Part shown: positions 1 through 64,000 of the stretch, in pieces
Numbering within the stretch: position 1 is the stretch's first letter
How the letters are laid out: the number at the start of each line of letters is the position of its first letter
DNA from: a phage
Strand: one strand, 5' to 3'
Sequence record: NC_104726.1
Length of the DNA: 64,000 bases
Translations under genes and position numbers: made by a program
The notes under the pieces: model-generated
Databases searched by the model: none
What the model was told of the DNA's origin: nothing
The model's input: the letters and a program-made list of their open reading frames with translations, nothing else

Positions 1-469
1 CACGTAGCCAACTGATCCCTCTACCTATCATGTCAGGTGACCATGATGGGCAGTGTGTACCCATGAAAGGATCAGATGTTTTTCTGTCGTTATGTAGCTC
101 CCACGATACCAGATCTCCATACGAGGAAATAGGATTACCGTCGATAAGTATATCTTCTATACCTTCCAGAGGGTGATTGGCAAGAACAATAGCACAATGG
201 AGGGTTCTGTCGCTATCCTGCTCCAAAAACGCAAGCAATCCAGATGTGCGTGTCTTTCCATACACTACAGAGCAAGGTGCAGCAGAAGATCTGAGAAGCT
301 TTTGTCTATCTTGCTGACTTCTGTAAGATTTGTTGCCCTCAAAAATCTTATCCAGAGTTCTGGTGGTAACAGTGTTCAGGCTGTCAGCCAGAGCTGCCTT
401 GGATGCGTTCCAGTCATAACTTGAAGATCTTGCAGAAGCAACGATGTTATCAATCATTGCAATTGGCAT
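1..469 (-). CDS. tail-module protein, 5' portion only (gene runs off left edge of window)
   Basis: minus-strand frame open from ATG at 469-467 (TAATG overlap with upstream stop) to base 1; translation begins MPIAMIDNIVASARSS; not in ORF track because no in-window stop. Confidence 0.4.
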   Translation of the reverse strand, partial: MPIAMIDNIVASARSSSYDWNASKAALADSLNTVTTRTLDKIFEGNKSYRSQQDRQKLLRSSAAPCSVVYGKTRTSGLLAFLEQDSDRTLHCAIVLANHPLEGIEDILIDGNPISSYGDLVSWELHNDRKTSDPFMGTHCPSWSPDMIGRGISWLR

Positions 470-906
470 TAATACCTCCAGACATCAACAACGATAGAAT
501 CTTTCATATCGAACATAAAGACCCCTTTATCACCTTTCGCCCAAATCTGGTTGTTCCAGAACACACCAGCGGTGAGCCCGTTCAGACCATCGAAGATAAC
601 AATATCGCCACGCTGAACCTGTTTAGGAGTATCTAGTCGAGTCATAAAGAGATCAAAAATAGTAGGCAGGTGTGTGGTTTTGAAACGGAGCATGCACCAT
701 CTTTTGCTTTCCAACTCTGTTTTATACGTTCCTTCGAAGTTAGAAAGAAAATCTGTTCCGTATTGGGCATCAACACACTTAGCTGCAAAGGTGCAGCAAT
801 CGTGGAATCCCCATTCAAAAGGTATGGTGGCCTCTTCGTCAAACACTTTCCACAATCTTTCTTGCCAATCCACTAAACGAGGGTGTGTGCTCATTAAACC
901 TCCCAA
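469..906 (-). CDS. hypothetical tail-module protein (Cys/His-containing, possibly peptidase-like)
   Basis: 145-aa ORF in tail gene block; FHDCC motif; no confident family assignment. Confidence 0.35.
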   Translation of the reverse strand: MGGLMSTHPRLVDWQERLWKVFDEEATIPFEWGFHDCCTFAAKCVDAQYGTDFLSNFEGTYKTELESKRWCMLRFKTTHLPTIFDLFMTRLDTPKQVQRGDIVIFDGLNGLTAGVFWNNQIWAKGDKGVFMFDMKDSIVVDVWRY

Positions 907-1460
907 ATGATCGGGCGGCTCGCCACCTGATCCACATATTTAAAAAATCTGTCATTATCGTTTCTTGAGCTGTGGCTTTCCTCCGTGTACCGATAAGGAA
1001 AACCTCTTAACCAACTGTTGAAGATGGAAGAGATGGATATGGACAAAGCACTGTTCTCACCTGTCTGAATAGCCATATCTGTTATAAGGCCGTCAAACAA
1101 GCCATTAGTTGTAACAGGCAGACCATTCTCCATAGCGGTAATATACAACGTGGCACGACAACCAGAATACTCCGTCTTCAGTAGATCACCAACATACTTA
1201 GGATCAAACCCGTTCAATGTTGCTACCACAGATCCGAAGTTGGTGGCATCTTTCTCAGACACAGCAGTTAATGTTGCTGATCCACCTATCCCTATAAAAT
1301 GTTGCCCCTCAATTACTACAACACCAGTGCCTGAGCACACCCTGACAGTTCCTGTCGGTAGCTCCAGCTTTGCAGCAATTAAGATCTCAACACCATCAAG
1401 CTCCAGCTTTTCAAGAAATAAATTATCTAATGGCGCTCTGATCATCTTAGAAATCCTCAA
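894..1460 (-). CDS. hypothetical tail protein
   Basis: 188-aa ORF, co-oriented and tightly packed with tail fiber genes. Confidence 0.35.
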   Translation of the reverse strand: MRISKMIRAPLDNLFLEKLELDGVEILIAAKLELPTGTVRVCSGTGVVVIEGQHFIGIGGSATLTAVSEKDATNFGSVVATLNGFDPKYVGDLLKTEYSGCRATLYITAMENGLPVTTNGLFDGLITDMAIQTGENSALSISISSIFNSWLRGFPYRYTEESHSSRNDNDRFFKYVDQVASRPIIWEV

Positions 1461-2037
1461 AGAAGGTGATAACTATATTATCACCTTTTTGCATAGCATC
1501 GACTTTTTGCTTAATTTTATAAATATCTCTGATATGAAACCTACCCTTTGGGGATTGAGTTATTATCTTCATAGTATCCCCTGCGGCAATAGGTTTTCTA
1601 AGTCTTGGAGATATGCTTATAACAGCAGACCCAACACCATCGCTGCGCACTGGAGCTGTTACCACTTTCAACTCATCATTGACAGATATTTTATCCCCAG
1701 CTCTGGCTATGTCTCTGTTTGGCTCCCACCCAACCGTCTTCAAAAAATCGTCGTTACCAGTAGGCCCAAGGGCGATTGGCTCATTAGCTGTAACTGAGTG
1801 ACCGTAAGTTTTAATAAGAAAGATGTTTCCATCTTTATACACCTGATCAACAAAGCTCTTAAGCTCTAGCAACTGTGACTCGCTGATATTGGAAACCGTC
1901 AAAGTGCCTTTCCAGTTAGGTGTGGCATAGGTTACTTTTTGCGTTTTACCTGTAAACGGACTTTTAAACGTAACAATATCTGCCAGCAGCTCCAATCTAA
2001 TATCTGGAAGGTATCTAGGCCTTTCCCATAAAAACAT
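1447..2037 (-). CDS. hypothetical tail protein
   Basis: 196-aa ORF immediately downstream of long tail fiber gene, 14-nt overlap with next ORF. Confidence 0.35.
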   Translation of the reverse strand: MFLWERPRYLPDIRLELLADIVTFKSPFTGKTQKVTYATPNWKGTLTVSNISESQLLELKSFVDQVYKDGNIFLIKTYGHSVTANEPIALGPTGNDDFLKTVGWEPNRDIARAGDKISVNDELKVVTAPVRSDGVGSAVISISPRLRKPIAAGDTMKIITQSPKGRFHIRDIYKIKQKVDAMQKGDNIVITFFEDF

Positions 2038-2100
2038 TGTGCCTCCAGGTTAAACAATCATGATAGTTATTTTACCAGATTTTAAGTTAATACGCAATAC

Positions 2101-2129
2101 AAACAAAAAGCCCCCGCCGAAGCGAGGGC
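2101..2129 (-). terminator. rho-independent terminator after long tail fiber gene
   Basis: minus-strand hairpin GCCCTCGC-TTCG-GCGGGGGC followed by UUUUUGUUUG. Confidence 0.55.
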
Positions 2130-2136
2130 AAAACAG

Positions 2137-5100
2137 TTACTTCAGTTTCTCTTGCAACCCAGTAACAACCTCTGTCAATTTTTTAACCTGCTCCTCAAGG
2201 GCGGTTATTTTATCGTCCTGTTCCCTGCAAACCTGGACAAGCAAGCCTGTTACGGCTGCGTAATCCACGCTATAGAATCTTTCCTCTGTTATCAAAGGAG
2301 TTCCATCTTGATCAGAGTTTGGGATTTCCTTTCTTTGCACGAAAGAGCTAACTGCTTCCGGCAGCGCTTCAAGCACTTCTTGTGCTATAACACCTGCATA
2401 AGGCATACCGTTCTCTTTAAGAGTGTAAGTATAACCCTTCATCTTCCGGATAGCTTCTAACGCATCAGGAATAACAGCTATGTTGTCTTTCAGGTCTCTG
2501 TCAGAGCTCTGATTGACAGATGTGCAATTCACTGCACCGTTTACAGAAAGATATCTTGATTTATCCGGCAAGGTACCGCAATGCCATACCCAATTTGCTT
2601 GAGACTCGTCAAGAACCTTAAACTCTAACACGTTTGGACGAGCCCCTGTGCTGCCGTTACCCCAATAATGCATATGGGCGGCATTAGCAGGCATGTTGCC
2701 ACCGTTATTAGTAACATGGCTTCCAGAAATATACACCTTTAACTCTGGGGTAGGTATTTCCCCTTCTGGGGTTGTTCCTCCATACCTGAAGCTAACACCA
2801 TTACCACCTGTTTGGGTCCACGGTCCCCAAGTGAAGACCTGTTTCACCATATTCCCATAACGTGTAAATCTATCGCCATGATAGGTAATATACTCTTGAA
2901 CACACCCATTACCATTATTGGCGTTATTTTGCAACACAATAAGTGTTCCGGCCTCATTTACGGGATAATGACGATCATATGTTGCATCATTATTTGCAGG
3001 CTGATGGTAAATACCTTCCCACAATCCGTGATAGGTGTTAAGGTCTGAAGTACCAAGACCCTGACCCCTGTGTTGCATAGCCTTATTCCAGGGATGGTGA
3101 TTACCACCTTCTATAGACCTGGTATACAAGTTACTTTGTCTGCCAGCAATCTGGAAAGCGTAGTTTCCAGAGAATCCTACAGATAAACCGCCTACAACCA
3201 TGGTATCTTGTGGGCCGTTAACATTACCAGCTATTATTTTTGACGGGTTGTTAGGCCCAAACTGGTTGTTCCAGTCTGCACCCGTGTGGCATACAAAACC
3301 ACCAGGAGCTGAGAAAGTGCCATCTTTGTTGAAATTGTAGAACTTATGAGCTGTACCTACAACATCGCGAACGATAACTTGACCAGCTTCCGGAGTAGAT
3401 CTGAACTCTGCCTGGCCTTGCAGTCTTGCACCATTACCACATTTAGAGGTAAAGGTGTTGTTGATCAGATCCTCTGTTCCTTCCGATGCAGCTTGGAACC
3501 CTGCGTTAGAGAACAGTGCTTTTCTAGTGGTCTGACTGCCAGGACAAATGTAGTCAATACCGTCTGCCCATAGCTCGACTTTTGGCATATTCATTTTGCT
3601 CATCACAGCATAGCGTTCAGCAGTGCCTATATAGTGCCACTGTGTGCCGCCACCAGTGTAGAACCCTGAAGTCCCTTTGAAGTCAACAATAGGTCTGGTG
3701 TTGGTATTATTATCTCCAAGAACAGCAAGATTCAAATCTGCTGACTGGAGAGGTGCAACGAACTTAACACCGTCCTGATTGTCTGTTACAGAGCCAACCT
3801 GGTAATCTTGCTCCCTGGTAAACACCTCGACAACATTTCTACTTGCGTATATGCTGACAGGGAAAGCACGCGCCTCTGCATAGAAAGCAACATATTCTTG
3901 TTTACCCCTTGTTGGAGCAACCATCCCAAGAAGTGCTTTTTCATTCTGGTAGAAATTTACTACCCCGTAGAAAGAGTCTCCTCTGTTTGTCCAACCACCA
4001 GTTCTATAGTGACACTGTAAGGTCGCACAGTTCATAGGGTCATTTCCAGATGAAGACCTGGTGACTATAGTAATATCTGTACCTGTCGAAGGGGCGTAAT
4101 ACGGATCTGTTCTAACGATGATTGGGTAGTATTTCCCATCTTCCATCCCTGCGGTTCTTGGCAGTGTTAAGAAGTCTTTTACACCTGCTGCTATAGGAAC
4201 TTTGAACAGATTCTGAGCGTCTGCTAAAGTTGTAGCCCCAGTGCCACCTGCGGCTTGAGGTAGAGGTTCCCACTTGGCCTTCCGGTTGTTATAAACACCC
4301 CATTCAAGCGTTCCTTCACCTTGCTCGTCCATACCGCCATCCCAGACAACCATCTTGGCGGCTTTCTTGGACCCCCAGAAACCTCTTTCTGCCCCTGAAC
4401 TACGGATCCACTCTCCAAGTCCCCAGTTTGCCAGCTGACCGTTCAGATCACCAACCTGCATATATTTAGGACAATCTAAGACCCCATCCTCACGGAAGCC
4501 TAAATAGCTATGAGTTTCAGATCCTTTTGCGCCTTTGTGCAGGTGGATTGTCAACCAAGCCTTATTGTCGTTTCTTACCTCAGAGTAGATCCTATACCCA
4601 TGCTCAAGGACACCGTCAGCGCCGTATTTATCCCCATGGAGAATACCTGATGGAGACTTAACCTCAGAAGTGCTTTGAGATAGGTAAAGGTTCCCGAAGG
4701 TAGGGGTATTTCTAGACCCGAGACCGATGTGCGATCTAAAGGTATCATCGTTACGAGGTCTGACCATCGGCTGCCATGCAGTCCACTGATTTGTGTTGGC
4801 CTGATAGGTTCTCAAATACCAAACATCTACGTTAGAGAATGGATAGTATTCCTGACGACAACCTGTACCGCCGTTAGCATTGTTCTGCCAGACAATCAAG
4901 TGACCAGCACCAGAACCTGCAGGGTAACCATTTGCCTCAGTTGCATAAGCAGTCATCGGCTGGTAGTATACACCATCCTGATTACCAGTCAAGTTATTGA
5001 TATTGAAATTTGGCTCAAGGGCTGCACGTTGCTTATAGAAAGCACCGATATTGATACGGACCCCAGCGGCATCTCTAGCCCCTGTGCCGCCTTGCTCTAT

Positions 5101-5955
5101 AGCAAGAGGTTGCCACGAAGCTGTTTGTTGGTTCCACATACCCCAACGGCCTGTTGCATCAAGCTGCAAGTACCCTGCCGTATTTAAATCATCTCCAGCA
5201 CGGATAACTGTTCTTGTTGGGTTGTTTGCCTCTAGGCGTTTAAATTCATCACGAAGTGCTATTCTTTTCGTTGTTGCTACACCGTTGGTTACTGCAATGG
5301 TGTACATGGCTCCGGTGGTAGCGCCACGGAAAATACCATCAACAGTTGTAGTATCACGACGAGATACCACACCGTTCAGAAATTTTTCACCAGCTGCTAC
5401 AGAAGGGTAGTTGGTAGTTCTTCCCTCTTCAATAACTGCAGGGCCAACAAAGTTATCAAGGTGAATAACATCGCCTACAGTGTGCACTGTACCAAAATCT
5501 ACACGCTGTGCAAGTGCTTTGGCATCGTTAGCTGTCTGAACAGTAACATCCATTACATCCTGGACAGACTGCCCTTCGGCTGTCATGATCATAGATGCGC
5601 CAATGGTAGATTCCAGCTCCTCCCTTAAGGACGGGTCAGTATATACCATCCATGCAGCATCAGTGATCCCACCATCGGAGTACGGTGAAGACAGTGCAGG
5701 AACAGTGTGCGGAAATTCGCCTTTCCAACGTAGGTAGAGGTCTTCCTCTTCGAAGTAGGCAAAATCCATTGGGCCGTTTAACTTACCACCTTCCTTAAAG
5801 GAGATTACATGAGAAACAGTCCCATCCACATGGACAACATCGCCAATTTTTACACGACGGGTCAGGTCTGGTTGTTGAACAACCAGGTAATCATCCTCTG
5901 TCACTGCGGTAGTGGCAGGAAGAGATTCAATTCTGACAACTTTAATATCAGCCAT
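2137..5955 (-). CDS. long tail fiber / tailspike with C-terminal intramolecular chaperone (peptidase S74-like) domain
   Basis: 1272 aa; N-terminal anchor MADIKVVRIESLPATT...YLVVQQPDLTRRVKIGDVV; C-terminal ~120 aa (SDRDLKDNIAVIPDALEAIRKMKGYTY...coiled coil) typical of auto-cleaving fiber chaperone; internal duplicated segment NNANGGTGCRQEY / NNANNGNGCVQEY. Confidence 0.8.
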   Translation of the reverse strand: MADIKVVRIESLPATTAVTEDDYLVVQQPDLTRRVKIGDVVHVDGTVSHVISFKEGGKLNGPMDFAYFEEEDLYLRWKGEFPHTVPALSSPYSDGGITDAAWMVYTDPSLREELESTIGASMIMTAEGQSVQDVMDVTVQTANDAKALAQRVDFGTVHTVGDVIHLDNFVGPAVIEEGRTTNYPSVAAGEKFLNGVVSRRDTTTVDGIFRGATTGAMYTIAVTNGVATTKRIALRDEFKRLEANNPTRTVIRAGDDLNTAGYLQLDATGRWGMWNQQTASWQPLAIEQGGTGARDAAGVRINIGAFYKQRAALEPNFNINNLTGNQDGVYYQPMTAYATEANGYPAGSGAGHLIVWQNNANGGTGCRQEYYPFSNVDVWYLRTYQANTNQWTAWQPMVRPRNDDTFRSHIGLGSRNTPTFGNLYLSQSTSEVKSPSGILHGDKYGADGVLEHGYRIYSEVRNDNKAWLTIHLHKGAKGSETHSYLGFREDGVLDCPKYMQVGDLNGQLANWGLGEWIRSSGAERGFWGSKKAAKMVVWDGGMDEQGEGTLEWGVYNNRKAKWEPLPQAAGGTGATTLADAQNLFKVPIAAGVKDFLTLPRTAGMEDGKYYPIIVRTDPYYAPSTGTDITIVTRSSSGNDPMNCATLQCHYRTGGWTNRGDSFYGVVNFYQNEKALLGMVAPTRGKQEYVAFYAEARAFPVSIYASRNVVEVFTREQDYQVGSVTDNQDGVKFVAPLQSADLNLAVLGDNNTNTRPIVDFKGTSGFYTGGGTQWHYIGTAERYAVMSKMNMPKVELWADGIDYICPGSQTTRKALFSNAGFQAASEGTEDLINNTFTSKCGNGARLQGQAEFRSTPEAGQVIVRDVVGTAHKFYNFNKDGTFSAPGGFVCHTGADWNNQFGPNNPSKIIAGNVNGPQDTMVVGGLSVGFSGNYAFQIAGRQSNLYTRSIEGGNHHPWNKAMQHRGQGLGTSDLNTYHGLWEGIYHQPANNDATYDRHYPVNEAGTLIVLQNNANNGNGCVQEYITYHGDRFTRYGNMVKQVFTWGPWTQTGGNGVSFRYGGTTPEGEIPTPELKVYISGSHVTNNGGNMPANAAHMHYWGNGSTGARPNVLEFKVLDESQANWVWHCGTLPDKSRYLSVNGAVNCTSVNQSSDRDLKDNIAVIPDALEAIRKMKGYTYTLKENGMPYAGVIAQEVLEALPEAVSSFVQRKEIPNSDQDGTPLITEERFYSVDYAAVTGLLVQVCREQDDKITALEEQVKKLTEVVTGLQEKLK

Positions 5956-5968
5956 TCTTTCTCCTGAA

Positions 5969-5987
5969 AGGGGGCAAACAGCCCCCT
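5969..5987 (-). promoter_or_regulatory. GC hairpin between tailspike and tail fiber genes, immediately 5' of fiber RBS
   Basis: AGGGGGC-AAACA-GCCCCCT; on minus strand followed by TTCAGGAGAAAGA-ATG; weak U tract. Confidence 0.35.
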
Positions 5988-5990
5988 ATG

Positions 5991-8588
5991 TTAAAGGTAC
6001 AATCCACGGTATTGAGCATAAAGGCCCAGACCGCGAAGGATTTCGCCAGAGTGATAGCCAACCGGATCAGAAACTGCCCAGCAGCCGTTTAAAACATTAT
6101 CCCCATTAATGAAGTGGTGCTTTTGCAGTAGCTTCACACAGGCTTCTACAACAATATCTATTTGAGGTATTGTCTCTGAATACCCGCACAGACCTAGCCA
6201 GCAGCAACCTGCAAGCCATTCACCTACCACCCACATCCTGTCTCCTCTGTCCTGATAAGAATATCCCCCAGAGGTGTTAAAGTCTGTAGGTAGATTTCCT
6301 GAATGAGATGACTGGAATCTGTTGAGGAACCATGCCCATTTCTGGCAGAACAGGAACAGTCTTTCATCAACAGGTTCTTTATGTTTCTTGAGCTCATATA
6401 TTGTGCGGCACGCAGCAACAAAAGATCTTGACTGGAGCTTAGAGTTATCTACCATCTCCCACCAACCAGTCAACCCTTCATTACCTCTCTGCCATACATA
6501 ACGTGAGGCAACTGGACCCTCTGTCTTAAATGTATTATTATACCAGACTTGAGCGTCATACAGAAAGCCTATTGTATTTGACAATCTATGGCGATCTATG
6601 TTTTCTGCACCCATGCAGTAGACTGCTGGGTATTGCATGCCTGGGTAGGGCCAATTTGGCCTTTCCTCTAAGAGATAGTTTTCCTTATCTATCACCTTTC
6701 CGGCAGGGAACACACCTGGTGTGTGCCTGTATGCACCTTGCTTGTAGTTTCTGACATAGCAATCACCAACCTTAGCGGTTGATTCTGTCTTGCTTGCCAT
6801 CCATACGCTAAACCAGATTAGATAAGCATCCCTATCTGCAATATAGAATTGCGGCAGTGTGTTGACGCAATATAGATCAAACAAGCCATTACCTATCTGC
6901 CTGTCGCTTAGGCTGAAATCTACAGAGGTGAGTCCCTTAGGATTAGCAAAGAAAGGTTTAATCTCTTCTTCAGTGTGATGAGGTTGTGTCGGATCTAGTT
7001 TGAAATCTCCTAGAGTAAGAGTTTCTGTTATCCATTGTCCATTAGTGGCATATAGATCAGCATACCATAACCACCTGTCTTTGTCAAGAAATTTGACCCT
7101 TACCATCTCATCATCTGATCGATAAGTTACTGAGTTTAAAGAAATCTCTCTTCCAAAATTGAAAGTTACTTTGCCTCTTGCTATATTACAACGGGTGAAG
7201 TTGTCAGAGTGGTTGTAAATGTCAGTATCGTACTGCATACTAACACTGGCACCACCGCTCACGGCAATGTTTTCCTCTTTAGGTAAGAGGTACGGATTAC
7301 CGTCTTTACCAACTACCTCTACGAAATCAGTAACCTTGGCAACTATTTCTGTTACCTCTGCCCCTCCAAAAGGAACCCCTATCCTGTACTGTTTTTTGTT
7401 ATTGTTGCCATCATTAAGGATGAAATGTGGCTGGAACAGAACCCCTTCTCCTCCGAAATTCATAACAATTTCAGCATCTCTGCCTATTTTGTATGTAGTC
7501 CCTTTTTGAATTATTTCGCAAGGCTGGCGTGCGTTCATTCTAAAATTGATATACCCGTCACTGTCCCTACTCATGACAGGAACTGTTCCTGCAACAAGAC
7601 AAGTACCATCTGTGAACGGTGCCTTAATCAACGTGGTCTTTCTAAACAGTTTGTCGTAGGCGTTTATGTCACTGAAATTAAGCAACTTGTTGTAAGACTG
7701 TTTAAACGCGGTGTAATACTTTTCTTCACCTGTCAAGGTGTAGAGTTGATAACAAGCGTCACACCACATTTCTTCCCCGTCCAACTCTGGGGCCTGATTA
7801 TCTGCAACCACGTTTATAGGATTTACAATTACAGGGGATCCAGCAGGTATCACCGATCCACCCTGCTCTTGAGGTAATCTTACACAATAGGTCACCTTGT
7901 GGCTTCCTGTAACACCCTTATCTTGTAATTGGATTGTGCCGAACTCTATAGACGTATGCCCACTGTCGGCTATGCTCCCGTTATCCCAATAGCGGTTACC
8001 ATCCCATGCTATGTACCACTCAACCCACCAACTTAATCCGGATGTTGTCCAATCTGGGTTAGCATCTGTGCCACCGTAAACATCAGAGTCTACAGTGTTT
8101 CTTCCTAACACACCGTTATACGCTTGGAATGCCTTGTCCAGGTATTCCCCCCATGTCGGAGATCCAGCTGGGATTTTTCCTCTACCGTTGGTAAAAGACA
8201 CTACCACATCTTTAAACCCACCGTGTGATGGAACCCCATCTGTGGATAGAGGGTAGTGGGACAATCTTTGCATTTTACTTTCTACGGCATATGCACCCAG
8301 AAGATGACTATTGTAAGCTTCCCAAGCATCTTTTGCCCTATCCAGATAGAAATCGCTTTTCGATGCCCTGTATGCTTCAATGTATCCCAGAATCAACACA
8401 GCTTGGGACTCATGCATTGCCCAATCGTTATTTATCTTATTACCTGCCCACCCTGCAGCTATAAGACCATCAGGGTTTACTAGCTTATTTTGTGTAGGTG
8501 TGTTGGTAATACCTGTGTTGTTATCGAGGCACTTCCTGTGCCCCTCAATCATCTGAAATACGTTATCAATGTTGTGTTGAATACGCAT
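5991..8588 (-). CDS. putative tailspike / receptor-binding protein with glycoside-hydrolase-like region
   Basis: 865 aa, between two fiber genes; N-terminal region has an alpha/alpha-barrel glycosidase-like flavour; assignment by position and composition only. Confidence 0.35.
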   Translation of the reverse strand: MRIQHNIDNVFQMIEGHRKCLDNNTGITNTPTQNKLVNPDGLIAAGWAGNKINNDWAMHESQAVLILGYIEAYRASKSDFYLDRAKDAWEAYNSHLLGAYAVESKMQRLSHYPLSTDGVPSHGGFKDVVVSFTNGRGKIPAGSPTWGEYLDKAFQAYNGVLGRNTVDSDVYGGTDANPDWTTSGLSWWVEWYIAWDGNRYWDNGSIADSGHTSIEFGTIQLQDKGVTGSHKVTYCVRLPQEQGGSVIPAGSPVIVNPINVVADNQAPELDGEEMWCDACYQLYTLTGEEKYYTAFKQSYNKLLNFSDINAYDKLFRKTTLIKAPFTDGTCLVAGTVPVMSRDSDGYINFRMNARQPCEIIQKGTTYKIGRDAEIVMNFGGEGVLFQPHFILNDGNNNKKQYRIGVPFGGAEVTEIVAKVTDFVEVVGKDGNPYLLPKEENIAVSGGASVSMQYDTDIYNHSDNFTRCNIARGKVTFNFGREISLNSVTYRSDDEMVRVKFLDKDRWLWYADLYATNGQWITETLTLGDFKLDPTQPHHTEEEIKPFFANPKGLTSVDFSLSDRQIGNGLFDLYCVNTLPQFYIADRDAYLIWFSVWMASKTESTAKVGDCYVRNYKQGAYRHTPGVFPAGKVIDKENYLLEERPNWPYPGMQYPAVYCMGAENIDRHRLSNTIGFLYDAQVWYNNTFKTEGPVASRYVWQRGNEGLTGWWEMVDNSKLQSRSFVAACRTIYELKKHKEPVDERLFLFCQKWAWFLNRFQSSHSGNLPTDFNTSGGYSYQDRGDRMWVVGEWLAGCCWLGLCGYSETIPQIDIVVEACVKLLQKHHFINGDNVLNGCWAVSDPVGYHSGEILRGLGLYAQYRGLYL

Positions 8589-8589
8589 C

Positions 8590-9258
8590 TTAGATAGCTC
8601 CTGCGATAATCAGTGCCCCGTACCAAGTTAACCCGTTGTCGTAGGTTTCCAACTTGAAAATGTCTGTTGCACCAGCTGTAAATGTTAGGATAGGATCTCT
8701 TCCGTAGGACCATTTAACATTACCAGGCCAATAGACTTTGTTGCCGCCAGAGGTCTGAGTAATGCATACGGTTATAGTTCTCGCCACCCCTTCAAGACCT
8801 TCTGTTTGATTTTCAAAAGAGATTGTGGTATTTGAAGTTAGTCGAACCTTAAAGGTATCCGCAACTTCAAGATCCATATCAAGCTGACCACCGATAGATC
8901 CGTAATCAACTATTCTGCCAGAAGAAGTTGCAGCAAGCTCACCAAAAACAGACCAGGCGTTTGCAGACACACCCCCAGCACCCTCTACAGTGGAGTCTGG
9001 GAGGATTATTTTAGGATAATCCCCGTTCCACGTGTAGTAGCGCTTAGTTTCTGGATCATAAGCAAAGTCCTTCTTGCTCTTAAGATAACCACCCTCTGTG
9101 AAATAGACTATTTTAGTAATGCTGAGATCGTTGACAACATCATCAATCTTAGCCTTTCTTGTCCCATCAGTCTGGTTGACAACCAAGAAGTCATCACTCA
9201 GGACTGTTTCTGCATCTTCAAGATCTGGAATTGGTATTGTAGGATAAGCTACAGCCAT
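8590..9258 (-). CDS. short tail fiber protein
   Basis: 222 aa; N-terminus (DAETVLSDDFLVVNQTDGTRKAKIDDVV) is paralogous to N-terminal anchor of the 1272-aa fiber. Confidence 0.5.
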   Translation of the reverse strand: MAVAYPTIPIPDLEDAETVLSDDFLVVNQTDGTRKAKIDDVVNDLSITKIVYFTEGGYLKSKKDFAYDPETKRYYTWNGDYPKIILPDSTVEGAGGVSANAWSVFGELAATSSGRIVDYGSIGGQLDMDLEVADTFKVRLTSNTTISFENQTEGLEGVARTITVCITQTSGGNKVYWPGNVKWSYGRDPILTFTAGATDIFKLETYDNGLTWYGALIIAGAI

Positions 9259-9267
9259 GATTTCTCC

Positions 9268-9984
9268 TTAGTTAACATCAATAGCACGACCAGACTGGTT
9301 GGCAATAGCCTCATCATTGGAGGTAGCAATAACACCAGAGTATTCGCGCTCATCTGGAGCAAGCGTCCAGGTATTGCGGTTAATGGTTTGTTCTGCCTCA
9401 GTCATCAGCAGATCTTTATCCTGAGTCAACAGAGAGCCTACAGGGATCGGGTTTTCCATCTCAGGACCAGCATACTGGTTCCACCATGTGGCATCTCCGG
9501 TTCTAGGCAATCTGAAGTTGATCAGGTAGTACAGTTTATTAGCCCACTTAATCCAACCCTCATCATCACAGAGAGAGGTTGTCCCAGAATCAGGTTGTGG
9601 GTAGGTAAACTGATCAAGACCTACGAAAGCCAGCCTTACAATCTCGTTCTCTTTGGTAACAACCTCAAAGAACGCTTGGTATGTTCTCGATCTTCGATCC
9701 ATGGTAGACTGGAAGTTTACGATGTTTAGCACATCCGGCTCTTGTCTTGCCACTTCCATAATCTTGTTATCAAGAACAGTCTTCATGACCTTCTTACTGA
9801 GAAAGTCCATATAAGGGAAGCCAAACAACTCGTCAAAGTACCAGCTCCCCTTCCACGTATTAAACCTCATCCACAAGCGCTGGCGCAGACTTACCTGGTT
9901 TGAATCTATCAACTCAAGACCTTTGTCTATCGCCAAATCGCCTGTCTGTGGGTCCATCAATATATCACTATAAAGCGTAGCCAT
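9268..9984 (-). CDS. putative baseplate wedge protein
   Basis: 238 aa, position between spike and fibers. Confidence 0.3.
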   Translation of the reverse strand: MATLYSDILMDPQTGDLAIDKGLELIDSNQVSLRQRLWMRFNTWKGSWYFDELFGFPYMDFLSKKVMKTVLDNKIMEVARQEPDVLNIVNFQSTMDRRSRTYQAFFEVVTKENEIVRLAFVGLDQFTYPQPDSGTTSLCDDEGWIKWANKLYYLINFRLPRTGDATWWNQYAGPEMENPIPVGSLLTQDKDLLMTEAEQTINRNTWTLAPDEREYSGVIATSNDEAIANQSGRAIDVN

Positions 9985-9996
9985 GAAAGCCCTCTA

Positions 9997-10674
9997 TTAG
10001 TGCGGTCCACTTGTCTCGCCATCAGGGCAAGAGTGGGTATGACCTTTATATTCTGCATAGAATGAATCCAAATCCACACCAGCAGCAGTTATAATTCTAC
10101 CAGATGGGTCTATTGTGGCACCATTCATTCTGATATTTCCATCCACAGCAGCTCGCAAATTGGCAGCCCCGTTAGTAAAAGAGAACTCCCCGCTGCTGTC
10201 GCACCGTAGTGTTCCACCCGGTGTCTGAAGCTCAAAATCGCCAGAAGGTGTCAGTTTAAAATAAACCCTATCATTCCATAACTCTACGTTATCAGGATCG
10301 ATCTGTAAAGCGTTTGAGTCTGAATGAACGGAGGTGATTGCCCACCCTGGAAACAGGCCGTGAGTTTGTTGATCGTCGTTATTGTTTTCATTCCTCTCTG
10401 AAAACTGCAATCCTACAACATCTCCGGCCTTAATAGGAAGTGTTAACCTTGCCTTTCCGCTGTTTGCAGACATTACCTGAATTGGAACGTCATAGATAAG
10501 AGGGTATCTCTCCACATCTCCGTCATCAAACGTGGTTTCAGCTATTGGCTGCACGGCTGCAGAAGGGATACTGTAGTCTACACTGACAACTCTGGCCCTG
10601 ATACTGGTGTGGTAGTCCCTCATTATTTTTTCTATAAAGGATCTTACAGCAGCATCTTTCCTATTTATTGCCAT
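9997..10674 (-). CDS. baseplate central spike protein (HxH apex motif)
   Basis: 225 aa; C-terminal YKGHTHSCPDGETSGPH resembles the HxH metal-binding apex of P2 gpV / Mu gp45-type spikes. Confidence 0.5.
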   Translation of the reverse strand: MAINRKDAAVRSFIEKIMRDYHTSIRARVVSVDYSIPSAAVQPIAETTFDDGDVERYPLIYDVPIQVMSANSGKARLTLPIKAGDVVGLQFSERNENNNDDQQTHGLFPGWAITSVHSDSNALQIDPDNVELWNDRVYFKLTPSGDFELQTPGGTLRCDSSGEFSFTNGAANLRAAVDGNIRMNGATIDPSGRIITAAGVDLDSFYAEYKGHTHSCPDGETSGPH

Positions 10675-11678
10675 TATACCTCCTCAGTTTTGTCAACAAC
10701 TCCACCCACTGTTTCCCCAAGGCCAAGCTCTGTAGTGTAATCACCACCTTCTATGGTGCCCTTATGATGTACCGTGATCACCTTATAGAAGCCTGTATAT
10801 TGCTTGCTTTTAAGATAAATAGTGGACTCTGGGAGGATAGCTCCGTTAAGGCATGTGGTTACAGTAAGGCCAACATCCTCTCTCGGGTTTTTCTTTTTCT
10901 TTTTAGATGTCGAACCACCTTTGGCAGCAGCTTTAGCTTTTCGTTTTTTAGCAGGTTCTGGGTTTTTAGGGGTAGGAGATCCGTGCATCCCAGACTCTGC
11001 ACTTATTTCAAACACAGAGTCTTTGAACCTTTTCCCAACCTTGGTCCAATACAAAGCCCCATCCTGAACGCTAAATGTTGAGTTGGTCAGCCTTGCAAAC
11101 CTGCGGAGGTTCTCTGCAGTGTTTCCAGAGAAAGCCATAGAGTATTGTAGAGTCTGGTTTCCAAAACCCACAACCCTACCTTTTGGCAAGTTCATATCCT
11201 TCAGTAGGTCATTAAGCACAGAGTTCAGAGGTGTGCCTTTCTGATAAGATCTTGTGCTTTGGCACTTAATGATGTTCTCAGTGCCATCCCCAAAGATGAA
11301 CTTAGTTTTTCTGGTCGGACCTTCCCACCTGTCTTCAACAAACTCCACAGTTCCGGAGAATATCAACTGGTTCTCATTATCATAGCCAGCTTCAAACATA
11401 ACTGCAAGGGCATCAGCCTGATGCATATCCAGATAGTTAACTGTATCGTCAGACAGGTTGTAAACTGTCACATAACCTTTGTTTGGCTCTTTGGTATTGT
11501 CCTTTTGTATGTCAAACTCTATATTGGCAGCACCAGTGTCTGAGCTAACTTCATAAACTCCGGAATCACTCTCCCCTTTCTTTTCAACAGATTTTGGGAT
11601 ATTGGTTTTTGATTTACCGCCATGTTCTACAGGACGACCAAACAATAATCGCCATGTTCTACGTCTGTACTCTGCCAT
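10674..11678 (-). CDS. putative baseplate hub protein
   Basis: 334 aa; Lys-rich linker KKRKAKAAAKGGSTSKKKKK; position upstream of spike. Confidence 0.3.
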   Translation of the reverse strand: MAEYRRRTWRLLFGRPVEHGGKSKTNIPKSVEKKGESDSGVYEVSSDTGAANIEFDIQKDNTKEPNKGYVTVYNLSDDTVNYLDMHQADALAVMFEAGYDNENQLIFSGTVEFVEDRWEGPTRKTKFIFGDGTENIIKCQSTRSYQKGTPLNSVLNDLLKDMNLPKGRVVGFGNQTLQYSMAFSGNTAENLRRFARLTNSTFSVQDGALYWTKVGKRFKDSVFEISAESGMHGSPTPKNPEPAKKRKAKAAAKGGSTSKKKKKNPREDVGLTVTTCLNGAILPESTIYLKSKQYTGFYKVITVHHKGTIEGGDYTTELGLGETVGGVVDKTEEV

Positions 11679-12058
11679 TATTCTAACCCTTGCTGTTCCT
11701 TGTAAAGATCAACCGGGGTGCCGTATACAAGTTGTAGCTCAGATCTCGCCCCAAGGTTATATCTTCCAACCCTACCCCAATATTGATCGTCTTTAAACGA
11801 CAGCGCCATCAGTCTACCTTTCGGTAAATCATCTCTGTAATGCAGTCCGTCTAAAATATCTTGACAAGCTGTTACTTTTCTGGTTACTAAAGGGCTGTCA
11901 CCTACTGGACCAAGAGATAACCACCAGGACTCATCCCTCTCATTCCATTGCATACGCATTTCATACGTTTCATTGTCTAAAACAACACGCATGGTTTGAT
12001 CAGGAAAGCCGTCAATGTCCCACACAAAGGTGATTATGCACCAATCTTTAAGCTCCAT
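11678..12058 (-). CDS. hypothetical tail protein
   Basis: 126-aa ORF, start/stop overlap with neighbours. Confidence 0.3.
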   Translation of the reverse strand: MELKDWCIITFVWDIDGFPDQTMRVVLDNETYEMRMQWNERDESWWLSLGPVGDSPLVTRKVTACQDILDGLHYRDDLPKGRLMALSFKDDQYWGRVGRYNLGARSELQLVYGTPVDLYKEQQGLE

Positions 12059-12070
12059 TATACGCTCCCC

Positions 12071-12982
12071 TTATTTCCCGTTAACTTTGTTGTAGTTCCC
12101 CTGCTCAGATGGGACTATGGTAGAAGGTCTTCCATATTCCTGATAATACCAATCCGCAGCCGATTGGGTAACACCGTTTTCATCTGTCCACATCATGGAT
12201 TTGTATGGCTGCCACTCCTCTGCAGCATTTGTGGATGCAGTGTCTGCGAATGCTCCTGTGTCCCTCTTGTTACCTACGTTACTACCATTCTTACAGTCGT
12301 TGACAGCACCTTTTTGCTGGGTTTTGCCTACTTTCTTAGGATTGCTGTATACAGTTGCATTAACAACCTTATTCAAGTAGAATGTGCGGAACTCTGTAAG
12401 TTCTACATCAAACACCATTGCAGCGCCTTCACCAACAGACTTGTTGGCAGAAAGACTGGTTATGATGTAGTTCTCAAGAAGTCTCTCCTCGGTAACCAAA
12501 GAAACCAACTGTCGTTTATTGATAATCTCAGTCAAAGCCTCCAATGCAGCGCCTGGTCGCATAGATGCTGCAGGGTTTTTAGAGTCAGTATTCCTGTCGA
12601 TGTAGTTTTGCTCATAGATTATGTGTGGGGACGTATTTACCCTACCAGTAAAAGAAAACACACCATCTTTAATTACAGCGTGGTCTGACAGGGTAGATTT
12701 ATCTTCCACCGCAAACCCAGTCTTATCAACAGAATGTTTGAAAGAGTAATTCTCAACCTGATCGAAGATAATGGCAAGATCGTTAGTAAAGTTTTTACCC
12801 TTCATCTCCGTATTGCGACCACCATAGTTAAGACCGCTGACAAACATAGTGTACTTTACATCGCTTTCAGTTTGCTGCTCTGCCTTTTCAGCCTTTGGAG
12901 ATTTAACCTCTTGAGGCTTGTACAGGTCTTTTTCATCAACTATATTGCTTGGCATAACCTCTCCAGGACACTCCGATACCAT
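12071..12982 (-). CDS. tail protein downstream of tape measure
   Basis: 303-aa ORF immediately after tape measure gene. Confidence 0.3.
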   Translation of the reverse strand: MVSECPGEVMPSNIVDEKDLYKPQEVKSPKAEKAEQQTESDVKYTMFVSGLNYGGRNTEMKGKNFTNDLAIIFDQVENYSFKHSVDKTGFAVEDKSTLSDHAVIKDGVFSFTGRVNTSPHIIYEQNYIDRNTDSKNPAASMRPGAALEALTEIINKRQLVSLVTEERLLENYIITSLSANKSVGEGAAMVFDVELTEFRTFYLNKVVNATVYSNPKKVGKTQQKGAVNDCKNGSNVGNKRDTGAFADTASTNAAEEWQPYKSMMWTDENGVTQSAADWYYQEYGRPSTIVPSEQGNYNKVNGK

Positions 12983-13020
12983 CTAGATATTGTATCATAA
13001 AATAGCCGTTTTTACAACAC

Positions 13021-13049
13021 CGATAAAATAAAGGGGGCCGGAGCCCCCT
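13021..13049 (-). terminator. rho-independent terminator after tape measure gene
   Basis: hairpin AGGGGGC-CGGA-GCCCCCT followed by U-rich tract on minus strand. Confidence 0.5.
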
Positions 13050-13059
13050 GCACAGTTTA

Positions 13060-15399
13060 TTACCAAAGGTCGGTAGACATGAAGTTGATATCTTTATTGT
13101 TCTCCCACTCAAGTTTTGCATCAAATATTTTGTTAAACTCACCCTCATCTATTGAAATCGTGATTTTCCCATCACTGATCTCTAAAGGTAGCATTTCCAT
13201 AGTTCTTAATTGAGAAGCAAAACCAGGACCACCTGGCAACGGAAGAGTCCCGCCCGGTAAGGTGTCCAAAGGATTGACAAACCCGTTACCACCCGATATG
13301 ATATCTTTGCGAATCATATCGCTGATAGTATCCAACTGCTGATTTCTTTCACTTAGTGGGTTGAAACGGTCATTAAATAATTCCCCGGCACTCAGTATTG
13401 TACCGATAATGCCCAGCTTACCGAGAAGACCAACTTTGCCACCAGGTGTCTTGAGGCCACCTCCCCCTTTTCCTGCCGGAGCGCCACCACCACCAGATCC
13501 TTCTGTAGTAGCTGCACCTGCTACTCCAGCCGCCCCCCTTAGAGAGCTAAGGAATTTAAAGGTTTTTACAAGCATGGATGCCATGACAAAACCTTTTGTT
13601 AGGGCGTTCACTACCAGCATGATGGCAGCAGCAAACCCTGCCCATTTAGCATAGCTAAAGGTGTCATGAAGCTCTTCAGAATATTCCTTCGTCTTAGCTG
13701 TTATGAATCCCCATTTGATTCCCCATTCAAGGAAAAACATACGGATCTTGACTATAGTGTTGTTTAGTTCACCAACTACCCAGTTAAGACCTCTCACAAA
13801 CCCGCTAACAAAATCACCAGATGCATCCCACACAAATTGCAGAGTCTCACCAGTGCGGATCAGTGTATAATAGAACTCTGTTAGTTCGTCAGACCAACGG
13901 GTGAACAGTTTCTGACGAGTCAGTTCGATGAAGGTTTTCAGTCTGTTTTCTGCCAGCACGTTAGACTTCTGCATTCTTTCATAACCAGCTGCAGATGCCT
14001 CGTTCATGTACTTAGCCACATACTTCATGATCTTGGCTGTTTTAACCTCACCTTTCTTCATCATGTCCATGAACTGATCCATGGAGAGTTCAGAAAGACC
14101 AAAAGCCTCTTTGGTAGCCTTGATAAAAGGTTCGTATGCACCAGGTAATGCTTCAGCAAGTTGTTGCTTCAGTTCTTCGGACATTACTTGCCCTTTACCG
14201 AGCATCTGTTGGATTGCCATAATACCGCGCTGGTATTTTACCTCATCAGCACCATAAGCAGCAGCATACTGGGAGTATGCAGAAAACAGCTCATGCACTT
14301 CCTGATTTGTCATCTGGTTTTTGGCGTTTACCGACATCTGGGCGTAACCTTGAAGACCAGATTTGAGATCAAAACCAAGACGCATAGCCTCTTGCTGGAC
14401 AAACGCAACCTCACTGTTGGCTTTGTTTGGATCTCCAGTAACAGCAGTAAGAGCAGCACTTGCCCCCTCCATCATGTGACCGGATCTGTTAACCGCAGCA
14501 AATCCAGAAAAAGCTGTATACGCAGCTGTTGCATTAATAACAGATCTACGTAAGTCTCTCATGGCATCGCCTAGTGTAAGCGTTTGGCTGGTGGCACTTT
14601 TAAATCCAGACTGCAGCGCTGACAGGTGGGCGTTAAAGGTTGACTTTTTCATCTCCCCGCGAGCAAACCTAGACTCTAACTCTGAGTATCCTGGCAAGCT
14701 TCCACGGAATCCGGCCCCATACTTGGCAGAAAGTCTTATCGCGGAGTTGTAGAGGTGGGTTCTTCTTGCCTCACGATCCGACATAAGCCTATTATCCATA
14801 CCAGCTTTACTGTCTCTTCTTAGCTGTCTATGATAACGATTCATAGCGGCTGTCTGAGCTTTCACAAGGTTAGGGTCGGAAGCCACACCACCCATATTAG
14901 GGTTACCGGGGATATATTTGAAAGATTTGGCATTAGCCAAAACTCTTGCCTTAGGTGCCTTATAACCACCGTAAGACACTGGTGCAGATTTGGCAGCCTT
15001 TTTGGCCTCTTTAGCTTGCTGCTGGTAGAACTTACGCATCCTAGCCATTTCTGGATTTTTAGCGGTAAGATTACCTACAGCTTGTTTACGTCTCGCATTC
15101 TCCCTACGTTCTATTGCAGCCCTTACTGCAGCCTCTTTCTTGGCCTGCGCTACGCTCTCCCTATGCAGCTTAGCATTTGCCTGAGATTGCTGTCTGGCAA
15201 CCCGCTGCATTGTCTGCTGGGTTTTAACAGCTACCGCCTGCCATCTACTCATGGGGTTGGCTGAGTTAAAATCTTCGCCCAGTTTCCTGAACTCTCTCCC
15301 AATACTGCGAATTTTCTCTACAGCTTTTTTGTAGGAGGAGTTCTCTATCTCAAAGCCAATCTTGTTGACTGTTGTGGCAACTATTTTGTTTGTAGCCAT
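13060..15399 (-). CDS. tail tape measure protein
   Basis: 779 aa, long helical Ala/Lys/Gln-rich protein with Gly-rich tract (GAAGVAGAATTEGSGGGGAPAGKGGGG); located after tail chaperones. Confidence 0.75.
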   Translation of the reverse strand: MATNKIVATTVNKIGFEIENSSYKKAVEKIRSIGREFRKLGEDFNSANPMSRWQAVAVKTQQTMQRVARQQSQANAKLHRESVAQAKKEAAVRAAIERRENARRKQAVGNLTAKNPEMARMRKFYQQQAKEAKKAAKSAPVSYGGYKAPKARVLANAKSFKYIPGNPNMGGVASDPNLVKAQTAAMNRYHRQLRRDSKAGMDNRLMSDREARRTHLYNSAIRLSAKYGAGFRGSLPGYSELESRFARGEMKKSTFNAHLSALQSGFKSATSQTLTLGDAMRDLRRSVINATAAYTAFSGFAAVNRSGHMMEGASAALTAVTGDPNKANSEVAFVQQEAMRLGFDLKSGLQGYAQMSVNAKNQMTNQEVHELFSAYSQYAAAYGADEVKYQRGIMAIQQMLGKGQVMSEELKQQLAEALPGAYEPFIKATKEAFGLSELSMDQFMDMMKKGEVKTAKIMKYVAKYMNEASAAGYERMQKSNVLAENRLKTFIELTRQKLFTRWSDELTEFYYTLIRTGETLQFVWDASGDFVSGFVRGLNWVVGELNNTIVKIRMFFLEWGIKWGFITAKTKEYSEELHDTFSYAKWAGFAAAIMLVVNALTKGFVMASMLVKTFKFLSSLRGAAGVAGAATTEGSGGGGAPAGKGGGGLKTPGGKVGLLGKLGIIGTILSAGELFNDRFNPLSERNQQLDTISDMIRKDIISGGNGFVNPLDTLPGGTLPLPGGPGFASQLRTMEMLPLEISDGKITISIDEGEFNKIFDAKLEWENNKDINFMSTDLW

Positions 15400-15410
15400 G
15401 GTTTCCTCAT

Positions 15411-15449
15411 AATAAAAAGGGCCAGATCCCAGAAAAGGAATCCGGCCCT
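15411..15449 (-). terminator. candidate terminator/attenuator between chaperone and tape measure genes
   Basis: imperfect GC hairpin AGGGCC...GGCCCT followed by U tract on minus strand. Confidence 0.35.
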
Positions 15450-15453
15450 TAGA

Positions 15454-15702
15454 TTATCCTCTCCTGCGCTTAGCTTTCGCAGCAGCTGCGGCAGCCTTCT
15501 GCTCCCGCTCCATTTCCCTGTTTTGGACGGTATCTAGGAATTCTTCGATATCAAGATACTCACAGAGCTTCAAGAAATACGCCATATCTGCAAGATTTAG
15601 CGATTCAAAATTTTCCCCTTTGAAATTCTTGAGCACCCTGCACCAAAGAAAGTCGAACCAGTTAAGTGAACTGTTCTTAGCTGCCCACTCACTGGCCCTC
15701 AC
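15454..15702 (-). CDS. tail assembly chaperone, downstream frame
   Basis: 82-aa ORF between tube-proximal chaperone and tape measure; frame stays open upstream into preceding ORF. Confidence 0.4.
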   Translation of the reverse strand: MRASEWAAKNSSLNWFDFLWCRVLKNFKGENFESLNLADMAYFLKLCEYLDIEEFLDTVQNREMEREQKAAAAAAKAKRRRG

Positions 15703-15713
15703 AACAACCTTGC

Positions 15714-16187
15714 TTATTCCTGCTCTTCCGGAGTCTGATCCAGGTTGTTCACCTGCTGAATCATACCCATCTGCTGTAACATCTCCAGAAGGCTTCCTAA
15801 ACCGTCTTGTGTGAAAAAACAGCCGTAGTTAACCTCCAGAACCTTACCTGCCAGCTTAATCATCTCCAGCAGATGCCCTGCAAACACAACATCCGGGTTA
15901 AGCTTATCCACACCATCTACGGTAATATCTTCGAACAAGATTTTAAATAGCTCTTCAATAGAGTTATCATCAAGTTCTTGGAACAGGTAAGCCAGAGCAG
16001 TAGGAAGGACCTCTGCCATGTTCTGACCGCCTGAGATAATAGATCCACCGATAGCACCTAGCGGGACAGCCACAATCTTACCGATTTTAGGCATGTTTTT
16101 CATTGCTTTCATCGGTCCCCAGTGGGTGATCACAAAGTTGTGCCCTGCTAAATCAATCTCTGTTGTAGGTCTAAAGTTTATAGCCAT
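15714..16187 (-). CDS. tail assembly chaperone
   Basis: 157-aa acidic protein between tube and tape measure genes. Confidence 0.45.
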   Translation of the reverse strand: MAINFRPTTEIDLAGHNFVITHWGPMKAMKNMPKIGKIVAVPLGAIGGSIISGGQNMAEVLPTALAYLFQELDDNSIEELFKILFEDITVDGVDKLNPDVVFAGHLLEMIKLAGKVLEVNYGCFFTQDGLGSLLEMLQQMGMIQQVNNLDQTPEEQE

Positions 16188-16230
16188 TTTATAGCATCCT
16201 TATTAGTCATGTTGTGCACCATATTTGTGT

Positions 16231-16259
16231 ATTTTACCATGATTATGGTGCATTGTCAA
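16231..16259 (-). promoter_or_regulatory. sigma70-like promoter for tail chaperone/tape-measure operon
   Basis: minus strand TTGACA-17 nt-TAAAAT; flanked by inverted repeat TGCACCAT/ATGGTGCA. Confidence 0.5.
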
Positions 16260-16290
16260 TTTAACCTTTCAAGCAATTCAAGAACGTGTG

Positions 16291-16324
16291 TCAAAACCAT
16301 AAAAGCAAAAAGCCCCACCCGAAG
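16291..16324 (-). terminator. rho-independent terminator after tail tube gene
   Basis: hairpin AGCCTCACC-TTCG-GGTGGGGCT plus U tract (minus strand). Confidence 0.55.
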
Positions 16325-16349
16325 GTGAGGCTTATGCTAAAGTGTGCCC

Positions 16350-16823
16350 TTAGATAATACCTGCAAGACCTGCGAGGCCAGTAAGAGCACCAGTGATGTT
16401 ATCACGGTTGAGCCATGCATCCAGAATACCGATATCCCAGTCCAGTTGACCTACTTCGGTTCCGTAAGTCAGGTCAGGCTGTTTCTGGATCCAACCGATT
16501 GTAGAAATACCAGGGCCCTGGCTACCTTCCAGCAGAACCGGGAAGAATACCAGGCCAGTAATCGATGCCTGTTTCTGCCAGTCAGAAAGGTAAGCGTTCC
16601 ATACAGAAGTGTTCTGCAAAGATACAGTCATAACACCAGATTGGTTACGAGACAGGGCCGCAGACATTTCTCCATCCACACCAAAGTGAGGGTAGATGTT
16701 GTCTTCGTTTCTTGAAACAACGATCTTGGTGTCAGCAGCGAAGCCAGTGACACGCTGCTGCATCAGGTACAGTTTGACCTTTTTAGGGTCATAAGCATAA
16801 GGAGTTAAAATTTGAGTTTCCAT
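16350..16823 (-). CDS. tail tube protein
   Basis: 157 aa immediately downstream of sheath gene. Confidence 0.7.
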   Translation of the reverse strand: METQILTPYAYDPKKVKLYLMQQRVTGFAADTKIVVSRNEDNIYPHFGVDGEMSAALSRNQSGVMTVSLQNTSVWNAYLSDWQKQASITGLVFFPVLLEGSQGPGISTIGWIQKQPDLTYGTEVGQLDWDIGILDAWLNRDNITGALTGLAGLAGII

Positions 16824-16833
16824 CTAGTCTTCC

Positions 16834-18210
16834 TTATTCAGTCATTGCAACAGCATTGGTGGATTTAGAACCAACTTTGTCAAGAAGGACGTTGATCCGG
16901 ATACGAACGAAGTGCAGGGCGTTGTTATACACCAGTTCTACTTTCACACCTTCCAGAACACGAGCAGCTAACTGATTGGTTGGGATTTCTGCACGTTTAG
17001 GAACTGTGATGATCGGGTCGTAGAATACATTATTGTCTTCGTCGAAACCTGTCAGGATCGCACCATTCTTAATGCCAGTGTTGATCGGGTTGTTCATCAG
17101 AACAGACTTGATAACCGGAAGATCATCATCAGACATCTTCATGCTTAAACCCATGTTAGAGCGGCGATGCATGTACCCAAACATAGATTCTTCAGATCTG
17201 AACTTGATCCAGTGTGCAAAACGAATAGCGTCTGCATACTGACCTGAAGCACACTTACCTTCCCAGAAAGCGCCAACACCGTTAATCATTCTGTAGAAGT
17301 TAACGTGGTTTTCCCAAATAGCCATACGCTGAGTTAAAGTCAGAGATGGTGCAATCACACCAGGCATCTGTTTTAAATGCAAGCTGTCGCCATAGGACGG
17401 ATCGTTAGATGCCATAGCGCCTATGATACCACCCTCTGGAAAATCTTTATCAGCACGAGGGTCGTACATGCCAACACTGTCATATTGTGCAGCCATCAGT
17501 TTGGTGGCGATGTTATTATCTTTACCAGTCACATCTTCTGCAGTAGAGTAGACATGCAGTTTGTAGTTAGCCTGAGCCCACTTAGCACATGCTTCAATAT
17601 CTGTGTGGTCTTCATGGCACAGGAAGTACCAATTATCCCGCTCAGCATTGATCTTGTCGATCACGGTAGAAGGTTTTTCAGCATTGGCGATATTTTTGAT
17701 TGTATAGTTACCAGTGTGATAACCAACAGTACAGTCACCAGTGATGGTGATAACACCATCGGCAGCCTCTACAGTGATATCGTCCAAGTTATCATCTGCT
17801 TCGATCTTAGTCTTCATTGACTCTGCAATCTGAGTTGCACCTGTTCCACCAGAGATAGGTACTATCAAAGAAGTATTGTAGCTACCTTTTGCAATAGTCA
17901 TTACGACATCGGTATCGGCTGCGGCAGCAATACCTTTAAAATCTACAGTGGTTTTTTCTTTAGCCTGTCTGCCGATCATAACATATTGTGGAGGGAATAC
18001 ACCACCAAAAGCTTTTGCTGCAAACTCATACGCTGCAGAGCCTTGTGCGAAACCATCTTCCACCATCTGATCCAGCTCAGCATATACGCGAGCTCTCTCA
18101 GTAAAGTTGTTGTGGATAGCGATGAACAGGGGAGTTTCGAAACCTACAGTGTCAATAGGCTGGGTTCCGAGGTTAACTGTAACATCTACCACTTTATCTA
18201 AATATGGCAT
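16834..18210 (-). CDS. contractile tail sheath protein
   Basis: 458 aa, size/position and sequence character typical of myoviral sheath. Confidence 0.8.
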   Translation of the reverse strand: MPYLDKVVDVTVNLGTQPIDTVGFETPLFIAIHNNFTERARVYAELDQMVEDGFAQGSAAYEFAAKAFGGVFPPQYVMIGRQAKEKTTVDFKGIAAAADTDVVMTIAKGSYNTSLIVPISGGTGATQIAESMKTKIEADDNLDDITVEAADGVITITGDCTVGYHTGNYTIKNIANAEKPSTVIDKINAERDNWYFLCHEDHTDIEACAKWAQANYKLHVYSTAEDVTGKDNNIATKLMAAQYDSVGMYDPRADKDFPEGGIIGAMASNDPSYGDSLHLKQMPGVIAPSLTLTQRMAIWENHVNFYRMINGVGAFWEGKCASGQYADAIRFAHWIKFRSEESMFGYMHRRSNMGLSMKMSDDDLPVIKSVLMNNPINTGIKNGAILTGFDEDNNVFYDPIITVPKRAEIPTNQLAARVLEGVKVELVYNNALHFVRIRINVLLDKVGSKSTNAVAMTE

Positions 18211-18282
18211 TTGTTTCCTCTTAATATCTGTGCACGGATATCAAACACGCAGTGTAATCATTACACTACACAATTATAACGA

Positions 18283-18834
18283 TTACTGACCACTGTCTGT
18301 AACCGCTTTACCAGAATTGGGTGAAGGGAAGTGTGTGGTTATTTCAGCCTTAATTCCCTGAAGATCCTCAAAAGCCCCAATGTCTGTTTCAACAAACCTT
18401 ACGTTAAATGTCAGCATTACAGTGGCTCTATTTTCATACGTCTGCTTATTCAACGGCACTCTTTGAGGTGAGATTGTTGAATTGTTAGAGTAGGCAAAGC
18501 ACGATCCTAGAGGGAAATACTTGTCATAAAACATTGGAAGGTTTATTGCTTGCAATACTCTGCTAAGTGCAACATATGCCCTGCCACGATAAGCTGTTAA
18601 CAGATAAGTAACAGTGTAGCTGTGGGTGACGTAAGCATTACCCTCCGCATCTTGAAACTCATTATCTTCCCAAGTGGTGGGATTGATCGCCAAGGTTTGT
18701 AAAAGTACAAACTCACCTTCCGGCTTCGGTATGGTGGAGCTTTCTGCCAGAACTACAGTTCTTCCTGTGGCAACCTTGACGAGCTTAGCAATGGTTGTTT
18801 CAAGATCAGAAAAAACTTTTTCGAAAGCTTCCAT
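18283..18834 (-). CDS. hypothetical neck / tail completion protein
   Basis: 183-aa ORF between head and sheath genes. Confidence 0.3.
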   Translation of the reverse strand: MEAFEKVFSDLETTIAKLVKVATGRTVVLAESSTIPKPEGEFVLLQTLAINPTTWEDNEFQDAEGNAYVTHSYTVTYLLTAYRGRAYVALSRVLQAINLPMFYDKYFPLGSCFAYSNNSTISPQRVPLNKQTYENRATVMLTFNVRFVETDIGAFEDLQGIKAEITTHFPSPNSGKAVTDSGQ

Positions 18835-19259
18835 CAGTTCTCTCCTTCAGGCTCTTCTACCACAAAAAATCTATATCTCCCACCACCAGAGGTAACATAT
18901 GCATCGCATTTTAAAACGGTAAACCATTTCAAGTCACCACGGATGTCAGGTAGCTGAATTTGGTCAGCCATTGCATATGTTCCTTCGTCCGGACTATACA
19001 ACTTGGTTGAGGAGTAAACTGTAAAAGCCTCGTACTGTCTGTCACCTTCAGGGTTTATTTGAGAGGAGTAATCTTTAGCTGCCCTTCCTGTCAACGGCTG
19101 CACAACACACTCTAAGACATCAAACTCTTCATACTCAAGCTCTAACCCCTCGTTGACAAAAGGACCACCAACTGTTTTGTTATACACTCTGTGGCGACCT
19201 TTGAATGTTTTACGAGGTATCAGTCTGTTCTTTCCTATCAGCTTATAACCTGCTGCCAC
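18834..19259 (-). CDS. hypothetical neck protein
   Basis: 141-aa ORF, overlapping stop/start with neighbours. Confidence 0.3.
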   Translation of the reverse strand: MAAGYKLIGKNRLIPRKTFKGRHRVYNKTVGGPFVNEGLELEYEEFDVLECVVQPLTGRAAKDYSSQINPEGDRQYEAFTVYSSTKLYSPDEGTYAMADQIQLPDIRGDLKWFTVLKCDAYVTSGGGRYRFFVVEEPEGEN

Positions 19260-19276
19260 TCAACCCCCCTTATTTT

Positions 19277-19747
19277 TTACTGTCCGATTTTAAAGGTTGC
19301 AGATTCAAGCAGCACATCGTAATGCCGCATAGCCTCGTTGAAGCCCTTTTCTTGTGCCCACTGCTCACTAACAGTAGGATTACTAAACTGACCAGCCTCA
19401 ATAACAAACTGGATAGCTTTGGCCCCTGTGTCCCCCATCTGCTTAAGAATAGCCTCTGCACTTGACCCTCTAGCCATAGCTCTCAACAATTTTTCTGTCA
19501 AGGTCTGTAGTTGAGTGCTGTGAAATGCAAAGGCTGTCTCCATGAAATTGCGAACAGGCAGCCCGTTCCAACCGAAGTTGTGAATAGCTGCCAATGTTGC
19601 CATATTTAAGCCTGACGGGTGAGGTTCGTCATAAAAGCCGTAGGTTATTGTTTTACTTTCAAGTCTCACAAGTTCTTTGTAGAAGCGATCTAAACGCTTT
19701 AGGTTGAACCTTGTTTGACATTTAACCTTTAGCATTATATCCCTCAC
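19277..19747 (-). CDS. hypothetical head-tail joining protein
   Basis: 156-aa ORF in head-tail connector region. Confidence 0.3.
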   Translation of the reverse strand: MRDIMLKVKCQTRFNLKRLDRFYKELVRLESKTITYGFYDEPHPSGLNMATLAAIHNFGWNGLPVRNFMETAFAFHSTQLQTLTEKLLRAMARGSSAEAILKQMGDTGAKAIQFVIEAGQFSNPTVSEQWAQEKGFNEAMRHYDVLLESATFKIGQ

Positions 19748-19788
19748 TAATGTATTTTACCACAAAGATACATCAAAAGCAACAATTT

Positions 19789-20466
19789 TTAAAAACTGCG
19801 TTTGCGCCTTGGGTGGCGAGGAGGTTGGTTATTTAGACCACTGATAGGTGTAATACCCTGGACATCGAACGGTCCGTTGCTGTTTTCATTAAATTTAACC
19901 CGAATTCCTTCGTCTACACGAACACCACCAATGATAATCATTCTGCTGTAAGCATCTAGCTCAGAATCTACATAGTCGGGGTGTGCCAGCAGCCAATCAA
20001 GGAAATCTTTCCATTGAGCGTAGGAAGATCCACCACGAATCTCTATAGTCTCATCACCTATTTTTTCCAGACGGGAAGTTATACTTGCATTACCGCTGGA
20101 CACTTCCTGCATCATCAGCCACCGCACAAGTTGCACAAGCACATTGTACTTAAGCAGAGGTAGCTTATCAGGATCTGCCGGATAATTTAGTTTCAACTTC
20201 TCCATGTCAAGGAATGTTTTAATTACCTCATCAGGGAGAGTTTCCTCATCAACATTGCCGAGCAACAACCTCATAATATTAATAAGAGATTGGTCTGGAT
20301 CAGGTTCCGGAAGTACAGGATCTTCTTTTGGTGGTTCTTCTGGGGTATCGACTACACCATCATGGTTAGGCGGTGACGGGATAATCTCTTCATCTTCATA
20401 CCATGCCATTTGAAAATACCTCGTAAAAATAAAGCCCCATTCCTGATTTGGAAGGGGCCTTAACAA
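19789..20466 (-). CDS. hypothetical structural protein
   Basis: 225-aa ORF, acidic/Pro-rich N-terminal half. Confidence 0.3.
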   Translation of the reverse strand: MLRPLPNQEWGFIFTRYFQMAWYEDEEIIPSPPNHDGVVDTPEEPPKEDPVLPEPDPDQSLINIMRLLLGNVDEETLPDEVIKTFLDMEKLKLNYPADPDKLPLLKYNVLVQLVRWLMMQEVSSGNASITSRLEKIGDETIEIRGGSSYAQWKDFLDWLLAHPDYVDSELDAYSRMIIIGGVRVDEGIRVKFNENSNGPFDVQGITPISGLNNQPPRHPRRKRSF

Positions 20467-20468
20467 AA

Positions 20469-21296
20469 TTATGCCAGTGCAGCCTCAAAATCTTTCATCA
20501 TATTTTGGAAAGTTTTTGCCTTACTTAAGGTAACACCGTACTCTTTAGCGAAGGTTTGGAGTGCATCTTTTGAACCACTTTTGTCATCTTCGTTGTTAAG
20601 AGCTGCGGCCTGTTTAAGGATTTCATCCTTATTCTCAATGGCTAAAAATGAGGAAGAGGATACAGTCACATCTTGCGGATCTGCTACAGTAACTTCACCG
20701 TCACCACCAGGTTCAGTAGGACCTACAGGCGGCTCCGGCTCTGGTTCAGGCGGTGGAGCTATCGTAGAAACCAGTCCAAGATTTACAACCTGAGAACGTT
20801 TCTTAGGCCACTCAATGGTGAAAGTTTGGGTATCTTCTTCATAAACAATGTTGCATTGCTCATCGTTTATGGTCACTTTTTTAGGCATCCCTACAGGGTC
20901 CCATAGATGCCCCTCTGCCACGGAAACTTGGAAAGCAGCATCTACCTCTTTAAACACTGACGGGGTGAGGGTGATATTGACATCCCCGCTTTGCAGTGTT
21001 AAAGTGCTTTCATCAAGGTTCTCTGTGAAGAACAGAAGAATAACACCCATACGGATAGTTGAAATACCAGTATCAATTGGCAGGCCTGTATGTTTTGCAA
21101 TCTTCTCAAAGAAGTCTACAATCGTTCTACATGGATAGTGAACACTGCCAATAACGAATTCTGTTGGTGGCAGCAGGGCTGATAAACCAACATTGATTTC
21201 TGGGTTATATTGTGCTAAAAATTGATAAAAACTTAACTGATTGTTGAAAACTCTTAATAGCGGATCATACTCAACTGGATATACGGCTCTCTTCAC
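20469..21296 (-). CDS. hypothetical structural protein
   Basis: 275-aa ORF downstream of major capsid gene; PEPEPEPP linker. Confidence 0.3.
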   Translation of the reverse strand: MKRAVYPVEYDPLLRVFNNQLSFYQFLAQYNPEINVGLSALLPPTEFVIGSVHYPCRTIVDFFEKIAKHTGLPIDTGISTIRMGVILLFFTENLDESTLTLQSGDVNITLTPSVFKEVDAAFQVSVAEGHLWDPVGMPKKVTINDEQCNIVYEEDTQTFTIEWPKKRSQVVNLGLVSTIAPPPEPEPEPPVGPTEPGGDGEVTVADPQDVTVSSSSFLAIENKDEILKQAAALNNEDDKSGSKDALQTFAKEYGVTLSKAKTFQNMMKDFEAALA

Positions 21297-21317
21297 GGGA
21301 CACTCCTGTTAAACCCT

Positions 21318-21353
21318 AATAAATAAAAAGGGGAGGGGGAGAACCCCCTCCCC
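21318..21353 (-). terminator. strong rho-independent terminator after major capsid gene
   Basis: perfect 10-bp stem GGGGAGGGGG-AGAA-CCCCCTCCCC followed by U-rich tract (minus strand). Confidence 0.65.
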
Positions 21354-21377
21354 ATATGGGATGAATCACATCAGTGA

Positions 21378-22388
21378 TTAGTCACCAGCTTTCAGAGTTA
21401 CTTTAACAACCAGCTCTGGGCGGGTGTTAACTGCCAGCATAGAAGTTTCAGATTCAATCTTCTCTTCACGCAGGTATGCAGAGTGTTTATACCACATATA
21501 CAGTTCCTGTGCTGGAGTGTTTGCTTCGTTAACATCGTCTGCCGGAGCAAAGTGCAGTTGGAACATCTGATCAATACCCATCGGCAGAATGCGAGCTTCT
21601 TTCTTAGGAATATTGCCAGAGATATCTTCGATAAAGGTGATACCTTTATGTTCGAACACACGATAAACGCTGTCCTGACCGCCAGCACCCAGACGACGAC
21701 GCAGAGGTTCCTGAGCAGAACCGTAGTAGGTGTATGCCAGTTCTACCAGCGGGTGATGGGTAATAGCACTGAAGAACTCTGGTGAGCACAGGGCTACAAT
21801 ACGATAGCCAGCTGCATTATCGCCAGCTTGCAGCGCGATGTGCAGACGAGCTTCTTCCAGAACCTCCATAGGATCCTGATCTGCTTTTGCAGGGTCGATC
21901 TCAACAGATTTCTGAGACACACCCCATAGAGTGTAGTAATCATACTGGCAGGTAGCGTCACCAGGTGCATAGGATTTACCCAGAATAGCCTGGAACAGAG
22001 CTTTCTCACGCAGTGCTTCATGAGAAACACGGATACGACGAACAACGCGGGTTACTACGTCCTGAACAGTTTTCGGAGCATCAGGAGTGAAGTAACGACG
22101 GAAGTTCTGAACATCTGCGGCAGTGATGCCTTTGTCCAGAGGGAAGAACGGGATGTTCAGGTTTTTAACCTGAGCACGTTCACTACCAACGTAGTTACGC
22201 TCACCACCACGACGGCGTGCCGGAATGTCGGTTACAACTTCATCAACACGCTCGATCTGAGCAATTGTTGAGGTGCCGAGACGAGTTTCGAACAGATCCA
22301 TACCGGTAATCAGGCGAAATTGACGCGGAACAAGGTCCAGGGTAGCACCTAAATCGACAATGCCAAATTCATCTTTACGAGTAATCAT
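21378..22388 (-). CDS. major capsid protein
   Basis: 336 aa, follows decoration and scaffold genes in canonical portal-scaffold-decoration-capsid order; strongest terminator directly downstream. Confidence 0.65.
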   Translation of the reverse strand: MITRKDEFGIVDLGATLDLVPRQFRLITGMDLFETRLGTSTIAQIERVDEVVTDIPARRRGGERNYVGSERAQVKNLNIPFFPLDKGITAADVQNFRRYFTPDAPKTVQDVVTRVVRRIRVSHEALREKALFQAILGKSYAPGDATCQYDYYTLWGVSQKSVEIDPAKADQDPMEVLEEARLHIALQAGDNAAGYRIVALCSPEFFSAITHHPLVELAYTYYGSAQEPLRRRLGAGGQDSVYRVFEHKGITFIEDISGNIPKKEARILPMGIDQMFQLHFAPADDVNEANTPAQELYMWYKHSAYLREEKIESETSMLAVNTRPELVVKVTLKAGD

Positions 22389-22439
22389 TTATTTCTCCAA
22401 AGTAAAACTTAAATATTTTCCCGAACAATTTAGGGCTTA

Positions 22440-22826
22440 TTATTCAACAAGAGTCTGGACGTGAACTTTGTTACCTAAAGCTTCCAACTTATCCAGAATT
22501 CTTTGGTCTGCTTTAGCTCCATCTGCACCTAACAGCATGTCTTTTGCAAAGGTAACACCATGGACGGCAACAACCAGGTTATAGGATTGACCTACTTCTA
22601 AAGGTTTTGCAAGATGAACCGTACCAGCATCTTTGACAAGAGCACGGTCAACAAGAACGCCGTACACATCAGAACCGTCTGCGTTAGCGATGGTACCTGT
22701 TTTTGTTACAACAGTGCCAGCGTGGTGATGCTCTGTCAGTGTTACCTTAATCTCTTTAAAATTGTAGCCAGCATCGCTAGAATCAACTTTGCCGAGCACG
22801 ATATCAGAATATTGAGCGGTAATCAT
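22440..22826 (-). CDS. head decoration protein (lambda gpD-like position)
   Basis: 128 aa, immediately upstream of major capsid gene. Confidence 0.45.
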   Translation of the reverse strand: MITAQYSDIVLGKVDSSDAGYNFKEIKVTLTEHHHAGTVVTKTGTIANADGSDVYGVLVDRALVKDAGTVHLAKPLEVGQSYNLVVAVHGVTFAKDMLLGADGAKADQRILDKLEALGNKVHVQTLVE

Positions 22827-22846
22827 TTATTTCCCCCGTTAATGTC

Positions 22847-23824
22847 TTATTTGTTAGATTCTGCACGTGCACGAGCAAGTGCTTTTGCAACGTTTTCAGC
22901 AAGAATTTCTTCTGCGGATTTTGCAATATCATCCACAACAGGTTCGCCATCATTACCATGTTCAGTGGTGGCAAACTCTTCTTTAGTTTTATGCACCTCT
23001 GCTTCCAGCTCTTCAATTTTTGCTTGAGCTTTCTCCAGCATAGCTACGATAGGTTCGTTAGCTTTTTCCAGCATGAAGTCAACTAGGGTTGCGTGATCTT
23101 CTTCACCAACAAAGCTTAAAGCTTGAGCCTTAGTCAGCATTTTAGCTTTTTCAACTTCAACCTGGGCCTTGATGATTTCTTCAGCTTTACTCTGGGTTGC
23201 TTTCAGCTCTTCTACTTGCTTCAGCAGATCCAGATACTCTTTAGTTTTGGTTACGTCCACCGGATTCTCCTCGGTATTTGCGGATTTTGCAACATCATCC
23301 ACCTCGGTAGTTTTATCCACCTCAGCAGGTTCCTGTACCGCCTTGATCAGGTTCCCTTCTTTATCGAAGAGATCAGCGGTTACTTGTTCAAAAATCTGTT
23401 GTGTTTTTAACAGGCTGTACTGATCTACCACACTAAGCTGCTTGCCTTCTTTTGCAGCCTTATGAATGGTCACGTTATCACAACGCTCTTCCAGCCATGC
23501 AATACAAGACTCTGCGTCAGCTTGCGCCCATTCCCAATCAGGATGCTCTTTAGCCCAAGCCTCCTCTTCAATCTCAAAACCAAGCATGTGTGCAAGTGCT
23601 TTAGCATCATCATACCACATATCGAAGAAACGACGCAGGTATTCTTCAAAACTAAGCTCCACAGTAACTTGGCGAAGTGCCTTAACAATATCGTCTGTTA
23701 ACTGCTCAGGCTTAAGATCACTCTTCATCAAAAGAGATACAGGTCTATTGTTAGCGCTATAGCCTTGCGCCTTGTGGCACAGGGCAATCCCCTTCTCTTT
23801 AATAGTAATCGTTTTTTCAGACAT
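22847..23824 (-). CDS. scaffolding protein
   Basis: 325 aa, C-terminal half strongly helical and Ala/Glu/Lys-rich; between portal-proximal gene and decoration gene. Confidence 0.5.
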   Translation of the reverse strand: MSEKTITIKEKGIALCHKAQGYSANNRPVSLLMKSDLKPEQLTDDIVKALRQVTVELSFEEYLRRFFDMWYDDAKALAHMLGFEIEEEAWAKEHPDWEWAQADAESCIAWLEERCDNVTIHKAAKEGKQLSVVDQYSLLKTQQIFEQVTADLFDKEGNLIKAVQEPAEVDKTTEVDDVAKSANTEENPVDVTKTKEYLDLLKQVEELKATQSKAEEIIKAQVEVEKAKMLTKAQALSFVGEEDHATLVDFMLEKANEPIVAMLEKAQAKIEELEAEVHKTKEEFATTEHGNDGEPVVDDIAKSAEEILAENVAKALARARAESNK

Positions 23825-24243
23825 TATTCATTGCCCTCTTCTACAACACTGATCCCGAAGTTTACGTTGGTAATTTCACCAGTTTCTTCATCAACATTAC
23901 CTGTTGCCTGAATGCTTAGGCCACCAACAATGCCAGCCTTCTTAGCTTCCCATAGTTCAGGATTATTGTATTTAACTTTAGCAACCCAAGAGCCAGCCTT
24001 GATGACCTGCTCAGTGCCAATTACTACAACATCAAACTCTTCTTGAATCCACGTTTTTTCAATGGTGAAAGCATCTGTAGAGGTCAAGTGGAAAAGGTTC
24101 TCAGAAACTAGGCCTGCGGCGTATGCTGCGTCCCAGTTATCTTTAGCCTTTTTGATGGTGTCTTTACTCATCCACTCACCGTGAGCATCTTTAGTGTCAG
24201 GCTCGTAGATGATTTCGTAGGAAATCATTTCTTCCTGTGGCAT
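23824..24243 (-). CDS. head morphogenesis protein (possible prohead protease)
   Basis: ORF track 23824..24399 trimmed to Met at 24243 (GGGGA RBS, avoids overlap with portal); position between portal and scaffold. Confidence 0.3.
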   Translation of the reverse strand: MPQEEMISYEIIYEPDTKDAHGEWMSKDTIKKAKDNWDAAYAAGLVSENLFHLTSTDAFTIEKTWIQEEFDVVVIGTEQVIKAGSWVAKVKYNNPELWEAKKAGIVGGLSIQATGNVDEETGEITNVNFGISVVEEGNE

Positions 24244-24310
24244 ATTATTCCCCATGTGGATTATTTTATCACGCCAAAGGAGGTTTTGCAACCCCCTGTG
24301 TTGATAATTT

Positions 24311-25867
24311 TTAATTTTCCATGTTGGATATGGAATTATCTCTGGTTGATGACATCTTAGAAGTGCCGTTACCAGTGGATCCTGCAGCCATTCCATCACC
24401 AGCCCTGCTGATGTCCTGGCCCAAGAGCTTCATCAGCTCTTCCTGATCCATGTCCTCGTCAAATCTTTCATCAAACCCGCCTACTTCAAGAATCTTATTA
24501 ATTACTGCAGGAGTTTTTGGCAAGTAACCTACAGCACCGATCCTCTGGACAAACTTGGAGAAGCTCTCCATATCCACTTCTTCAATCAGACCAGGTTTCA
24601 GTTTAGGCATATCATCATCTTCAAGGATGATACCATTCAATGCCAGAAGCTGTGGAATAAGATCTTTATTGAAGGCCTCAGTGATAATATCTATATCACG
24701 CTGAACAAAATGACCATGGATAGACTGTTTTGACTCAGACAGAGAGAAAGATCCAACGTTATCGTTACCGAGGTTAATAAAGCCAGCACCGAAACGGTCA
24801 AGAATCGCCTTCTTACGGGCATCGATCAAATCTTTAGTGGAATATTGCTTACCCATACCGTCAACCCCCTTCAGGGTCATGGAGTAAAGCTCTTTACCAG
24901 ACTTATCTCTATCAGACGGAAGTATAAAGAAACTTTGCTCACCACTATGGGCGTTTGCTGCGTCAAGCATAAGGTCTGCAACCATTCTCCCTTCCATTGA
25001 ATTCGGGTCAATGCTGGCCTTGTTCAAAATATTGGAAGGAATTTTCAGCTCAAGCACACCACCAAGGTCTTTGGAACAGCCAACAACCTCAAGGTTTTCA
25101 ATCAGAACTTTCTCACGGAAAGATCTGTAGCAACCTATCATCGGTGACACACCTGCAGGGTTAGATTCTGTTCCTGACAGGGTCATGAGCATAAGCTTTT
25201 TAGCAGGGATGAAAATTTCAGGCTCATTAAAGCCTTTTGAAGGCATTGCAGCAAGAGGTCCAGCCCAGCGTGCATTCTGAGTGTTTAGAAATGCATTAGG
25301 TGACTGATAAATACCTGTCAGTGTTCTACTATTCTTGTCAAAGACAAACGGCTCTGATCTGGACAAACTGGCCTGAGGTCGGAATGCAATTTTATCAATA
25401 AGAAGCATCCCGGCATATTTACCTTCTTTCTCTCTGCGGTATACTTTCTCAAACAGTGAAAAACCATACTCGTTAAAGGTAGCTGCGCTTCTTGCAATAT
25501 CTCGAAGAGTTTGTTGGTTTGCCAAATTACGCAAAGAATACTCTATAAGCTCGGCAGCTTTCTTAGAGTCTTCACTTTTAACATTATAAAGGATCTTAAA
25601 ATCATTAAATGCTTTCGTGATGAAAACATATTTTGTATCTAAGGCAGTAGCAACTGTGGAATCACATTTCATAGTCTCCACTGTAGCAATCAGCTGAGGC
25701 CAACGCAATTCCTCAACCATCATAGATTGCGATTCTGCCATAATTTGGGAAAGTGCGCCAGAACCGATCTCACTCATACGAACATTATGAGTTGGTGCGC
25801 CTGCGTTCCCAGATTTATTCACAGTTTTGGCTGTGGCGTTGTGTTTCCTGCGGTTCTTTTTGGACAC
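24311..25867 (-). CDS. portal protein
   Basis: 518 aa directly downstream of terminase large subunit; size and position typical. Confidence 0.75.
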   Translation of the reverse strand: MSKKNRRKHNATAKTVNKSGNAGAPTHNVRMSEIGSGALSQIMAESQSMMVEELRWPQLIATVETMKCDSTVATALDTKYVFITKAFNDFKILYNVKSEDSKKAAELIEYSLRNLANQQTLRDIARSAATFNEYGFSLFEKVYRREKEGKYAGMLLIDKIAFRPQASLSRSEPFVFDKNSRTLTGIYQSPNAFLNTQNARWAGPLAAMPSKGFNEPEIFIPAKKLMLMTLSGTESNPAGVSPMIGCYRSFREKVLIENLEVVGCSKDLGGVLELKIPSNILNKASIDPNSMEGRMVADLMLDAANAHSGEQSFFILPSDRDKSGKELYSMTLKGVDGMGKQYSTKDLIDARKKAILDRFGAGFINLGNDNVGSFSLSESKQSIHGHFVQRDIDIITEAFNKDLIPQLLALNGIILEDDDMPKLKPGLIEEVDMESFSKFVQRIGAVGYLPKTPAVINKILEVGGFDERFDEDMDQEELMKLLGQDISRAGDGMAAGSTGNGTSKMSSTRDNSISNMEN

Positions 25868-25884
25868 AAGCTTTACCCCTCAAA

Positions 25885-25919
25885 ACAGTATAACAAAATA
25901 GCCCTCGTGTTAGAGGGCT
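25885..25919 (-). terminator. candidate terminator between terL and portal
   Basis: hairpin AGCCCTC-TAACAC-GAGGGCT followed by U-rich tract on minus strand. Confidence 0.4.
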
Positions 25920-25969
25920 AGTATCTCCGATTACTCTATTCTACCACATCTAATTAAGATTGGCAACAC

Positions 25970-26774
25970 TTAGATAAAACGCTTGAACATAGAAGGTGAT
26001 GAGATTGATGGAATCACACAAGGAAGTGCTACCTCCTCTTTCTCCAGGAAATTAATCGCAGAAGCTACACAGTCTGCCCAGTCGTCTTTTCTGTTAAATG
26101 TTGATCTTTCCCCGTTGAATTTTTCAAGTTCAGTCAGAAATGCTTCCAGAGTATCAGGATGGAAACTGGATTTTACAATTCTCACCATTCCTTGTTGGGC
26201 AAGATTGGCAAAAGGTGAGAACCTTGTCAGTTTAGATTTGTTGGAAGGCATTGGGTCTTCTTCAACCCTAAACCCTTCGGCGAGCAGGGATCTGGAGGAG
26301 GTTAAGAACTCACTCTTACCTGCCTGCCCTGGGTCCACAGAGAAGACGATTATGCAATCATCACCATCGAACTGCGCCTGTTTCCTGATGATCACATCTC
26401 GTTCACCAGCCTTTTTACAGAACTTGCCTTCCAATCCTGTGGAATACCTCCCGTCATCCACGTTCTCAGGACAATAATCACCTGACAGGTAATAAAAGCC
26501 GTCGCTATCTTTACTTACCTTAATACTGGCAGTAAAGTCAGGAAATTTATTACCGGAAGTTCTCTCGGTTCCTGCCTTATCCCATGCCCTGCAAGATACT
26601 GATCCAAGGGGTACTCTATCGGCATCACGAAGGAAAGATCTTTGAAAATAGTTTGCACCCTCAGGCTTTGCAAACCAGTTACCATGGAGAAGCTGAGCTT
26701 TTTCCAGCTCTGGTAGACCTTCGAGGAAAGCAAGGTATTCTGGGTTGTCTCTCAAACAGACAGGATTATCGAAT
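25970..26774 (-). CDS. terL: terminase large subunit, exon 3 (nuclease domain)
   Basis: continues FDNPVCLRDNPEYLAFLEGLPELEKAQLLHGNW...; frame open upstream of annotated start to 26774; joins exon 2 in phase. Confidence 0.7.
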
Positions 26775-27753
26775 CCTTATATTCAAAGGTGGTCGCAACA
26801 CCACCCTCCGCACCATTACGTGCCGCTGCATGTTACCATGCAGAGTAGACTATATCACCACCCATCTCAGGGTGCTTCGCTTTTCGAGCGCCATAGGCTT
26901 GCGCCCTACTCCCTCTCGGGATAGTCGTTGAACTACATTACCAATCGTAATTGTTTGAAATATAGGTGTAAGTCTTACGGTCTTTTATTCCTTTAACAAC
27001 ACTAAAACTTACGCCCCACTTCTTAGCTATTTTATTTACACACAAAACCCTATCACTAAGATCCTCGCAGATACCTATTATCTTGTGCTCACTTATCCTA
27101 TTAGAGGTTGGCACTTTTCTAAAGTTAAACTCTTTAGAAATATCTGGGTATACTGAGCCATTCTTTATACCACTTACAAGTGGTTGATTGACACCAAACA
27201 TTTCACAAATGTCTTTTACCCTTGCACCTTGCTCTAACAGTCTACATATTTCAAGAGCAGTGGCATCATCTAGGGACCTGTATTTATTGACATAGTCCTT
27301 TTTAAGTCCCATTTCATGAGCATGATGTGTGTTTTCCTCAGGTGTTGTCCACTCAAGGTTCCATGCGGCGTTATTCAACTTATTGCCATCAAGGTGATTT
27401 ACTTGAGTTTTCACGCTGGGATTATCATTATCAACAAAAGTCATAGCAATCACTCTGTGAACGAGCACTTGGAACTTTTTACCGTCCTCGCACAAAGTTA
27501 CCATAGCATAGCCAGTCTTTTTCTGCACATTAGGATGGAGGAATTTATTAGAATACAGACTGTAAATTCTGCCATCGTATGTAGCACAATAATGATTGTA
27601 GCCTAAAAAGCCTAAATTTTTCATTTCAAACATCTCCCTACTACAGGTTCGGAAGGGTAATTATAGCTGCTGATTGTCCGTTTAGCAATCGGATTTTCCA
27701 GCAATTAACGAAGTTATTCGACGTGCATTTCTGCACGAAGCCACTATCATTTA
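26775..27753 (-). mobile_element. group I intron 2 in terL, carrying HNH homing endonuclease ORF
   Basis: interrupts terL between ...SFSFIGATI and FDNPVCL...; coding strand carries R-like GTTCAACGACTA (26933-26922) and S-like GATATAGTC; exon ends in U, intron ends in G; boundaries +/- ~15 nt. Confidence 0.6.
26938..27633 (-). CDS. intron-encoded HNH homing endonuclease
   Basis: 231 aa; HNH motif HRVIAMTFVDNDNPSVKTQVNHLDGNKLNNAAWNLEW; lies wholly inside terL intron 2. Confidence 0.75.
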   Translation of the reverse strand: MFEMKNLGFLGYNHYCATYDGRIYSLYSNKFLHPNVQKKTGYAMVTLCEDGKKFQVLVHRVIAMTFVDNDNPSVKTQVNHLDGNKLNNAAWNLEWTTPEENTHHAHEMGLKKDYVNKYRSLDDATALEICRLLEQGARVKDICEMFGVNQPLVSGIKNGSVYPDISKEFNFRKVPTSNRISEHKIIGICEDLSDRVLCVNKIAKKWGVSFSVVKGIKDRKTYTYISNNYDW

Positions 27754-28073
27754 ATGGTTGCGCCTATGAACGAGAATGACAACGGTCTTGGCTTGATCTC
27801 TACGCCAAGTCCGTTAACCGTGGTGTATTTCTCTATCAACTCTTCTTTAGAATCTCCCCATATAAATTCACCGTCGCGTCGGATAAAATATCTTTTCTTA
27901 CCGCATTTCTCCGGATCTGGATACCCTTCATCGTCCAACCACCATCTAACCAGTTTGGCAAGCATGTGTTCTGAATCTGGGTTACAGCTGATAACCATTC
28001 TTGATGGATACTTTGACTGAGATCGCAGACGAGACATCAGATAGTCTATCTGCTCCCATTCGAATTGTGTCGT
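27754..28073 (-). CDS. terL: terminase large subunit, exon 2
   Basis: TTQFEWEQIDYLMSRLRSQSKYPSRMVISCNPD...; in-frame continuation upstream of the annotated Met. Confidence 0.65.
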
Positions 28074-28390
28074 CTATGTTCGGGCAAGGTCGCTAGTCTT
28101 GCCCCGCCATTTTTCAGGCAGCTGCATGTCTCCATGCAGACCAGACTATATCTTATAAGCGACAACAACCGCTTACCCTCCCGTTTCGAATCGCTTGATT
28201 CTACGTCTTTCGACTAGTCGTTGAACGTTCATCCTCTCGGATGCTTCGCTGCGGATTATCTAAATTAACACACTGTTACCATACCTTCGATCTCTCTTCG
28301 AAGCCTCTATCATGTTACCATGACAGGTTGGTGGTGTCAATAATAAAGATTTCCCCGCAATTAGGGAGGTTTTACGAGAGCTACAAATTA
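28074..28390 (-). mobile_element. group I intron 1 in terL (no ORF)
   Basis: separates Walker-B exon (…MVCFDEG) from exon 2; coding strand has GTTCAACGACTAG (28225-28213) and AAGATATAGTCTGG (28154-28141); begins after U, ends with G; shares CTGCATG-N5-CATGCAG hairpin with intron 2. Confidence 0.6.
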
Positions 28391-28816
28391 ACCCTCATCG
28401 AAGCAAACCATGGTGTACTCAAGCCCTTGATGGTTAAGCTTATCTTGTACATACTCCATGTGGCAGTATTTTACAACAGCTCCCTTTTTGCTTCTATCCC
28501 ACTTACCAGTGTTAGGATCAAACCGTGGAAAAATGAACTTATGATCCTTCTCTCTGAACTTTGGCTTAATGTTTTCAGGCAGATCACTATAAATAGCTAC
28601 TGCTTTAGGCCATAGTCCACCCTCACCCTCCAACTGTGGAGTTGTTCTTCGGAACATAACCACAGAGCTGTGGGGGTCATCAATAATTTTAAGCGGCATC
28701 AACTGCAAAAGGAACGACTTGCCAGACCCTGCGGCACCGCCGATTACCAAAATATCTGCATCGTTTTCGAGGATCATCTTCTGCTTTTCAGAACACGGTC
28801 CGTAAATCTTAGACAT
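28391..28816 (-). CDS. terL: terminase large subunit, exon 1 (ATPase N-terminus)
   Basis: Walker A GGAAGSGKS and Walker B MVCFDE; ORF track 28388..28816 ends at an in-frame stop that is the first codon of the intron. Confidence 0.75.
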
Positions 28817-29103
28817 TAACCTCTCTCCTTTGGAAACAGTGTTCTAATATAGTCTTGCAAAATGATCAATTTAGCTCTATCATTGCTACAAGACAGATTA
28901 TTATCCCTCATAATGCCAGAATTCACCGCATCTGGCGCACCTTTCTTTAAAGGTATAGCTTTAGCAGGTGGTTTCATGGCACCTTCCGGGGGTTTAACAA
29001 TCAACCTTCCTACATCTGGAGGGTCAATCTTGTATTCTTTCTCAACACTGGTTGCACACCCACATAATAACAAGCACGCAATAAACAGTGTAGCAACTCT
29101 CAT
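28816..29103 (-). CDS. o-spanin (Rz1-like outer-membrane lipoprotein)
   Basis: 95 aa; signal peptide with lipobox LLLCGC; Pro-rich; downstream of i-spanin. Confidence 0.6.
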   Translation of the reverse strand: MRVATLFIACLLLCGCATSVEKEYKIDPPDVGRLIVKPPEGAMKPPAKAIPLKKGAPDAVNSGIMRDNNLSCSNDRAKLIILQDYIRTLFPKERG

Positions 29104-29498
29104 CGATCCTCCTGATTGATACTCTCATTATAAATATCTATAAGCTGATCAGGGAGTGTTGACTTCTTACCTTCAGGTGATTGGAGGTAGATAATCTGCT
29201 TTTCTTTACCTGCCTTCTCAGCCATGTTTAATTTATCCTGTAGGTCAGAAAGAGATTTTTCAAGGTTTTTAACCTCCTCTGCGTGGCCCATTTTAATTTT
29301 GTCGGCCTGCTTTTGTTGCTGATCAAGGATCCGTTCCCACTTTAACTCTGTTGCTGACACACCCTCTTGGTAGGCATCATTAAGCTTAGAGTTAAACCAA
29401 TACACGGCCCCAAGATAAGCTGTACCTATAGCCGCTGCAAAAACTAAACCTTTTATGATCCCTCTATACCTACTCAGCCATGTTAAACCTGAAATCAT
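29100..29498 (-). CDS. i-spanin (Rz-like)
   Basis: 132 aa; N-terminal TM helix then coiled-coil (QQQKQADKIKMGHAEEVKNLEKSLSDLQDKLNMAEK). Confidence 0.6.
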   Translation of the reverse strand: MISGLTWLSRYRGIIKGLVFAAAIGTAYLGAVYWFNSKLNDAYQEGVSATELKWERILDQQQKQADKIKMGHAEEVKNLEKSLSDLQDKLNMAEKAGKEKQIIYLQSPEGKKSTLPDQLIDIYNESINQEDR

Positions 29499-29510
29499 TT
29501 TAAGGCTCCA

Positions 29511-29547
29511 GAAACGAAAAAACCCCGCAGCTATACAGCTAACGGGG
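29511..29547 (-). terminator. candidate terminator upstream of spanin genes
   Basis: CCCCG...CGGGG hairpin followed by UUUUUU on minus strand. Confidence 0.4.
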
Positions 29548-29603
29548 CGGGTTAAAATTGAGTAACCTAAATAGATCGAAACTAACTAAAAGGAGACTAA
29601 TAC

Positions 29604-29873
29604 TTATCGAGGCACTCGGTGGATGATTCTAACAGTAACTGCATTTTCATTCATCAAGTATGCATCTACATCTCTGTAAATATAAAACTTCTGCTCACTA
29701 TCAACAACACAAGCTACTGCCCCTTCAGAGTTGTCTTCAAAAAAGACCACCACTGCATCGCAGCTGAGTTCATGATATGACTCTCGAAGATTTACAGCCA
29801 GAGGATTGAAATCGTCACGAAAATCTACGGTATGGGTTGGATTTACACGCTCTACAATTTTAAGTGTATACAT
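29604..29873 (-). CDS. hypothetical protein
   Basis: ORF 29604..29963 trimmed to Met at 29873 (AAGGAA RBS) because longer form overlaps tRNA-Pro. Confidence 0.4.
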   Translation of the reverse strand: MYTLKIVERVNPTHTVDFRDDFNPLAVNLRESYHELSCDAVVVFFEDNSEGAVACVVDSEQKFYIYRDVDAYLMNENAVTVRIIHRVPR

Positions 29874-29919
29874 TTTAAAGGTTCCTTTTGTTTGTATATG
29901 TTTAAAGTATAACTGAAAG

Positions 29920-29996
29920 TGGTCTCCACGGAGTGATTCGAACACTCGACCTCCTGATCCCAAATCAGGCGCTCTACCAAGCTGAGCTACGCGGAG
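29920..29996 (-). tRNA. tRNA-Pro (anticodon UGG)
   Basis: manual fold: acceptor CTCCGCG/CGTGGAG, D arm GCTC..GAGC, anticodon loop TTTGGGA, T loop TTCGAAT, encoded CCA. Confidence 0.75.
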
Positions 29997-30007
29997 TATT
30001 TACTATT

Positions 30008-30082
30008 TGGTGGCCCTGGGTGGAATTGAACCACCGTCTGGCGATTATGAGTCGCTTGCTTGAACCTTCCAGCTACAGGGCC
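30008..30082 (-). tRNA. tRNA-Met (anticodon CAU; Met/Ile2 type undetermined)
   Basis: manual fold: acceptor GGCCCTG/CAGGGCC, anticodon loop CTCATAA, T arm GGTGG-TTCAATT-CCACC, encoded CCA. Confidence 0.7.
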
Positions 30083-30083
30083 T

Positions 30084-30159
30084 TGGTGCTGATGGCAGGA
30101 CTTTAACCTACAACCTATTGATTACAAATCAATTGCACTACCGATTTTGCTACATCAGC
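30084..30159 (-). tRNA. tRNA-Thr (anticodon UGU)
   Basis: manual fold: acceptor GCTGATG/CATCAGC, anticodon arm ATTGA-TTTGTAA-TCAAT, encoded CCA. Confidence 0.7.
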
Positions 30160-30164
30160 AAAAA

Positions 30165-30263
30165 GGTGCTAGGTGATGGAATCGAACCACCTATGTATTC
30201 AACGACTACCTCGTCTATTTTCAGGATTAAAAATCCTCGCCCTTGCCAAAGGGCTTACCTAGC
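30165..30263 (-). tRNA. atypical tRNA-Lys (anticodon UUU) with ~29-nt extra hairpin in variable region
   Basis: acceptor GCTAGGT/ACCTAGC, D arm GCCC-TTTGGCAA-GGGC, anticodon arm AGGA-TTTTTAA-TCCT, T arm GGTGG-TTCGATT-CCATC; 99 nt, extra segment AAAATAGACGAGGTAGTCGTTGAATACAT between anticodon and T arms. Confidence 0.5.
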
Positions 30264-30361
30264 TCAGTATGTTGACCATGTTGCTAGTCGGCGATGACGA
30301 CTGTAACATTTGATAATCCGGTTCTGCTTCCGACTTTCGCTTAATTACAAGGTCAACAATG

Positions 30362-30452
30362 TGGCGGAGAGTAATGGAATCGAACCATCATCGAGTCATC
30401 CTCAACGGGACGGTTTTCAAGACCGCTTGAGCACCATTGCTCCCTACCCTCC
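30362..30452 (-). tRNA. tRNA-Ser (anticodon UGA), type II
   Basis: acceptor GGAGGGT/ACTCTCC, anticodon arm GCGGT-CTTGAAA-ACCGT, long variable arm, encoded CCA. Confidence 0.7.
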
Positions 30453-30566
30453 TTTATAAATAATACTGATAATGACACTGATTTTCGAGCAGTTAGTGAC
30501 TAGTATAAACGACGATAAATATCAATGCCATTATCTGTATTATTTATGCATCTAAAAATATAAATT

Positions 30567-30653
30567 TGGTGGGGAGTGGTGGAGTCGAACCACCCGAGTC
30601 GCAATGACAATAGATTTACAGTCTACACCGCTACCTCTACGGGATAACTCCCC
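30567..30653 (-). tRNA. tRNA-Tyr (anticodon GUA), type II
   Basis: acceptor GGGGAGT/ACTCCCC, anticodon arm GTAGA-CTGTAAA-TCTAT, long variable arm, T arm GGTGG-TTCGACT-CCACC, encoded CCA. Confidence 0.65.
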
Positions 30654-30657
30654 AATT

Positions 30658-30732
30658 TGGCACCCCGTACTGGACTCGAACCAGTGTCAACGGCTTAGAA
30701 GGCCGCTGCTTTATCCACTAAGCTAACAGGGC
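30658..30732 (-). tRNA. tRNA-Arg (anticodon UCU)
   Basis: acceptor GCCCTGT/ACGGGGT (two G-U pairs), D arm GCTT..AAGC, anticodon arm GCGGC-CTTCTAA-GCCGT, encoded CCA. Confidence 0.65.
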
Positions 30733-30790
30733 ACTGGGTGGCTTTCTTTTACACCTTAGCCGCCAGAAAAGGTGGGAGACCATGTTTACA

Positions 30791-30819
30791 ATATTACACT
30801 GTTAAGCAAAGTTTGTCAA
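30791..30819 (-). promoter_or_regulatory. sigma70-like promoter upstream of tRNA cluster
   Basis: minus strand TTGACA-17 nt-TAATAT, ~60 nt upstream of tRNA-Arg 5' end. Confidence 0.5.
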
Positions 30820-30828
30820 GAAAATATT

Positions 30829-31167
30829 TTAACTATTGCCAACAGGCTGTATTTCTGTGGTGAATGGCATAAAAGGTGCTGGTTTTTCAGCCTCTTCTAC
30901 TACCACCTCTTCCTCTTCACCAAACATCTCATCATATTCTTCCTGCATTCGGTCTGCCTTATCAAGAACATACTCTGCAATGCTTTGACGAATATTTTGT
31001 TTGGTTTTCGGGTCCAACATCAGCTCTCTTAAAACTTTGTGAGCTTCTGGAACCATCGCTATAAAAGATTCCTTCATATCAAGGATGTTCTTCTCTAGCT
31101 GAATGGCGTTGGACTCCTCTTTCAGAGGTCTGCCTCTACGGCGACGCTTTTTAGTTGTATCCGCCAT
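30829..31167 (-). CDS. small DNA-binding protein with AT-hook-like motif (possible terminase small subunit or regulator)
   Basis: trimmed to Met at 31167 (GGAGGA RBS); KKRRRRGRPLKE motif; acidic C-terminus. Confidence 0.4.
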   Translation of the reverse strand: MADTTKKRRRRGRPLKEESNAIQLEKNILDMKESFIAMVPEAHKVLRELMLDPKTKQNIRQSIAEYVLDKADRMQEEYDEMFGEEEEVVVEEAEKPAPFMPFTTEIQPVGNS

Positions 31168-31511
31168 GTTTCCTCCATTATCACGTGATAGGTGGATTTT
31201 ATCATAGCAAATACTGATTGTCAAGTTCGCCGCAGGGTGGTATTCCCTGCGACTTGTCCAGCGTCCTGGACCAGCAAGACCCAACAAGTGGGTTACCAGA
31301 GCCCATTACCGCACTTTGGCTCGACCTTATTACAGGTTGGCTGGGGTCACATCGTCATGTGCTGGCTGCCCCTACCATTTTAAGTGTGGTACACTATCAA
31401 GCCCTCTAAGGGGAACTCAGCCTTCTCCGAACCCTGTTTCAAAGCATCCGGAGATAAAGCCATCAAATTCATCTTTAAATTGGATATTCATCATGATACA
31501 CGAAAACAACC

Positions 31512-31754
31512 TCATTGTAAAGCACAAATAAATAAAACATACTTAATTTGTTTGTTATCAGGCTCAGGGTAGAAGTAGAAGATCTTGCTATCACCGATCT
31601 GAACACCACCATCCCAACAGCATAGCCCATAACCCGTATTCATACAAGCTAAGTCGTTGGCAAAATCTATTGCATCATCCAGTGCACGAAATTCACCTTC
31701 ATCTTCTAAATAATCCTCATTCATGGAACGAAAAACGAGCTTAACCTTAAACAT
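31512..31754 (-). CDS. hypothetical protein
   Basis: 80-aa ORF. Confidence 0.3.
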   Translation of the reverse strand: MFKVKLVFRSMNEDYLEDEGEFRALDDAIDFANDLACMNTGYGLCCWDGGVQIGDSKIFYFYPEPDNKQIKYVLFICALQ

Positions 31755-31830
31755 AGCATTACCTGTAGACCTCGTAAGTTAAAATTGCATCACATCATAT
31801 TGCAGATCTTATCAGGTAACACTATTTTTG

Positions 31831-32040
31831 TCAACAGATTCCGGCCTTATACTTCCTGTCTGCGTATTCTTTAATCGCAACCTCATCTGCATTAGTGACC
31901 AGGTCTTCAAAGTAACCCTCAAGCTCCTCGTCAATGTCAGGAGACCAGCTCTTTTTCCTGTCAGTGTGAATTGCAGACTTGTTGAACTTATTACAGTTCT
32001 TTGCTACCGGGTTGTTCATTAAGCGCTCCTCAGCGTTCAT
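31831..32040 (-). CDS. hypothetical protein
   Basis: 69-aa ORF. Confidence 0.3.
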   Translation of the reverse strand: MNAEERLMNNPVAKNCNKFNKSAIHTDRKKSWSPDIDEELEGYFEDLVTNADEVAIKEYADRKYKAGIC

Positions 32041-32608
32041 AGTAAATCTTATTTAACATTACCTCATCCTTTGCAGAAAGGATATCAAGATATGCATCAC
32101 CAAATCTTCCTGCAACAACCTCTGCATGATACATCACTTCGTTAACATCGTCAAGAGTGATAACCGGATGACCATATCTTTCTGAATATTGTCTCAGGGT
32201 GCGATGTAACGAGTCGTCATCATATGCAGACTTTTTAATATCACAAACACGACGAATAGCCTTGATGTCGAAAAAACCTGTGCGATACCACCCAAGAAAA
32301 AGGTTTCGTGCAGTGTCAACATCTACATTGATACCATCAAGAACCTTATCTACAAGATAGCTGTCATCCTTTGGACCAGCGTCCTTAGTGCGAATGTAGT
32401 TGCCATCTTTTCCAGGCGACATCTCCTTCTCATCCCCAACCTGCATGCCATCATTTGGCGGTGTTAGCCACTTATCCGGATGCTTACGATCACGAGCGTT
32501 AGAATGATTACGCTGGAAACCGGGCTTCCACTTGAAAGTTTTCTCCATCTGTTCTTCATTCTGATAACGTTTTGCAATCTTTTCACGGTCATCTTTGCGT
32601 GAACCCAT
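32030..32608 (-). CDS. hypothetical protein
   Basis: 192-aa ORF with GAAGAGGAGG RBS; long non-coding leader upstream. Confidence 0.4.
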   Translation of the reverse strand: MGSRKDDREKIAKRYQNEEQMEKTFKWKPGFQRNHSNARDRKHPDKWLTPPNDGMQVGDEKEMSPGKDGNYIRTKDAGPKDDSYLVDKVLDGINVDVDTARNLFLGWYRTGFFDIKAIRRVCDIKKSAYDDDSLHRTLRQYSERYGHPVITLDDVNEVMYHAEVVAGRFGDAYLDILSAKDEVMLNKIYYER

Positions 32609-33000
32609 AGCTGCCTCCTCTTCAAGTTATAGAAAAACTCACTGTATCGCTTTGTAACGAGCTTTTCTATCAAACTGGTGCGATTGCATTACCTGGTATA
32701 GTTTATATAGTTGTGGAGCGATTTAGGGGCCTTCTTGTCAGTTTCCACACATAAACTTCATCCAAGCTCGCGCGGGAGACTCTCAACCGACTCCTTACGG
32801 CGCTGGCAAGCTTTCGTCGGTGGTCCACATCAGTGCTCGGCCTTTGGCCTGCGCTATCGCTTCGCTCCCACACATGTTAACAGACCTGCATGTATGAACT
32901 TCTGTTATTGTGTGCACCAAGGAGGCCCGGCATCTCGCCCCTCGTAGGCGAGTGCCAATGAAGGGCCGACACTGCCCATAGTAAGTAATAAATTTAAAAC

Positions 33001-33070
33001 ATGGTACTTAGGATCTAGTATATTCTACATAAGTTAAGTATATGTACTTAGTACCATAAGTACTAGATCT
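33001..33070. repeat. AT-rich ~70-bp imperfect palindrome
   Basis: nested inverted repeats ATGGTACT/AGTACCAT and GGATCTAGTA/TACTAGATCT. Confidence 0.5.
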
Positions 33071-33110
33071 TTTATTTTTTATTATTTAGTTATTTTAGTT
33101 ATATTCTTTA

Positions 33111-33194
33111 TGTGTCCGTATCACGGACAGTTAGTGTCCGTATTACGGGCAGATGTGTCCGCGTGACGGACAGTAGTGTCCGTATCACGGACAG
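33111..33194. promoter_or_regulatory. array of four tandem 21-22-bp units each containing a 17-bp palindrome (operator/iteron-like)
   Basis: TGTCCGTATCACGGACA (33113-33129), TGTCCGTATTACGGGCA, TGTCCGCGTGACGGACA, TGTCCGTATCACGGACA (33177-33193); centre spacing 22/21/21 bp. Confidence 0.6.
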
Positions 33195-33268
33195 TTAATA
33201 GTATCCGTTCCATGGCGAACATAAAACATACGAATCCTTATAGTACAGATATTTAAGTTTTTACTGGT

Positions 33269-33619
33269 CTAACCAGTTGTTGACATCCGAATAACTTCTT
33301 CTGGTGGCAAAACTTTGGAAAATGTGCATCTTTTACCTCTCCCTTGTGTGGATGTTTCAACCACTCCTGCACATTCTAAAGTTTTAACGCACGCTGCTGC
33401 TTTTGTTTTCTTTATCCCAACATCTGCTGCAATTTTCCTTGTGCTTGGTGTGAAGCGTGAATTTCCTCCAAGCTTATACCAGTTGTGCAGGTAGCAGTAT
33501 ACGATCTTGTCATACAAGTCAAGAACAACAACCTCCCCAGTTGTGTCATTCAAAACTTTTGACATAGATAGTATTTCAAGGGGGACTTTAAGATATAGCA
33601 GCTTATCCCCATCTTTCAT
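33269..33619 (-). CDS. putative HTH DNA-binding protein
   Basis: 116 aa; segment TPSTRKIAADVGIKKTKAAACVKTLECAGVVE resembles a helix-turn-helix; gene ends 75 bp from palindromic site array. Confidence 0.35.
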   Translation of the reverse strand: MKDGDKLLYLKVPLEILSMSKVLNDTTGEVVVLDLYDKIVYCYLHNWYKLGGNSRFTPSTRKIAADVGIKKTKAAACVKTLECAGVVETSTQGRGKRCTFSKVLPPEEVIRMSTTG

Positions 33620-33666
33620 ATCTCCTGATTCTCCTTGTGTGGCAATTTTCTTTAAAATAGCAGGGA

Positions 33667-34221
33667 TTACTCCCTGCTGTCAATATCAAAACTCATTGCA
33701 ATACGGTATGCCTCTTCTAATTGTAAGAGTCTCCCCCACACATCCCAACCGACATCAAGCTGCCTGCCAAACAACTGTTGTGTGGTTCCGTGAGCATGAC
33801 CGAACAGTTGGACTGATCCGTGAGGCTTTCTGTTCCACTTTGCAAACTGGTAATGGCTCATACAGATCAAATTCTTGTTGTGGCGAAGCTCGTAATAATC
33901 TACAACCTCATGACCGAACTCTTTCATAATTCTGACAGTCGTCCTTGTGTCATGGTTGCCACGAACAAGAATAATATGTCCGTTCAACATATTTAGAATA
34001 TCTGGAAGTAAGTTGTTGATATTCTTATCATTAGTGCACGCAATATCTCCCAAGTGGAACACAGTGTCTGCAGGTGACACAACAGAGTTCCACTCGGCGA
34101 TGATTCCCGCATTCATACTGTCAAGATTGTGATCATACTGAGATCTGTGTTTTTGACATGAATCAAACTCCATGACCCGCTGGTGGAGAAAGTGTGTGTC
34201 GCTTGTTACAAAGTATTTCAT
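33667..34221 (-). CDS. calcineurin-like metallophosphoesterase (Pnkp-type phosphatase candidate)
   Basis: ORF 33667..34326 trimmed to MKYFVTSDTHF; motifs DxH (SDTHF), GDIA, GNHD, GHAHG. Confidence 0.6.
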   Translation of the reverse strand: MKYFVTSDTHFLHQRVMEFDSCQKHRSQYDHNLDSMNAGIIAEWNSVVSPADTVFHLGDIACTNDKNINNLLPDILNMLNGHIILVRGNHDTRTTVRIMKEFGHEVVDYYELRHNKNLICMSHYQFAKWNRKPHGSVQLFGHAHGTTQQLFGRQLDVGWDVWGRLLQLEEAYRIAMSFDIDSRE

Positions 34222-34228
34222 ACATTCC

Positions 34229-34639
34229 TCATTTAAGTTTAATGCAGTTTTTAAGCTGGCGTTCCATACGATCCACAACCTTGTCTGGAACATCATGAAT
34301 GCTTTTATTACCGTGGCGGTTTTCAACCACGATCACGGTATAACTATACCCATGAGTGATTGCCATGTCAACATATTCCTGCACATGTTTTTCTTTTGTA
34401 AACGTATTACTTACCACGATACGGTCGTATCCCATACGCATCATATCTTCTACGTTATCTTTGCACCATTTTGCTGCGAGTGTTACTTTACTTGCATCCC
34501 AGTTGTAATTGCCGTCATCGTCATACCAGAACATGTCGTTCTCAAAATGTGGATACAGACCCTCTAAAGATAGCGCATTTGCCAGTGTTGATTTGCCAGA
34601 CCCTGGTAGACCACGCACGATATATAGCATTTTAGACAT
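34229..34639 (-). CDS. P-loop polynucleotide-kinase-like protein
   Basis: trimmed to MSKMLYIVRGLPGSGKST (GGAGGG RBS); Walker A close to T4 Pnk GCPGSGKST; small single-domain kinase. Confidence 0.55.
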   Translation of the reverse strand: MSKMLYIVRGLPGSGKSTLANALSLEGLYPHFENDMFWYDDDGNYNWDASKVTLAAKWCKDNVEDMMRMGYDRIVVSNTFTKEKHVQEYVDMAITHGYSYTVIVVENRHGNKSIHDVPDKVVDRMERQLKNCIKLK

Positions 34640-34667
34640 AGCGACCCTCCGTTTTAATTTCAACGGT

Positions 34668-34696
34668 AGTATACCTAACTGTTTTGTTAATTTCAA
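34668..34696 (-). promoter_or_regulatory. sigma70-like promoter for kinase/phosphoesterase genes
   Basis: minus strand TTGAAA-17 nt-TATACT; back-to-back with plus-strand TTGACA at 34700. Confidence 0.45.
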
Positions 34697-34699
34697 GTG

Positions 34700-34730
34700 T
34701 TGACACTAAGTTATTTGTGTGGCAGGATAG
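34700..34730 (+). promoter_or_regulatory. candidate promoter for RNA ligase gene (weak -10)
   Basis: TTGACA at 34700-34705; downstream GGATAGACT as imperfect -10. Confidence 0.3.
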
Positions 34731-34739
34731 ACTGACAAA

Positions 34740-35675
34740 ATGACAAATGAGGAACATATAATGAAGTATTTTAATGCAGACGACCTAGTTGACAAAGGTC
34801 TTGCAACCAGTAGGTATTACCCAGATCTCGGGTTAAAGATCTATAAATATGCTAGAAAAGTATTTTACAACAATTTATGGCATTTGTCCCCTCGTTTACT
34901 GGAGTGCCGAGGCATTGTTGTAGGTAATGAAGGAAATGTTGTGGCATGGCCCTTCACAAAAGTGTTTAACTTGGGAGAAAACTCCACCAACCTGCCTGAC
35001 AATAAGCTTGTGACTGCGGTAGAGAAAAAGAACGGATTCCTTGGTGTGGTATCATCTCATAAAGGTGACCTATTGTTCTCAACAACCGGGTCTCTTGATT
35101 CTCCATATTGTAACCTTGCAAAGGAAACCATCCAAGAGCAATGTGGTAATTTAGATCTTATCAAGAAGGTTATGGGCAATGAAAACATGACATTCATGTT
35201 TGAAATTTGTCACCCTTCAGATCCGCATATTGTTCAAGAAGACCATGGCGCATATTTGATAGGTTGCAGATATAATGATTCTGGAATAATGCTACCAGAA
35301 GCAGCTTTAGATGGGATTGCCAAATACCTTGGTGCAAAACGTCCTAACACTGTGCGTGAAATTCCGTTCAGCTATGCAAAAGAATTAGCTGCAGAAACAA
35401 GAGGTGAAGGGTATATGATTCGTAAGCCTTACTACCCTTATGATCTGCAGCTGAAGATCAAGTCTCCATACTATCTGGCACGGAAGGCAGTAATGAGGGG
35501 TAAAGCTTGGAAGATTTGGGATGATGATATCTTTAAACGTGTTGACGAAGAGTTTTACGGTATGGTAAAATTTATTCGTAGCAACTATACAGAAGATGTG
35601 TGGAATTGCTTATTAGAGCAGGAGCGTCGTGAGATACTGGACTACTATTTCCACAACGAGGACTATATGCAATGA
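34740..35675 (+). CDS. rnlA: RNA ligase 1 (T4 RnlA-like)
   Basis: 311 aa; LLECRGIVV and VFNLGEN match T4 Rnl1 ALECRGIMF / FFNLNEN; nucleotidyltransferase motif I KKNG; motif V LKIKS. Confidence 0.7.
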   Translation: MTNEEHIMKYFNADDLVDKGLATSRYYPDLGLKIYKYARKVFYNNLWHLSPRLLECRGIVVGNEGNVVAWPFTKVFNLGENSTNLPDNKLVTAVEKKNGFLGVVSSHKGDLLFSTTGSLDSPYCNLAKETIQEQCGNLDLIKKVMGNENMTFMFEICHPSDPHIVQEDHGAYLIGCRYNDSGIMLPEAALDGIAKYLGAKRPNTVREIPFSYAKELAAETRGEGYMIRKPYYPYDLQLKIKSPYYLARKAVMRGKAWKIWDDDIFKRVDEEFYGMVKFIRSNYTEDVWNCLLEQERREILDYYFHNEDYMQ

Positions 35676-36022
35676 AGAAGTGGATTGTGTGGCTTGATGA
35701 TTTTAGAGATCCGTCAGATTATGGACTCCCAGACGCTCTGTGGCTAAAGAATTCTTCTGAGTTTATGGATTTTCTTAATGATAAGAGAAAGCTCTACAGA
35801 CGCGTATCTGAGTGGTATTTTGACAATGATCTAGGTGAAGTGCTTGAAGGGTACGACTGCTTCTCTGCGCTAGAGGAGAAACTTGTATTCGGAAAGCCAC
35901 CACTTATTGACAACGTGATTATTTTCGTGCATACTTCTAATCCATCGGCAGCTCGTAAATTTATGCTTGCTGCTGACTCATTCAAGAAGTTTGGAATAGA
36001 GATTAAACAAAACATCTACTGA
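35672..36022 (+). CDS. hypothetical protein, receiver-like alpha/beta fold suspected
   Basis: 116 aa; N-terminal MKKWIVWLDDFRDP resembles beta1-DD of CheY-like receiver; translationally coupled (ATGA) to RNA ligase. Confidence 0.3.
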   Translation: MKKWIVWLDDFRDPSDYGLPDALWLKNSSEFMDFLNDKRKLYRRVSEWYFDNDLGEVLEGYDCFSALEEKLVFGKPPLIDNVIIFVHTSNPSAARKFMLAADSFKKFGIEIKQNIY

Positions 36023-36030
36023 GGACACTT

Positions 36031-36792
36031 ATGCGACGACTGATTATTATCTCCGGTGCTGGTTTGAGCGCTGAATCTGGTATTCCCACTTTCCGATCTG
36101 GTAGCACTGCAATGTGGGAGAATTTCAGCATCGATGAGGTGTGCAACATCCACACCTTTGCCAAGAATTACTATAAGGTGCATGACTTTTACAATGCACG
36201 TCGTGTAGCTCTGGGCAGTGTTGATCCTAACCTTGCACATCTTCGGATCGCTGAGTGGTATTCCCGCTGGTCTGGTCGTGTGATCAACCTTACCACCAAT
36301 GTAGATGATTTGCTGGAGCGTGCTGGTGTAAAACATGAAGATATTTTACATGTCCACGGGTATTTGCCTGAAATCACCTACGAAGATGCTGAAGGTAATG
36401 ATGTAATTAAAAATATCGGATACACGGAGGTAGATACAGGCAAGTATACCTGGGTTAAGCCCAATGTAGTGTTATTCGGTGAGGTTGCTCCTAAGTATAC
36501 AGACATGTATGACCTGTTGACATCTCTCACAAGCAATGATATGGTGATCCTAGTAGGTTGTTCTAACACAGTTATTAATTTTAACTGGGAATTGTTTCCT
36601 GCTACTTGTAAAGGCACAAAACTGCTGATTGTAAACAAGTATGACTCGCAGAGTGCAGATGGAAGTGGCATTTCACGTAGCGACCTTTATCAATATGAGG
36701 ATCGCGGGATCCCTGTATGGTTTAACGGTGCTGTTGACGCTTTCTCTGATAAAGCATTTATTGAAACTGTAGAAAACTTTATGGAACTTTAA
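36031..36792 (+). CDS. Sir2-family NAD-dependent enzyme (sirtuin-like, no zinc ribbon)
   Basis: 253 aa; GAGLSAESGIPTFRSG, TTNVDDLLERAG, catalytic HVHG, VLFGE; lacks CxxC...CxxC zinc-binding module. Confidence 0.7.
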   Translation: MRRLIIISGAGLSAESGIPTFRSGSTAMWENFSIDEVCNIHTFAKNYYKVHDFYNARRVALGSVDPNLAHLRIAEWYSRWSGRVINLTTNVDDLLERAGVKHEDILHVHGYLPEITYEDAEGNDVIKNIGYTEVDTGKYTWVKPNVVLFGEVAPKYTDMYDLLTSLTSNDMVILVGCSNTVINFNWELFPATCKGTKLLIVNKYDSQSADGSGISRSDLYQYEDRGIPVWFNGAVDAFSDKAFIETVENFMEL

Positions 36793-36805
36793 AAGGAGAC
36801 CTTTA

Positions 36806-37519
36806 ATGCTGAATACTAAACTGATCGACAACCTGGAAAAACTGTCTCAGCCTGAAAACTACCTTTGGTCTGCCAACTGGGTGGAAAACTGGAACCGTGT
36901 GGCAGCTAAAGTGAAAAAATCATACACACCATTCGAATTACAGCTTAGCTTCATTGAGGAAGAGTTCAATGAGGTTTTGGAAGAGCTGGAGAAAGGTGAT
37001 GGTGGAGATCACCTGCTAAAAGAGGCCTGCGATCTTCACGTTGTCACAAGTTATGCCGCTTATCTTGTTAATGATAATCACGAAAAGTGGTCAAACCTGT
37101 TTGATAATCCACGAGGTCTTAAGTTCAAGATCGGTGAGTTCTATGATACACTGATCGCTGCGAAAAACACATCCAAGCAAAGAGCGTCAGCTTACCGCTT
37201 AGCGGAGTTGTCAACAGCTTTGCTGTTCCAGCTTCGCGGCGATGTGTGTGGGATGATGCGGAAGGTTCTCAAATCTAATGACAGCAAGTTTGCACGGATC
37301 AACCATCTACGATATTCTCACGGTGCCAGTGCAGATATGTCTACTGAATTGCTCATAGAGTTAGAGATTGAAGATCTTGAGCGTCGTTTTGGTGGTCGCT
37401 ACGAAGGTTTCGTTGCTAAAGAGGAGTTCTACAACGGTAATAAAGTTATTATATTCCTTGACAGTAAAGGTAAGATTATGAAGCCTTCGAGCTTCAAGGA
37501 TGTAACAGAGTATATTTAA
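36806..37519 (+). CDS. MazG-like nucleotide pyrophosphohydrolase domain protein
   Basis: 237 aa; N-terminal all-alpha segment with acidic EExxE-type motif (FIEEEFNEVLEELEK...LKEACDLHVV); C-terminal half unassigned. Confidence 0.4.
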   Translation: MLNTKLIDNLEKLSQPENYLWSANWVENWNRVAAKVKKSYTPFELQLSFIEEEFNEVLEELEKGDGGDHLLKEACDLHVVTSYAAYLVNDNHEKWSNLFDNPRGLKFKIGEFYDTLIAAKNTSKQRASAYRLAELSTALLFQLRGDVCGMMRKVLKSNDSKFARINHLRYSHGASADMSTELLIELEIEDLERRFGGRYEGFVAKEEFYNGNKVIIFLDSKGKIMKPSSFKDVTEYI

Positions 37520-37525
37520 CAACAT

Positions 37526-37550
37526 AGCCGGGATTACCCGGCTTTACTTA
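37526..37550 (+). terminator. rho-independent terminator after MazG-like gene
   Basis: hairpin GCCGGG-ATTA-CCCGGC followed by TTTACTTATT. Confidence 0.5.
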
Positions 37551-37581
37551 TTATGGAAAGTATGCAGTGAGGTAGTTAGTT

Positions 37582-37890
37582 ATGTACAAGCATTCCAGAG
37601 ATCTTGAAAAAGATGCTGTGTTTGGCGACCAGATGAAGGAGCTGATCAAACTTATAGGTAGAATGGAAGATAAGTTTGACACTAAAATCTACATCGATAG
37701 CAAGATCTTCAACCACAAAATATGGACAAATGTGTGTGTTGGGCTACATGGTGATAAAGATATTGTAAATTTGGTTGTAATAAAGTTCATAGTGTGGCAG
37801 AATAGGACTATACGTTATTCCGATCCACACTTACTTGTTTATCCTATAAAAGACCTACTACAGAAGGAGGACTGCAATGCCGTTATTTAA
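37582..37890 (+). CDS. hypothetical protein
   Basis: 102-aa ORF. Confidence 0.35.
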   Translation: MYKHSRDLEKDAVFGDQMKELIKLIGRMEDKFDTKIYIDSKIFNHKIWTNVCVGLHGDKDIVNLVVIKFIVWQNRTIRYSDPHLLVYPIKDLLQKEDCNAVI

Positions 37891-38146
37891 TCTTGCTAAA
37901 CCTGTAGAAGCACACCAGTTTGATGGAAGCTCTTCATCAGTATCTGATCTGCAACGGTGGATTGATACAGGTGTGTTTACATCGTCACCTGTTCGGACCA
38001 GAGATATTCGTCGCATGTGTGAGCTTGTTGAGCCGTTTGGCAACTTGGTTTTGTACCAGGGAGATTGGTTAGTTGACTTTATGGGAGACTGGTTGGTAAT
38101 GAGTAAAGAAGAGATGTTTAAAATTTTTAAGGAAGAGGCCGAGTAA
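37877..38146 (+). CDS. hypothetical protein
   Basis: 89-aa ORF, overlaps neighbours at both ends. Confidence 0.35.
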   Translation: MPLFNLAKPVEAHQFDGSSSSVSDLQRWIDTGVFTSSPVRTRDIRRMCELVEPFGNLVLYQGDWLVDFMGDWLVMSKEEMFKIFKEEAE

Positions 38147-39429
38147 TGCATCAAATCAAAACAACACTGTACGCACTGAACAAAGATGGCAGCTACCAAC
38201 AGTGGAAAGTATTCACTGATGGCGAAAAGGTTATCGTAGAGTTTGGCAAGCTTGACGGTAAATTGCAGTACAAAGAGACGGTATGCACACCTAAAAACGT
38301 AGGTCGTGCCAACGAGACTACAGCTGAGCAACAGGCCGAGCTTGAGGCTATCAGCAAGTGGGAAAAACAAGTCCGTCTGGGGTATGTTGAAAACATGGAA
38401 GATTGCGAGCAGGGTGTTGATCTTTTACCTATGCTGGTGCATGACTACCTGAAGCGTGGCAAGGCACTTAAATTACCTTGCTGGATCTTGCGTAAGTTAG
38501 ATGGCCTTCGTCTGCTTGTTGTTTTCCAAAATGGTGAGCCTAAATTTATTTCCCGTGGTAATAAGTCCTACCCTATTCAAGGAAAGCTTTTAGAGCAACT
38601 TCGTTCTTTCCATTCTACCACTGGGATTAAACAACTTGATGGGGAACTATACATTCATGGTCTTCCTTTGCAGAAAATAGTGTCTCTTGCTAAACGGTGG
38701 CGCACACAGGAAGAGATTCAGGCCGAGATCGATAAAGACTATGAGGCAGATAAAAAACGCCGTCATGCAGCAATTAAGGCAGGCTTATCAACATACAAAA
38801 ACTTCAACAAGGTAGATATTCCTGTCGATGTTGAGCCTGTTCGTGATGATTTGCGTTACGGTGGATACTGTAGCTACGATCTGGAGTATCACATTTTTGA
38901 TATTCCTAGCGACAAGGTGTGGTGGGATCCAGAAACAGAGTCTGGACGCTGCAAGGATCTTATGGATGCAGAGGATACCGTTACCACTCTGATGCTTGAT
39001 CATATCAAGGTTGTTGACGCAGAGCTTGCGTACACAGTTGATCATTGCGAAGAATCTGTTGGTATATTCATGTCCGAAGGATATGAAGGTACTATCATGC
39101 GTAATTTCTGCGGTAAATATGAGTATGGTCAGCGAACATCTGAAGCATTGAAATGGAAAAAGTTCAACGACGCAGAGGTGAAAGTTATTGACGTTGAGAA
39201 AGATAAGAATGATGAAGGTGTTCTTATCTGTGTTGACAAGGAAGGTATTGTTGTTAAAATGAAGATGAAAGGTACGCACGAGGAGCGTAGCTATGACAGA
39301 ATGCAGGAAATGATCGGCAAGTTTGTCACCTTCAAATATCAAGCAAGGACAGAAGACAACAACTACCAATTCCCTGTCGGTATCTGCGTCCGAAATGTTA
39401 ACCCAGATACTTGGGAGGTTCTGGAATGA
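38146..39429 (+). CDS. ATP-dependent DNA ligase
   Basis: 427 aa; adenylation motif I KLDGLR (cf. T7 ligase KYDGVR); N-terminal extra domain. Confidence 0.6.
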   Translation: MHQIKTTLYALNKDGSYQQWKVFTDGEKVIVEFGKLDGKLQYKETVCTPKNVGRANETTAEQQAELEAISKWEKQVRLGYVENMEDCEQGVDLLPMLVHDYLKRGKALKLPCWILRKLDGLRLLVVFQNGEPKFISRGNKSYPIQGKLLEQLRSFHSTTGIKQLDGELYIHGLPLQKIVSLAKRWRTQEEIQAEIDKDYEADKKRRHAAIKAGLSTYKNFNKVDIPVDVEPVRDDLRYGGYCSYDLEYHIFDIPSDKVWWDPETESGRCKDLMDAEDTVTTLMLDHIKVVDAELAYTVDHCEESVGIFMSEGYEGTIMRNFCGKYEYGQRTSEALKWKKFNDAEVKVIDVEKDKNDEGVLICVDKEGIVVKMKMKGTHEERSYDRMQEMIGKFVTFKYQARTEDNNYQFPVGICVRNVNPDTWEVLE

Positions 39430-39457
39430 TGTAGGATGGTTTAGTAGGTAACGGTAG

Positions 39458-39484
39458 CCAATTGAATGATGGTTTTTCAATTGG
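39458..39484 (+). promoter_or_regulatory. 9-bp-stem hairpin after DNA ligase gene (no U tract)
   Basis: CCAATTGAA-N9-TTCAATTGG. Confidence 0.3.
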
Positions 39485-39554
39485 CACCTACATAACCACA
39501 CCACACAGTGGTGCTGATCGGGGCTCGTTATGAGTGAACTGGAGAGTATGAAAA

Positions 39555-40052
39555 ATGAAACTTGATAAAAATATTCAACGAAAAGCTTTCTTGGATCTTA
39601 TTGGCTGGGCAGAGGGAACAACAACCCACCCTGCCACCAAATGTGGAGGATACGATGTTGTAGCATACGGGATGGACGGAAAACCTGAAATCTTTACAGA
39701 TTTTTCTACACACCCTTTTGCAAACGGTCGCCCTGGTAAAGTGTTTAACTCAAAAGGGCAAAGAACTACAGCCTGCGGTAAATATCAATTTCTTGTCAAA
39801 TACTGGGAACACTACAAAAAACAGCTTAAGTTGCCGGATTTTGGACCAGATAGCCAGGATAAGTGGGCAATCCAGTTGATCAGGGAACGTAAAGCACTTG
39901 AAGACATAGATAACGGTCATATTAAATCTGCTATACGTAAGACCTCAAATATTTGGGCTTCGTTCCCATACAACCAGTACGACCAAAATCCAAAAACCAT
40001 TGACAAGTTGCTTAAGAAATTTGTAGAGTTTGGAGGTGTTGTTCTGGATTAA
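39555..40052 (+). CDS. endolysin, lambda R-like lytic transglycosylase
   Basis: 165 aa; NIQRKAFLDLIGWAEGT...GYDVVAYG...FTDFSTHP...GKYQFL...SNIWASFP closely parallels lambda R. Confidence 0.75.
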   Translation: MKLDKNIQRKAFLDLIGWAEGTTTHPATKCGGYDVVAYGMDGKPEIFTDFSTHPFANGRPGKVFNSKGQRTTACGKYQFLVKYWEHYKKQLKLPDFGPDSQDKWAIQLIRERKALEDIDNGHIKSAIRKTSNIWASFPYNQYDQNPKTIDKLLKKFVEFGGVVLD

Positions 40053-40059
40053 TGATCAA

Positions 40060-40086
40060 AAGGTAGGCCACTCGCCTACCTTTCTA
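40060..40086 (+). terminator. rho-independent terminator after endolysin
   Basis: hairpin GGTAGGC-CACTC-GCCTACC followed by TTT. Confidence 0.5.
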
Positions 40087-40106
40087 CACCAGAGGTGTGT
40101 TGAGAT

Positions 40107-40868
40107 ATGAAGATACATTTCTTTTTTAATGATCATTACCCTTATTGGTACAAGGATGGTGATCTAATCTTTTGGAAACCTGGCTACAGTAGGAATGGAA
40201 ATAGGGCTGGACACTACAACAAAAAGACTGGATATTTCCAAGTGTACAATAAGCTGACAAATGTTAAACGTGGCAGACATAGGGAAATTTTTGACATGTT
40301 TTACGGATGTGTCACAGATACTTGGCATATCGATCATATCGTATCTAAGAAAAATTCTACTAACGGAGTGCCTGTAGACAAGATAGAAAACCTTCAAATG
40401 TTGAAGCCATGGGATAACTACTGTAAGAGAGCCTTGGAAAATGTACAAAGCAATAATACCTCTACAGTGACTGGTGTGGTATGGCTGAAAAGAGAGGGTA
40501 AGTGGAGGGCAAGTAGAAGGATAAATAGGGTAAATGTTAGGTTGGGAGATTTTGACACTTTCGAAGAGGCTAAATCTAGGATTGAATGGTCGATAGCCAA
40601 CCCGGAAGAGGCTTTAAAGATAGTTCCAAACCCGCACAAGAATAATATCCTGCCCGGTATTGATTGGTCTAAGAAAGATACCTGTTGGAGGGCACGAGAT
40701 AACAAAGGAAGAAACTTAAGGTGCTTCAACGACAGGAAGTGGCTAAATCCGTGGTGGGAGGCAGTTTGTGCAAGAAAGTCTTGGGAAGTAAACTGTCTCT
40801 ACGGAGAGATGTCACTAACTGAGTGGAAGTTATCCAGAGGCTATCCAAGACCTTGTGTTAAGGATTGA
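40107..40868 (+). CDS. free-standing HNH endonuclease with AP2-like DNA-binding domain
   Basis: 253 aa; HNH core WHIDHIVSKKNSTNGVPVDKIENLQML; AP2-like segment TGVVWLKREGKWRASRRINRVNVRLGDFDTFEEAKSR. Confidence 0.6.
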   Translation: MKIHFFFNDHYPYWYKDGDLIFWKPGYSRNGNRAGHYNKKTGYFQVYNKLTNVKRGRHREIFDMFYGCVTDTWHIDHIVSKKNSTNGVPVDKIENLQMLKPWDNYCKRALENVQSNNTSTVTGVVWLKREGKWRASRRINRVNVRLGDFDTFEEAKSRIEWSIANPEEALKIVPNPHKNNILPGIDWSKKDTCWRARDNKGRNLRCFNDRKWLNPWWEAVCARKSWEVNCLYGEMSLTEWKLSRGYPRPCVKD

Positions 40869-40871
40869 TCA

Positions 40872-40900
40872 TTGACATAACCACACGGACGTGGTATTGT
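40872..40900 (+). promoter_or_regulatory. candidate promoter
   Basis: TTGACA-17 nt-TATTGT; spacer contains CCAC...GTGG inverted repeat. Confidence 0.35.
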
Positions 40901-40931
40901 TACCTCATAAAATGTTTAGGAGGGTTTAACC

Positions 40932-41138
40932 ATGAAAGATTTTCTGTTGGCAATTTTGTTCATGGCAGCATGTCTGGCCTGTGGTGTCGTGTTTGCAGGT
41001 GAAACAGCGTATCTTGTCGATGTATACCGGGACAATGGTAAACGTATTTGCCTTTATGAGACAAGTCAAGGTGAGCTCTACGAGCTTGTGAAACAAGGCG
41101 AGGCTGGATCTTGTCCTCGCACCCATTTCTTTGAATGA
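40932..41138 (+). CDS. small secreted/lipoprotein-like protein
   Basis: 68 aa; N-terminal hydrophobic segment FLLAILFMAACLACG (possible lipobox). Confidence 0.35.
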   Translation: MKDFLLAILFMAACLACGVVFAGETAYLVDVYRDNGKRICLYETSQGELYELVKQGEAGSCPRTHFFE

Positions 41139-41147
41139 GGAGAATAC

Positions 41148-41612
41148 GTGGAAGACGGACGTTTAATGAAGTCTGAACGCAGGCTTATTGTGCAACTGAT
41201 CCCAGAAACAGCTTGGTATAATAACCTCCGAAACGCTGTAAAGAAGAGTGAGTGGGATAAGATCCGCAAGAAGTGCTATAGAGAAGCCAACTACACCTGT
41301 GAGGTGTGCGGCGGTAAAGGCAGCAAACACCCAGTGGAGTGTCATGAACTTTACACTTTCGAAGAGGGAGTGATCCGGCTTGTCGGACTGATAGCGTTGT
41401 GCCCAGATTGTCACACATCGGTGCATCCTGGGTTAGCAAATATCCGTGGAAAGTATGCTCAGGCAGTTAATCAGTTGGCTAAGGTGAATAAGATCACCAA
41501 AGGTATGGCAGAGGCGTATTACCGAGACTGCTTTGCAGAGTGGCGTGAGCTTAGTAAAGTTCCAGAATGGAAGACTGACTTTTCGTGGATAGAGGGGTAC
41601 CTTGATGGCTAA
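41148..41612 (+). CDS. zinc-finger protein, HNH-like
   Basis: 154 aa, GTG start after AGGAGA; CEVCG...ECHELY...CPDCHTSVH arrangement. Confidence 0.35.
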   Translation: MEDGRLMKSERRLIVQLIPETAWYNNLRNAVKKSEWDKIRKKCYREANYTCEVCGGKGSKHPVECHELYTFEEGVIRLVGLIALCPDCHTSVHPGLANIRGKYAQAVNQLAKVNKITKGMAEAYYRDCFAEWRELSKVPEWKTDFSWIEGYLDG

Positions 41613-41895
41613 GAGACCTGTAAAAGAGAAATTCGATAAGACAGCTTTTGTATTCGATACACCTCTGGACGATATCATCAGAGGTATGCAAGCCTTGTAT
41701 CGGAAGGCTGAATCTGAGCAGTTGTCTGAATCAGAACTTTACTGGCTTGGTTGGTGGGAGTTAAACCTGCCTAAAGCTGAAAGTTCTTGTCTGAGAACTG
41801 TTAAAACGTGCGCCCAAGAAAACGCTGCACTTGGAATCTACCACAAAAGGAAAAGATCAACAAAAAGCTCTCCAAGAAAGACTAAAAAGTCTTGA
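41602..41895 (+). CDS. hypothetical protein
   Basis: 97-aa ORF with basic C-terminus. Confidence 0.3.
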   Translation: MMAKRPVKEKFDKTAFVFDTPLDDIIRGMQALYRKAESEQLSESELYWLGWWELNLPKAESSCLRTVKTCAQENAALGIYHKRKRSTKSSPRKTKKS

Positions 41896-41921
41896 CAAAA
41901 GTGTTATTAATCTGATATTAT
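41892..41921 (+). promoter_or_regulatory. early promoter (TTGACAAA ... TATTATCGG family)
   Basis: TTGACA-18 nt-TATTAT. Confidence 0.5.
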
Positions 41922-41954
41922 CGGTCAGATATCTATAAACTAGGAGAACCAGAT

Positions 41955-42263
41955 ATGCTTAAAATTTTTATTATTGAAGATAAAGATATTGTCCAGTTGT
42001 ATGCAAACGAGAATCATAAAGGTATGATTCTGAAGAAGGCAAGTAACCTTCATGAAAACACAATTCAACCTGGTGATGTAATTAAGATCTGTGGTTATAT
42101 GATACCAGACTCCTTGATGAAAATAACCCACCACTGGGGGTCTAATCCGTTCCTTTTTGAAAAGTATTGGGATGTTGAGTCACTTATTGCAGAGAGTGAT
42201 GATGCATTCCATTACAGCATCCAACCATCTTGCAGAATAACTAACAGGAGGGTCTTTGAGTAG
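41955..42263 (+). CDS. hypothetical protein
   Basis: 102-aa ORF. Confidence 0.35.
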   Translation: MLKIFIIEDKDIVQLYANENHKGMILKKASNLHENTIQPGDVIKICGYMIPDSLMKITHHWGSNPFLFEKYWDVESLIAESDDAFHYSIQPSCRITNRRVFE

Positions 42264-43395
42264 AGAATATCCACTTATTGAGTCCATAGATTGTCTGGCT
42301 GATCTTCTTGAACCTGACGCTATAGTTTATTATGACTTCGATCAGGTTGCATATCAAGCTGCAGCAAGTTGTGAAAAAAGGACAATTGAGGTAACACACA
42401 AAGCCTCCGGACGTAAGAAGATGTTTAAAACACGAACAGAGTTCTGGGGGCGGCAGAAGAACACCGTTGGTGGTTGGTTAAAAGCTGAGAATACCAACCG
42501 TGAAGCTGCATGTAAAAAGGCTGGCAAGGAGTTTATTCCGTGGACACGAGAAGATTTCGATGTCTTGGATATCCAAACCCCTGATCCTGTAGAGAATTGC
42601 TTGCACACAATTAAGTGTAAAGCTAATGCAGTCCTTAATTATCTCGGTATTCCGGAAGATCGGTGCGTGGGGGTACTTGGAGGCACAGGTAATTTCAGAC
42701 TAGATCTTCCCATGCCGGAAAGATATAAAGCCAACCGTAACAATACTCTTCGACCACTGCTGCTTGGAGATGCAAGACAGTATCTCCAAAAGCAGTATAA
42801 TGCTCAAGTGATCAACGGTATCGAGGCTGATGACTGGTTAGCTATCCAGCAATTTGAAGGTTGGAACCACTACCAAAAAACAGGTAAGTTCAACAAGTTT
42901 ATTATCTCTATTGATAAGGACCAAAGAACACTACCGGGGCTTGTGTTCGATCCCATGCGAAACGATAAGGGAGATTTTGTAAGGGAAACCCCTATGCTGA
43001 TCGATAACGGTATGGGGAACATCTTCATGAAGCCTAATGGAGAGGTTGGTGGTTACGGAATGCTGTTCTTCGGATACCAAATGCTGTGTGGTGACTCTGC
43101 TGACAACATCAAGCCGTATCAAGGACTTATCGGTAAGGGTAAGTTCGGGGATGCCTCAGCATTCTACCTACTGTCTCAGTGCAGCACTCCAAAGGAGATG
43201 TGGGCGGCTATTATTGATCAGTACAAGAAGTGGTTCCCGAAAGGTGTTGTTAAGTATACTGACTTCAATGGTATTGATCGTAGAATTTCCGTAGGTCAGT
43301 GGATGAGTATAATTTTTGACTGTTTGTATATGAAGCGAACATTCAATGATCGAACAAAACTTGTTAACGTTCTTAGAAATGTTGGAGCAATTTGA
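42256..43395 (+). CDS. 5'-3' exonuclease / flap endonuclease (T4 RNase H-like)
   Basis: 379 aa; AIVYYDFDQVAYQAA, GIEADDWLAIQQ, GDSADNIKP parallel T4 RNase H ICLIDFSQIALSTA, KYEADDHIAVLVK, GDKKDNVAS; TTG start. Confidence 0.6.
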   Translation: MSREYPLIESIDCLADLLEPDAIVYYDFDQVAYQAAASCEKRTIEVTHKASGRKKMFKTRTEFWGRQKNTVGGWLKAENTNREAACKKAGKEFIPWTREDFDVLDIQTPDPVENCLHTIKCKANAVLNYLGIPEDRCVGVLGGTGNFRLDLPMPERYKANRNNTLRPLLLGDARQYLQKQYNAQVINGIEADDWLAIQQFEGWNHYQKTGKFNKFIISIDKDQRTLPGLVFDPMRNDKGDFVRETPMLIDNGMGNIFMKPNGEVGGYGMLFFGYQMLCGDSADNIKPYQGLIGKGKFGDASAFYLLSQCSTPKEMWAAIIDQYKKWFPKGVVKYTDFNGIDRRISVGQWMSIIFDCLYMKRTFNDRTKLVNVLRNVGAI

Positions 43396-43727
43396 TGACT
43401 AAAAATTCTGTAGATAATGCAATTATGGAAGCTGTTTTTGAGGATGATCATACAACAGGGACCATTAAAACAAAAAATACATTTATTGTTGCCACAGGTA
43501 TGTGGCGGTTGTATGAAGATGACACTATTTCATACATCCTGTACACAGATGATTACGCAGATGACCGTGTATGGTCTGCTGTTTTAAAAGAGGATTGTGA
43601 GTTGATTGAGGGCGAGCGGTTATGCATGTTCACCAGTGTGGAAACAGATGTTAAGCTTTGCTCTCTCGTCCTGTTCAAAGATAAGGCTTATGCTCCTGAT
43701 GAAGGAGAGGAGGATGAGGAAGCATGA
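43392..43727 (+). CDS. hypothetical protein (acidic C-terminus)
   Basis: 111-aa ORF. Confidence 0.35.
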   Translation: MMTKNSVDNAIMEAVFEDDHTTGTIKTKNTFIVATGMWRLYEDDTISYILYTDDYADDRVWSAVLKEDCELIEGERLCMFTSVETDVKLCSLVLFKDKAYAPDEGEEDEEA

Positions 43728-44353
43728 GAGAGCGTCTATTATCCATAGACCAGTCGTTGACACACACAGCTTGCGTTGTATGGGACGATGGAAAGCCTGT
43801 TCATAAGGTTGTGTTACGAACTCAAAGCTCATCTGCAAAAGAGAAGAAACCAGGGACGGTTTCTTTTGCAACAGCTGCTGAGCGTATTGACTGGATCTGC
43901 AAACAGGTCAGATATTATATCCACACGCACGGCGTTGACACCGTGGTTATGGAAGGGCTTTCCTTTGGATCACGCGGGGATGCCACACGTGAACTGGCTG
44001 GGTTGTTTTACGGTCTTGAAGTTATGCTTTGGGATGCTTTGGCTGATTGTGAAAATGACGGCCTGTTTAAGGTCCACACAGTGACACCAACAACTGCCAA
44101 AAAGTTTGCTCGTAGTCATCTTCCTGAGGAACTTGCTTTTGAGGAGAAGAAAAAGCTTGACAAAAAGACAGGTAAAGAGCATACTGTGAAGAAACCTGTT
44201 ACGATGGATAAAAAGTTGATGGTTAAGGCCTGCGAAGTATCTGAACCAGGGTTCCTAGATGGGATCAATTTGGTACAAGGTAAGGCCGATCTCGCAGATG
44301 CTTATTGGATAGGCAGGGCGCATCTGGAGGGATTATCGCAAAGCGTAAAATAA
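43724..44353 (+). CDS. RuvC-like Holliday junction resolvase
   Basis: 209 aa; N-terminal LSIDQSLTHTACVVW and C-terminal DAYWIGRAHL resemble RuvC catalytic motifs. Confidence 0.45.
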   Translation: MRERLLSIDQSLTHTACVVWDDGKPVHKVVLRTQSSSAKEKKPGTVSFATAAERIDWICKQVRYYIHTHGVDTVVMEGLSFGSRGDATRELAGLFYGLEVMLWDALADCENDGLFKVHTVTPTTAKKFARSHLPEELAFEEKKKLDKKTGKEHTVKKPVTMDKKLMVKACEVSEPGFLDGINLVQGKADLADAYWIGRAHLEGLSQSVK

Positions 44354-44910
44354 GAAAGAAAGCTGTCAAAGCCCCAGTTCATAACGGGTGGTTAAAAGAT
44401 TCTAAGGACATAGCCAACTTTCGAAAAGAATTGTCAGAGGAGCAAGATGGTCTTGATCCGATCTTGTGCGAGCCACTTCGTAAGCCTTGTCTAGATCATG
44501 ATCATCTGACTGGTCGTTGCAGGGGTGTTTTGTCTCAGTGCACTAATACCTTTGAGGGGTATGTGCTTAAATACTGGATGAAATACTGTAACGAGTATAC
44601 AGATTGCAGTTTATCAGAGGCGTTGCGCCGGATGGCTGACTATCTGGAGAAAGACTACAGCGACTTCCCGCTCCACAAAAACTACAGAGATGATATGACA
44701 AAGTTCTTGAGGAGATGCTCTAAAGCTACGATCATTGCACGAGCAGAATCAGATCTCAATCTTGTCATTAATCCAGAGTGCACCAAGCATGAGGCTATTG
44801 AGTTCTACATGCAGGAGTTTATAAAGAAAACTGAGGAGAGAGATTTCTATGGGGATGAAAAAGGTATTCAATCCTTGCGATTCAGTTCTGATCAGGATGA
44901 AATACCGTAA
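44305..44910 (+). CDS. endonuclease VII (T4 gp49-like) resolvase
   Basis: 201 aa; CLDHDHLTGRCRGVLSQCTN matches Endo VII zinc/HDH core. Confidence 0.65.
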   Translation: MDRQGASGGIIAKRKIRKKAVKAPVHNGWLKDSKDIANFRKELSEEQDGLDPILCEPLRKPCLDHDHLTGRCRGVLSQCTNTFEGYVLKYWMKYCNEYTDCSLSEALRRMADYLEKDYSDFPLHKNYRDDMTKFLRRCSKATIIARAESDLNLVINPECTKHEAIEFYMQEFIKKTEERDFYGDEKGIQSLRFSSDQDEIP

Positions 44911-45070
44911 CTGGAAAGGTGTTGTTGCAGATCGCTGCGTTACTGAGCCTAATTTATGGTTTGGCTCTACAGAATATCATAAAGAAGAGCAGTGGTTGAT
45001 GCATGCCTTCGATGTAGACAAGGGCGAATATCGTGACTTCGCTTTAAAAGACATTCTTCAGTTTTACTAA
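44849..45070 (+). CDS. hypothetical protein
   Basis: 73-aa ORF with GAGGAGAG RBS; overlaps 3' end of Endo VII gene in another frame. Confidence 0.3.
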   Translation: MGMKKVFNPCDSVLIRMKYRNWKGVVADRCVTEPNLWFGSTEYHKEEQWLMHAFDVDKGEYRDFALKDILQFY

Positions 45071-45076
45071 GGAATC

Positions 45077-46066
45077 TTGACGATGATGACAAAGTTAACT
45101 CTTGAGCAAATTTTAACACTAAAGCAACAGGGATACACTAATAGACAAATTGCTCGTGAATTTTTAGGCCGTGAGTCACGTGAGAGCTGGATCCGACTAC
45201 AGCTTAAACGTGCACAAGAGAATATGTCAGAGATTGTAGGAGAAGCAACGGAGCGCTTCCTTGAAGAGCACAAAGGCGCTAAAGTTTGGGTGTATGATAC
45301 AGAGACATCCCCAACAAACGGCTGGTTCTTTGGGCACTATAAGACCAACATTCAAACCTGTGGTATTGAAGTTATGCCTTATATGCTAACTTTCGCAGGT
45401 AAGTGGTTAGACAGTCCTAGTGTGGTTGACTGCGCTCTTCCCGATTACAAAATGTGGGATGAGGATATTCACAATGACCTCGAATTGATTCAGGACTTGT
45501 GGTATTATCTGGATAAATGTGATGTCGCAGTAGCCCACAATTCAGGTTTTGACTGTGGGTGGGCAAACCAACGATTTGCATTTCACGGGTTGCCTCCAAC
45601 AAGCCCATACAAAGAGGTTGACACCCTTAAAATGATCAAGAAGGCATTCCGTTTGAATGCAAACACTTTGGAGTATGCATGCAAATACTTCCAACTTGCC
45701 AGACAGAAACTGATTGACCACACATTTGAAATGTGGATCAAGTGTGTTCATGGTGATCTTGAGGCGTTTAAACAGATGCGGGAGTACAATGTTGGTGATA
45801 TCCTATCTCTGGAAGGCCTGTATTTGCTGGCACGCCCGTTTGCTAAGCAGCACCCCAACATGTCATTGTACTACCAGGATGAGGAGCCAAAAGTTCGTTG
45901 CCCACGCTGCGGTGGAGAACACCTTCACGAGGAAGAAGCTTTGGCGTATACTCAACTGAGTGCATTTAAAACATATCGCTGCGAAGGTTGTGGATCTGTT
46001 GTTCGTGACCGTAACAACATCCGTACCAGAGAAGAAATGAAAAACACCCTGATTCAGATAATCTAA
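45077..46066 (+). CDS. DEDD-type 3'-5' exonuclease with N-terminal HTH and C-terminal zinc ribbon
   Basis: 329 aa; HTH-like LKQQGYTNRQIAREF; Exo I VWVYDTETS, Exo II HNSGFD, Exo III YNVGDILSLEGLY; CPRCGG...CEGCG. Confidence 0.5.
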   Translation: MTMMTKLTLEQILTLKQQGYTNRQIAREFLGRESRESWIRLQLKRAQENMSEIVGEATERFLEEHKGAKVWVYDTETSPTNGWFFGHYKTNIQTCGIEVMPYMLTFAGKWLDSPSVVDCALPDYKMWDEDIHNDLELIQDLWYYLDKCDVAVAHNSGFDCGWANQRFAFHGLPPTSPYKEVDTLKMIKKAFRLNANTLEYACKYFQLARQKLIDHTFEMWIKCVHGDLEAFKQMREYNVGDILSLEGLYLLARPFAKQHPNMSLYYQDEEPKVRCPRCGGEHLHEEEALAYTQLSAFKTYRCEGCGSVVRDRNNIRTREEMKNTLIQII

Positions 46067-46075
46067 TCAAGTATA

Positions 46076-46103
46076 GGGAGGCTTGCGCCTCCCTTTTCCT
46101 TTT
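46076..46103 (+). terminator. rho-independent terminator after exonuclease gene
   Basis: hairpin GGGAGGC-TTGC-GCCTCCC followed by TTTTCCTTTT; overlaps 5' end of ORF 46083..46931. Confidence 0.55.
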
Positions 46104-46112
46104 GGAGGCACT

Positions 46113-46931
46113 TTGAGCAAGAAAGAGTCCAACGACAAATATTACACAAACCCTGAGTATGCAGAATATCTTGTTGGTAAAGTAAAAGATAAGTATGGAA
46201 ATTGTGCATACGTTGAGCCTTCTGCTGGAAGGGGTTCTTTTTCAAAACTATTTTCAGAGATACTGTCTTACGATCTAGTACCAGATCCTGAATTTGAAGG
46301 ACCAACACCGTGCATTCAGGCAAACTTCTTGGAGGTGCATCCCAAGGCAGATGTCTTCATAGGTAACCCACCATTTGGCAAGAATTCATCTTTAGCTTGC
46401 AAATTCTTTAACCATTGTGCATCATTGCTAGAGCTTGGAGGGGCTATAGCCTTCATCTTGCCACGGACATTTGAAAAAATATTTTTTGCAAACAAACTGG
46501 ACATGTCGATGCACCTTGTCTACAGTGAAAGGTGCCCTAAGAACTCGTTTCTACTTAATGGCAAACCTTATGACGTGCCGTGTGTTTTCCAAATTTGGGA
46601 GAAAAAGGCGTGCAACAGGGATCCTGTAGAGATTGGGGAGAATAAGTTATTTTCTTTTAGCACTCCAGATGACTACGACTTCTGTGTAAGACGTGTTGGG
46701 TATAATGCTGGAAAAGTATTGGGGGAGGATGACCCAAAATCTGAAGAATCTACATATTTCATAAAATCTTTAGTTGACGGTGTTGACAGAGTGTTTGCTG
46801 AATGCTATTCTTCTTTTCAAGAAGAAGCAGGTAAGACTGCTGGAATGAAGAGTATAGGCAAGAAAGAACTACAATACATTTTGGAGACCCGGTATGATCA
46901 AAAGCATAGACTTGACCAAAGAACTTACTGA
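46113..46931 (+). CDS. N6-adenine DNA methyltransferase (NPPF motif)
   Basis: motif I EPSAGRGSF, motif IV FIGNPPFG; start moved to in-frame TTG at 46113 because upstream part is a terminator hairpin. Confidence 0.6.
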   Translation: MSKKESNDKYYTNPEYAEYLVGKVKDKYGNCAYVEPSAGRGSFSKLFSEILSYDLVPDPEFEGPTPCIQANFLEVHPKADVFIGNPPFGKNSSLACKFFNHCASLLELGGAIAFILPRTFEKIFFANKLDMSMHLVYSERCPKNSFLLNGKPYDVPCVFQIWEKKACNRDPVEIGENKLFSFSTPDDYDFCVRRVGYNAGKVLGEDDPKSEESTYFIKSLVDGVDRVFAECYSSFQEEAGKTAGMKSIGKKELQYILETRYDQKHRLDQRTY

Positions 46932-47352
46932 TGCAAAAGCTTTTGGTGAGACAGCGGTACAAAGAGGCCAGGCTATGGGACTGGCACTACCTTTCGTCTT
47001 AAAAGAGCACTTTACAGATTTTCAACTTATCAAGGGTGATAAGGGAATTCTTATCCTGGAGCATAAGTTGAGTAAGAAACGCTATAAAGTTGTTTTTAAT
47101 TCTAAAGCTCCAACAAAACTGGGATTCAGAACTTACAATCTTAACCCATCCTACACTAAGGGTGTAGGAAGAGTAGAACAACAGCATTTCAGTGCCAGAG
47201 CTTCTTTAGCCCCTTTGATGCTAAATTTTTCAGGGGTGGCTTTAGGATACCTTGACAAGAAAAGAGTTCTTCATGTCCGTTTCACAGACTTTGTAACGCT
47301 TTTAGCTAACAATGAGGTAGATGAAAAGGGACGTGTAAAAACAAACTTCTAA
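46894..47352 (+). CDS. hypothetical protein
   Basis: 152-aa ORF. Confidence 0.35.
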   Translation: MIKSIDLTKELTDAKAFGETAVQRGQAMGLALPFVLKEHFTDFQLIKGDKGILILEHKLSKKRYKVVFNSKAPTKLGFRTYNLNPSYTKGVGRVEQQHFSARASLAPLMLNFSGVALGYLDKKRVLHVRFTDFVTLLANNEVDEKGRVKTNF

Positions 47353-47367
47353 TAACGCATAGTATGA

Positions 47368-47571
47368 TTGGAGACAGCAATGACACTAAAGTTAACAGTT
47401 CCAGACAGCTTTTCAGAAAACTTTATCCCAGAAATGATGGATAAGATGCGATCATTGCTTGATCAGATTGAAGAGGCTGTTTGGGAAGACGATGCTGTAG
47501 TGGCTAACGAGCTGGTAGATAAGTGTAAAAGTATTATTGATGCAGTTGAAGAATACCACGGAGGTTTTTGA
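47368..47571 (+). CDS. hypothetical protein
   Basis: 67-aa acidic ORF. Confidence 0.3.
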   Translation: METAMTLKLTVPDSFSENFIPEMMDKMRSLLDQIEEAVWEDDAVVANELVDKCKSIIDAVEEYHGGF

Positions 47572-48185
47572 TGGATATTATTGTTCTTAACGCCCCACCT
47601 AGTAGTGGTAAGGATCACATTGCAGATCTCTTGTTGGAAGCTATTCCTAACTCACACCATCATGAGGTTAAGGAGATGCTCTTCAGCGTGGCAATTAAGG
47701 CAGCTGGTGTAACTCCTCAACTCTGGAATGCACTTTATGACCGCCACTACAAAGAAGAGCCTTGCCCTTTCTTAATGATAGACGGTAAGCATGTTTCTCC
47801 GCGAGAGTGGATGATCCATTGTAGTGAAAATCTGATTAAACCTATCTTTGGTGAAGATGCTTTCGGTAAGGCCGCAGTCACATCCTTGAAGAAAGATTTC
47901 CCTAAAGGTAAAGGGGTTGTTGTTTACTCCGATGGTGGATTCAAAGAGGAGCTGGCATGCCTTAGTGAGTACGCATACAGCACAGGTGGAGATCTGTTGT
48001 TGTTCCGTATTCACCGTGTCGGATATGACTGGGGAAATGATTCCAGAACCTATCTAAGTCTGGAAAAGAACGGAATAAAAGGGATTGAGTTCGATGTTGT
48101 AAACCCTGAAGGTGCACCTTGGGAGTGTGCATCGGAGATTGTGTGCAAGTATATTGATGCTAAAGAGGCCCAAGAAGAATGTTAA
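47568..48185 (+). CDS. deoxynucleoside monophosphate kinase (T4 gp1-like)
   Basis: 205 aa; N-terminal IIVLNAPPSSGKDHIADLLLEA parallels T4 gp1 LIFLSGVKRSGKDTTADFIMSN. Confidence 0.5.
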   Translation: MMDIIVLNAPPSSGKDHIADLLLEAIPNSHHHEVKEMLFSVAIKAAGVTPQLWNALYDRHYKEEPCPFLMIDGKHVSPREWMIHCSENLIKPIFGEDAFGKAAVTSLKKDFPKGKGVVVYSDGGFKEELACLSEYAYSTGGDLLLFRIHRVGYDWGNDSRTYLSLEKNGIKGIEFDVVNPEGAPWECASEIVCKYIDAKEAQEEC

Positions 48186-48772
48186 TCGGAATTGATGTAG
48201 ATTTGACACTGGTAGATTCAGGAACAGCATGGTGGGAGTGGTTGGAGCGTTTGTATGGTCCAGCCAGTAAGACAGTCGCTAAACCTTCTAATGGACTGAT
48301 GTATTACGATCTGTCAAAGTATTGGCCTGATCGCCCCAAAGAAAACATCATAGGGCCTTTTGATTTCTGGAGTGACCCATTCCTCTACGACTTTCTTAAG
48401 CCTGAAGAGGGGGCTATTGAGGTTATGAAAGATTTGGTGGCTCGTGGTCACAAGCTTGCATTTATCTCGGTATGCAAGAAAGGTCACCTTGCATCTAAAT
48501 CAAGGTTCTTAAAGCGTTGGACCAGTGATTTTATGGATCTGGACGATCACACCCAGGGTCACGGCTTCTACGCCACACATTTCAAAGGAAATGTGGCTGT
48601 AGATGTTATAATTGACGACAGGCATGAATACCTCAACCAATTCGCTTCACGACCTGAAGTTATTAAAATCCTAAAAGATACGCCTTATGAGCAATTCGAG
48701 GAGTTAAAGGTCAGTATTGACTATACCGCCAATAGCTGGTATAAAATAGGAAAGTTTTTAGAAGGTATTTGA
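48179..48772 (+). CDS. HAD-superfamily 5'(3')-deoxyribonucleotidase-like phosphatase
   Basis: 197 aa; DxDxT motif IGIDVDLTL; later DVIIDDR. Confidence 0.5.
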   Translation: MLIGIDVDLTLVDSGTAWWEWLERLYGPASKTVAKPSNGLMYYDLSKYWPDRPKENIIGPFDFWSDPFLYDFLKPEEGAIEVMKDLVARGHKLAFISVCKKGHLASKSRFLKRWTSDFMDLDDHTQGHGFYATHFKGNVAVDVIIDDRHEYLNQFASRPEVIKILKDTPYEQFEELKVSIDYTANSWYKIGKFLEGI

Positions 48773-48773
48773 A

Positions 48774-48974
48774 ATGGGCAGATGTTCTAAAGGTGGCGAT
48801 CCTGTAGTCAGATACGGAGACTGGCTAGAGGTATATAATCTGGAGGGAAAGCTAGTGTATGCTTCCAGGATCACCCAGGATATGTGCTCTGATATGTTTA
48901 ACAGGTACCTTGCATTTAAGGCCAACATAAACCCAGACGAAATTTCCAAAATTAAAACAAGGAGAGCTAAATAA
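48774..48974 (+). CDS. hypothetical protein
   Basis: 66-aa ORF. Confidence 0.3.
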   Translation: MGRCSKGGDPVVRYGDWLEVYNLEGKLVYASRITQDMCSDMFNRYLAFKANINPDEISKIKTRRAK

Positions 48975-49957
48975 TGCTAAAACTGTGCACTGCAAAGATT
49001 ATTGCTGACAGCATTTCCGAGAAAGGTAAGCGTATAACCACTTTTGAGCTAGAGTATCCTAGAATCATTCACTCTGAACTCATGACACACCGAGTTTTCA
49101 GCAGAAACGCCATGTCCTCTCGTGCAGTACCTGTTAACAAAATGCTGCAGCAGGTTGTGGAAAATCCTGCAATGCCAGTTCGTTTTGGTGTAAACCAGCG
49201 AGGTATGGAGGATGGTGGCGATCACGATCAGAAGATCCGTGTAGAGTATACTGATCTTGAGTTCTCTCCTGAAGAGTTCTGGAAAGAAGCTGCCAAAAAT
49301 GCAGCCTGGCATGCAGAGAAGTTCGCACTTGCTGGTTACCATAAGCAAGTGTGTAACCGCTTAGTGGAGCCTTTTCAACGCATGAAAACAGTTGTAACAA
49401 GCACAGAGTGGAATAATTTTTTCCATCTCCGTTGCTGGCACGATGCGGATCCTACGATTCAGATGTTGGCTAATTGTATGTGGGAAGCTCTTGTGAATAG
49501 CACTCCTGAAATCCTTAAACCAGGGCAATGGCACACTCCATATGTAGAGCACGTTTATTTGGACGGAGAGTTTAACTACGCTGTACTTGACACAGAAGGA
49601 AAGCTCTGCATTCTCGATACTAAAGAAGCTCTGTCTATCAGTGCTAGTTGCTGTGCACAAGTATCTTATCGAAATATTGACAGCACGTTTGAAAAGGCAG
49701 ACAGTGTGGCTAAAAAATTGATTGGTGGGGATCGTATCCATGCAAGCCCTTACGAGCACCAGGCAACACCTATGGATCACGATAACGCAATGGAACGTTT
49801 AAACTACTACCTGTCTTCATGTGAAATCACACAAGACAGCTGTGTTTGGCAGGAAGGTGTAACCCATCAAGACCGTGATGGTAAATTCTGGTCTGCCAAC
49901 TTTTGTGGGTGGGTTCAGCACAGACAACTGCTTAATAACCACTTCGTGAAATGTTAA
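48974..49957 (+). CDS. thyX: flavin-dependent thymidylate synthase ThyX
   Basis: 327 aa; ThyX signature RHRVFSRNAMSSR. Confidence 0.7.
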   Translation: MLKLCTAKIIADSISEKGKRITTFELEYPRIIHSELMTHRVFSRNAMSSRAVPVNKMLQQVVENPAMPVRFGVNQRGMEDGGDHDQKIRVEYTDLEFSPEEFWKEAAKNAAWHAEKFALAGYHKQVCNRLVEPFQRMKTVVTSTEWNNFFHLRCWHDADPTIQMLANCMWEALVNSTPEILKPGQWHTPYVEHVYLDGEFNYAVLDTEGKLCILDTKEALSISASCCAQVSYRNIDSTFEKADSVAKKLIGGDRIHASPYEHQATPMDHDNAMERLNYYLSSCEITQDSCVWQEGVTHQDRDGKFWSANFCGWVQHRQLLNNHFVKC

Positions 49958-49986
49958 TCCTATCACAGCGATAGGTAACTTTTGTG

Positions 49987-50015
49987 TTGACTAATAGTAT
50001 CAGATAATCTATAAT
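49987..50015 (+). promoter_or_regulatory. sigma70-like promoter
   Basis: TTGACT-17 nt-TATAAT; preceded by palindrome CCTATCACAGCGATAGG. Confidence 0.55.
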
Positions 50016-50055
50016 AATGGCTCACTTTGTTGGTGAGCCAGAAATGGAGACAGAT

Positions 50056-50517
50056 ATGAGTAATGTTATGATTCCTAAAAAGACATTTATTTCAGTTACT
50101 TTAGATTTCCTAGCTACCGTCCCTGGGTTTAACGTTCGCACACGAAACGGTCTCCGAGCTGCACTCTTTGCCGTAGGGTTTGATTTAAAAAGTATTGATG
50201 TTCTTCGTGGAAAAAACGTTCGATGCAAAAATAAGCCAACACATTATCGAAAGGCAGATGTATTTGCTGGTGTTATGCGTGCAGACTTTAGATACCCGCA
50301 AATGTATAACGGTGTAGATATTTTAGATGTGGATAAAGCACCTGGTGAGGCAATGCTTGTTCAAGATCTCCCGTATGATATCCCAGTAGAGGATCGTGTT
50401 AATGTAAGAAAGTATACAAAACAATCTGAAAAGGCTGAAGATATTCATATTGTTGATGAACCTTTCAATTTTGAAGATCTGCATCGCCTGGAAAAATTAT
50501 TCGGTATTGAAAGCTAA
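50056..50517 (+). CDS. hypothetical protein
   Basis: ORF 50017..50517 trimmed to Met at 50056 (GGAGA RBS) because upstream Met lies inside predicted promoter. Confidence 0.35.
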   Translation: MSNVMIPKKTFISVTLDFLATVPGFNVRTRNGLRAALFAVGFDLKSIDVLRGKNVRCKNKPTHYRKADVFAGVMRADFRYPQMYNGVDILDVDKAPGEAMLVQDLPYDIPVEDRVNVRKYTKQSEKAEDIHIVDEPFNFEDLHRLEKLFGIES

Positions 50518-50527
50518 GGTGGTGAAG

Positions 50528-50758
50528 ATGAGTCATAACTCCAAGTGGAAGGATCTTGGTTTTGCAAGTCGGGCAGAATATGTTGGTTGGCTTTGGTTCA
50601 ACGGCCTGACAAACGATATTAAAATGTATGATGATGTTTATTATGACGAGTATACAGGCAAAATTATAAATATCTCTGTAGAAGAGGATACCTTTATCCA
50701 GCAAGATACTGATACCTGCCTTGATAAATACGTTAATGAAGTGGAGGAAGCAAATTGA
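50528..50758 (+). CDS. hypothetical protein
   Basis: ORF 50450..50758 trimmed to Met at 50528 (AAGGTGG RBS). Confidence 0.3.
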   Translation: MSHNSKWKDLGFASRAEYVGWLWFNGLTNDIKMYDDVYYDEYTGKIINISVEEDTFIQQDTDTCLDKYVNEVEEAN

Positions 50759-53070
50759 TCACCAAGGTAATTAAAAGCAACGGATGTGAAGTGGCATTCG
50801 ATCCAGAACGTTTAAATAAGGCAGCTATTTTCGGTGACGACGGTAACGGCAATTGGTCACATATTGCACTGGATGCATACAAACGACTGTATGATGGATG
50901 CACAACCAAAGAAGTTAACCAAGCTATTATAGACTCCTGTGTTAGCCGTAAAGACGAAGCACATTCCCGTATGGCTGGTCGTGTTCTTATTGGTCAGATT
51001 TATAAAGAGGCTTTTGGAGGGTTTACAAAGATCCCTTCCTTACCATCATTTTACAACGACATGGTTGAGAAAGGGTATTGGGAGGATATGGGTTATAGCT
51101 TTACCGAGTTAAACACTTTAGGCACTGTTATTGATCACAGTAAAGATCTCGGTTATGGCTATGCAGTCCTTAAACAGTTTCGCGACAAATACGGGATCAA
51201 GGATACTCTTAAAGACACCTTGTTTGAATCTCCTCAGATGATGTTTATGGGGATAGCAATGGCTGTCATGAAGAATATGCCGAAAGAACGTCGTATCAAC
51301 GATGTTGTAAAATTATACACTTATCTGTCCGACTTAAAGATCAATGCCCCGACACCGTACTTAAACGGTCTGCGCACAGGTAAGACAGGGTATGCATCTT
51401 GTTGTGTAATAAAAGCTGACGATACAGCAAAATCTATTGGTGTGGCACGTGAAGTTGCGTACACAATGACGGTTAACCAAGCAGGTATCGGCTACTACTT
51501 ATCCTCAAGATCTGCAGGCGATGGTGTTCGTGGTAACACTATTAAACATATGGGTAAGATTCCATATTATCGAGGTATTGATGCTGGGGTTAAGGAGAAC
51601 AGACAACAATCACGTGGTGGTTCTGCAACAGTATCATTCCTTGCACTGGACCCGCAGATTGATGAGCTAATCCGTTTGAGAAACCCTATGACTGTTGCTT
51701 CAAAAAGAATCAACACCATGGACTACTCCATCGGTATTAATAGGTCGTTTATCAACCGTGTGGCTAAGAATTTGGATTGGATGCTTGTTTCTTATAAGCA
51801 CGCGCCTCAACTGCATGAGGGTATCTTCACCATGTCTATGGAGGAGTTTGATGCAGAGGTTGATCGTATCGCTAAAGATGACAGTATTCCTAAAACATGG
51901 ATCCGAGCTAGAGATCTTGCTGTTGAGCTGATCACGCAGCGTACCGAGGTGGGAAGACTGTACGTATACTGGACAGATGAGATGAATAGACATACACCTT
52001 TTAAAGATGTGATCTATTCAAGTAACCTGTGTGCAGAAATAGCTCTCCCGACAAAAGGCTATTCAGATATGCGTAATATCTTCAAGCACGATGTTGATGA
52101 TGGCGAAGTTGCATTGTGCTTCCTGTCATCTCTTGTAGCTGGGAGGGTTACCCCAGAGGAGTATGAGGATGTTGCATACTACACGGTGCTTATGATTGAC
52201 AATGTTATGGAAATCATGACATATCCGTATGAAAATATGGAGAGCACTGTTAAAAAACGCAGATCCATCGGGGTTGGCCTTACCAATGTTGCACATTTTA
52301 TTGCCAGCCACAAGGTTACTTACGGATCTCCTGAAAGTAAACAGCTTGTTCACGATCTTGCAGAACTTCACAGCTACAGCTTGCATAAGGCAAGTTTACG
52401 GTTGGCAAAAGAGCGTGGTGTCTGCGAGTGGATGCATAAGACAAAATATCCAGAAGGTTGGTTACCAATCGACACCTATAACAAAGAGGTCGATAGCGTG
52501 GTGAAAGATCCTTCTCTTAAACAGGATTGGGAAGGGTTACGTAAAGAGATCATTGAAAATGGTGGGCTACGTAATAGCGTTCTTGAAGCATATATGCCTA
52601 ATGAAAGCTCTTCGCTGGCAACAAACACCACTAACGGGGTTTATCCTGTCCGTGAGCACATTATCTTTAAAAAGTCGCCACAAGGGCAGGTGCTGTTTAT
52701 CGTTCCTGACTATGATGAGTTGAAAGAGTATTACACTTCGGCTTGGGATGTTGATACTAACGACATGATCGATATGTATGCTGTGATTCAAAAATTCACA
52801 GGTCAGGCAATCAGCGCGGATTTGTACATAGACTACACCAAGTTGAAAGATGGTAAAATTTCAATGAAGGAGCAGCTAGGGTACCTTATCCGTGCCACTA
52901 AATTCGGAATGAAGACATGGTATTATTTAAACTCTAGGGTTGGTGCTGGCGACTCCTTGGCAGAGGAACTTCATGCCAAGAAACAGGCTGAAGATGAAAC
53001 CAGAAAGAACTATCCTTTGAATGCAGATAGTTCAGTTGAAGATCAGTATTGCGAAAGTTGTGCACTATAA
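50755..53070 (+). CDS. nrdA: ribonucleotide reductase class Ia large subunit
   Basis: 771 aa; N-terminal ATP-cone; active-site SNLCAEI; C-terminal CESCAL. Confidence 0.85.
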   Translation: MITKVIKSNGCEVAFDPERLNKAAIFGDDGNGNWSHIALDAYKRLYDGCTTKEVNQAIIDSCVSRKDEAHSRMAGRVLIGQIYKEAFGGFTKIPSLPSFYNDMVEKGYWEDMGYSFTELNTLGTVIDHSKDLGYGYAVLKQFRDKYGIKDTLKDTLFESPQMMFMGIAMAVMKNMPKERRINDVVKLYTYLSDLKINAPTPYLNGLRTGKTGYASCCVIKADDTAKSIGVAREVAYTMTVNQAGIGYYLSSRSAGDGVRGNTIKHMGKIPYYRGIDAGVKENRQQSRGGSATVSFLALDPQIDELIRLRNPMTVASKRINTMDYSIGINRSFINRVAKNLDWMLVSYKHAPQLHEGIFTMSMEEFDAEVDRIAKDDSIPKTWIRARDLAVELITQRTEVGRLYVYWTDEMNRHTPFKDVIYSSNLCAEIALPTKGYSDMRNIFKHDVDDGEVALCFLSSLVAGRVTPEEYEDVAYYTVLMIDNVMEIMTYPYENMESTVKKRRSIGVGLTNVAHFIASHKVTYGSPESKQLVHDLAELHSYSLHKASLRLAKERGVCEWMHKTKYPEGWLPIDTYNKEVDSVVKDPSLKQDWEGLRKEIIENGGLRNSVLEAYMPNESSSLATNTTNGVYPVREHIIFKKSPQGQVLFIVPDYDELKEYYTSAWDVDTNDMIDMYAVIQKFTGQAISADLYIDYTKLKDGKISMKEQLGYLIRATKFGMKTWYYLNSRVGAGDSLAEELHAKKQAEDETRKNYPLNADSSVEDQYCESCAL

Positions 53071-53075
53071 TTTTA

Positions 53076-53098
53076 AAGGGGCTTCGGCCCCATTTTAG
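53076..53098 (+). terminator. hairpin attenuator/terminator between nrdA and nrdB
   Basis: GGGGC-TTCG-GCCCC followed by ATTTTA. Confidence 0.4.
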
Positions 53099-53109
53099 AG
53101 GTTAGAATA

Positions 53110-54198
53110 ATGGCTGTATTTAATGCTGAGAACACCGCTCATAAAACTGGTGACTATCCGCTGTTTCTAGGACAGCAAATGGGTATGTACGACTCTATCA
53201 ACAAAAAATATCCACAACTGTTTGAACTATACAAAAAACAAAAAGAGCAAGATTGGGCAGAGGATGAAGTGGATTTGTCGCAATCTATTTCAGATTTTGT
53301 AACATGCTCAAAGTCAACTTATGACGTGATGGTGCAGACCTTGATGTGGCAATGGGAGGCTGATAGCGTTGCGGCAAGATCGATCATCTGCCTCTTTTCA
53401 CCATTCATCACTAATAGTGAGCTTTTCACTCTATTGATGAAACAGTCAGAGATTGAAGTTCTTCACGCACTAACTTACTCAGAGATTGTTAGACAATGCC
53501 TCCCCAATGCCCGTGAGATTATAGAAGAGATTCAGGAAAACCAAAACGTTCTGAGCAGATCCGGCGTTATTGTCAAATACATGCAAGAGCTTGAGGTTAT
53601 TGGTGCAAAATACCGCCTGGATCCTTCTAGTGTTGAAGAAGATATTGTGCGGAAATGCATTCTTAGAGCGCTTTTTGCACTTTTAGCCCTGGAAAGTATT
53701 GAGTTTATTGCAAGTTTTGCATGCACTTTCGCAGTAGCTGAACAGGGTATTTTTGTTCAGGTGGCGCAGCTTGTTCAAAAAATCATGCTTGACGAAATGC
53801 TACATTCGAAAGGTGATTTTGCCATCATTGATATCTTGCTTAACGATCCCGCATGGGAGAAAAGCTTCCTGGAGATAAAAGGGGAGTTAAAAGAGATTCT
53901 TGATGAAGTACGAACCAAAGAGTACGGTTGGAGTGACTATATTTTCAGCGAAGGAAGAGCGATTATAGGTCTTAACTCACCGTTGCTTAAAGAATGGGTT
54001 GACTATAACTGCTCACCGATTTATGATTACTACGACATCGACAAAGACTTTGTGCCGCCAACAAAGGACCCGCTACCGTTTATGCAGGTGTGGATGAAAC
54101 CTTCATTGCAACAGACGGCGAACCAAGAAATGTCGAACACTGACTACCGCGTCAACACAACTGTTAACGACGCTGAAGAAGAAATTTGGGAGTTTTAA
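53110..54198 (+). CDS. nrdB: ribonucleotide reductase class Ia small subunit
   Basis: 362 aa directly downstream of nrdA; helical ferritin-like composition with E/H-rich motifs. Confidence 0.75.
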   Translation: MAVFNAENTAHKTGDYPLFLGQQMGMYDSINKKYPQLFELYKKQKEQDWAEDEVDLSQSISDFVTCSKSTYDVMVQTLMWQWEADSVAARSIICLFSPFITNSELFTLLMKQSEIEVLHALTYSEIVRQCLPNAREIIEEIQENQNVLSRSGVIVKYMQELEVIGAKYRLDPSSVEEDIVRKCILRALFALLALESIEFIASFACTFAVAEQGIFVQVAQLVQKIMLDEMLHSKGDFAIIDILLNDPAWEKSFLEIKGELKEILDEVRTKEYGWSDYIFSEGRAIIGLNSPLLKEWVDYNCSPIYDYYDIDKDFVPPTKDPLPFMQVWMKPSLQQTANQEMSNTDYRVNTTVNDAEEEIWEF

Positions 54199-54201
54199 TA
54201 T

Positions 54202-54480
54202 ATGAGCTGCGAAAAATCTTTTTTCATCATCATTTACGGTAAGGATAACTGCCCACATTGTGTCAGAGCAAAAGAATTTGCAATCAGCAAAGGTCTGCCT
54301 TTTGTATATAAGACACTTGGCGAGGGCTACACAAAAGAAGAGCTTATTGAGAAGTGTAGTCCAATCGTCCCCCGAACGTTGCCGCAGATCTTCTTAGAAA
54401 GCGATCTTGACAGTATCCATATAGGCGGTGCCGACGATTTCATCTCTTTTGTTAAGAATGGTTTTGGAGAGAAAAAGTGA
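54202..54480 (+). CDS. glutaredoxin-like protein (NrdH/Grx)
   Basis: 92 aa; CPHC redox motif near N-terminus; between nrdB and nrdD. Confidence 0.65.
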   Translation: MSCEKSFFIIIYGKDNCPHCVRAKEFAISKGLPFVYKTLGEGYTKEELIEKCSPIVPRTLPQIFLESDLDSIHIGGADDFISFVKNGFGEKK

Positions 54481-55337
54481 AAGTTGTAAAACGGGACGGT
54501 AGAGAAGAGTTCTATAACGGAATTAAGGTGATCAAGGCGGCAGAGTCCGCCTTACTTGAGTCTGGACATACTGAAGAAGAAGCTTACCGGATCGCTTGTG
54601 CGGTTAATGAAGTTGTTGCTAACAATCTGCCAACCGACCAGTGCACGATCTCTGTAAAAAATATCCATATCCTTGTTGAAGATGCTCTTATGGATATGGG
54701 TTTAAAATGTGCAGCCAGAGAATACATCCAGTATAGACAGACAAGAGATAATAACAGAGAGGCAGGTGGAAAACTGCTTGCAGATATTAGTGGCTTCTTG
54801 GATCGAACTTGTGATGAATTTACAAAAGAAAACGCAAATAAGCCTACTAATCATGTACACACTCATCGCGACCTGCTTGCAGGTATTCTTAGCAAACACC
54901 TTGCATCAACACAGATCCTGCCAGACCGTGTCTCCGAAGAGCACAATAAAGGCTTCATCCATGTGCATGATCTTGACTACTTGATCAGTCCGTTAACAAA
55001 CTGTTGCTTGGTAAATTATCCAGATATGTTGGAAAACGGATTCAACATTGGTAACGCCCATGTCAGTAAGCCGAAGTCAATAGGGGTTGCAACAACAATC
55101 CTTAGCCAAATCTCTAGTGCGGTAGCTAGTGCTCAATATGGTGGTCAGACTATGAGCCATATTGATCATTATCTGGCACAGTATGCTGAAGCGACCTATG
55201 AGAAGAACCTTAAATTTTGCCAGGAACATTGGTTGCCAGATGCTGAAACTGTTGCAATGCAAATGACAGATAAAGACGTGTTTGACAGCATGCAGACGTT
55301 GCTTTATCAGATCAACACACTAACCTCGGTAAACGGT
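54477..55337 (+). CDS. nrdD: anaerobic ribonucleotide reductase, exon 1
   Basis: GTG start overlapping grx stop; ATP-cone; ...FIHVHDLDY...TNCCLVNY...; ends ...QINTLTSVNG, colinear with T4 NrdD ...VNTLFSSNG. Confidence 0.75.
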
Positions 55338-55594
55338 TAACAAACTGGCCGTTTTAAAACTCTGCTAACCTTAGTATGAGGGGTCAGCTGATCGCTGGCT
55401 AACGGGGAACGCTAAGGCGAAAGCTATGCCAATCCCGTGACTAGCTTCACAAGGAGTGAGGCGGTTGTAACGACTAACCTTTTGGTGTAGGGATTATGGA
55501 AGATTCCGAAACGCAGGGGTCTGATTAAGAATCACACGGTGTGATTTCAGGCAAGAGATAGTCTGGCCTTGTGGAAACATAAGGGTGGGGACCG
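55338..55594 (+). mobile_element. group I intron in nrdD (no ORF)
   Basis: 257 nt with stops in all frames between exon 1 (...SVNG) and exon 2 (QTPFITL...); exon ends in U, intron ends in G; R-like GTTGTAACGACTAA and S-like AAGAGATAGTCTGG. Confidence 0.6.
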
Positions 55595-56857
55595 CAAACC
55601 CCTTTTATCACATTAAGTTTAGGACTGGATACCTCGGTCTTTGGTAGAATGATTACCAAAAATTACTTGAAAGTCCACAAAATGGGTCTTGGTGAAGAAC
55701 GGATCACACCTGTGTTCCCTAAAGTGCTGTTCTTCCTAGAAGAGGGTGTCAACATGAACCCTGAGGATCCTAACTATGATTTGAAACGATTAGCTCTGGA
55801 ATGCTGTGCAGAACGTATCTACCCTGACTTCGTATCTGTACCACTAAATAGAAAAGTGACAGGCTCGACAGATGGCAAAGTAACGAGCATGGGTTGCCGG
55901 AGTTTTCTTAGCAAATACAGTGACTTGGAAACAGGCGAGGAGAAATATCTTGGCAGATTTAACTTAGGCGTTGTTAGCCTTAACCTACCAATGATTGCGG
56001 CAAAAGCTAAGACGGAAGGTGTTGATTTCTTTGCAGTTCTTGACGAATACTTGGATCTTGCATACGAGGCTCACCTTGTAAGGGTTAACCGTCTAAAAGG
56101 AACAAAGGCAGGGCAGAACCCCATCATGTGGTGTGAAGGAGCTCTTGCTCGCCTGGATCCTGAAGAGAGTATTGATAAACTCTTCTATGACGGGTACGCT
56201 TCCATCAGCATTGGGTATATTGGTGTGTATGAAACCTGTCAGATTTTGGGTAGAGAGGGTGACAAGGCTTTAGCTCTTGGAATCCTTCAGCACATGAGAG
56301 ATGCTTGTGAGCGATACAAGAAGGAAAGTAGACTAGCGTTTAGCTTGTACGGCACTCCTTCTGAGAGTCTATGCTATAAAGCTGCAACCTGTCTGGATCG
56401 TGAATATCCGGAAGTGTTGAAGCACGAGCATGAATATCTCACCAACAGTTTCCATCAGCCAGTATGGATCAATAGCTCTCCTTTTGATAAGTGGGAGTAT
56501 GAGGAAGGTTTTGCTATGATCTCCTCCGGTGGCAACATCGGATACGTAGAGACACCTAACCTGAAAAACAACCTTGATGCTTTAGAGGCTCTTGTTGACT
56601 TCGGGTATAAACACATTATGTATTTTGGTATTAACCAACCTGTGGATAAATGTCTCAAGTGTGGTTTCTCTGGTGAGTTCAGTGCAACAGCTAAAGGGTT
56701 CTGCTGCCCTGCGTGCGGATGCCACGATGAACAATATATCTCAGTGATCCGAAGAGTGTCTGGATACCTTTCCAGTCCTAACTCCCGTCCTTACAATAAA
56801 GGTAAGCAAGCGGAAGTTATCGAGCGAGTTAAGCACTACGGAAGTTGTGGTTGCTGA
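55595..56857 (+). CDS. nrdD: anaerobic ribonucleotide reductase, exon 2
   Basis: QTPFITLSLGLDTS... colinear with T4 NrdD QTPFVTITFGTGTD; C-terminal zinc site CLKCGF...CPACGC and glycyl-radical motif RVSGYL. Confidence 0.75.
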   Translation, partial: QTPFITLSLGLDTSVFGRMITKNYLKVHKMGLGEERITPVFPKVLFFLEEGVNMNPEDPNYDLKRLALECCAERIYPDFVSVPLNRKVTGSTDGKVTSMGCRSFLSKYSDLETGEEKYLGRFNLGVVSLNLPMIAAKAKTEGVDFFAVLDEYLDLAYEAHLVRVNRLKGTKAGQNPIMWCEGALARLDPEESIDKLFYDGYASISIGYIGVYETCQILGREGDKALALGILQHMRDACERYKKESRLAFSLYGTPSESLCYKAATCLDREYPEVLKHEHEYLTNSFHQPVWINSSPFDKWEYEEGFAMISSGGNIGYVETPNLKNNLDALEALVDFGYKHIMYFGINQPVDKCLKCGFSGEFSATAKGFCCPACGCHDEQYISVIRRVSGYLSSPNSRPYNKGKQAEVIERVKHYGSCGC

Positions 56858-56923
56858 TACTTGACAAAAGCCACAAGGATGTGGCACCCTTAGTTCAAAG
56901 ACGAGAACTAAGAGGATTCAGCA

Positions 56924-58084
56924 GTGAGAAAACTTACAACCGAAGATTTTATAGAGGGGGCGAAAGCAGTTCATGGTGATAAATATGATTATTCCAAAGT
57001 CAAATATGTGGGTGCACACACCAAGGTTGTAATTATATGCCCTGAGCATGGAGAATTTAAGAAAACTCTTGGAGATCACCTCCGTAAAAAACAGGGTTGC
57101 CCAAAATGTCAGATTGAAGCAGAAAGAGCGGCTTCTGCTGAAAAATTTAAAGCGGAGGCCGAGGCTAAGTATAATTATAAATATGATTACTCTAAGGTAG
57201 AGTATGTAAATGCTAAAACTAAAGTTGTGATTGTTTGTCCTGTTCACGGCGAGTTTGAGCAAAAGCCTGATAACCATCTCCGCGAGGGGGGTTGCCGTAA
57301 GTGTGGAGGAACTGAGAGAAAGACTACTGAAGAGTGGATCGCTGAGGCAAAAGCGCTTCATGGCGATAAGTATGATTACTCTCTTGTAAATTATAAAACC
57401 GGTAATGATAAAGTGGAGATAATCTGTAATACATGTGGTGCTCACTTCCCACAAAGACCTCATGACCATGCACCAAGTGGAAAAGGTTGCCCCGAGTGCG
57501 GGAAGAAGAAGGTGGCCGAGGTTAGTAGGAAGACGCAGAGAAAGAAAGCATCTGAGGTAGCTAAAAGGTTTGAGGCAAGAGCCAGAGCTATCCATAAAGA
57601 TAAATACGATTATTCCGGGGTGGAATATGTTAATAGGGAGACAGAGGTCACTATCATCTGTCCGATTCACGGGGAGTTCACACAAAAACCGTTTGTCCAC
57701 ATCAACCAAAAAGCTGGCTGTCAAAAATGTGCTAAAGTCGGCTTCTTATCTCATGAACATGGTAGCCTTTATATCATGGTTGACGATCTGGAAGTACCAA
57801 CTATGATGAAAATTGGTGTGAGTGTCCGGGTAGATGAACGAAGAAAAGATGTGTTAAAAAGAGCTAAAAAAGCTGGTGCTAGATTCTCTGATCTACATGT
57901 TATAAAAACTTGGGAAGGAACAACAGACGACATGCAAACTTTAGAAAAAGCTATGCACCAAGCCTTGAGCCAATACAAAATCAACTTCACAGAGAAGTTT
58001 GATGGCTGTCGAGAGTTCTTCTACTACAGACCGGAGGTATTCGAGCTAGTAGAAGAACATTTGAAGAAATTTGCTAATAAATAA
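56924..58084 (+). CDS. homing-endonuclease-like protein: four zinc-ribbon repeats plus C-terminal T5orf172-type domain
   Basis: 386 aa, GTG start; repeats HGDKYDYSKVKYV...ICPEHGEF...GCPKC x4; C-terminal ...GCREFFY resembles T5orf172 domain. Confidence 0.55.
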   Translation: MRKLTTEDFIEGAKAVHGDKYDYSKVKYVGAHTKVVIICPEHGEFKKTLGDHLRKKQGCPKCQIEAERAASAEKFKAEAEAKYNYKYDYSKVEYVNAKTKVVIVCPVHGEFEQKPDNHLREGGCRKCGGTERKTTEEWIAEAKALHGDKYDYSLVNYKTGNDKVEIICNTCGAHFPQRPHDHAPSGKGCPECGKKKVAEVSRKTQRKKASEVAKRFEARARAIHKDKYDYSGVEYVNRETEVTIICPIHGEFTQKPFVHINQKAGCQKCAKVGFLSHEHGSLYIMVDDLEVPTMMKIGVSVRVDERRKDVLKRAKKAGARFSDLHVIKTWEGTTDDMQTLEKAMHQALSQYKINFTEKFDGCREFFYYRPEVFELVEEHLKKFANK

Positions 58085-58145
58085 TAACACACAAAGGGCC
58101 AGCTTTATTCTAGCCCTTCAGTCCGTTGTAAATTAAGGAGTTGTT

Positions 58146-58271
58146 ATGTCATCTGGTGGCTTTAAAGTAAAAATTTGTAAACACTGCGGTTGTAAGTGCA
58201 ATCTTCGTTGGTGCAAGGCACTGGACGATTTTATTTGGCATTGCCCTAAATGTGATGCGGAGTATCTATGA
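58146..58271 (+). CDS. small zinc-ribbon protein
   Basis: 41-aa ORF MSSGGFKVKICKHCGCKCNLRWCKALDDFIWHCPKCDAEYL, stop overlaps nrdG start (ATGA); below ORF-track size cutoff. Confidence 0.35.
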   Translation: MSSGGFKVKICKHCGCKCNLRWCKALDDFIWHCPKCDAEYL

Positions 58272-58741
58272 ATATTGCCGGATACACAGAAATATCTTAC
58301 ACCGAAGGGCCAGGTATTAGAACTGCCTTATGGGTATCTGGGTGCCCACACGCTTGCCCTGGTTGCTTTAATCAGGCATTTTGGTCAAAAGATAAGGGGA
58401 GAGAGTTTACTGAAGAAGACTTGCAAAAAATCTTGTCAGATTTAGATAACCCGTCTGTGTGCGGTATCTCTCTGCTGGGTGGAGAACCCTTAGCATACTA
58501 TAATGAGCCAGATATTATTAGCCTGATGGAGAAAATTAAGGAAAAATTTGGTGACAAGAAAACTATTCTTGTATATACTGGGTTCACATTTGACCATATC
58601 TCTAGTAATGTTCTTAAACTGGCTGATATCATCATTGACGGTAAGTATGTAAAAGATTTACCAACCAAGAAACCGTTCCGAGGTAGCGATAACCAAAGAA
58701 TGTTTAAAAAAGTAGCAGGCGGTTGGGTCCAGGTAGACTAG
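58268..58741 (+). CDS. nrdG: anaerobic ribonucleotide reductase activating protein (radical SAM)
   Basis: 157 aa; CPHACPGC radical-SAM cysteine motif. Confidence 0.75.
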   Translation: MNIAGYTEISYTEGPGIRTALWVSGCPHACPGCFNQAFWSKDKGREFTEEDLQKILSDLDNPSVCGISLLGGEPLAYYNEPDIISLMEKIKEKFGDKKTILVYTGFTFDHISSNVLKLADIIIDGKYVKDLPTKKPFRGSDNQRMFKKVAGGWVQVD

Positions 58742-58744
58742 TTG

Positions 58745-58774
58745 TTGACAAAGCTTTGTTTAGATAGGTATAAT
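58745..58774 (+). promoter_or_regulatory. early promoter (TTGACAAA ... TATAAT family)
   Basis: TTGACA-18 nt-TATAAT, followed by AGGAGG RBS of small ORF. Confidence 0.55.
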
Positions 58775-58805
58775 TATCGTAAAATGAAAGCAGAGGAGGT
58801 GCCAA

Positions 58806-58919
58806 ATGGCTAAAAAAGCCTTGAAGAAGGCGTACAAGAAAGAGATTGCGCTTGAGCTTAAGAAAAAACACAAGCGTGAAAAGAAACATCATGAAGATGA
58901 AGAGGGGGTGCAACAGTGA
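58806..58919 (+). CDS. small basic protein
   Basis: 37-aa ORF MAKKALKKAYKKEIALELKKKHKREKKHHEDEEGVQQ with strong RBS; stop overlaps next start. Confidence 0.35.
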   Translation: MAKKALKKAYKKEIALELKKKHKREKKHHEDEEGVQQ

Positions 58920-59266
58920 CACAAGAACGTATCGATTTGGCTAATAAGTTTGTAGATCTCATTTTGCCACGGTTAGTTACTCAACATGCAGATGCTATTT
59001 CTACTAATCTTGATGGCTTACGTCTAATGCTGAATCGCACAGATGACCCTCGTATTCGGGCTGATTTAGAAGCCTCTGCCAACAAACTGGAAAAGTTCTT
59101 GCAAGTAGGTACGCAAGAAGCCTTACACAAGATTATGGTGGAAGGTTTCTCTAAAGAATTTACCATTAAAGAGCTTAAGGAGCTGATCCACCAAGAAGAG
59201 ATGAATATCCGAGTTCAGGCTGTTGCAAGCAGCATGGAAGCGGCTATTGAAAAACTGTTGCAGTAA
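58916..59266 (+). CDS. hypothetical protein
   Basis: 116-aa helical ORF, GTG start. Confidence 0.35.
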   Translation: MTQERIDLANKFVDLILPRLVTQHADAISTNLDGLRLMLNRTDDPRIRADLEASANKLEKFLQVGTQEALHKIMVEGFSKEFTIKELKELIHQEEMNIRVQAVASSMEAAIEKLLQ

Positions 59267-59304
59267 AAGTTCCAGACACATCTCAATCTGAAAGGAGTCC
59301 CAAC

Positions 59305-60099
59305 ATGGGTCGAGCTAAAGAAACAAAACGCATGCGTGATGAAGCTAAAGAGGCTCGCAAATCTGATCGCCTGCGTAAAGCTGCTGAGAAATTTGCTGAA
59401 GAACGAGAGCACACAGCTCCAGCTCTCCGACCGATGAATAAAAAACAAGAGTATTATCTCCACCTTCTTAAAACTAAACAGTTAGTGATCGCAACAGGGC
59501 TGTTTGGCACAGGCAAGTCGTTTATGGCTGCAGCTTATGCTGCAGACCTGCTTCGTAAGAACGAGATTGATAGAATTATTGTTTGCCGCCCAAATGTTGA
59601 ATGTGGAAGCCATGGCACGGGGTTCAAACCTGGAGGTGTATTACAGAAAAACGAACCTTTCTTAAAATCAATTTTAGAAACTCTCAAAAAACGACTCGGA
59701 CCTGGTGCTTATAGTACGTTATTGGGAGACGGTCAGACTGGGCGCATCGAGGTGCAAGAGGTTGCAACAATCCGAGGTCGAGATTTCTCTGATCGTTGCA
59801 TCATCCTAGTTGATGAGTTTCAGTTGACAACCTGTGCAGAGGCTTTGGCAATTGCCACACGGCTTGGTGAGCATGCACAAATGATTTGCATGGGAGACTT
59901 ACGACAGAACGATCTCAAAGGCACCTCAGGACTTCAGTGGCTGATCGACTTTGTAACGAGGCACGAAATCAACGGTGTTGGTATCGTAGATTTTGACGAG
60001 CCAGAAGATGTGGTTCGCTCAGGTATTGGTAGACTGTTTGCACTAGGCCTTATGACTGACCGTAATAAAGGTGTGTGGACCCCTGAGGCAGGTTTATAA
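59305..60099 (+). CDS. phoH: PhoH-like ATPase
   Basis: 264 aa; Walker A GLFGTGKSF; Walker B ILVDEFQ. Confidence 0.7.
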   Translation: MGRAKETKRMRDEAKEARKSDRLRKAAEKFAEEREHTAPALRPMNKKQEYYLHLLKTKQLVIATGLFGTGKSFMAAAYAADLLRKNEIDRIIVCRPNVECGSHGTGFKPGGVLQKNEPFLKSILETLKKRLGPGAYSTLLGDGQTGRIEVQEVATIRGRDFSDRCIILVDEFQLTTCAEALAIATRLGEHAQMICMGDLRQNDLKGTSGLQWLIDFVTRHEINGVGIVDFDEPEDVVRSGIGRLFALGLMTDRNKGVWTPEAGL

Positions 60100-60111
60100 T
60101 ATATATAGGAG

Positions 60112-60135
60112 AGAGGGTGATATTATTCACCCTCT
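60112..60135 (+). terminator. hairpin after phoH
   Basis: perfect inverted repeat AGAGGGTGA-TATTAT-TCACCCTCT. Confidence 0.35.
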
Positions 60136-60142
60136 ATTTAAG

Positions 60143-61072
60143 ATGCGTTTAGGAGAACAGTTATCACGAGAAGAAGTGTTTATCAAGAAAGCTACTGATA
60201 AGCATGGTGACAAGTATGATTACTCCAAAGTTGTATACAAAAACAACACAACACCTGTGAATATAGTGTGCAACAAGTGTGGTACAGTTTTTAGTAAAAC
60301 TCCTAAGTCTCACCTTATAGGCGCAGGATGCCCAGATTGTAAGAACAGGGAGTTAAGTGAGAGATTCCGAATGTCTAAGGAGGAGTTTGTAAAAAGGGCA
60401 ACAGAACTGCACAAGGGGAAGTATGACTACTCTCTTGTAAAAAGTTTTTCTAACAGGAACGACACTGTTACTATTATTTGCCCCATCCACGGAGAGTTCA
60501 AGCAGACAGTTGCAAATCATTTAGCTGGTGGGTGCTACAAGTGTGGAAAAAGAGCGACAGCTAAAAAGATGAGGAAGTCTAAAGATAGATTCATAGAGGA
60601 TGCTACTCAACTACACGGAGACATATATGACTATTCAGAAGTGAAGTATGTGAATACCCACACTCCTGTAACCATTATCTGCAAGTCTTGCGGGTGTAAG
60701 TTTCTTCAACAGCCTGCAAACCACCTGTGCGGTAACGGTTGCCCAGAATGCTCTACTTCAGGATTCAGGCAGAGTACTAAAGAGAGCTGTCTGTACCTTC
60801 TTGTTGATGATCTTACCATTCCCACGGTTATAAAAGTTGGGGTGACTATCAATCTACAGAGCAGACTATACAACATAAGAAGGAACACAAATTTTCCTGT
60901 TCACGTGCTTAAAGTATTTACTTTCGAGCAGGGGTGTGCTACCATGCAGATTGAAAAATTGGTGCATAAAGTCTTTGCAGATCGCAACTGCCACTTCGAA
61001 GGTTTCGACGGGGCAACGGAGTGGTTCTGGTACTCTCATGATATTGTAGAGTTTCTAGAAGACAATTGTTGA
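60143..61072 (+). CDS. homing-endonuclease-like protein, paralog: three zinc-ribbon repeats plus T5orf172-type domain
   Basis: ORF 60071..61072 trimmed to Met at 60143 (after hairpin); repeats HGDKYDYSKVVYK...CNKCG...GCPDCK x3; C-terminal ...GATEWFWY. Confidence 0.55.
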   Translation: MRLGEQLSREEVFIKKATDKHGDKYDYSKVVYKNNTTPVNIVCNKCGTVFSKTPKSHLIGAGCPDCKNRELSERFRMSKEEFVKRATELHKGKYDYSLVKSFSNRNDTVTIICPIHGEFKQTVANHLAGGCYKCGKRATAKKMRKSKDRFIEDATQLHGDIYDYSEVKYVNTHTPVTIICKSCGCKFLQQPANHLCGNGCPECSTSGFRQSTKESCLYLLVDDLTIPTVIKVGVTINLQSRLYNIRRNTNFPVHVLKVFTFEQGCATMQIEKLVHKVFADRNCHFEGFDGATEWFWYSHDIVEFLEDNC

Positions 61073-61097
61073 CAAACAGATAAGCTTTAGGTATTAT
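61069..61097 (+). promoter_or_regulatory. early promoter (TTGACAAA ... TATTATCGG family)
   Basis: TTGACA-17 nt-TATTAT; near-identical architecture to promoters at 58745 and 41892. Confidence 0.55.
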
Positions 61098-61127
61098 TAT
61101 CGGACAAAACAAGGAGAAGGAGATAGT

Positions 61128-61439
61128 ATGGCTACAATACAAGAGAGACTGAATAAAATATACTGCCTGTTTGTCTATAACGGCGAGACAATTTTGGCAA
61201 ATAAAGGATCCAAGAATGTGTGGATCAAGGACAGTGGTGGTAATATAATCAACTTAGCGTTGCTACGTGAGCGCCGACACAGATTCTTTATCGAGTCTCG
61301 GATTATTGAAAGCAGCACCTGCTACAGAACAGGCGATAAAGTAATTGTTGACAATGATACGTGGTATGTGGTAGACTGGCAATCATTGAGCTGTGATGCT
61401 TCTGACAATCGTAAGTATTCCCTAGTGATTGCTAAATAA
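61128..61439 (+). CDS. hypothetical protein
   Basis: 103-aa ORF with GGAGAAGGAG RBS. Confidence 0.4.
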   Translation: MATIQERLNKIYCLFVYNGETILANKGSKNVWIKDSGGNIINLALLRERRHRFFIESRIIESSTCYRTGDKVIVDNDTWYVVDWQSLSCDASDNRKYSLVIAK

Positions 61440-61499
61440 AGGTAAATGTGAATCAGTTTTAAATAAATAGCTTTCAACTTCCAATATTAAGGATTTCTC

Positions 61500-62549
61500 A
61501 TGAATTTAACACCTCGCAGCACCATGGTACACGGCATGAAAGAAAAACAGAACGGTTTCGAACCTATGAGTAATAAAATGTTTGGTATGCCGGGTGGTAT
61601 TATGGAAACATACAGCTACCCAACACCTGTTGTTGACCACGTTCTTTATATCGACGATTTGGAAGACTTACAAGATCATATGTCTCGTCTGCAGACGATC
61701 CGTATGGCTCAGCCAGAAGAAAGTATCCGTGTAATCATTAACAGTCCTGGTGGTTGCGTTCACATTGCTATGGCGTATTTGCAGGCATTCCGCGAGTCTC
61801 AGGCAAGCGTTGTTGCACATGCTGAAGGGATGTGCTGCTCTGCTGGAACAATCTTATGGCTTGGTTGTAAAGAACGTACTGTGGCTCCGGACACAGAGTT
61901 TATGTTCCACTACTATCAAGGTGGCACTTATGGTAACGGTGTGAACATGAATACTCAGGTCAGCTACTGGAAAAAACGTTTTGAACGCCTGATCGAAAAA
62001 TACTACGGTGGGGTGCTGACAGAAGATGAGATCGCATCCATCACAGCTGGTGGCGAAGTGTGGTTGGACGGAGAAGAGCTGGCAGCACGCACTGGAGCTA
62101 TTATTCTGGATGAAGGCAACATACAACGCATCCAGAACGGACAAAAACCGAAAAAGCTTCTGGCAAAAGGTGATGAAGAAGGCGTGTTAGGTGAAGCAGG
62201 TCTTCCGGAGATTCACCAGTGCACATCTTTAGATGAGTTAGTTCATGCTGTTGAATCTGCAAAAGCGGGTGGTTCGAAAGGTGATGTTCACACTGTGTTC
62301 CTGAATCTGCAGATGGAGAGTGGCGAGACCGTCAGAATTGCCCTGGGTGAGATTACTTCAGAAGATCTGCAGAGATTCTCTGTCGTTGAACTTCAGGATA
62401 TTCTGTCTCAATTGAAGACTACTCTGAACGGCGGTGAAGAGGTTAAGGTGAAAGATAAGACTCGCAAGCGTCTGGTGGACAATATTATTAAAACAGCAAA
62501 AGAGCTCAATGAAAAAATCCTGGGTGCAGGAATTGTCGAAGAAGCTTAA
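61500..62549 (+). CDS. ClpP-like serine protease with C-terminal helical extension
   Basis: 349 aa; VIINSPGG, GMCCSAGT (Ser), FMFHYYQGG (His); ~150-aa charged helical C-terminal region. Confidence 0.6.
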   Translation: MNLTPRSTMVHGMKEKQNGFEPMSNKMFGMPGGIMETYSYPTPVVDHVLYIDDLEDLQDHMSRLQTIRMAQPEESIRVIINSPGGCVHIAMAYLQAFRESQASVVAHAEGMCCSAGTILWLGCKERTVAPDTEFMFHYYQGGTYGNGVNMNTQVSYWKKRFERLIEKYYGGVLTEDEIASITAGGEVWLDGEELAARTGAIILDEGNIQRIQNGQKPKKLLAKGDEEGVLGEAGLPEIHQCTSLDELVHAVESAKAGGSKGDVHTVFLNLQMESGETVRIALGEITSEDLQRFSVVELQDILSQLKTTLNGGEEVKVKDKTRKRLVDNIIKTAKELNEKILGAGIVEEA

Positions 62550-62562
62550 ACATTAATTCTAA

Positions 62563-62586
62563 AGCCCTCTTCGGAGGGCTTTTATG
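62563..62586 (+). terminator. rho-independent terminator after ClpP-like gene
   Basis: hairpin AGCCCTC-TTCG-GAGGGCT followed by TTTTA. Confidence 0.6.
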
Positions 62587-62600
62587 ATCTGGAGATTTGC

Positions 62601-63134
62601 ATGACTTGTGCTAGAAAACCTGATGAACAACGTAACGCCTACGATGAGTATGTGACACCGGAGTGGTGTGCAGAAGGGCTGTATGACCTTATTCCGTTCC
62701 CAGAAGACTGGACCTACTTAGAGCCTTGCAGGAATAGTGCCTCAGGTGTGTTCTACTCCCGTATGCCGTTAGGATCTGCATGGGGAGAAATACAAGAAGG
62801 TGTTGACTATCTGAATACAGAATACAACCATGTTGACTGTATTATCACCAACCCACCATACAGCCTGGCTCGTGAGTTTGTAGACAAGGCGTTGAAAGAT
62901 GCTGACGTAGTTATTATGCTTTTGCGTCTTAATTTTCTGGAAAGCAAAGCCAGATTTGAATGGTGGCTTGATAATGCACCTACTACTGTGATCACAATAT
63001 CTAAGCGTCCATCATTTCAATCAAACGGCAGAACTGACGGGCAAGCATATGCATATTTTGTGTGGGATAAGAAAAACCGTTTAGACTTGCCGCCGTTTAT
63101 GTGGTTGGCACCCCCAGAGGTAGACCTGAAATGA
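62601..63134 (+). CDS. phage-type N6-adenine DNA methyltransferase (NPPY motif)
   Basis: 177 aa; IITNPPY catalytic motif; small single-domain enzyme. Confidence 0.6.
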   Translation: MTCARKPDEQRNAYDEYVTPEWCAEGLYDLIPFPEDWTYLEPCRNSASGVFYSRMPLGSAWGEIQEGVDYLNTEYNHVDCIITNPPYSLAREFVDKALKDADVVIMLLRLNFLESKARFEWWLDNAPTTVITISKRPSFQSNGRTDGQAYAYFVWDKKNRLDLPPFMWLAPPEVDLK

Positions 63135-63415
63135 AAATGAGTGCTAAGGACAAATTACACCATCTAGCGCTAAAACGCCCTGTAACGCTCCCTGACGAGC
63201 TTAACTCCATTTATGATGCGATTGTAGGGGAGATACAAAATAAAGCGTTAGCAGGCTTTCTGGGGTGCGGATTTTCGATAAATCTACCCTCGCATCTCTC
63301 AGATTACTTCCCGCACATTGTTGGAGATTTAAGGGCAGGAGGTCTGCAGGTAGATGTTGTTGGGATCTCCCCAGAGAAAAATAATACGGTTGCCTACTTG
63401 ACAGTAACCTGGTAG
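63131..63415 (+). CDS. hypothetical protein
   Basis: ORF 63101..63415 trimmed to Met at 63131. Confidence 0.3.
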   Translation: MKMSAKDKLHHLALKRPVTLPDELNSIYDAIVGEIQNKALAGFLGCGFSINLPSHLSDYFPHIVGDLRAGGLQVDVVGISPEKNNTVAYLTVTW

Positions 63416-63451
63416 TTGTGTATTGTTGTTTTCAACAAGAGGGGGTCATTT

Positions 63452-63691
63452 ATGTACAAGTCATTTTCAATCTACTCAAGACAGGCGAAACACTACACAG
63501 AGATCCTGATCACTCAGAAAAAATCTGTGGAAGGTGAGTGGGAATATCACCATAAAATGTTGCGTCCAGACTGGGTTTTTGATAGACTTATTGCTATGAT
63601 CCCTCTCGGAGAAGTATACCCTCTGACAGCCCATCGCGATGCTTGGGATTTAATTGATTACATAGATTCATTTAAGGAGCCTAGATTATGA
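63452..63691 (+). CDS. hypothetical protein
   Basis: ORF 63416..63691 trimmed to Met at 63452 (AGAGGGGG RBS). Confidence 0.3.
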   Translation: MYKSFSIYSRQAKHYTEILITQKKSVEGEWEYHHKMLRPDWVFDRLIAMIPLGEVYPLTAHRDAWDLIDYIDSFKEPRL

Positions 63692-64000
63692 AGATTGAGA
63701 TTACTAAAGAAGGTAAGAAAGTGTCCGGCAACTATGCAACAGTAATTCGGGATTTAATGTTTGAAGCCACCAAGATCGGTACATCTAAAGTTGGTCAAAC
63801 TGTTAGTGTGAAAAGTAATATCTCCACAGGAGAGAAGGTATTCATTGTGGTCAAAGGGCAGGATCCCGTGGAAGGAACAGTGGGCCGAGGTGGCTACCTG
63901 TGCATTTCTGAAGAGCCGCGTATGTTAGTGGCTGACGCTACTATGGGTGGGAAACGTGTGTGCGAGGCGGATGAGGTAATGATTATCCAACCTGTTGATC
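63688..64000 (+). CDS. hypothetical protein, 5' portion (continues beyond right edge of window)
   Basis: ATG at 63688 (ATGA overlap), frame open to 64000: MKIEITKEGKKVSGNYATVIRDL... Confidence 0.35.
   Translation, partial: MKIEITKEGKKVSGNYATVIRDLMFEATKIGTSKVGQTVSVKSNISTGEKVFIVVKGQDPVEGTVGRGGYLCISEEPRMLVADATMGGKRVCEADEVMIIQPVD

Follow-up and report, generated by a model that had tools for sequence, protein, structure and literature searches.

The question raised by this locus is what a sirtuin, encoded by a lytic phage, does in the same operon as an RNA ligase. The window, a stretch of 64,000 nt from phage record NC_104726.1, belongs to an rV5-like E. coli phage of the genus Vequintavirus with 99.7% identity to phage CarlMeissner. 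The region studied (34740-37519) comprises a plus-strand operon of four genes: an Rnl1-type RNA ligase, a cREC (cyclic-phosphate-processing receiver-like) protein, the sirtuin and a MazG/HisE-like protein. All the open reading frames listed for this region by an earlier note, made from the letters of the DNA, are present where it placed them, and the identities of the components are practically certain. Together with a divergent kinase/phosphoesterase pair, these genes would form an RNA end-healing and sealing module.

The operon is compact. The ligase stop overlaps the cREC start (ATGA, 35672-35675), as expected from the coupling proposed earlier between the ligase and the 116-aa protein. The cREC gene stops at 36022 and is followed, after 8 nt, by the Sir2 ATG at 36031 with GAGGA upstream of it; between the Sir2 stop at 36792 and the ATG of the fourth gene at 36806 lies AAGGAG. 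An intrinsic-terminator-like hairpin on the plus strand closes the operon 3' of the fourth gene (37526..37543, AGCCGGG-ATTA-CCCGGCT, then TTACTTATTA), with a 7-bp stem (6 GC) and a T-rich tail, and a terminator is annotated at the corresponding site in phage Murica. Gene junctions and shared terminator bear out the four-gene unit with divergent pair described in the earlier note, and this coupling (the overlap, the 8-nt gap and the one common terminator) counts in favour of a joint role in RNA repair. The divergent intergenic region (34640..34739), as read from the sequence, contains a single sigma-70-like site on the minus strand (TTGAAA-17-TATACT, 34696-34668); promoter evidence is weak there, since promoter-like sites number 20 against 14 +/- 3 in shuffled sequence, which is not clearly higher. 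The sign of the GC skew flips near this region.

The core of the module is formed by the ligase and the divergent pair. The T4 RnlA-like, ATP-dependent RNA ligase (34740..35675, plus strand, 311 aa) matches Pfam RNA_lig_T4_1 (E 1e-14, 55 bits, cutoff 28) and PHROG 562 (E 3e-65), stays under the NCBIfam equivalog cutoff (38 bits, cutoff 242), and conserves the nucleotidyltransferase motifs K96-x-N-G, FE, EG and KxK among 16 sequences. Its start may be 34761 instead of 34740, giving 304 aa (918 nt as annotated). The first gene of the divergent pair encodes a P-loop polynucleotide-kinase-like protein of 136 aa (34229..34639, minus strand; Pfam AAA_33 E 1.6e-10, PHROG 2071 E 4e-58, PHROG 505 'polynucleotide kinase' E 7e-10) with conserved P-loop GxGK(S/T) and Asp35; its homolog in CarlMeissner is annotated as polynucleotide kinase, and its ATG at 34639 is preceded by a GGAGG Shine-Dalgarno. 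The other is a calcineurin-like metallophosphoesterase of 184 aa (33667..34221, minus strand; Pfam Metallophos_2 E 1.9e-6, Metallophos E 6.5e-6, PHROG 547 'phosphoesterase' E 4e-52), whose DxH, GD, GNH(D/E), H and GHxH motifs are conserved in 18 sequences from diverse phages and which is a candidate RNA 3'/2',3'-cyclic-phosphate end-healing phosphatase. Both starts were corrected to internal ATGs, that of the phosphoesterase according to the Murica and CarlMeissner annotations.

Judging from sequence, the 5'-kinase, end-phosphatase and ATP-dependent RNA ligase activities of T4 Pnkp plus Rnl1 and of bacterial Pnkp/Hen1 all appear to be represented, and the phosphatase is of the calcineurin type as in bacterial Pnkp. 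Unlike in these systems, the activities would be spread over three separate small proteins, accompanied by extra cREC, sirtuin and MazG-like genes and, in contrast to Pnkp/Hen1, by no Hen1 methyltransferase. Host anticodon nucleases generate 2',3'-cyclic-phosphate and 5'-OH ends, and the core would most likely mend tRNAs cleaved in this way; that the triad serves RNA repair is highly probable. The window also carries a cluster of seven phage tRNA genes (29920..30732, minus strand; ARAGORN, Rfam and annotations in related phages), some 3 kb away from the module: Pro, Met/Ile-CAU, Thr, one atypical, Ser, Tyr and Arg. They are context only, and fit a phage that invests in an intact tRNA pool.

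The cREC protein, the sirtuin and the MazG/HisE-like protein would constitute an accessory NAD+-dependent branch co-transcribed with the ligase. The cREC protein (35672..36022, plus strand, 116 aa) matches Pfam cREC_REC PF20274 (E 9e-14, 52 bits, cutoff 27), as do all its homologs (55/55), in a family defined in 2021 (PMC7824862). Together with its AlphaFold model (pLDDT 92), this match confirms the CheY-like character guessed earlier from the motif IVWLDD; the best PDB matches of the model are receiver domains (prob 0.99, TM 0.58), so that the receiver fold, whose loss had been named beforehand as a refuting result, is there. D51, D53, S89 and K96 are invariant, D9, D10 and T88 almost invariant, and the protein is predicted to be a metal-independent phosphoesterase.

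In the fourth protein (36806..37519, plus strand, 237 aa) the N-terminal domain resembles the all-alpha NTP pyrophosphohydrolases MazG and HisE (PHROG 671 'nucleotide pyrophosphohydrolase', E 6e-22). The protein remains under the cutoff of Pfam PRA-PH (13.7 bits, cutoff 21.3) and finds no match in a single-sequence PDB search; at the level of its family, PRA-PH is matched by 17 of 18 members and MazG by 7, and the family profile retrieves the HisE structure 1YVW (E 0.007). E52, E53, E56 and D76 are invariant in the family. The earlier MazG-like call stands only for the N-terminal ~100 residues; the C-terminal half has conserved SNDSK and GKIMKP motifs.

The sirtuin (36031..36792, plus strand, 253 aa) is related to class III (CobB/SIRT5) and lacks the four zinc-binding cysteines. 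It matches Pfam SIR2 (E 2e-27) and PHROG 2162 (E 4e-108), in a sequence search of the PDB it comes closest to E. coli CobB (1S5P, E 1e-20) and SIRT5, and its AlphaFold model (pLDDT 90) superposes on CobB with TM 0.75-0.84. It has the motifs GAGLSAESGIPTFR, TTNVDD and HVHG, which hardly vary across the clade, and CxxC is absent from all of the clade (0/120 members); for this one protein, motifs and missing CxxC had both been read by the earlier note. Its description of the protein as 'zinc-ribbon-less' is right for the cysteines and wrong for the ribbon: the model retains three strands there (110-118, 124-128, 142-146), so the zinc module is a cysteine-free ribbon and not a deletion. Phage sirtuins without zinc ligands had already been reported in 2016 (PMC5107563).

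Two readings of this protein compete most closely. It is possible, though doubtful, that it works as a CobB-like protein lysine deacylase of the conventional NAD+-dependent kind (deacetylase or desuccinylase), targeting host or phage proteins, for instance reactivating acylated enzymes during infection, with its position beside the RNA ligase explained by co-expression of early auxiliary genes. CobB and SIRT5 are its nearest relatives in sequence and fold, and as in them the GAG...FR, T(Q/T)N(I/V)D, catalytic His, FGE loop and Tyr-x-x-Arg anion dyad are kept; H109, Y54 and R57 are invariant in the clade. The entire acyl-lysine pocket is retained (Y54/R57 equivalent to CobB Y92/R95, V91 to I131, V146 to V187), and with it the Tyr/Arg dyad to which the succinyl carboxylate binds in SIRT5 and CobB, so the protein may be a deacylase. 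Members of the clade are all acidic (pI 4.6-5.9), and their sequences give no hint of a surface that binds RNA; pocket and acidity alike count against the RNA-repair reading. Unlike CobB and SIRT5, however, the phage clade has lost all four zinc ligands, has an invariant Cys38 where CobB has A76 and reads VINF in place of the substrate loop VYP, and this member is encoded by a phage within an RNA-ligase operon. The lost ligands together with the altered peptide-binding loop suggest a changed substrate binding, which favours the RNA-repair reading. The score is also far under every NCBIfam CobB equivalog cutoff (e.g. 123 vs 243 bits), and no target protein is known. A deacylase role was argued by Skliros et al. 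2016 for the KVP40-like homolog, whose transcript peaks 20 min post-infection (PMC5107563).

The other reading, in which the sirtuin is a functional analogue of the RNA 2'-phosphotransferase Tpt1/KptA (PF01885, ART fold) of yeast and plant tRNA ligation, is the single most likely one, although tentative and not established. Tpt1/KptA works with a cyclic phosphodiesterase, a 5'-kinase and an RNA ligase, and consumes NAD+. Sirtuins and Tpt1 both start with the attack of an oxyanion on C1'' of NAD+, expelling nicotinamide, and in both the ADP-ribose 2''-OH next attacks the attached group, a shared chemistry that speaks for the analogy. The cyclic phosphate would first be opened by cREC to a 2'-phosphate; the sirtuin with NAD+ would then put ADP-ribose on this phosphate, which would come off as ADP-ribose 1'',2''-cyclic phosphate, the Tpt1/KptA reaction on an unrelated fold; finally, the nucleotide by-product may be broken down by the MazG-like enzyme, possibly with cREC. 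The catalytic motifs are intact in ligase, kinase, phosphoesterase, cREC and sirtuin, in agreement with this scheme. Motifs, gene identities, operon structure, folds and the repeated occurrence of the sirtuin clade beside RNA-end enzymes are observed; each substrate and reaction step of the scheme is inferred. The sirtuin differs from Tpt1/KptA in its Rossmann fold and lacks any sequence match to it, the Tpt1-like activity being predicted. Moreover, the ligase that accompanies it is of the Rnl1 type, and T4 Rnl1 neither needs nor leaves a 2'-phosphate; a triad of kinase, phosphoesterase and Rnl1 is self-sufficient in the T4/Pnkp scheme and makes no 2'-phosphate, and this weighs against the proposal.

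The same model has been published independently, which adds to its credit. Iyer, Burroughs, Anantharaman and Aravind 2022 (Viruses 14:1977, PMC9503650, section 3.7.3) described a sirtuin-centred phage RNA-repair neighbourhood whose configuration 2 has Escherichia phage V5 and Proteus phage Mydo as prototypes; for V5 they list sirtuin, T4-like tRNA ligase, cREC, nucleotide kinase, MazG and calcineurin-like phosphoesterase, and they proposed in silico that the sirtuin strips 2'-phosphates from RNA in a Tpt1/KptA-like manner. The gene set is identical to the one here and the genus is the same, the studied phage being a Vequintavirus; nothing substantial differs, and the published description is purely computational. 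The Tpt1-like speculation of the earlier note was therefore a reasonable one that matches a published hypothesis, and its 'undescribed repair or counter-defence system' is not undescribed: the cassette is already known as a computational prediction, and the function of the sirtuin is predicted. No experimental data on this role in RNA repair were found in the literature.

Sirtuin homologs were identified in 975 of 50,697 phage records, T5-like phages included, so the view that phage-encoded sirtuins are uncommon holds only relatively. The sirtuin clade adjoins RNA-end-processing or cyclic-phosphate enzymes in three separate phage groups, which supports the Tpt1-like reading over a deacylase. 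In Vequintavirus and Mydovirus it is together with ligase, cREC, kinase, phosphoesterase and MazG-like genes; in T5-like phages it is paired with HAD_SAK_2, a 'Swiss Army Knife RNA repair' phosphatase (E 6e-19); and in jumbo phage CBB it is beside a 2H phosphoesterase, a Nudix::cREC fusion and PIN-PhoH. The linkage to the RNA ligase, whose absence from related phages the earlier note had made part of a refuting result, gives a mixed picture: it is real in Vequintavirus and Mydovirus, lost in phi92-like phages, where 33 kb separate Sir2 from the cassette, and absent in T5-like, KVP40-like and 7-11 phages. No RNA-related neighbour of Sir2 is recognisable in phi92-like, phAPEC8-like, KVP40-like and 7-11 phages, and such remoteness suits a deacylase. 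Against the Tpt1-like reading count this lack of neighbours, the distance in phi92-like phages, the different host distributions of Sir2 (975 records), ligase (756) and cREC (355), and the T5-like majority of Sir2-bearing phages, without this ligase type and this cREC. Also counted against it are Pakpunavirus, Vibrio phage Pylo and Saclayvirus, with the ligase-kinase-phosphoesterase triad and no Sir2, cREC or MazG-like gene. Vequintavirus, Mydovirus, phi92-like and phAPEC8-like phages are akin, and therefore their synteny is not independent evidence.

The CBB locus also bears on an unlikely explanation, that Sir2, cREC and the MazG-like protein are a small-molecule NAD+/ADP-ribose module merely parked beside RNA-repair genes, making or destroying ADP-ribose-derived or cyclic-nucleotide signals as a counter-defence against, e.g., Thoeris or CBASS. 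The CBB 2H protein flanking Sir2 has the anti-CBASS nuclease family Acb1 as its best Pfam match (E 1e-15), with the Nudix::cREC fusion also flanking and NMNAT and NamPRT upstream; cREC is elsewhere predicted to process cyclic ADP-ribose derivatives too; and in other phages Prs, NamPRT and Macro genes are found next to RNA-ligase cassettes, which indicates a general tie of this genome region to NAD+ metabolism. Here, however, the three genes share one operon with the RNA ligase, the sirtuin retains a macromolecule-type acyl-lysine pocket, and no NAD+ salvage, Macro, 2H or Nudix gene was detected in the window; the lack of a Macro partner near the sirtuin counts for the Tpt1-like reading. An NAD+-consuming sirtuin is moreover a non-obvious counter to NAD+ depletion, and the blunting of NAD-depleting defences suggested earlier finds no specific support. 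The defence-type SIR2 NADases (ThsA, DSR1/2, SIR2-HerA; Pfam SIR2_2) share with this protein the superfamily and NAD+ consumption, but it matches canonical SIR2 PF02146 and not SIR2_2, is not accompanied by a sensor, SLOG or HerA partner, and comes from a lytic phage instead of a host defence island.

Downstream of the terminator (37582..39429, plus strand) are two small conserved ORFs of 102 and 89 aa (h102, h89) and an ATP-dependent DNA ligase (Pfam DNA_ligase_A_M, DNA_ligase_OB_2), which accompany the module in related phages. Across lineages the commonest companions are DNA ligase, phosphoesterase and MazG-like gene, present even at phAPEC8-like loci and locus L014, in which neither RNA ligase nor kinase was detected. 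The DNA ligase adjoins Sir2 in Mydovirus and is within the cassette in phi92-like phages. It is nevertheless very improbable that mending DNA ends or nicks is as much a task of the module as RNA repair, with sirtuin, phosphoesterase and MazG-like protein acting with this ligase. The phosphoesterase match to the 'ligase-associated DNA damage response' PdeM family, which would agree with it, is weak (E 2e-4) and non-significant, far under the curated cutoff; a terminator and two other genes separate the DNA ligase from the operon; and the cREC and HAD_SAK_2 contexts indicate RNA. As the replicative ligase of the phage, the DNA ligase may also owe its position merely to the clustering of replication genes.

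Relative to the published prediction, the operon boundaries, the structure models, the residue-level conservation and the separability of the sirtuin from the ligase cassette are new here. The ligase-kinase-phosphoesterase triad is a portable core, found also without Sir2 in phages of Pseudomonas, Vibrio and Acinetobacter.

The phage was identified as a Vequintavirus, an rV5-like myophage of Escherichia coli. In the nucleotide comparison the 5.9 kb around the module matched 122 phage records, and the identity was 99.7% for phages CarlMeissner (Bas48), isim and Alma. All the reading frames described in the earlier note are present. Those on the plus strand encode an Rnl1-type RNA ligase (34740-35675; Pfam RNA_lig_T4_1, E 1e-14), a 116-aa cREC protein (35672-36022; Pfam cREC_REC), a 253-aa sirtuin, Sir2 (36031-36792; Pfam SIR2, E 2e-27), and a 237-aa MazG/HisE-like protein (36806-37519). 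The divergent minus-strand pair starts with a P-loop kinase gene (34229-34639; matches to AAA_33 and to PHROG 'polynucleotide kinase'), followed by one for a calcineurin-like metallophosphoesterase (33667-34221). An ATGA overlap joins the ligase stop to the cREC start, 8 nt separate the cREC gene from Sir2, and the 237-aa gene is preceded by a canonical AAGGAG and followed by a GC-rich hairpin with a T-rich tail (37526-37543), a position at which a terminator is annotated in phage Murica. The tight gene junctions and this terminator-like hairpin point to a four-gene plus-strand operon. A sigma-70 scan gave 20 sites versus 14 +/- 3 expected and yielded no convincing promoter for the plus-strand genes between them and the divergent pair, so that the case for transcription as an operon comes from the gene spacing and the terminator.

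The surroundings of the module include seven phage tRNA genes at about 3 kb. One gene within the tRNA cluster is atypical (30165-30263, minus strand, 97-99 nt): ARAGORN assigned it a four-base anticodon, 'atcc', Rfam scored it at 35.5 bits as a tRNA versus 60-70 bits for its neighbours, and its annotations conflict, being tRNA-Lys in CarlMeissner and 'tRNA-OTHER Asp|Gly' in Murica. The gene may have an insertion, or its anticodon loop may be unusual. GC skew goes from negative values to positive ones near 34 kb (34000-34740, approximately), coinciding with the change of gene orientation from the minus to the plus strand at the intergenic region of the divergent pair (34640-34739). Two small plus-strand ORFs of 102 aa (PHROG 7684) and 89 aa (PHROG 14585) occupy 37582-38146, after the operon and before a DNA ligase gene, and both are also kept near the Mydovirus module, in other positions.

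The gene set had been presented in the earlier note as an undescribed repair or counter-defence system, a claim that does not survive the literature, where the neighbourhood is already published for Vequintavirus as a computational prediction. The type 2 neighbourhood of Iyer et al. 2022 (PMC9503650), with phage V5 as the named prototype, combines a sirtuin with a T4-like ligase, cREC, a nucleotide kinase and MazG, a calcineurin-like phosphoesterase being an optional addition; all six components are found here within 33667-37519. The NAD-dependent, Tpt1-like mechanism speculated upon in the earlier note coincides with the published one. The module is therefore an already known prediction in the same phage genus, although the observation and the gene calls were good. 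The name cREC and its predicted cyclic-phosphate phosphoesterase activity come from a 2021 jumbo-phage paper by the same authors (PMC7824862). The literature found on phage sirtuins or cREC consists of computational papers, with no biochemical or genetic test among them, and the module genes are not discussed in the BASEL paper.

The kinase, the phosphoesterase and the ligase form a triad whose catalytic motifs are kept across diverse phages. The ligase scored 55.4 bits against Pfam RNA_lig_T4_1 (cutoff 28.3) and conserves the nucleotidyltransferase motifs K96-x-N-G, FE, EG and KxK. It missed the cutoff for equivalog-level likeness to T4 RnlA (TIGR02308, 38.4 bits versus 242), and its 311 aa against the 373 positions of that model indicate a shorter C-terminal domain. 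Homology and conserved motifs suggest, with fair confidence, that the triad most likely supplies the activities of T4 Pnkp and Rnl1 (or of bacterial Pnkp) and reseals tRNAs cut by anticodon nucleases.

Likeness of the 237-aa protein to MazG/HisE is confined to its first ~100 residues, so the MazG-like call of the earlier note probably stands for this part, on family-level matches and conserved carboxylates, and does not extend to the remainder. The window protein alone reached 13.7 bits for PRA-PH (Pfam cutoff 21.3), whereas within its family PRA-PH matched 17 of 18 members (best 3e-7) and MazG 7 of 18. The carboxylates of the EExxE...D motif (E52, E53, E56, D76) are invariant in the 18 sequences, PHROG 671 was matched with E 6e-22, and the C-terminal half bears the motifs SNDSK and GKIMKP. 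Single-sequence searches of the PDB gave no match for this protein or for the RNA ligase; the HisE structure 1YVW (E 0.007) was recovered only with the family profile.

The 116-aa protein matched Pfam cREC_REC (PF20274) with 52.3 bits (cutoff 27), and the same domain is annotated in 55 of 55 homologs. Its acidic pocket is formed by D51, D53, S89 and K96, all invariant, and by the nearly invariant D9, D10 and T88. The AlphaFold model (pLDDT 92) shows alternating strands and helices, and its seven best PDB matches are receiver domains except for one TIR (prob 0.99, TM 0.58, E about 0.01), the best being receiver domains of Sln1-type histidine kinases. Profile and fold thus bear out the CheY-like guess of the earlier note. 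No histidine kinase accompanies this solitary domain, which is encoded with the RNA ligase on one side and the sirtuin on the other. An RNA-repair context is likewise found in Mydovirus and phi92-like phages, and in jumbo phage CBB the domain is fused to Nudix. Its activity as a cyclic-phosphate phosphodiesterase is a literature prediction.

The sirtuin matched Pfam SIR2 (PF02146) with 96.5 bits (cutoff 24, E 2.4e-27). Among 78-120 members of its clade, the motifs GAGxS...FR, TTNVDD, H109-G110 and FxE vary little or not at all, with the catalytic H109 and the NAD+ motifs invariant. The AlphaFold model (pLDDT 90) has the sirtuin fold, a Rossmann domain plus a small domain, and the 50 best Foldseek matches are all sirtuins (CobB: E 1e-18, TM 0.75-0.84). 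CxxC is absent from all 120 clade members, as the earlier note had observed for this protein, and the small domain lacks the Cys4 zinc ligands. The ribbon itself was not deleted, since the model still shows the three strands that normally bear the cysteines; as modelled, the zinc ribbon is present without them. A SIR2 NADase of the defence type was rejected, as the protein is a canonical SIR2 family match, comes from a lytic phage and has no partner acting as sensor.

By sequence the nearest class is class III, with E. coli CobB (E 1e-20) and also SIRT5. Y54 and R57 align with Y92 and R95 of CobB, the Tyr-x-x-Arg dyad for negatively charged acyl groups, and neither varies within the clade. The CobB acyl-lysine pocket is kept nearly residue for residue (V91 = I131, V146 = V187), and an invariant C38 occupies the position of CobB A76. 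None of seven NCBIfam CobB equivalog or subfamily cutoffs was reached, the best being NF001753 (122.9 bits versus 243). For KVP40-like Vibrio phages, Skliros et al. 2016 (PMC5107563) described Sir2/CobB proteins without zinc ligands, with an expression peak at 20 min, and preferred a protein deacetylase role. That the sirtuin is a conventional protein deacylase, as its pocket would allow, is possible and only slightly less likely than the Tpt1-like role taken up below. No recognisable RNA-related neighbour of Sir2 was found in KVP40-like and 7-11 phages.

Sirtuins and Tpt1 (KptA), the NAD+-dependent RNA 2'-phosphotransferase, both begin with the attack of an oxyanion on C1'' of NAD+, after which the ribose 2''-OH attacks the attached group; these established mechanisms make a Tpt1-like chemistry plausible for the sirtuin. 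In such a pathway cREC would open the ring of a 2',3'-cyclic phosphate, leaving a 2'-phosphate onto which the sirtuin would move ADP-ribose from NAD+, with release of ADP-ribose 1'',2''-cyclic phosphate, and the MazG-like protein would degrade the nucleotide by-product, a place held by Nudix in other phages. By analogy a Tpt1-like role is, tentatively, the best single explanation for the sirtuin. It is rather unlikely that all the parts hold together, namely that the sirtuin is an RNA 2'-phosphotransferase replacing the non-homologous Tpt1/KptA in tRNA repair, that cREC is a metal-independent cyclic phosphodiesterase and that the Tyr/Arg dyad, a binder of succinyl-lysine in SIRT5 and CobB, here serves to hold a phosphate. 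PF01885 had no match in any module protein or among the scanned neighbours in other phages, and the likeness to Tpt1/KptA would be a functional analogy only. There is real evidence against the Tpt1-like role: no 2'-phosphate arises in the T4-type repair pathway, the triad works in other phages without Sir2, the acyl-lysine pocket is retained, and the clade is uniformly acidic (pI 4.6-5.9). The ligase and the kinase are acidic too, so that the acidity argues only weakly against RNA binding.

All three published sirtuin configurations were reproduced from raw sequence. In Mydovirus the genes are rearranged on one strand, with phosphoesterase, ligase and cREC first, then kinase and Sir2, and finally DNA ligase and MazG-like gene. 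A role of the sirtuin at DNA ends, to which this adjacent DNA ligase might point, is very improbable. The phi92-like phages keep an intact cassette (cREC, phosphoesterase, ligase, kinase, DNA ligase, MazG-like gene), but their Sir2 lies 33 kb away from it, among genes without known function. The linkage of Sir2 to the RNA ligase claimed in the earlier note thus holds in Vequintavirus and Mydovirus and breaks down in phi92-like phages, and such limits are not stressed in Iyer et al. 2022. In phAPEC8-like loci neither a ligase nor a kinase was detected beside cREC, phosphoesterase and MazG-like gene. Vequintavirus, Mydovirus, phi92-like and phAPEC8-like phages are mutually related, so their common synteny counts roughly once.

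The T5-like phages have a HAD_SAK_2 'Swiss Army Knife RNA repair' phosphatase (E 6e-19) after Sir2. Behind this pair come two genes in tandem whose DUF7415 domains are duplicated (E 9e-37 and 4e-28 in mar003J3, locus L017, 7494-8327). In Pectobacterium phage CBB, Sir2 has a 2H phosphoesterase on one side and, on the other, a Nudix::cREC fusion and then PIN-PhoH. This 2H-family protein (locus L022, 5249-5695) is annotated 'RNA ligase' and matched the Acb1 anti-CBASS nuclease family with E 1e-15 versus 3e-5 for the generic 2'-5' RNA ligase family; NMNAT and NamPRT genes lie 2-5 kb upstream.

Among 50,697 phage records, homologs were identified in 975 for Sir2, 756 for the ligase and 355 for the cREC subfamily of the module, with host distributions that overlap only in part. 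Salmonella phages account for 287 Sir2 records versus 14 of ligase and 15 of cREC, being mostly T5-like among the matches listed. Records MG065644-MG065692 ('Campylobacter phage' C9, C14, C15, A12a, A116, A147 and others) are, over the module region, 97-100% identical to E. coli rV5-like phages and in some cases to T5-like phages; they are probably mislabelled or contaminant assemblies, and their labels inflate the apparent host range.

Unaccompanied by Sir2, cREC or the MazG-like gene, the triad is found in Pseudomonas Pakpunavirus, Vibrio phage Pylo and Acinetobacter Saclayvirus. Displacement of Sir2 by Tpt1/KptA was rejected, no KptA being found at the corresponding place in the Sir2-less ligase-cassette phages PsIn (Pakpunavirus), Pylo and phiAbaA1 (Acinetobacter), which instead carry Macro, Prs and NamPRT; the support sought from KptA replacement for a functional equivalence with Sir2 did not materialise. 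Right after the cassette in PsIn (L039, 5896-9833) and Pylo (L040, 5989-10554) come genes for ribose-phosphate pyrophosphokinase, nicotinamide phosphoribosyltransferase and a Macro-domain protein, a recurrent link of RNA-repair genes with NAD+ salvage or ADP-ribose processing; no NAD+-consuming transferase is obvious near the cassette. A counter-defence role of the sirtuin on small molecules, NAD+ or ADP-ribose, would accord with this link and is improbable; single-sequence queries from other phages, which have limited sensitivity, gave no match in the 64-kb window to NAD+ salvage, Macro, HAD_SAK, 2H or Nudix genes.

As a genome-scan finding the module adds nothing beyond the annotation in more than 100 deposited genomes and the 2022 survey. 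The 2'-phosphotransferase hypothesis is already published, and novelty would lie in its demonstration. It is directly testable, since CarlMeissner (Bas48 of the BASEL collection) carries the operon with 99.7% identity and grows on E. coli K-12. If demonstrated, the biology of this sirtuin would be notable: sirtuins would have a nucleic acid among their substrates and catalyse a reaction for which Tpt1 has been the only known example, an enzyme would join the relatives of receiver domains, and phages would own a second, NAD+-dependent route to mend tRNAs cut by bacterial immune nucleases, with a bearing on sirtuin enzymology and on the tRNA-centred arms race between phages and bacteria.

Follow-up and report, generated by a model that had tools for sequence, protein, structure and literature searches.

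Four promoter-like sites, at positions 41892, 49987, 58745 and 61069, lie within a rightward cluster of DNA-metabolism genes in the 64,000-nucleotide stretch of phage DNA analyzed here in full (NC_104726.1; hereafter the window). On sequence grounds, with 98% DNA identity to Vequintavirus genomes, the phage is an rV5-like coliphage (Vequintavirus). The strings quoted for the four sites in the initial annotation were all found, letter for letter, at these positions. The sites and their adjoining features are as follows.

41892..41921, + strand: P93 orthologue, TTGACA-18-TATTAT (-35 at 41892-41897, -10 at 41916-41921), 11/12 consensus
49959..49975, + strand: terminator-like hairpin CCTATCACAGCGATAGG plus a T-rich run, directly 5' of P107; kept in the alignment
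49987..50015, + strand: P106/P107 orthologue, TTGACT-17-TATAAT, TG directly before it, 11/12
50020..50038, + strand: GC-rich stem-loop GCTCAC-TTTGTT-GGTGAGC at the extreme 5' end of the predicted P107 transcript
58745..58774, + strand: P118 orthologue, TTGACA-18-TATAAT, TG directly before it, 12/12
61069..61097, + strand: P121 orthologue, TTGACA-17-TATTAT, TG directly before it, 11/12

All four sites are on the coding strand, 5' of a gene start in noncoding DNA or at a gene end. They lie 25 to 40 nt ahead of a ribosome-binding site and ATG, and the -10 hexamer itself is about 31 to 41 nt from the ATG, with a Shine-Dalgarno sequence in between. Their near-consensus hexamers are 17 to 18 bp apart. 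At the P93 orthologue, the 18-nt spacer ends in TGA, an extended -10 (TGn). Its predicted start (about 41927/41928) is followed by the ribosome-binding site (RBS) AGGAG and the ATG (41955) of a 102-amino-acid (aa) gene, and then by genes for an exonuclease, RNase H, EndoVII and a DnaQ-like exonuclease. The P107 orthologue heads the gp107-gp108-nrdA block, and the hairpin before it marks a transcription-unit boundary. The folded P107 5' untranslated region (UTR) segment has an energy of -11.2 kcal/mol, and the orthologous promoters of other genera retain a hairpin of different sequence. The P118 orthologue (predicted start about 58781, RBS GAGGAGG, ATG 58806) precedes a 37-aa open reading frame (ORF), a 116-aa ORF and phoH, and the P121 orthologue (predicted start at the A at 61104, RBS AAGGAG, ATG 61128) precedes a 103-aa gene and a ClpP-like protease gene. 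This layout agrees with the annotation of rV5 and navn. An Rfam scan of the window matched none of the four sites to an RNA family.

Consensus match, conservation and prior annotation

Nine sites in the window matched the σ70 consensus at 11/12 or better, compared with 1.67 ± 1.2 expected (maximum, 5) from 100 first-order Markov simulations, and the four sites are among these nine best matches. Other promoters of the same kind were found as follows.

16231..16259, - strand: P51 orthologue, TTGACA-17-TAAAAT, within the structural-gene block
30791..30819, - strand: P(tRNA) orthologue, TTGACAAAC-N-TAATAT, 5' of the tRNA cluster; has TTGACAAA without TATCG
31196..31224, - strand: P74 orthologue, TTGACA-17-TAAAAT, 11/12
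31806..31834, - strand: P75 orthologue, TTGACAAAAA-N-TAAGAT; has TTGACAAA without TATCG
33654..33683, - strand: P76 orthologue, TTGACA-18-TATTTT
34343..34371, - strand: P80 orthologue, TTGACA-17-TATAGT, 11/12
40872..40900, + strand: P90 orthologue, TTGACA-17-TATTGT, TGG before the -10; without AA and without TCGG
63398..63426, + strand: further candidate promoter, TTGACA-17-TATTGT, about 25 nt 5' of an RBS and ATG

The rV5 record has no regulatory feature at the place matching the candidate at 63398..63426.

As a reference we used the 33 promoters predicted in rV5 (Kropinski et al. 2013, Virol J 10:76, Table S4; RefSeq NC_011041), and position statistics were computed over 31 rV5 promoters. 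Orthologous promoter sequences were extracted by blastn, and a phylogenetic footprint of 11 promoters, aligned across 5 to 6 Vequintavirus genomes, was scored as variable columns. IMG/VR scans with three downstream proteins as queries yielded one related contig, too few sequences for a profile; this relative was the most divergent Vequintavirus-like comparator. The footprint revealed purifying selection on the hexamers relative to the surrounding sequence: 0/66 columns varied in the -35 hexamer and 5/66 in the -10 hexamer, compared to 28/115 (24%) in the mid-spacer. The P118 hexamers were unchanged in 7 genomes, those of P93 were kept in 7 genomes apart from a single substitution in SYGMH1, and the P107 orthologue was nearly invariant across 6 genomes. 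Moreover, the orthologues of all four sites (P093, P107, P118 and P121) had been predicted as σ70 promoters in rV5 (Kropinski et al. 2013, PMC3606486, Table S4), and RefSeq NC_011041 carries "Sigma70-type promoter" regulatory features for P93, P106 (P107 in Table S4), P118 and P121. With hexamers conserved, spacers drifting and the same sites annotated in rV5, the proposal that promoters stand at the heads of gene blocks found support, and the four sites are very probably σ70-type promoters heading blocks of the rightward DNA-metabolism cluster. We found no transcriptome, start-site mapping, RNA-seq or in vitro transcription study of Vequintavirinae in the literature searched.

Outside the genus, Certrevirus and Mydovirus lack the 102-aa gene and its intergenic gap and therefore have no orthologous P93. 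About 1.2 kb upstream, Mydovirus and Seunavirus have a similar-looking TTGACAAAAG...TATCATCGGG promoter, which was considered as P93 and rejected, as its position corresponds to P90. For P121, the corresponding gap in Seunavirus and Mydovirus contains no σ70 site of at least 10/12.

Sequence shared beyond the hexamers

The 31 rV5 promoters share several significant positions outside the hexamers: A over -45 to -39, G at three places (-36, 15/31; -14, 17/31; -13, 15/31) and, downstream of the -10 hexamer, A at +7 (16/31). The family-wide extra signals are an A-rich upstream tract, a G before TTGACA, G at -14/-13 and an A at the start site. Few of the promoters have C, G and G at positions +1, +2 and +3 after the -10 (5/31, 7/31 and 2/31, respectively).

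The initial annotation had singled out a different set of letters, an extended -35 and a post -10 TCGG, in the sites at 41892, 58745 and 61069 (the trio), and had suggested one transcriptional class, possibly with a phage-specific recognition element. As a rival explanation, TTGACAAA together with a post -10 T(A)TCGG would define a distinct temporal class read by a phage factor or a modified RNA polymerase, analogous to the T4 middle promoters or the class-specific homologies of T5. The composite pattern TTGACAAA-N(17-22)-ATTATCG does have 3 occurrences in the window and none in shuffled sequences, but it was written post hoc from these three sites. It was counted 3 times in the window, twice each in navn and rV5, once in S127, and not at all in SYGMH1, the IMG/VR relative or the other genera, and the subset of the three promoters that carries it differs from genome to genome. 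All five rV5 promoters with TTGACAAA fall in the 62- to 90-kb central region and 0/13 in the 107- to 133-kb small-ORF region, a skew (Fisher, ~0.025) from a comparison chosen after the fact. Members of a class should be more alike outside the hexamers than promoters generally, and these are not: the similarity of the trio is in the top 8 to 13% of 2925 promoter trios, without being an outlier, P093 matches the other two at 9/32 positions, under the mean of 9.8, and a permutation test that allows for the look-elsewhere effect gave 0.28. For sites already assumed to be strong promoters, the "family" likeness does not exceed chance.

The TCGG element fared no better. At 41892 it follows the -10 hexamer directly (0 nt), but at 58745 and 61069 it is 3 nt away, and it is therefore out of register; measured from the start of the -35, TCG lies at 27, 30 and 29 nt, respectively, so that its distance is fixed from neither hexamer. 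In all three promoters these letters differ among close relatives (CGG/CAG/CGT/CTC in one set, TATCGT/TGTCGT/TAGCGT/TGCCAT in another and TATCGG/CGA/TACTGG/TATTCA in the last), and 3 nt between the -10 and CG are deleted at P121 of S127. rV5 itself reads TATTATCGT at P93 and TATAATTGTCGT at P118, which leaves the reference phage largely without the "TATCGG" signature. Over the 8 nt that follow the -10, variability equals that of neutral spacer (20/88 columns, 23%, versus 24%), and in the other genera the element is absent, with GAGTGC or TTATGT following the -10 of the P118 orthologues in Seunavirus and Mydovirus.

As for the extended -35, TATTATCGG is present at only two of the trio sites, and 58745 has TATAATTATCGT. 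Within the genus, the AA after TTGACA is conserved: the six AA columns of the trio do not vary among 7 genomes, compared with 57% variable columns in the rest of the spacer (naive P = 0.006). Some degree of selection on these two bases may therefore exist. However, promoters without AA conserve the positions after the -35 equally well (1/12 variable). AA follows TTGACA in 5/33 rV5 promoters, two of them without TATCG, compared with 13/78 over all window TTGACA sites, which is no enrichment over nonpromoter TTGACA, and the window orthologues at 30791..30819 and 31806..31834 likewise combine TTGACAAA with no TATCG. Beyond the genus, AA is lost at P118, where Seunavirus and Mydovirus read TTGACATT and TTGACATA. 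A bolder proposal is that two to three A's after TTGACA (-29 to -27, often TTGACAAA(A)G) form a selected "extended -35" through which a phage factor or a polymerase modified by the phage would time the operons. Its users could be a subset of the promoters in replication and nucleotide-metabolism modules across Vequintavirinae, and A's after TTGACA are also seen in Seunavirus and Mydovirus, in promoters resembling P90 and P107. That the AA columns do not vary is compatible with this proposal, and everything else is explained without it. We consider the proposal very unlikely, and give an equally low probability to the distinct class; AA is at most a mild tuning feature at the upstream end of the spacer.

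Two further explanations were considered. In the window lineage, P118 and P121 match at 19/32 positions outside the hexamers, the top of 351 promoter pairs, and from the -10 into the 5' UTR they form a 30-nt direct repeat (23/30 identity, 77%). Both could stem from one short promoter cassette, through shared ancestry or gene conversion. Such a cassette, similar to the promoter-stem-loop cassettes of T4-type phages, would also serve as a recombination junction for module exchange. Consistent with an exchange, homology to rV5 stops at 59583 and resumes at 61059, 10 nt 5' of the P121 -35, and this break flanks a divergent phoH allele and an extra gene. Nevertheless, on its left side the swapped module is joined within phoH and not at a promoter, much of the shared sequence is functionally forced (-10, A-rich leader and RBS), and this 2.5 kb contains other chance repeats of 74 to 77% over about 20 nt. 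The rV5 versions of P118 and P121 match at 14/32 positions, rank 25 of 351, so the likeness is lineage specific and small, and we regard a cassette as improbable. Less probable still, to the point of being hardly credible, is that TATCGG is half of an operator-like inverted repeat over the -10, bound by a phage repressor. At 41892 the candidates are CTGATA-T-TATCGG and ATCTGA-N9-TCAGAT, the latter flanking the P93 -10 as read from the sequence, and at 58745 and 61069 the candidate is GATA...TATC; a 9-bp inverted repeat, CCCGGTGAT/ATCATCGGG, also surrounds the -10 of a TTGACAAAAG promoter at Mydovirus and Seunavirus loci. Yet no inverted repeat reached the search threshold in 41800-42000, and the gap between the GATA and TATC arms is 1, 9 or 13 nt, depending on the promoter, so that they cannot be a single operator type. 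Because of this inconsistent spacing and the loss of repeats in relatives (that of P93 is destroyed in navn and the IMG/VR relative), the operator idea was dropped.

Discussion

In all likelihood, the four sites are ordinary strong σ70 promoters of a genome-wide rV5-like set, and the extra letters are not a recognition element. In the scheme that we infer from the sequence of the sites, their position and conservation pattern and the earlier annotation, all four would be read by the σ70 form of E. coli RNA polymerase, presumably as members of about 33 near-consensus promoters spread over rV5-like genomes. Presumably active early and from the predicted starts, each would head a short operon (exonuclease/RNase H, nrdAB-nrdDG, phoH and clpP) in the rightward DNA repair and nucleotide metabolism cluster and restart transcription there. 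Recognition would proceed through the -35 and -10 hexamers at 17- to 18-bp spacing, aided in many members by an A-rich UP-like tract, the G before TTGACA and the G at -14/-13. The post -10 TATCG(G) would be unconstrained discriminator or start-site sequence, alike in the window lineage by happenstance. The finding is ordinary, since the sites were already published as rV5 promoters and the extra shared letters do not hold up. The result matters little beyond confirming the 2013 proposal, in which rV5-like phages depend on numerous near-consensus promoters of host type throughout the genome. It also shows that likeness between promoters needs to be weighed in register, and in comparison with orthologues, before one proposes a new class. 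The conservation table and the family-wide extra signals could aid the annotation of about 150 Vequintavirus genomes, most of which lack promoter features.

The closest comparison is with rV5, in which P093, P107, P118 and P121 have orthologous positions and the same hexamers, spacing and downstream genes as in the window. P093 and P107 are identical over the listed -35 to -10 span, P118 and P121 differ at a few spacer bases, and the few substitutions lie outside the hexamers. For the sister genus Certrevirus (CB7, CR3, CR8 and CR9), a σ70-like promoter consensus of AAAA(N3-4)TGTTGAC(N17-19)TATAAT has been reported (Buttimer et al. 2020, PMC7344957). These phages belong to the same subfamily, three of the four window sites also have TG before TTGAC, and the rV5 set shares the A-rich upstream tract and the G at -36. 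However, genus and host differ, and the Certrevirus -35 is extended upstream, not downstream, without AA and without a post -10 element.

T4 early promoters have been described as "uber" UP/-35/TGn/-10 promoters with additional regions of consensus (Hinton 2010, PMC2988021). Like the rV5 set, they are near-perfect host σ70 sites with weakly conserved extra positions, which enables them to compete for the host polymerase. In contrast to T4, TGn is found at only 41892 among the four window sites. The rV5 authors reported no homologues of T4 gp33, gp45 or gp55 and noted only an Srd-like protein (PMC3606486). With T5 early promoters and the promoter cassettes of T4-type phages, the window sites have in common that σ70 phage promoters of one class were proposed to share sequence beyond the hexamers. 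T5 early promoters reportedly carry class-specific homologies beyond the hexamers, and T4-type phages are said to contain promoter-early stem-loop (PeSL) cassettes. Unlike in those systems, the extra shared sequence of the window is neither in register nor conserved. A stem-loop accompanies only P107 among the four window sites, in which it differs from the PeSL arrangement; the likeness to PeSL lies in the GC-rich stem-loops that follow P107 and several rV5 early promoters.

Probable promoter sites at the heads of the gene blocks

All four promoter-like strings singled out in the initial annotation were present at the following positions; site names follow the rV5 promoters.

41892-41921, P93 site, TTGACA-18-TATTAT
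49987-50015, P107 site, TTGACT-17-TATAAT
58745-58774, P118 site, TTGACA-18-TATAAT (12/12 match to the consensus)
61069-61097, P121 site, TTGACA-17-TATTAT

The window contains nine sigma-70 sites matching the consensus at 11/12 positions or better, compared to 1.67 +/- 1.2 (maximum 5) in 100 first-order Markov simulations, and all four sites are within this set. Each has a start codon and its Shine-Dalgarno sequence within about 25 to 40 nt downstream, and a terminator-like hairpin lies upstream of P107. Given hexamers that are invariant or nearly so in the orthologues, the position at gene starts and the annotation in rV5, the four sites are very probably promoters. This identity is not new. 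Kropinski et al. 2013 searched rV5 with the pattern TTGACA(N15-20)TATAAT plus MEME, and their Table S4 lists P093 (TTGACAAAAGTGTTATTAATCTGATATTAT), P107 (TTGACTAATAGTATCAGATAATCTATAAT), P118 (TTGACAAAGCTTTGTTAAGTTGGTTATAAT) and P121 (TTGACAAACAGGTAAGCTTTAGATATTAT) (PMC3606486). RefSeq NC_011041 likewise carries "Sigma70-type promoter" regulatory features at the orthologous positions (P93, P106, P118 and P121; P106 is our P107).

We also observed TTGACA-17-TATTGT at 63398-63426 (+), with a ribosome-binding site and ATG about 25 nt downstream; the rV5 record annotates no promoter at the equivalent position.

We aligned 11 promoters from 5 to 6 Vequintavirus genomes and counted variable columns.

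Table. Variable columns in the footprint alignment
-35 hexamer: 0/66 (0%)
-10 hexamer: 5/66 (8%)
Last three spacer bases: 4/33 (12%)
Mid-spacer: 28/115 (24%)
Eight bases after the -10: 20/88 (23%)

The hexamers are conserved as one would expect of functional promoters. The columns after the -10 (23%) are as variable as the mid-spacer (24%), and thus the "TCGG" stretch evolves like unconstrained spacer.

Bases outside the hexamers

The initial annotation had proposed that an extended -35 and a TCGG after the -10 mark one transcriptional class, possibly with a phage-specific recognition element. The sites concerned are the trio P93, P118 and P121. The composite TTGACAAA-N(17-22)-ATTATCG occurred three times in the window and never in shuffles, a comparison that says little because the pattern was written from these same three sites. 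TCG directly follows the -10 at 41892 and lies 3 nt after it at 58745 and 61069, out of register, and TATTATCGG is present in only two of the three sites. The orthologues differ further.

Table. Bases following the -10 in orthologous promoters
P93: CGG (window, EduardKellenberger), CGT (rV5), CAG (navn, S127, SYGMH1), CTC (IMG/VR relative)
P118: TATCGT, TGTCGT, TAGCGT, TGCCAT
P121: TATCGG, CGA after a 3-nt deletion (S127), TACTGG, TATTCA

Counting exact copies of the composite at the trio gave three in the window, two each in navn, rV5 and EduardKellenberger, one in S127, and none in SYGMH1, the IMG relative or other genera. Which members of the trio carry it differs from genome to genome. In Seunavirus and Mydovirus, the P118 orthologue precedes the same small ORF, which follows nrdG; its sequence is TTGACATT or TTGACATA, and the bases downstream of its -10 are unrelated to those of the window.

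Regarding the AA after TTGACA, the window contains 13 copies of TTGACAAA (4.6 expected), five of them in promoter contexts. The two promoters outside the trio, at 30819 (-) and 31834 (-), correspond to rV5 P(tRNA) and P75 and lack TATCG. AA follows the -35 in 5/33 rV5 promoters versus 13/78 of all TTGACA in the window; therefore, promoters are not enriched for it. Among 31 rV5 promoters, A at +1 after the -35 (15/31, uncorrected p = 0.015) did not reach significance with about 35 positions considered, and +2 had no base preference. The six AA columns are invariant in the trio alignments, compared to 57% variability in other spacer columns (naive P = 0.006). In promoters with AT, GC, TG or TA instead, these two positions vary in 1/12 columns (overall 1/22, against 22% elsewhere in the spacer; Fisher p = 0.08). 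Since they are equally conserved without AA, any constraint would concern the position in general rather than AA.

Alternative explanations

We compared the trio at 32 in-register positions outside the hexamers. In their window versions, P93 matched P118 and P121 at 9/32 each, below the mean of 9.8, and the trio ranked in the top 8-13% of all 2925 trios. A permutation test gave 0.28 for any -35-flank class with three members having a common post -10 4-mer. The conserved class "TTGACAAA-N-TATTATCGG" put forward in the initial annotation was thus not borne out: it is out of register and variable in relatives, and its similarity is unremarkable. Having failed on register, conservation and similarity, a phage-specific class marked by extra letters is very unlikely.

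The one conspicuous pair is P118-P121, and this holds for the window lineage alone (19/32, rank 1/351; next pairs 18, 18 and 17; in rV5 14/32, rank 25 of 351). This likeness would fit a common promoter cassette or gene conversion, as would the restart of rV5 homology 10 nt before the -35 of P121, past a swapped phoH allele and an extra gene. The likeness is small, however, and the left junction of the swapped module lies inside phoH, leaving this explanation improbable. An operator overlapping the -10 is contradicted by arm spacing that is inconsistent between promoters and by an inverted repeat that is lost in relatives, and we consider it extremely improbable.

Operon setting

More than 110 Vequintavirus genomes, including rV5, FV3, navn and BASEL phages, matched 41000-62000 at 95-99% identity (megablast). 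Between 34.7 and 64 kb, genes for DNA repair and nucleotide metabolism and small genes of unknown function form a rightward cluster that runs co-linear to genes 82-125 of rV5.

The evidence best fits host sigma-70 promoters at the four sites, each restarting transcription where a short operon of this DNA-metabolism cluster begins. Host sigma-70 polymerase would restart at P93 (102-aa gene, exonuclease, RNase H, EndoVII, DnaQ-like exonuclease), P107 (two small genes, nrdA, nrdB, grx, nrdD, nrdG), P118 (two small genes, phoH) and P121 (103-aa gene, clpP). Starts are predicted from the usual 7-nt distance at about 41927/8, 50019-22, 58781 and 61104, respectively. Near-consensus hexamers make "early" timing plausible. 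A literature search found no transcriptome or start-site study for any Vequintavirinae member.

The best database matches to the window (97.9-99.9% identity) were records MG0656xx ("Campylobacter phage C2, C5, A141 ..."), typical E. coli Vequintavirus despite their deposit as Campylobacter jejuni phage. The host label looks doubtful for about 20 such records.

Other features: intron, split gene, mosaic module and stem-loops

28122-28400 (-), group I intron matching Rfam RF00028 (84 bits, E = 6e-20), in the region of the terminase large subunit
28340 (-), sigma-70-like TTGACA-17-TAACAT within this intron
50020-50038 (+), GC-rich stem-loop at the predicted 5' end of the P107 transcript
54477-58150 (+), split nrdD (anaerobic reductase; ORFs 54477-55340, 55649-56857 and 56924-58084)
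59584-61058 (+), mosaic module between rV5-homologous flanks
60071-61072, extra gene of about 310-333 aa after phoH in this module

The rV5 terminase gene is annotated as a three-piece join. Unlike that of the window, rV5 nrdD is intact (2124 nt). The 55340-55650 gap in nrdD looks like a structured RNA; no Rfam family matched it at gathering score. Homing endonucleases are annotated at this locus in related phages. Homology to rV5 ends at 59583 and restarts at 61059. The window PhoH is 60% identical to the rV5, FV3 and most Vequintavirus versions, and 100% identical only in few records.

P107-orthologous promoters in Seunavirus/Mydovirus-like contigs are followed by stem-loops of other sequence (-13 to -15 kcal/mol; L013 ~9240, L015 ~1230, L019 ~2350), and GC hairpins also follow the rV5 small-ORF-region promoters P168, P174, P185, P192 and P194. 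These arrangements recall the cassettes of promoter plus stem-loop in T4-type phages. Mydovirus/Seunavirus-like genomes have the promoter TTGACAAAAGGCCCGGTGAT..TATCATCGGGTCTC before a small gene-HNH-exonuclease block (L011 241-300; L013 714; L014 1515; L020 1318), to which P93 bears a superficial likeness. A conserved 9-bp inverted repeat with a variable center, CCCGGTGAT/ATCATCGGG, flanks its -10 and may be an operator.

Signals common to the promoter family

Position statistics on the 31 rV5 promoters revealed family-wide signals: an A-rich tract resembling an UP element, 4-10 nt before the -35 (p = 1e-4 to 5e-4 at the best positions), G directly before TTGACA (15/31, often as TG) and a partial extended -10 (G at -14 in 17/31 and at -13 in 15/31). 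Downstream of the -10, the favored bases are C (+4) and A (+7), the latter likely the start site. These extra signals agree with the conserved sigma-70-like consensus of the sister genus Certrevirus, AAAA(N3-4)TGTTGAC(N17-19)TATAAT (PMC7344957). They also resemble the published picture of T4 early promoters as "uber" UP/-35/TGn/-10 promoters that carry further consensus regions (PMC2988021).

Follow-up and report, generated by a model that had tools for sequence, protein, structure and literature searches.

Introduction

Phage group I introns reside with preference in ribonucleotide reductase genes. The nrdD (sunY) intron of phage T4 is 1033 nt long, has the subgroup IA architecture with P7.1 and P7.2, and harbors a GIY-YIG ORF (I-TevII). 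In Lactococcus phage 949, another non-coding intervening sequence splits nrdD into two ORFs (PMC3653736). Aeromonas phage Aeh1, with an NrdA split by mobE, provides a precedent for a functional split ribonucleotide reductase (PMC7344957, PMC3653736). For ORF-less phage introns, collaborative homing and mobilisation in trans have been described (PMC3984707), and P7.1 and P7.2 are used as a mark of subgroup IA (PMC3984707, and general knowledge).

We have analyzed nrdD of an rV5-like coliphage, using as the window the whole stretch of 64,000 nt of phage DNA. This gene is interrupted by a 257-nt insert which we consider, with a probability of about 0.92 and judging from sequence comparison and predicted folding, to be an ORF-less self-splicing group I intron. 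It shares with the T4 intron the host gene and the same conserved protein stretch as well as P7.1 and P7.2. In contrast to the T4 intron, it is short and lacks an ORF; furthermore, P3 of the T4 intron is directly followed by J3/4 and P4, whereas two additional hairpins, provisionally named P3.1 and P3.2, are located here between P3 and P4. Phage 949 belongs to an unrelated phage group, and the likeness to its nrdD consists in the ORF-less split, by description only. As for ORF-less introns mobilised in trans, the insertion site is the expected target of an endonuclease encoded elsewhere, here probably the HNH enzyme of a sibling intron. As a mobile element, the ORF-less nrdD intron is of a kind that is ordinary in phages, and some GenBank annotations already imply it. 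It adds one more textbook case in which an ORF-less and an HNH-bearing form compete for the same position within one phage genus.

Predicted splice junction in nrdD

Exon 1 corresponds to an ORF extending from 54477 to 55340 with QINTLTSVNG as its last residues, followed by TAA (ORF list). Exon 2, translated from 55595 as QTPFITLSLGLDTS..., is open to the stop at 56857. Conceptual splicing of both exons results in a NrdD protein of 707 aa. In the Pfam NRDD profile, exon 1 covers positions 1-154 and exon 2 positions 156-562; additionally, exon 1 matches ATP-cone and exon 2 matches Gly_radical. Alignment of the spliced protein with T4 NrdD (PDB 1h78) was gapless across the junction (ntltsvngqtpfitlslg / ntlfssngqtpfvtitfg, E = 9.5e-168).

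A natural empty site was found in E. coli O157 typing phage 14. Its uninterrupted nrdD comprises 2124 nt, exactly the length of exon 1 plus exon 2, shows 95.5% identity, and is devoid of exactly the 257-nt insert. The first-pass annotation had NrdD split after QINTLTSVNG (55337) and resuming at 55595; this junction proved to be exact and in frame, and the natural intron-less allele agrees with it. Exon changes as compared to intron-less alleles are mostly synonymous, with 4-22 of 707 amino acids differing. At the DNA level, the insert can also be written one base leftward (GG^G), which gives the same protein; the boundaries 55338-55594 were preferred because group I rules require a U before the 5' splice site and a G as the last base.

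Within these boundaries, the three reading frames contain 6, 5, and 8 stops, T55337 precedes the insert, and G55594 is its last base. The longest open stretch has 24 codons, and the insert encodes no homing endonuclease of its own. It had been described beforehand as a small, ORF-less sequence of 257 nt with stops in all frames that follows a U and ends in G, and each of these statements holds.

The proposed colinearity with T4 was found for the protein but not for the insertion site. The T4 intron is located inside codon Y180 (TATGAGT^...CATTG^ATGAAGTG), 32 nt upstream of T4 G190^Q191, the position equivalent to the junction reported here. No T-even record was among the blastn matches of the 257-nt intron. 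On account of the offset, identity with the T4 site was rejected, and with a different site and no T-even match the intron is not assigned to the T4 nrdD (sunY) lineage.

Predicted structure of the intron

The coordinates of exons, intron, and helices are given in Table 1. The insert comprises the group I catalytic core (P3-P8, P4-P6, and P7), a U.G pair in P1, and a terminal G, and its excision restores the reading frame. By the presence of P7.1 and P7.2, which separate P7 from the P3 3' strand, it probably belongs to subgroup IA (IA2-like). The R- and S-like elements pointed out in the first-pass annotation, GTTGTAACGACTAA and AAGAGATAGTCTGG, turned out to be J6/7 with the 5' strand of P7 and J8/7 with the 3' strand of P7, respectively. 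The elements AACGACUA and AGAUAGUC are invariant across about 120 related phage loci.

Table 1. Features of the nrdD locus (positions in the window)
Feature	Position	Strand	Description
nrdD exon 1	54477..55337	+	287 codons; ATP-cone and N-terminal part of NRDD; ends GTA AAC GGT
Exon tract	55280..55606	+	14 synonymous substitutions, -58 to +11 of the insertion site; specific to alleles with the ORF-less intron
P1	55331..55354	+	exon AAACGGU 55331-55337 / guide GCCGUUU 55348-55354; wobble U55337.G55348 at the 5' splice site
Putative ORF-less group I intron	55338..55594	+	257 nt, IA-like; P3 and P4 separated by two extra hairpins
P3, 5' strand	55360..55365	+	CUCUGC, pairs with 55513-55518
P3.1 and P3.2 (provisional names)	55369..55399	+	55369-73/55377-81; 55383-88/55394-99; between P3 and J3/4
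P4	55402-07/55433-38	+	encloses P5 with GAAA loop
P6 and P6a	within 55402..55466	+	P6 55439-41/55464-66; P6a 55444-50/55456-62; covariation of P6/P6a in the subclass alignment
P7, 5' strand	55470..55476	+	A55470, bulged C55471, GACUA 55472-76; guanosine-binding helix; pairs with UAGUCU 55559-55564
P7.1 and P7.2	55477..55507	+	P7.1 55477-79/55484-86; P7.2 55490-95/55502-07; subgroup IA peripheral hairpins; 33-nt insertion in the Rfam alignment
P3, 3' strand; P8; P8a	55513..55552	+	GCAGGG 55513-18; P8 55519-24/55547-52; P8a 55530-37/55539-46; from helix map and MFE fold
P7, 3' strand; P9; tail	55559..55594	+	P7 55559-64; P9 55567-73/55578-84 with GAAA tetraloop; tail; G55594; from helix map and MFE fold
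nrdD exon 2	55595..56857	+	420 codons and stop; remaining NRDD, glycyl-radical domain, Zn ribbon
T5orf172-type ORF	56924-58084		just downstream of nrdD; DUF723 and DUF4379 zinc-ribbon repeats, T5orf172/MUG113 domain

An unconstrained minimum free energy (MFE) fold of the intron recovered P3, P4-P6a, P7.1, P7.2, P8, and P9 with a z-score of -3.38, and none of 200 shuffled sequences folded as well. Compensatory changes were observed in comparison to the sibling intron of phage FFH2. In P1, the exon reads CAACGGU and the guide GCCGUUG (A-U to C-G), P3 reads CUCUCC/GGAGAG (G-C to C-G), and P9 covaries as well (CCUUGUG/CAUAAGG versus CCCUGUG/CACAGGG). P3 pairs in 37 of 39 introns of the structural subclass, forming 30 distinct helices, as compared to 7% with swapped partners; the anchor rules of this test gave own and swapped partners equal freedom. 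Single-sequence folding revealed exactly two hairpins in 36 of 37 distinct homologous P3-P4 segments, and compensatory changes in P3.1/P3.2 were found in FFH2, L003, and L025. When 5' domains of 29 subclass members were aligned with MAFFT and analyzed by RNAalifold, no helices other than P4 and P6/P6a emerged, which we attribute to variable hairpins being out of register. P10 is weak with 2 bp.

A permissive local search aligned the full Rfam model RF00028 to 55328-55584 (+) with 29.8 bits (E = 8e-6 locally and 1.1e-3 for the whole window), covering P1 and P3-P9 with the conserved P4, P7, and J8/7 elements; at the gathering threshold of 50 bits, no match was obtained at the nrdD locus. In this alignment, P3 is wrongly assigned to the 3' strand of P3.2. 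We attribute the sub-threshold score to the P3.1/P3.2 insert. In our view, it reflects a limitation of the model and does not argue against group I membership; this accounts for the score but does not prove activity. The group I core suggested at first reading was recovered with the P1 U.G pair, the terminal G, and both strands of P7 (P7/P7'), and the RF00028 check also matched, though below the gathering score. Additionally, we used an nhmmer profile of the subclass built from 29 related introns with all nrdD copies left out. It matched the window only at 55362-55476 (E = 8.6e-16), in line with the earlier statement that the nrdD intron is not obviously related to the terL introns beyond the generic core; a sequence relation to them was not seen.

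Distribution and the HNH-bearing sibling

Among 120 Vequintavirus records, 13 contain the ORF-less form and 28 an HNH-bearing form at the same site; in the remainder, the site is empty. The HNH-bearing sibling occurs in FFH2, FV3, slur16, and other Vequintaviruses, where the annotation shows no more than an 'HNH endonuclease' flanked by two nrdD ORFs; its insertion site is identical (AACGGT^TAACAAACTGGCCGTT). The 5' 141 nt (P1-P6) of both forms are 86% identical, P7'-P9 is similar, and the P3.1/P3.2 layout is common to both. They differ in the P8 loop, where the sibling carries an ORF of 177 aa (HNH_3 and I-HmuI-NUMOD-like) which the ORF-less form lacks, and the segment from P7.1 to P8 shows no detectable sequence similarity between them.

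A difference was also seen in the flanking exons, which are almost identical to empty-site alleles for the HNH form but diverged for the ORF-less form. Local divergence in the exon tract amounts to 19% as compared to 2-4% elsewhere without a single amino-acid change (Fisher p = 6e-10 against Murica, 2e-6 against typing phage 14, and 1e-4 against ECP26). The 14 substitutions of this tract are consistent with co-conversion. As expected for a homing intron, presence and absence at one site among close relatives are accompanied by a flanking tract; an endonuclease of its own, which a homing intron would also be expected to encode, is lacking. When the lineage was sought by exact patterns beyond Vequintavirus, a single Vequintavirus-like viral contig (L025) was detected, and bacterial genomes gave no match. 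In phage V18, nrdD is broken, with apparent 2-nt scars at both intron sites, which shows that this genus can lose the gene.

Proposed splicing and mobility

We propose that the intron in the pre-mRNA would fold into the P1-P9 core. An exogenous guanosine bound to P7 would then attack the phosphate after U55337, which would be held in P1 by its U.G pair with the internal guide. The 3'-OH of exon 1 would subsequently attack after G55594, joining GGU to CAA and restoring one frame of 707 codons. We infer this course of catalysis in vivo from the conserved core and the exact junction.

At the DNA level, the intron would be an element that is mobile or once was. Recombination with a diverged donor probably brought it in, together with about 70 nt of flanking exon, and it may persist because it is phenotypically silent. 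By its position, it should interrupt the sequence targeted by the sibling's HNH endonuclease; therefore, the genome should be protected from that enzyme. Conversely, the sibling's enzyme could mobilise the ORF-less intron in trans during mixed infections. Both the route of mobility and any present activity are deduced from the distribution of the alleles. Phage T4 does not require nrdD when grown aerobically in the laboratory (general knowledge); hence, selection for splicing could be relaxed. Empty, ORF-less, and HNH-bearing alleles are available in easily grown coliphages, a handy system for studying trans-mobilisation and intron-conferred immunity.

Alternative explanations

Two nrdD genes are annotated in many GenBank records, and an in-frame ATG is present in exon 2 at 55649. 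The insert might thus remain unspliced and NrdD consist of two polypeptides which assemble after translation, as reported for NrdA of Aeh1. We regard this as extremely unlikely. From the in-frame stop at 55580 to the ATG at 55649, no start codon is available, and this ATG lacks a properly spaced Shine-Dalgarno sequence; furthermore, a start at this position would remove 18 residues, among them the conserved motif QTPF(I/V)T that T4 NrdD also contains. Aeh1 NrdA is split by an endonuclease gene and not by a ribozyme-like sequence, and a mere spacer would not retain a complete ribozyme core in which changes are compensatory. The same core bears on a second possibility, namely that the insert is a group I relic which has lost splicing and that nrdD is a pseudogene in the carrier phages. 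The sub-threshold Rfam score, the non-essential nature of nrdD under aerobic conditions (general knowledge), and the broken gene of V18 would fit such a relic. However, the two exons form intact ORFs in the window, in HeinrichReichert, at site 1 of 241Ecol014PP, and in L025, all core helices are intact, and variation among copies is compensatory, not disruptive; the low Rfam score is a trait of the whole structural subclass. A relic is therefore highly improbable.

In the third alternative, the ORF-less intron forms a collaborative-homing pair with the free-standing T5orf172-type gene that follows nrdD, and the product of this gene would cleave nrdD alleles devoid of the intron at its insertion site. 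An ORF-less intron adjoining a free-standing endonuclease-like gene at the same host gene does resemble collaborative homing (PMC3984707). However, apart from the window, this ORF occurs in a single record, typing phage 14, in which nrdD is intron-less, whereas HeinrichReichert and 241Ecol014PP contain the intron and lack the ORF. Other intron-bearing records gave no full match to the T5orf172 ORF region, and intron and ORF did not co-occur beyond the window. On the basis of co-occurrence, the T5orf172 gene is considered a very unlikely partner endonuclease.

The P3.1/P3.2 layout and annotation of nrdD

Of the first 120 matches listed in IMG/VR, about 40 distinct phage introns possess the P3.1/P3.2 layout, and copies of this type also occur in phages of Streptococcus, Lactococcus, Staphylococcus, and Enterococcus. 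None of 15 tested introns with this layout reached the RF00028 gathering score. A literature search of incomplete coverage revealed no relevant description of a two-hairpin insert between P3 and P4. Tentatively, and with considerable doubt, the P3.1/P3.2 insert might define a formally undescribed IA-like subgroup of phage introns which is abundant and missed by RF00028; a consequence would be the mis-annotation of many phage genes as two, among them nrdD of most Vequintavirus records.

The practical value of these results lies in annotation, since the standard Rfam threshold overlooks the nrdD intron as well as all 15 tested introns of the same layout. A literature search for a paper on the Vequintavirus nrdD intron found none. 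Among the best 30 nrdD records, a single nrdD feature was present only in those of the BASEL collection; most others showed two or three nrdD 'genes'. In three BASEL records among the best matches, nrdD is split as a joined CDS of a length that fits the 257-nt intron; the intron boundaries in this collection were set by comparative genomics (PMC8594841).

Structure of the interrupted nrdD gene

The window originates from an rV5-like coliphage of the genus Vequintavirus. Its nrdD query region shares 99.6% identity with Escherichia phage HeinrichReichert; for many other members of the genus, the values are ~95-99%. Conceptual fusion of the two nrdD exons gave a protein of 707 aa, which aligned without gaps across the junction to T4 NrdD, a protein of solved structure (PDB 1h78). 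In Escherichia coli O157 typing phage 14, nrdD is uninterrupted; its 2124 nt correspond exactly to the summed length of both exons, and the identity is 95.5%. The junction of this allele reads ...GTCAACGGG|CAAACTCC... as compared to ...GTAAACGGT[257 nt]CAAACCCC... in the window. The Pfam split, the T4 alignment and this empty allele therefore show that the first-pass annotation, which had proposed a split at 55337/55595 and colinearity with T4 NrdD, was correct to the base. Likewise, the insert is ORF-less as described, with 5-8 stops in every frame and open stretches of at most 24 codons within the 257 nt.

The HeinrichReichert record contains nrdD as a two-piece joined CDS of a length fitting a 257-nt intron, and AlexBoehm and RudolfGeigy, the other BASEL records with the intron, have a single nrdD feature each; the intron, an element of a very well known kind, is thus already recognized in public annotation. 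According to the BASEL study (PMC8594841), comparative genomics served to define the intron boundaries. The rV5 genome paper mentions only terL introns, and no paper describing the ORF-less Vequintavirus nrdD intron was found in the searchable literature. New here are a description of the fold and of the Rfam blind spot, as well as the three-state polymorphism and the putative co-conversion tract.

Features of the nrdD locus and of other regions of the window, with the covarying pairs of the larger FFH2 intron
Feature	Position	Description	FFH2
nrdD exon 1 ORF	54477..55340	ATP-cone; Pfam NRDD profile, first 154 positions	
Insert	55338-55594	257 nt	
P1	55331-37 / 55348-54	Exon AAACGGU, guide GCCGUUU; U55337.G55348 at splice site; covarying exon A / guide U	Exon C / guide G
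P3	55360-65 / 55513-18	CUCUGC / GCAGGG	CUCUCC / GGAGAG
P3.1	55369-81	CCUUA / UGAGG	CCUC / GAGG
P3.2	55383-99	GUCAGC / GCUGGC	GUCGG / CCGGC
P4	55402-07 / 55433-38	Encloses P5 with GAAA loop	
P6, P6a	55439-66		
P7	55470-76 / 55559-64	A55470, bulged C55471, GACUA 55472-76; UAGUCU	
P7.1, P7.2	55477-86, 55490-507		
P8, P8a	55519-52		
P9	55567-84	GAAA tetraloop; CCUUGUG / CAUAAGG	CCCUGUG / CACAGGG
Terminal G	55594	End of intron	
nrdD exon 2	55595-56857	By translation; NRDD profile 156-562, glycyl-radical domain	
386-aa ORF	56924-58084 (+)	67 nt downstream of nrdD	
RF00028 match	28122-28400 (-)	84 bits; standard P3-J3/4-P4 architecture	
RF00028 match	27402-27763 (-)	24.4 bits, E = 0.047	
RF00028 match	26826-27064 (-)	31.2 bits, E = 4e-4	
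tRNA genes	29923-30732 (-)	At least six; two matches weak or long-armed	

Group I fold and two additional hairpins

Its predicted fold identifies the insert as a group I ribozyme. The covariance search suggested earlier was carried out, and Rfam RF00028 matched 55328-55584 over the full model length with 29.8 bits (E = 8e-6 in a local search, 1.1e-3 in the whole 64-kb window). This score is significant but falls short of the curated gathering threshold (50 bits); a default Rfam scan is therefore silent. Folded without constraints, the 257 nt on their own gave a minimum-free-energy structure with all nested helices, and none of 200 dinucleotide shuffles was as stable (z-score -3.38). The P7.1 and P7.2 hairpins are hallmarks of subgroup IA. 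The U noted before the insert forms the U.G pair of P1, and the G noted at its end is the terminal G of the intron.

Directly after the 5' strand of P3, two adjacent hairpins, provisionally named P3.1 and P3.2, precede J3/4 (UA(A)) and P4. The low Rfam score is attributed to them; in the RF00028 alignment, P3 is assigned to the 3' strand of P3.2. When IMG/VR was scanned for the P4...P7 core, at least 120 phage loci matched, and ~40 non-redundant loci among the matches listed have the same layout: P1, AAAA, P3, a (U/G)GAAC-type linker, hairpin, GGUGUG, hairpin, GCUA, P4. Using anchor-defined windows (strand upstream of the hairpins, strand after P7.2), P3 showed at least six contiguous pairs in 37 of 39 introns, with 30 different sequences, as compared to 7% for swapped partners. 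Folding gave exactly two hairpins in 36 of 37 distinct inter-P3/P4 segments. The hairpins are not a displaced P2, since some members of the subclass (L032, L046) possess, in addition to them, an ordinary P2 located between P1 and P3.

RF00028 has a systematic blind spot for this subclass: at the gathering score, none of 15 subclass introns (15 IMG/VR loci, L007-L046) was detected, and the two matches reported among these loci, in L029 and L023, fall outside the subclass introns. An nhmmer profile of the 5' domain, built from 29 introns with all nrdD copies left out, had a single match in the window, at 55362-55476 (53 bits, E = 8.6e-16), and none at the terL introns, in agreement with the earlier remark that the insert is not obviously related to these. 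No description of the two-hairpin layout was found in the searchable literature, the coverage of which is incomplete.

Three allelic states of the nrdD site

A larger intron occupies the identical site in 28 records, among them FFH2, FV3 and slur16. Over its first 141 nt it shares 86% identity with the ORF-less intron, and its P7'-P9 end is similar; the P8 loop is filled by a 177-aa HNH_3, I-HmuI-NUMOD-like ORF. Compensatory changes between both introns were found in P1, P3, P3.1, P3.2 and P9. Furthermore, the intron 3' tail appears to pair and covary with the first codons of exon 2 (GGGG...CCCC vs GGAG...CUCC in FFH2), a single event.

Among 120 phage records holding this nrdD, 13 contain the ORF-less intron (at least 98.8% identity) and 28 the HNH form; the remainder presumably have an empty site. 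This was confirmed directly for typing phage 14, ECP26, Murica and EPFV3, and single-piece matches were obtained for many other records. The ORF-less alleles compared (those of the window, HeinrichReichert, 241Ecol014PP and viral contig L025) all have 14 synonymous substitutions from -58 to +11 of the site, which occur neither in empty alleles nor in the HNH-form allele. Divergence in this tract is 19% vs 2-4% elsewhere in nrdD, with no amino-acid change (Fisher p = 6e-10 vs Murica, 2e-6 vs typing phage 14, 1e-4 vs ECP26). On sequence grounds, the tract looks like co-conversion from a diverged donor. HNH-form flanks, unlike ORF-less flanks, are 98.6-100% identical to empty alleles. Exact-pattern scans revealed no member of this intron lineage outside Vequintavirus; the structurally closest relatives reside in other genes or at other sites, one example being the intron in the distant nrdD of L029.

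Probable splicing, proposed acquisition and alternative explanations

The best explanation, with a probability of about 0.92, is ordinary guanosine-initiated self-splicing, restoring nrdD. An unspliced gene encoding NrdD as two polypeptides is unlikely. Translation of exon 2 could begin in frame at ATG 55649 at the earliest; this start is without a spaced ribosome-binding site and would cost 18 residues, among them the conserved QTPF(I/V)T motif. The insert is also unlikely to be a dead relic because the exons are intact and the variation is compensatory.

The self-splicing ORF-less intron would have been acquired by recombination. With respect to the HNH endonuclease of the sibling intron, trans-mobilization or immunity may be considered, within the framework given in PMC3984707. 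A partnership with the T5orf172-type gene downstream of nrdD is not supported, as intron and gene do not co-occur beyond the window; the only other phage record with this ORF is typing phage 14, whose nrdD is intron-less.

Other introns in nrdD

The protein colinearity with T4 did not extend to the insertion site. The T4 nrdD intron (1033 nt, encoding I-TevII) lies inside codon Y180 (...TATGAGT|TAACG......ACATTG|ATGAAGTG), whereas the T4 equivalent of the window site is G190|Q191, 32 nt downstream; the introns thus occupy different sites in one conserved nrdD stretch. The T4 intron is without the extra P3/P4 hairpins and has no detectable sequence similarity to the window intron.

Some relatives contain a second nrdD intron (762 nt, HNH ORF; 241Ecol014PP, 3928-4689) at ...SMG|CRSFL..., where the window is empty (between 55894 and 55895). 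On visual inspection, its 5' core (GCUCAUGUAAAAUCUACCUAAACGGGGAAACUCC) is very similar to that of the T4 nrdD intron; the site differs. Escherichia phage V18 (KY683736, 715-2837) has an unannotated, frameshifted nrdD. At the first site (window 55337/55595) it keeps the ORF-less flank haplotype but lacks the intron together with 2 nt of exon 2 (...AAACGGT--AACCCC...); at the second it has 2 additional nt (GGG-ATA-TGTAGAAG) and the exon-flank haplotype of that intron. The pattern suggests that both introns were lost imprecisely at the DNA level, or else that the record contains an assembly artefact. In L029 (~700-2225), a distant phage nrdD, three selfish elements reside in one gene: an intein (Intein_splicing match), a P3.1/P3.2-type intron after Pfam NRDD position ~104, and a second intron, of standard group I type (87.8 bits), 150-400 nt downstream.

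Additional features of the window

The 386-aa ORF combines zinc-ribbon repeats of the DUF723 and DUF4379 types with a T5orf172/MUG113 (GIY-YIG-like) domain at its C-terminus, and is therefore a candidate free-standing homing endonuclease. Its position between nrdD and nrdG is taken by mobC in T4. The three RF00028 matches lying close together on the minus strand (26826-28400) are presumably the terL introns described for rV5 (PMC3606486); none of them matched the nrdD-type subclass profile. The tRNA genes are clustered on the same strand. About 20 'Campylobacter phage' records (MG0656xx; A135, A147, C2, C5, D1 and others) match nearly the full nrdD region at ~96% nucleotide identity; these genomes resemble Vequintavirus, a genus of E. 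coli phages, and are probably mislabelled or contaminants.
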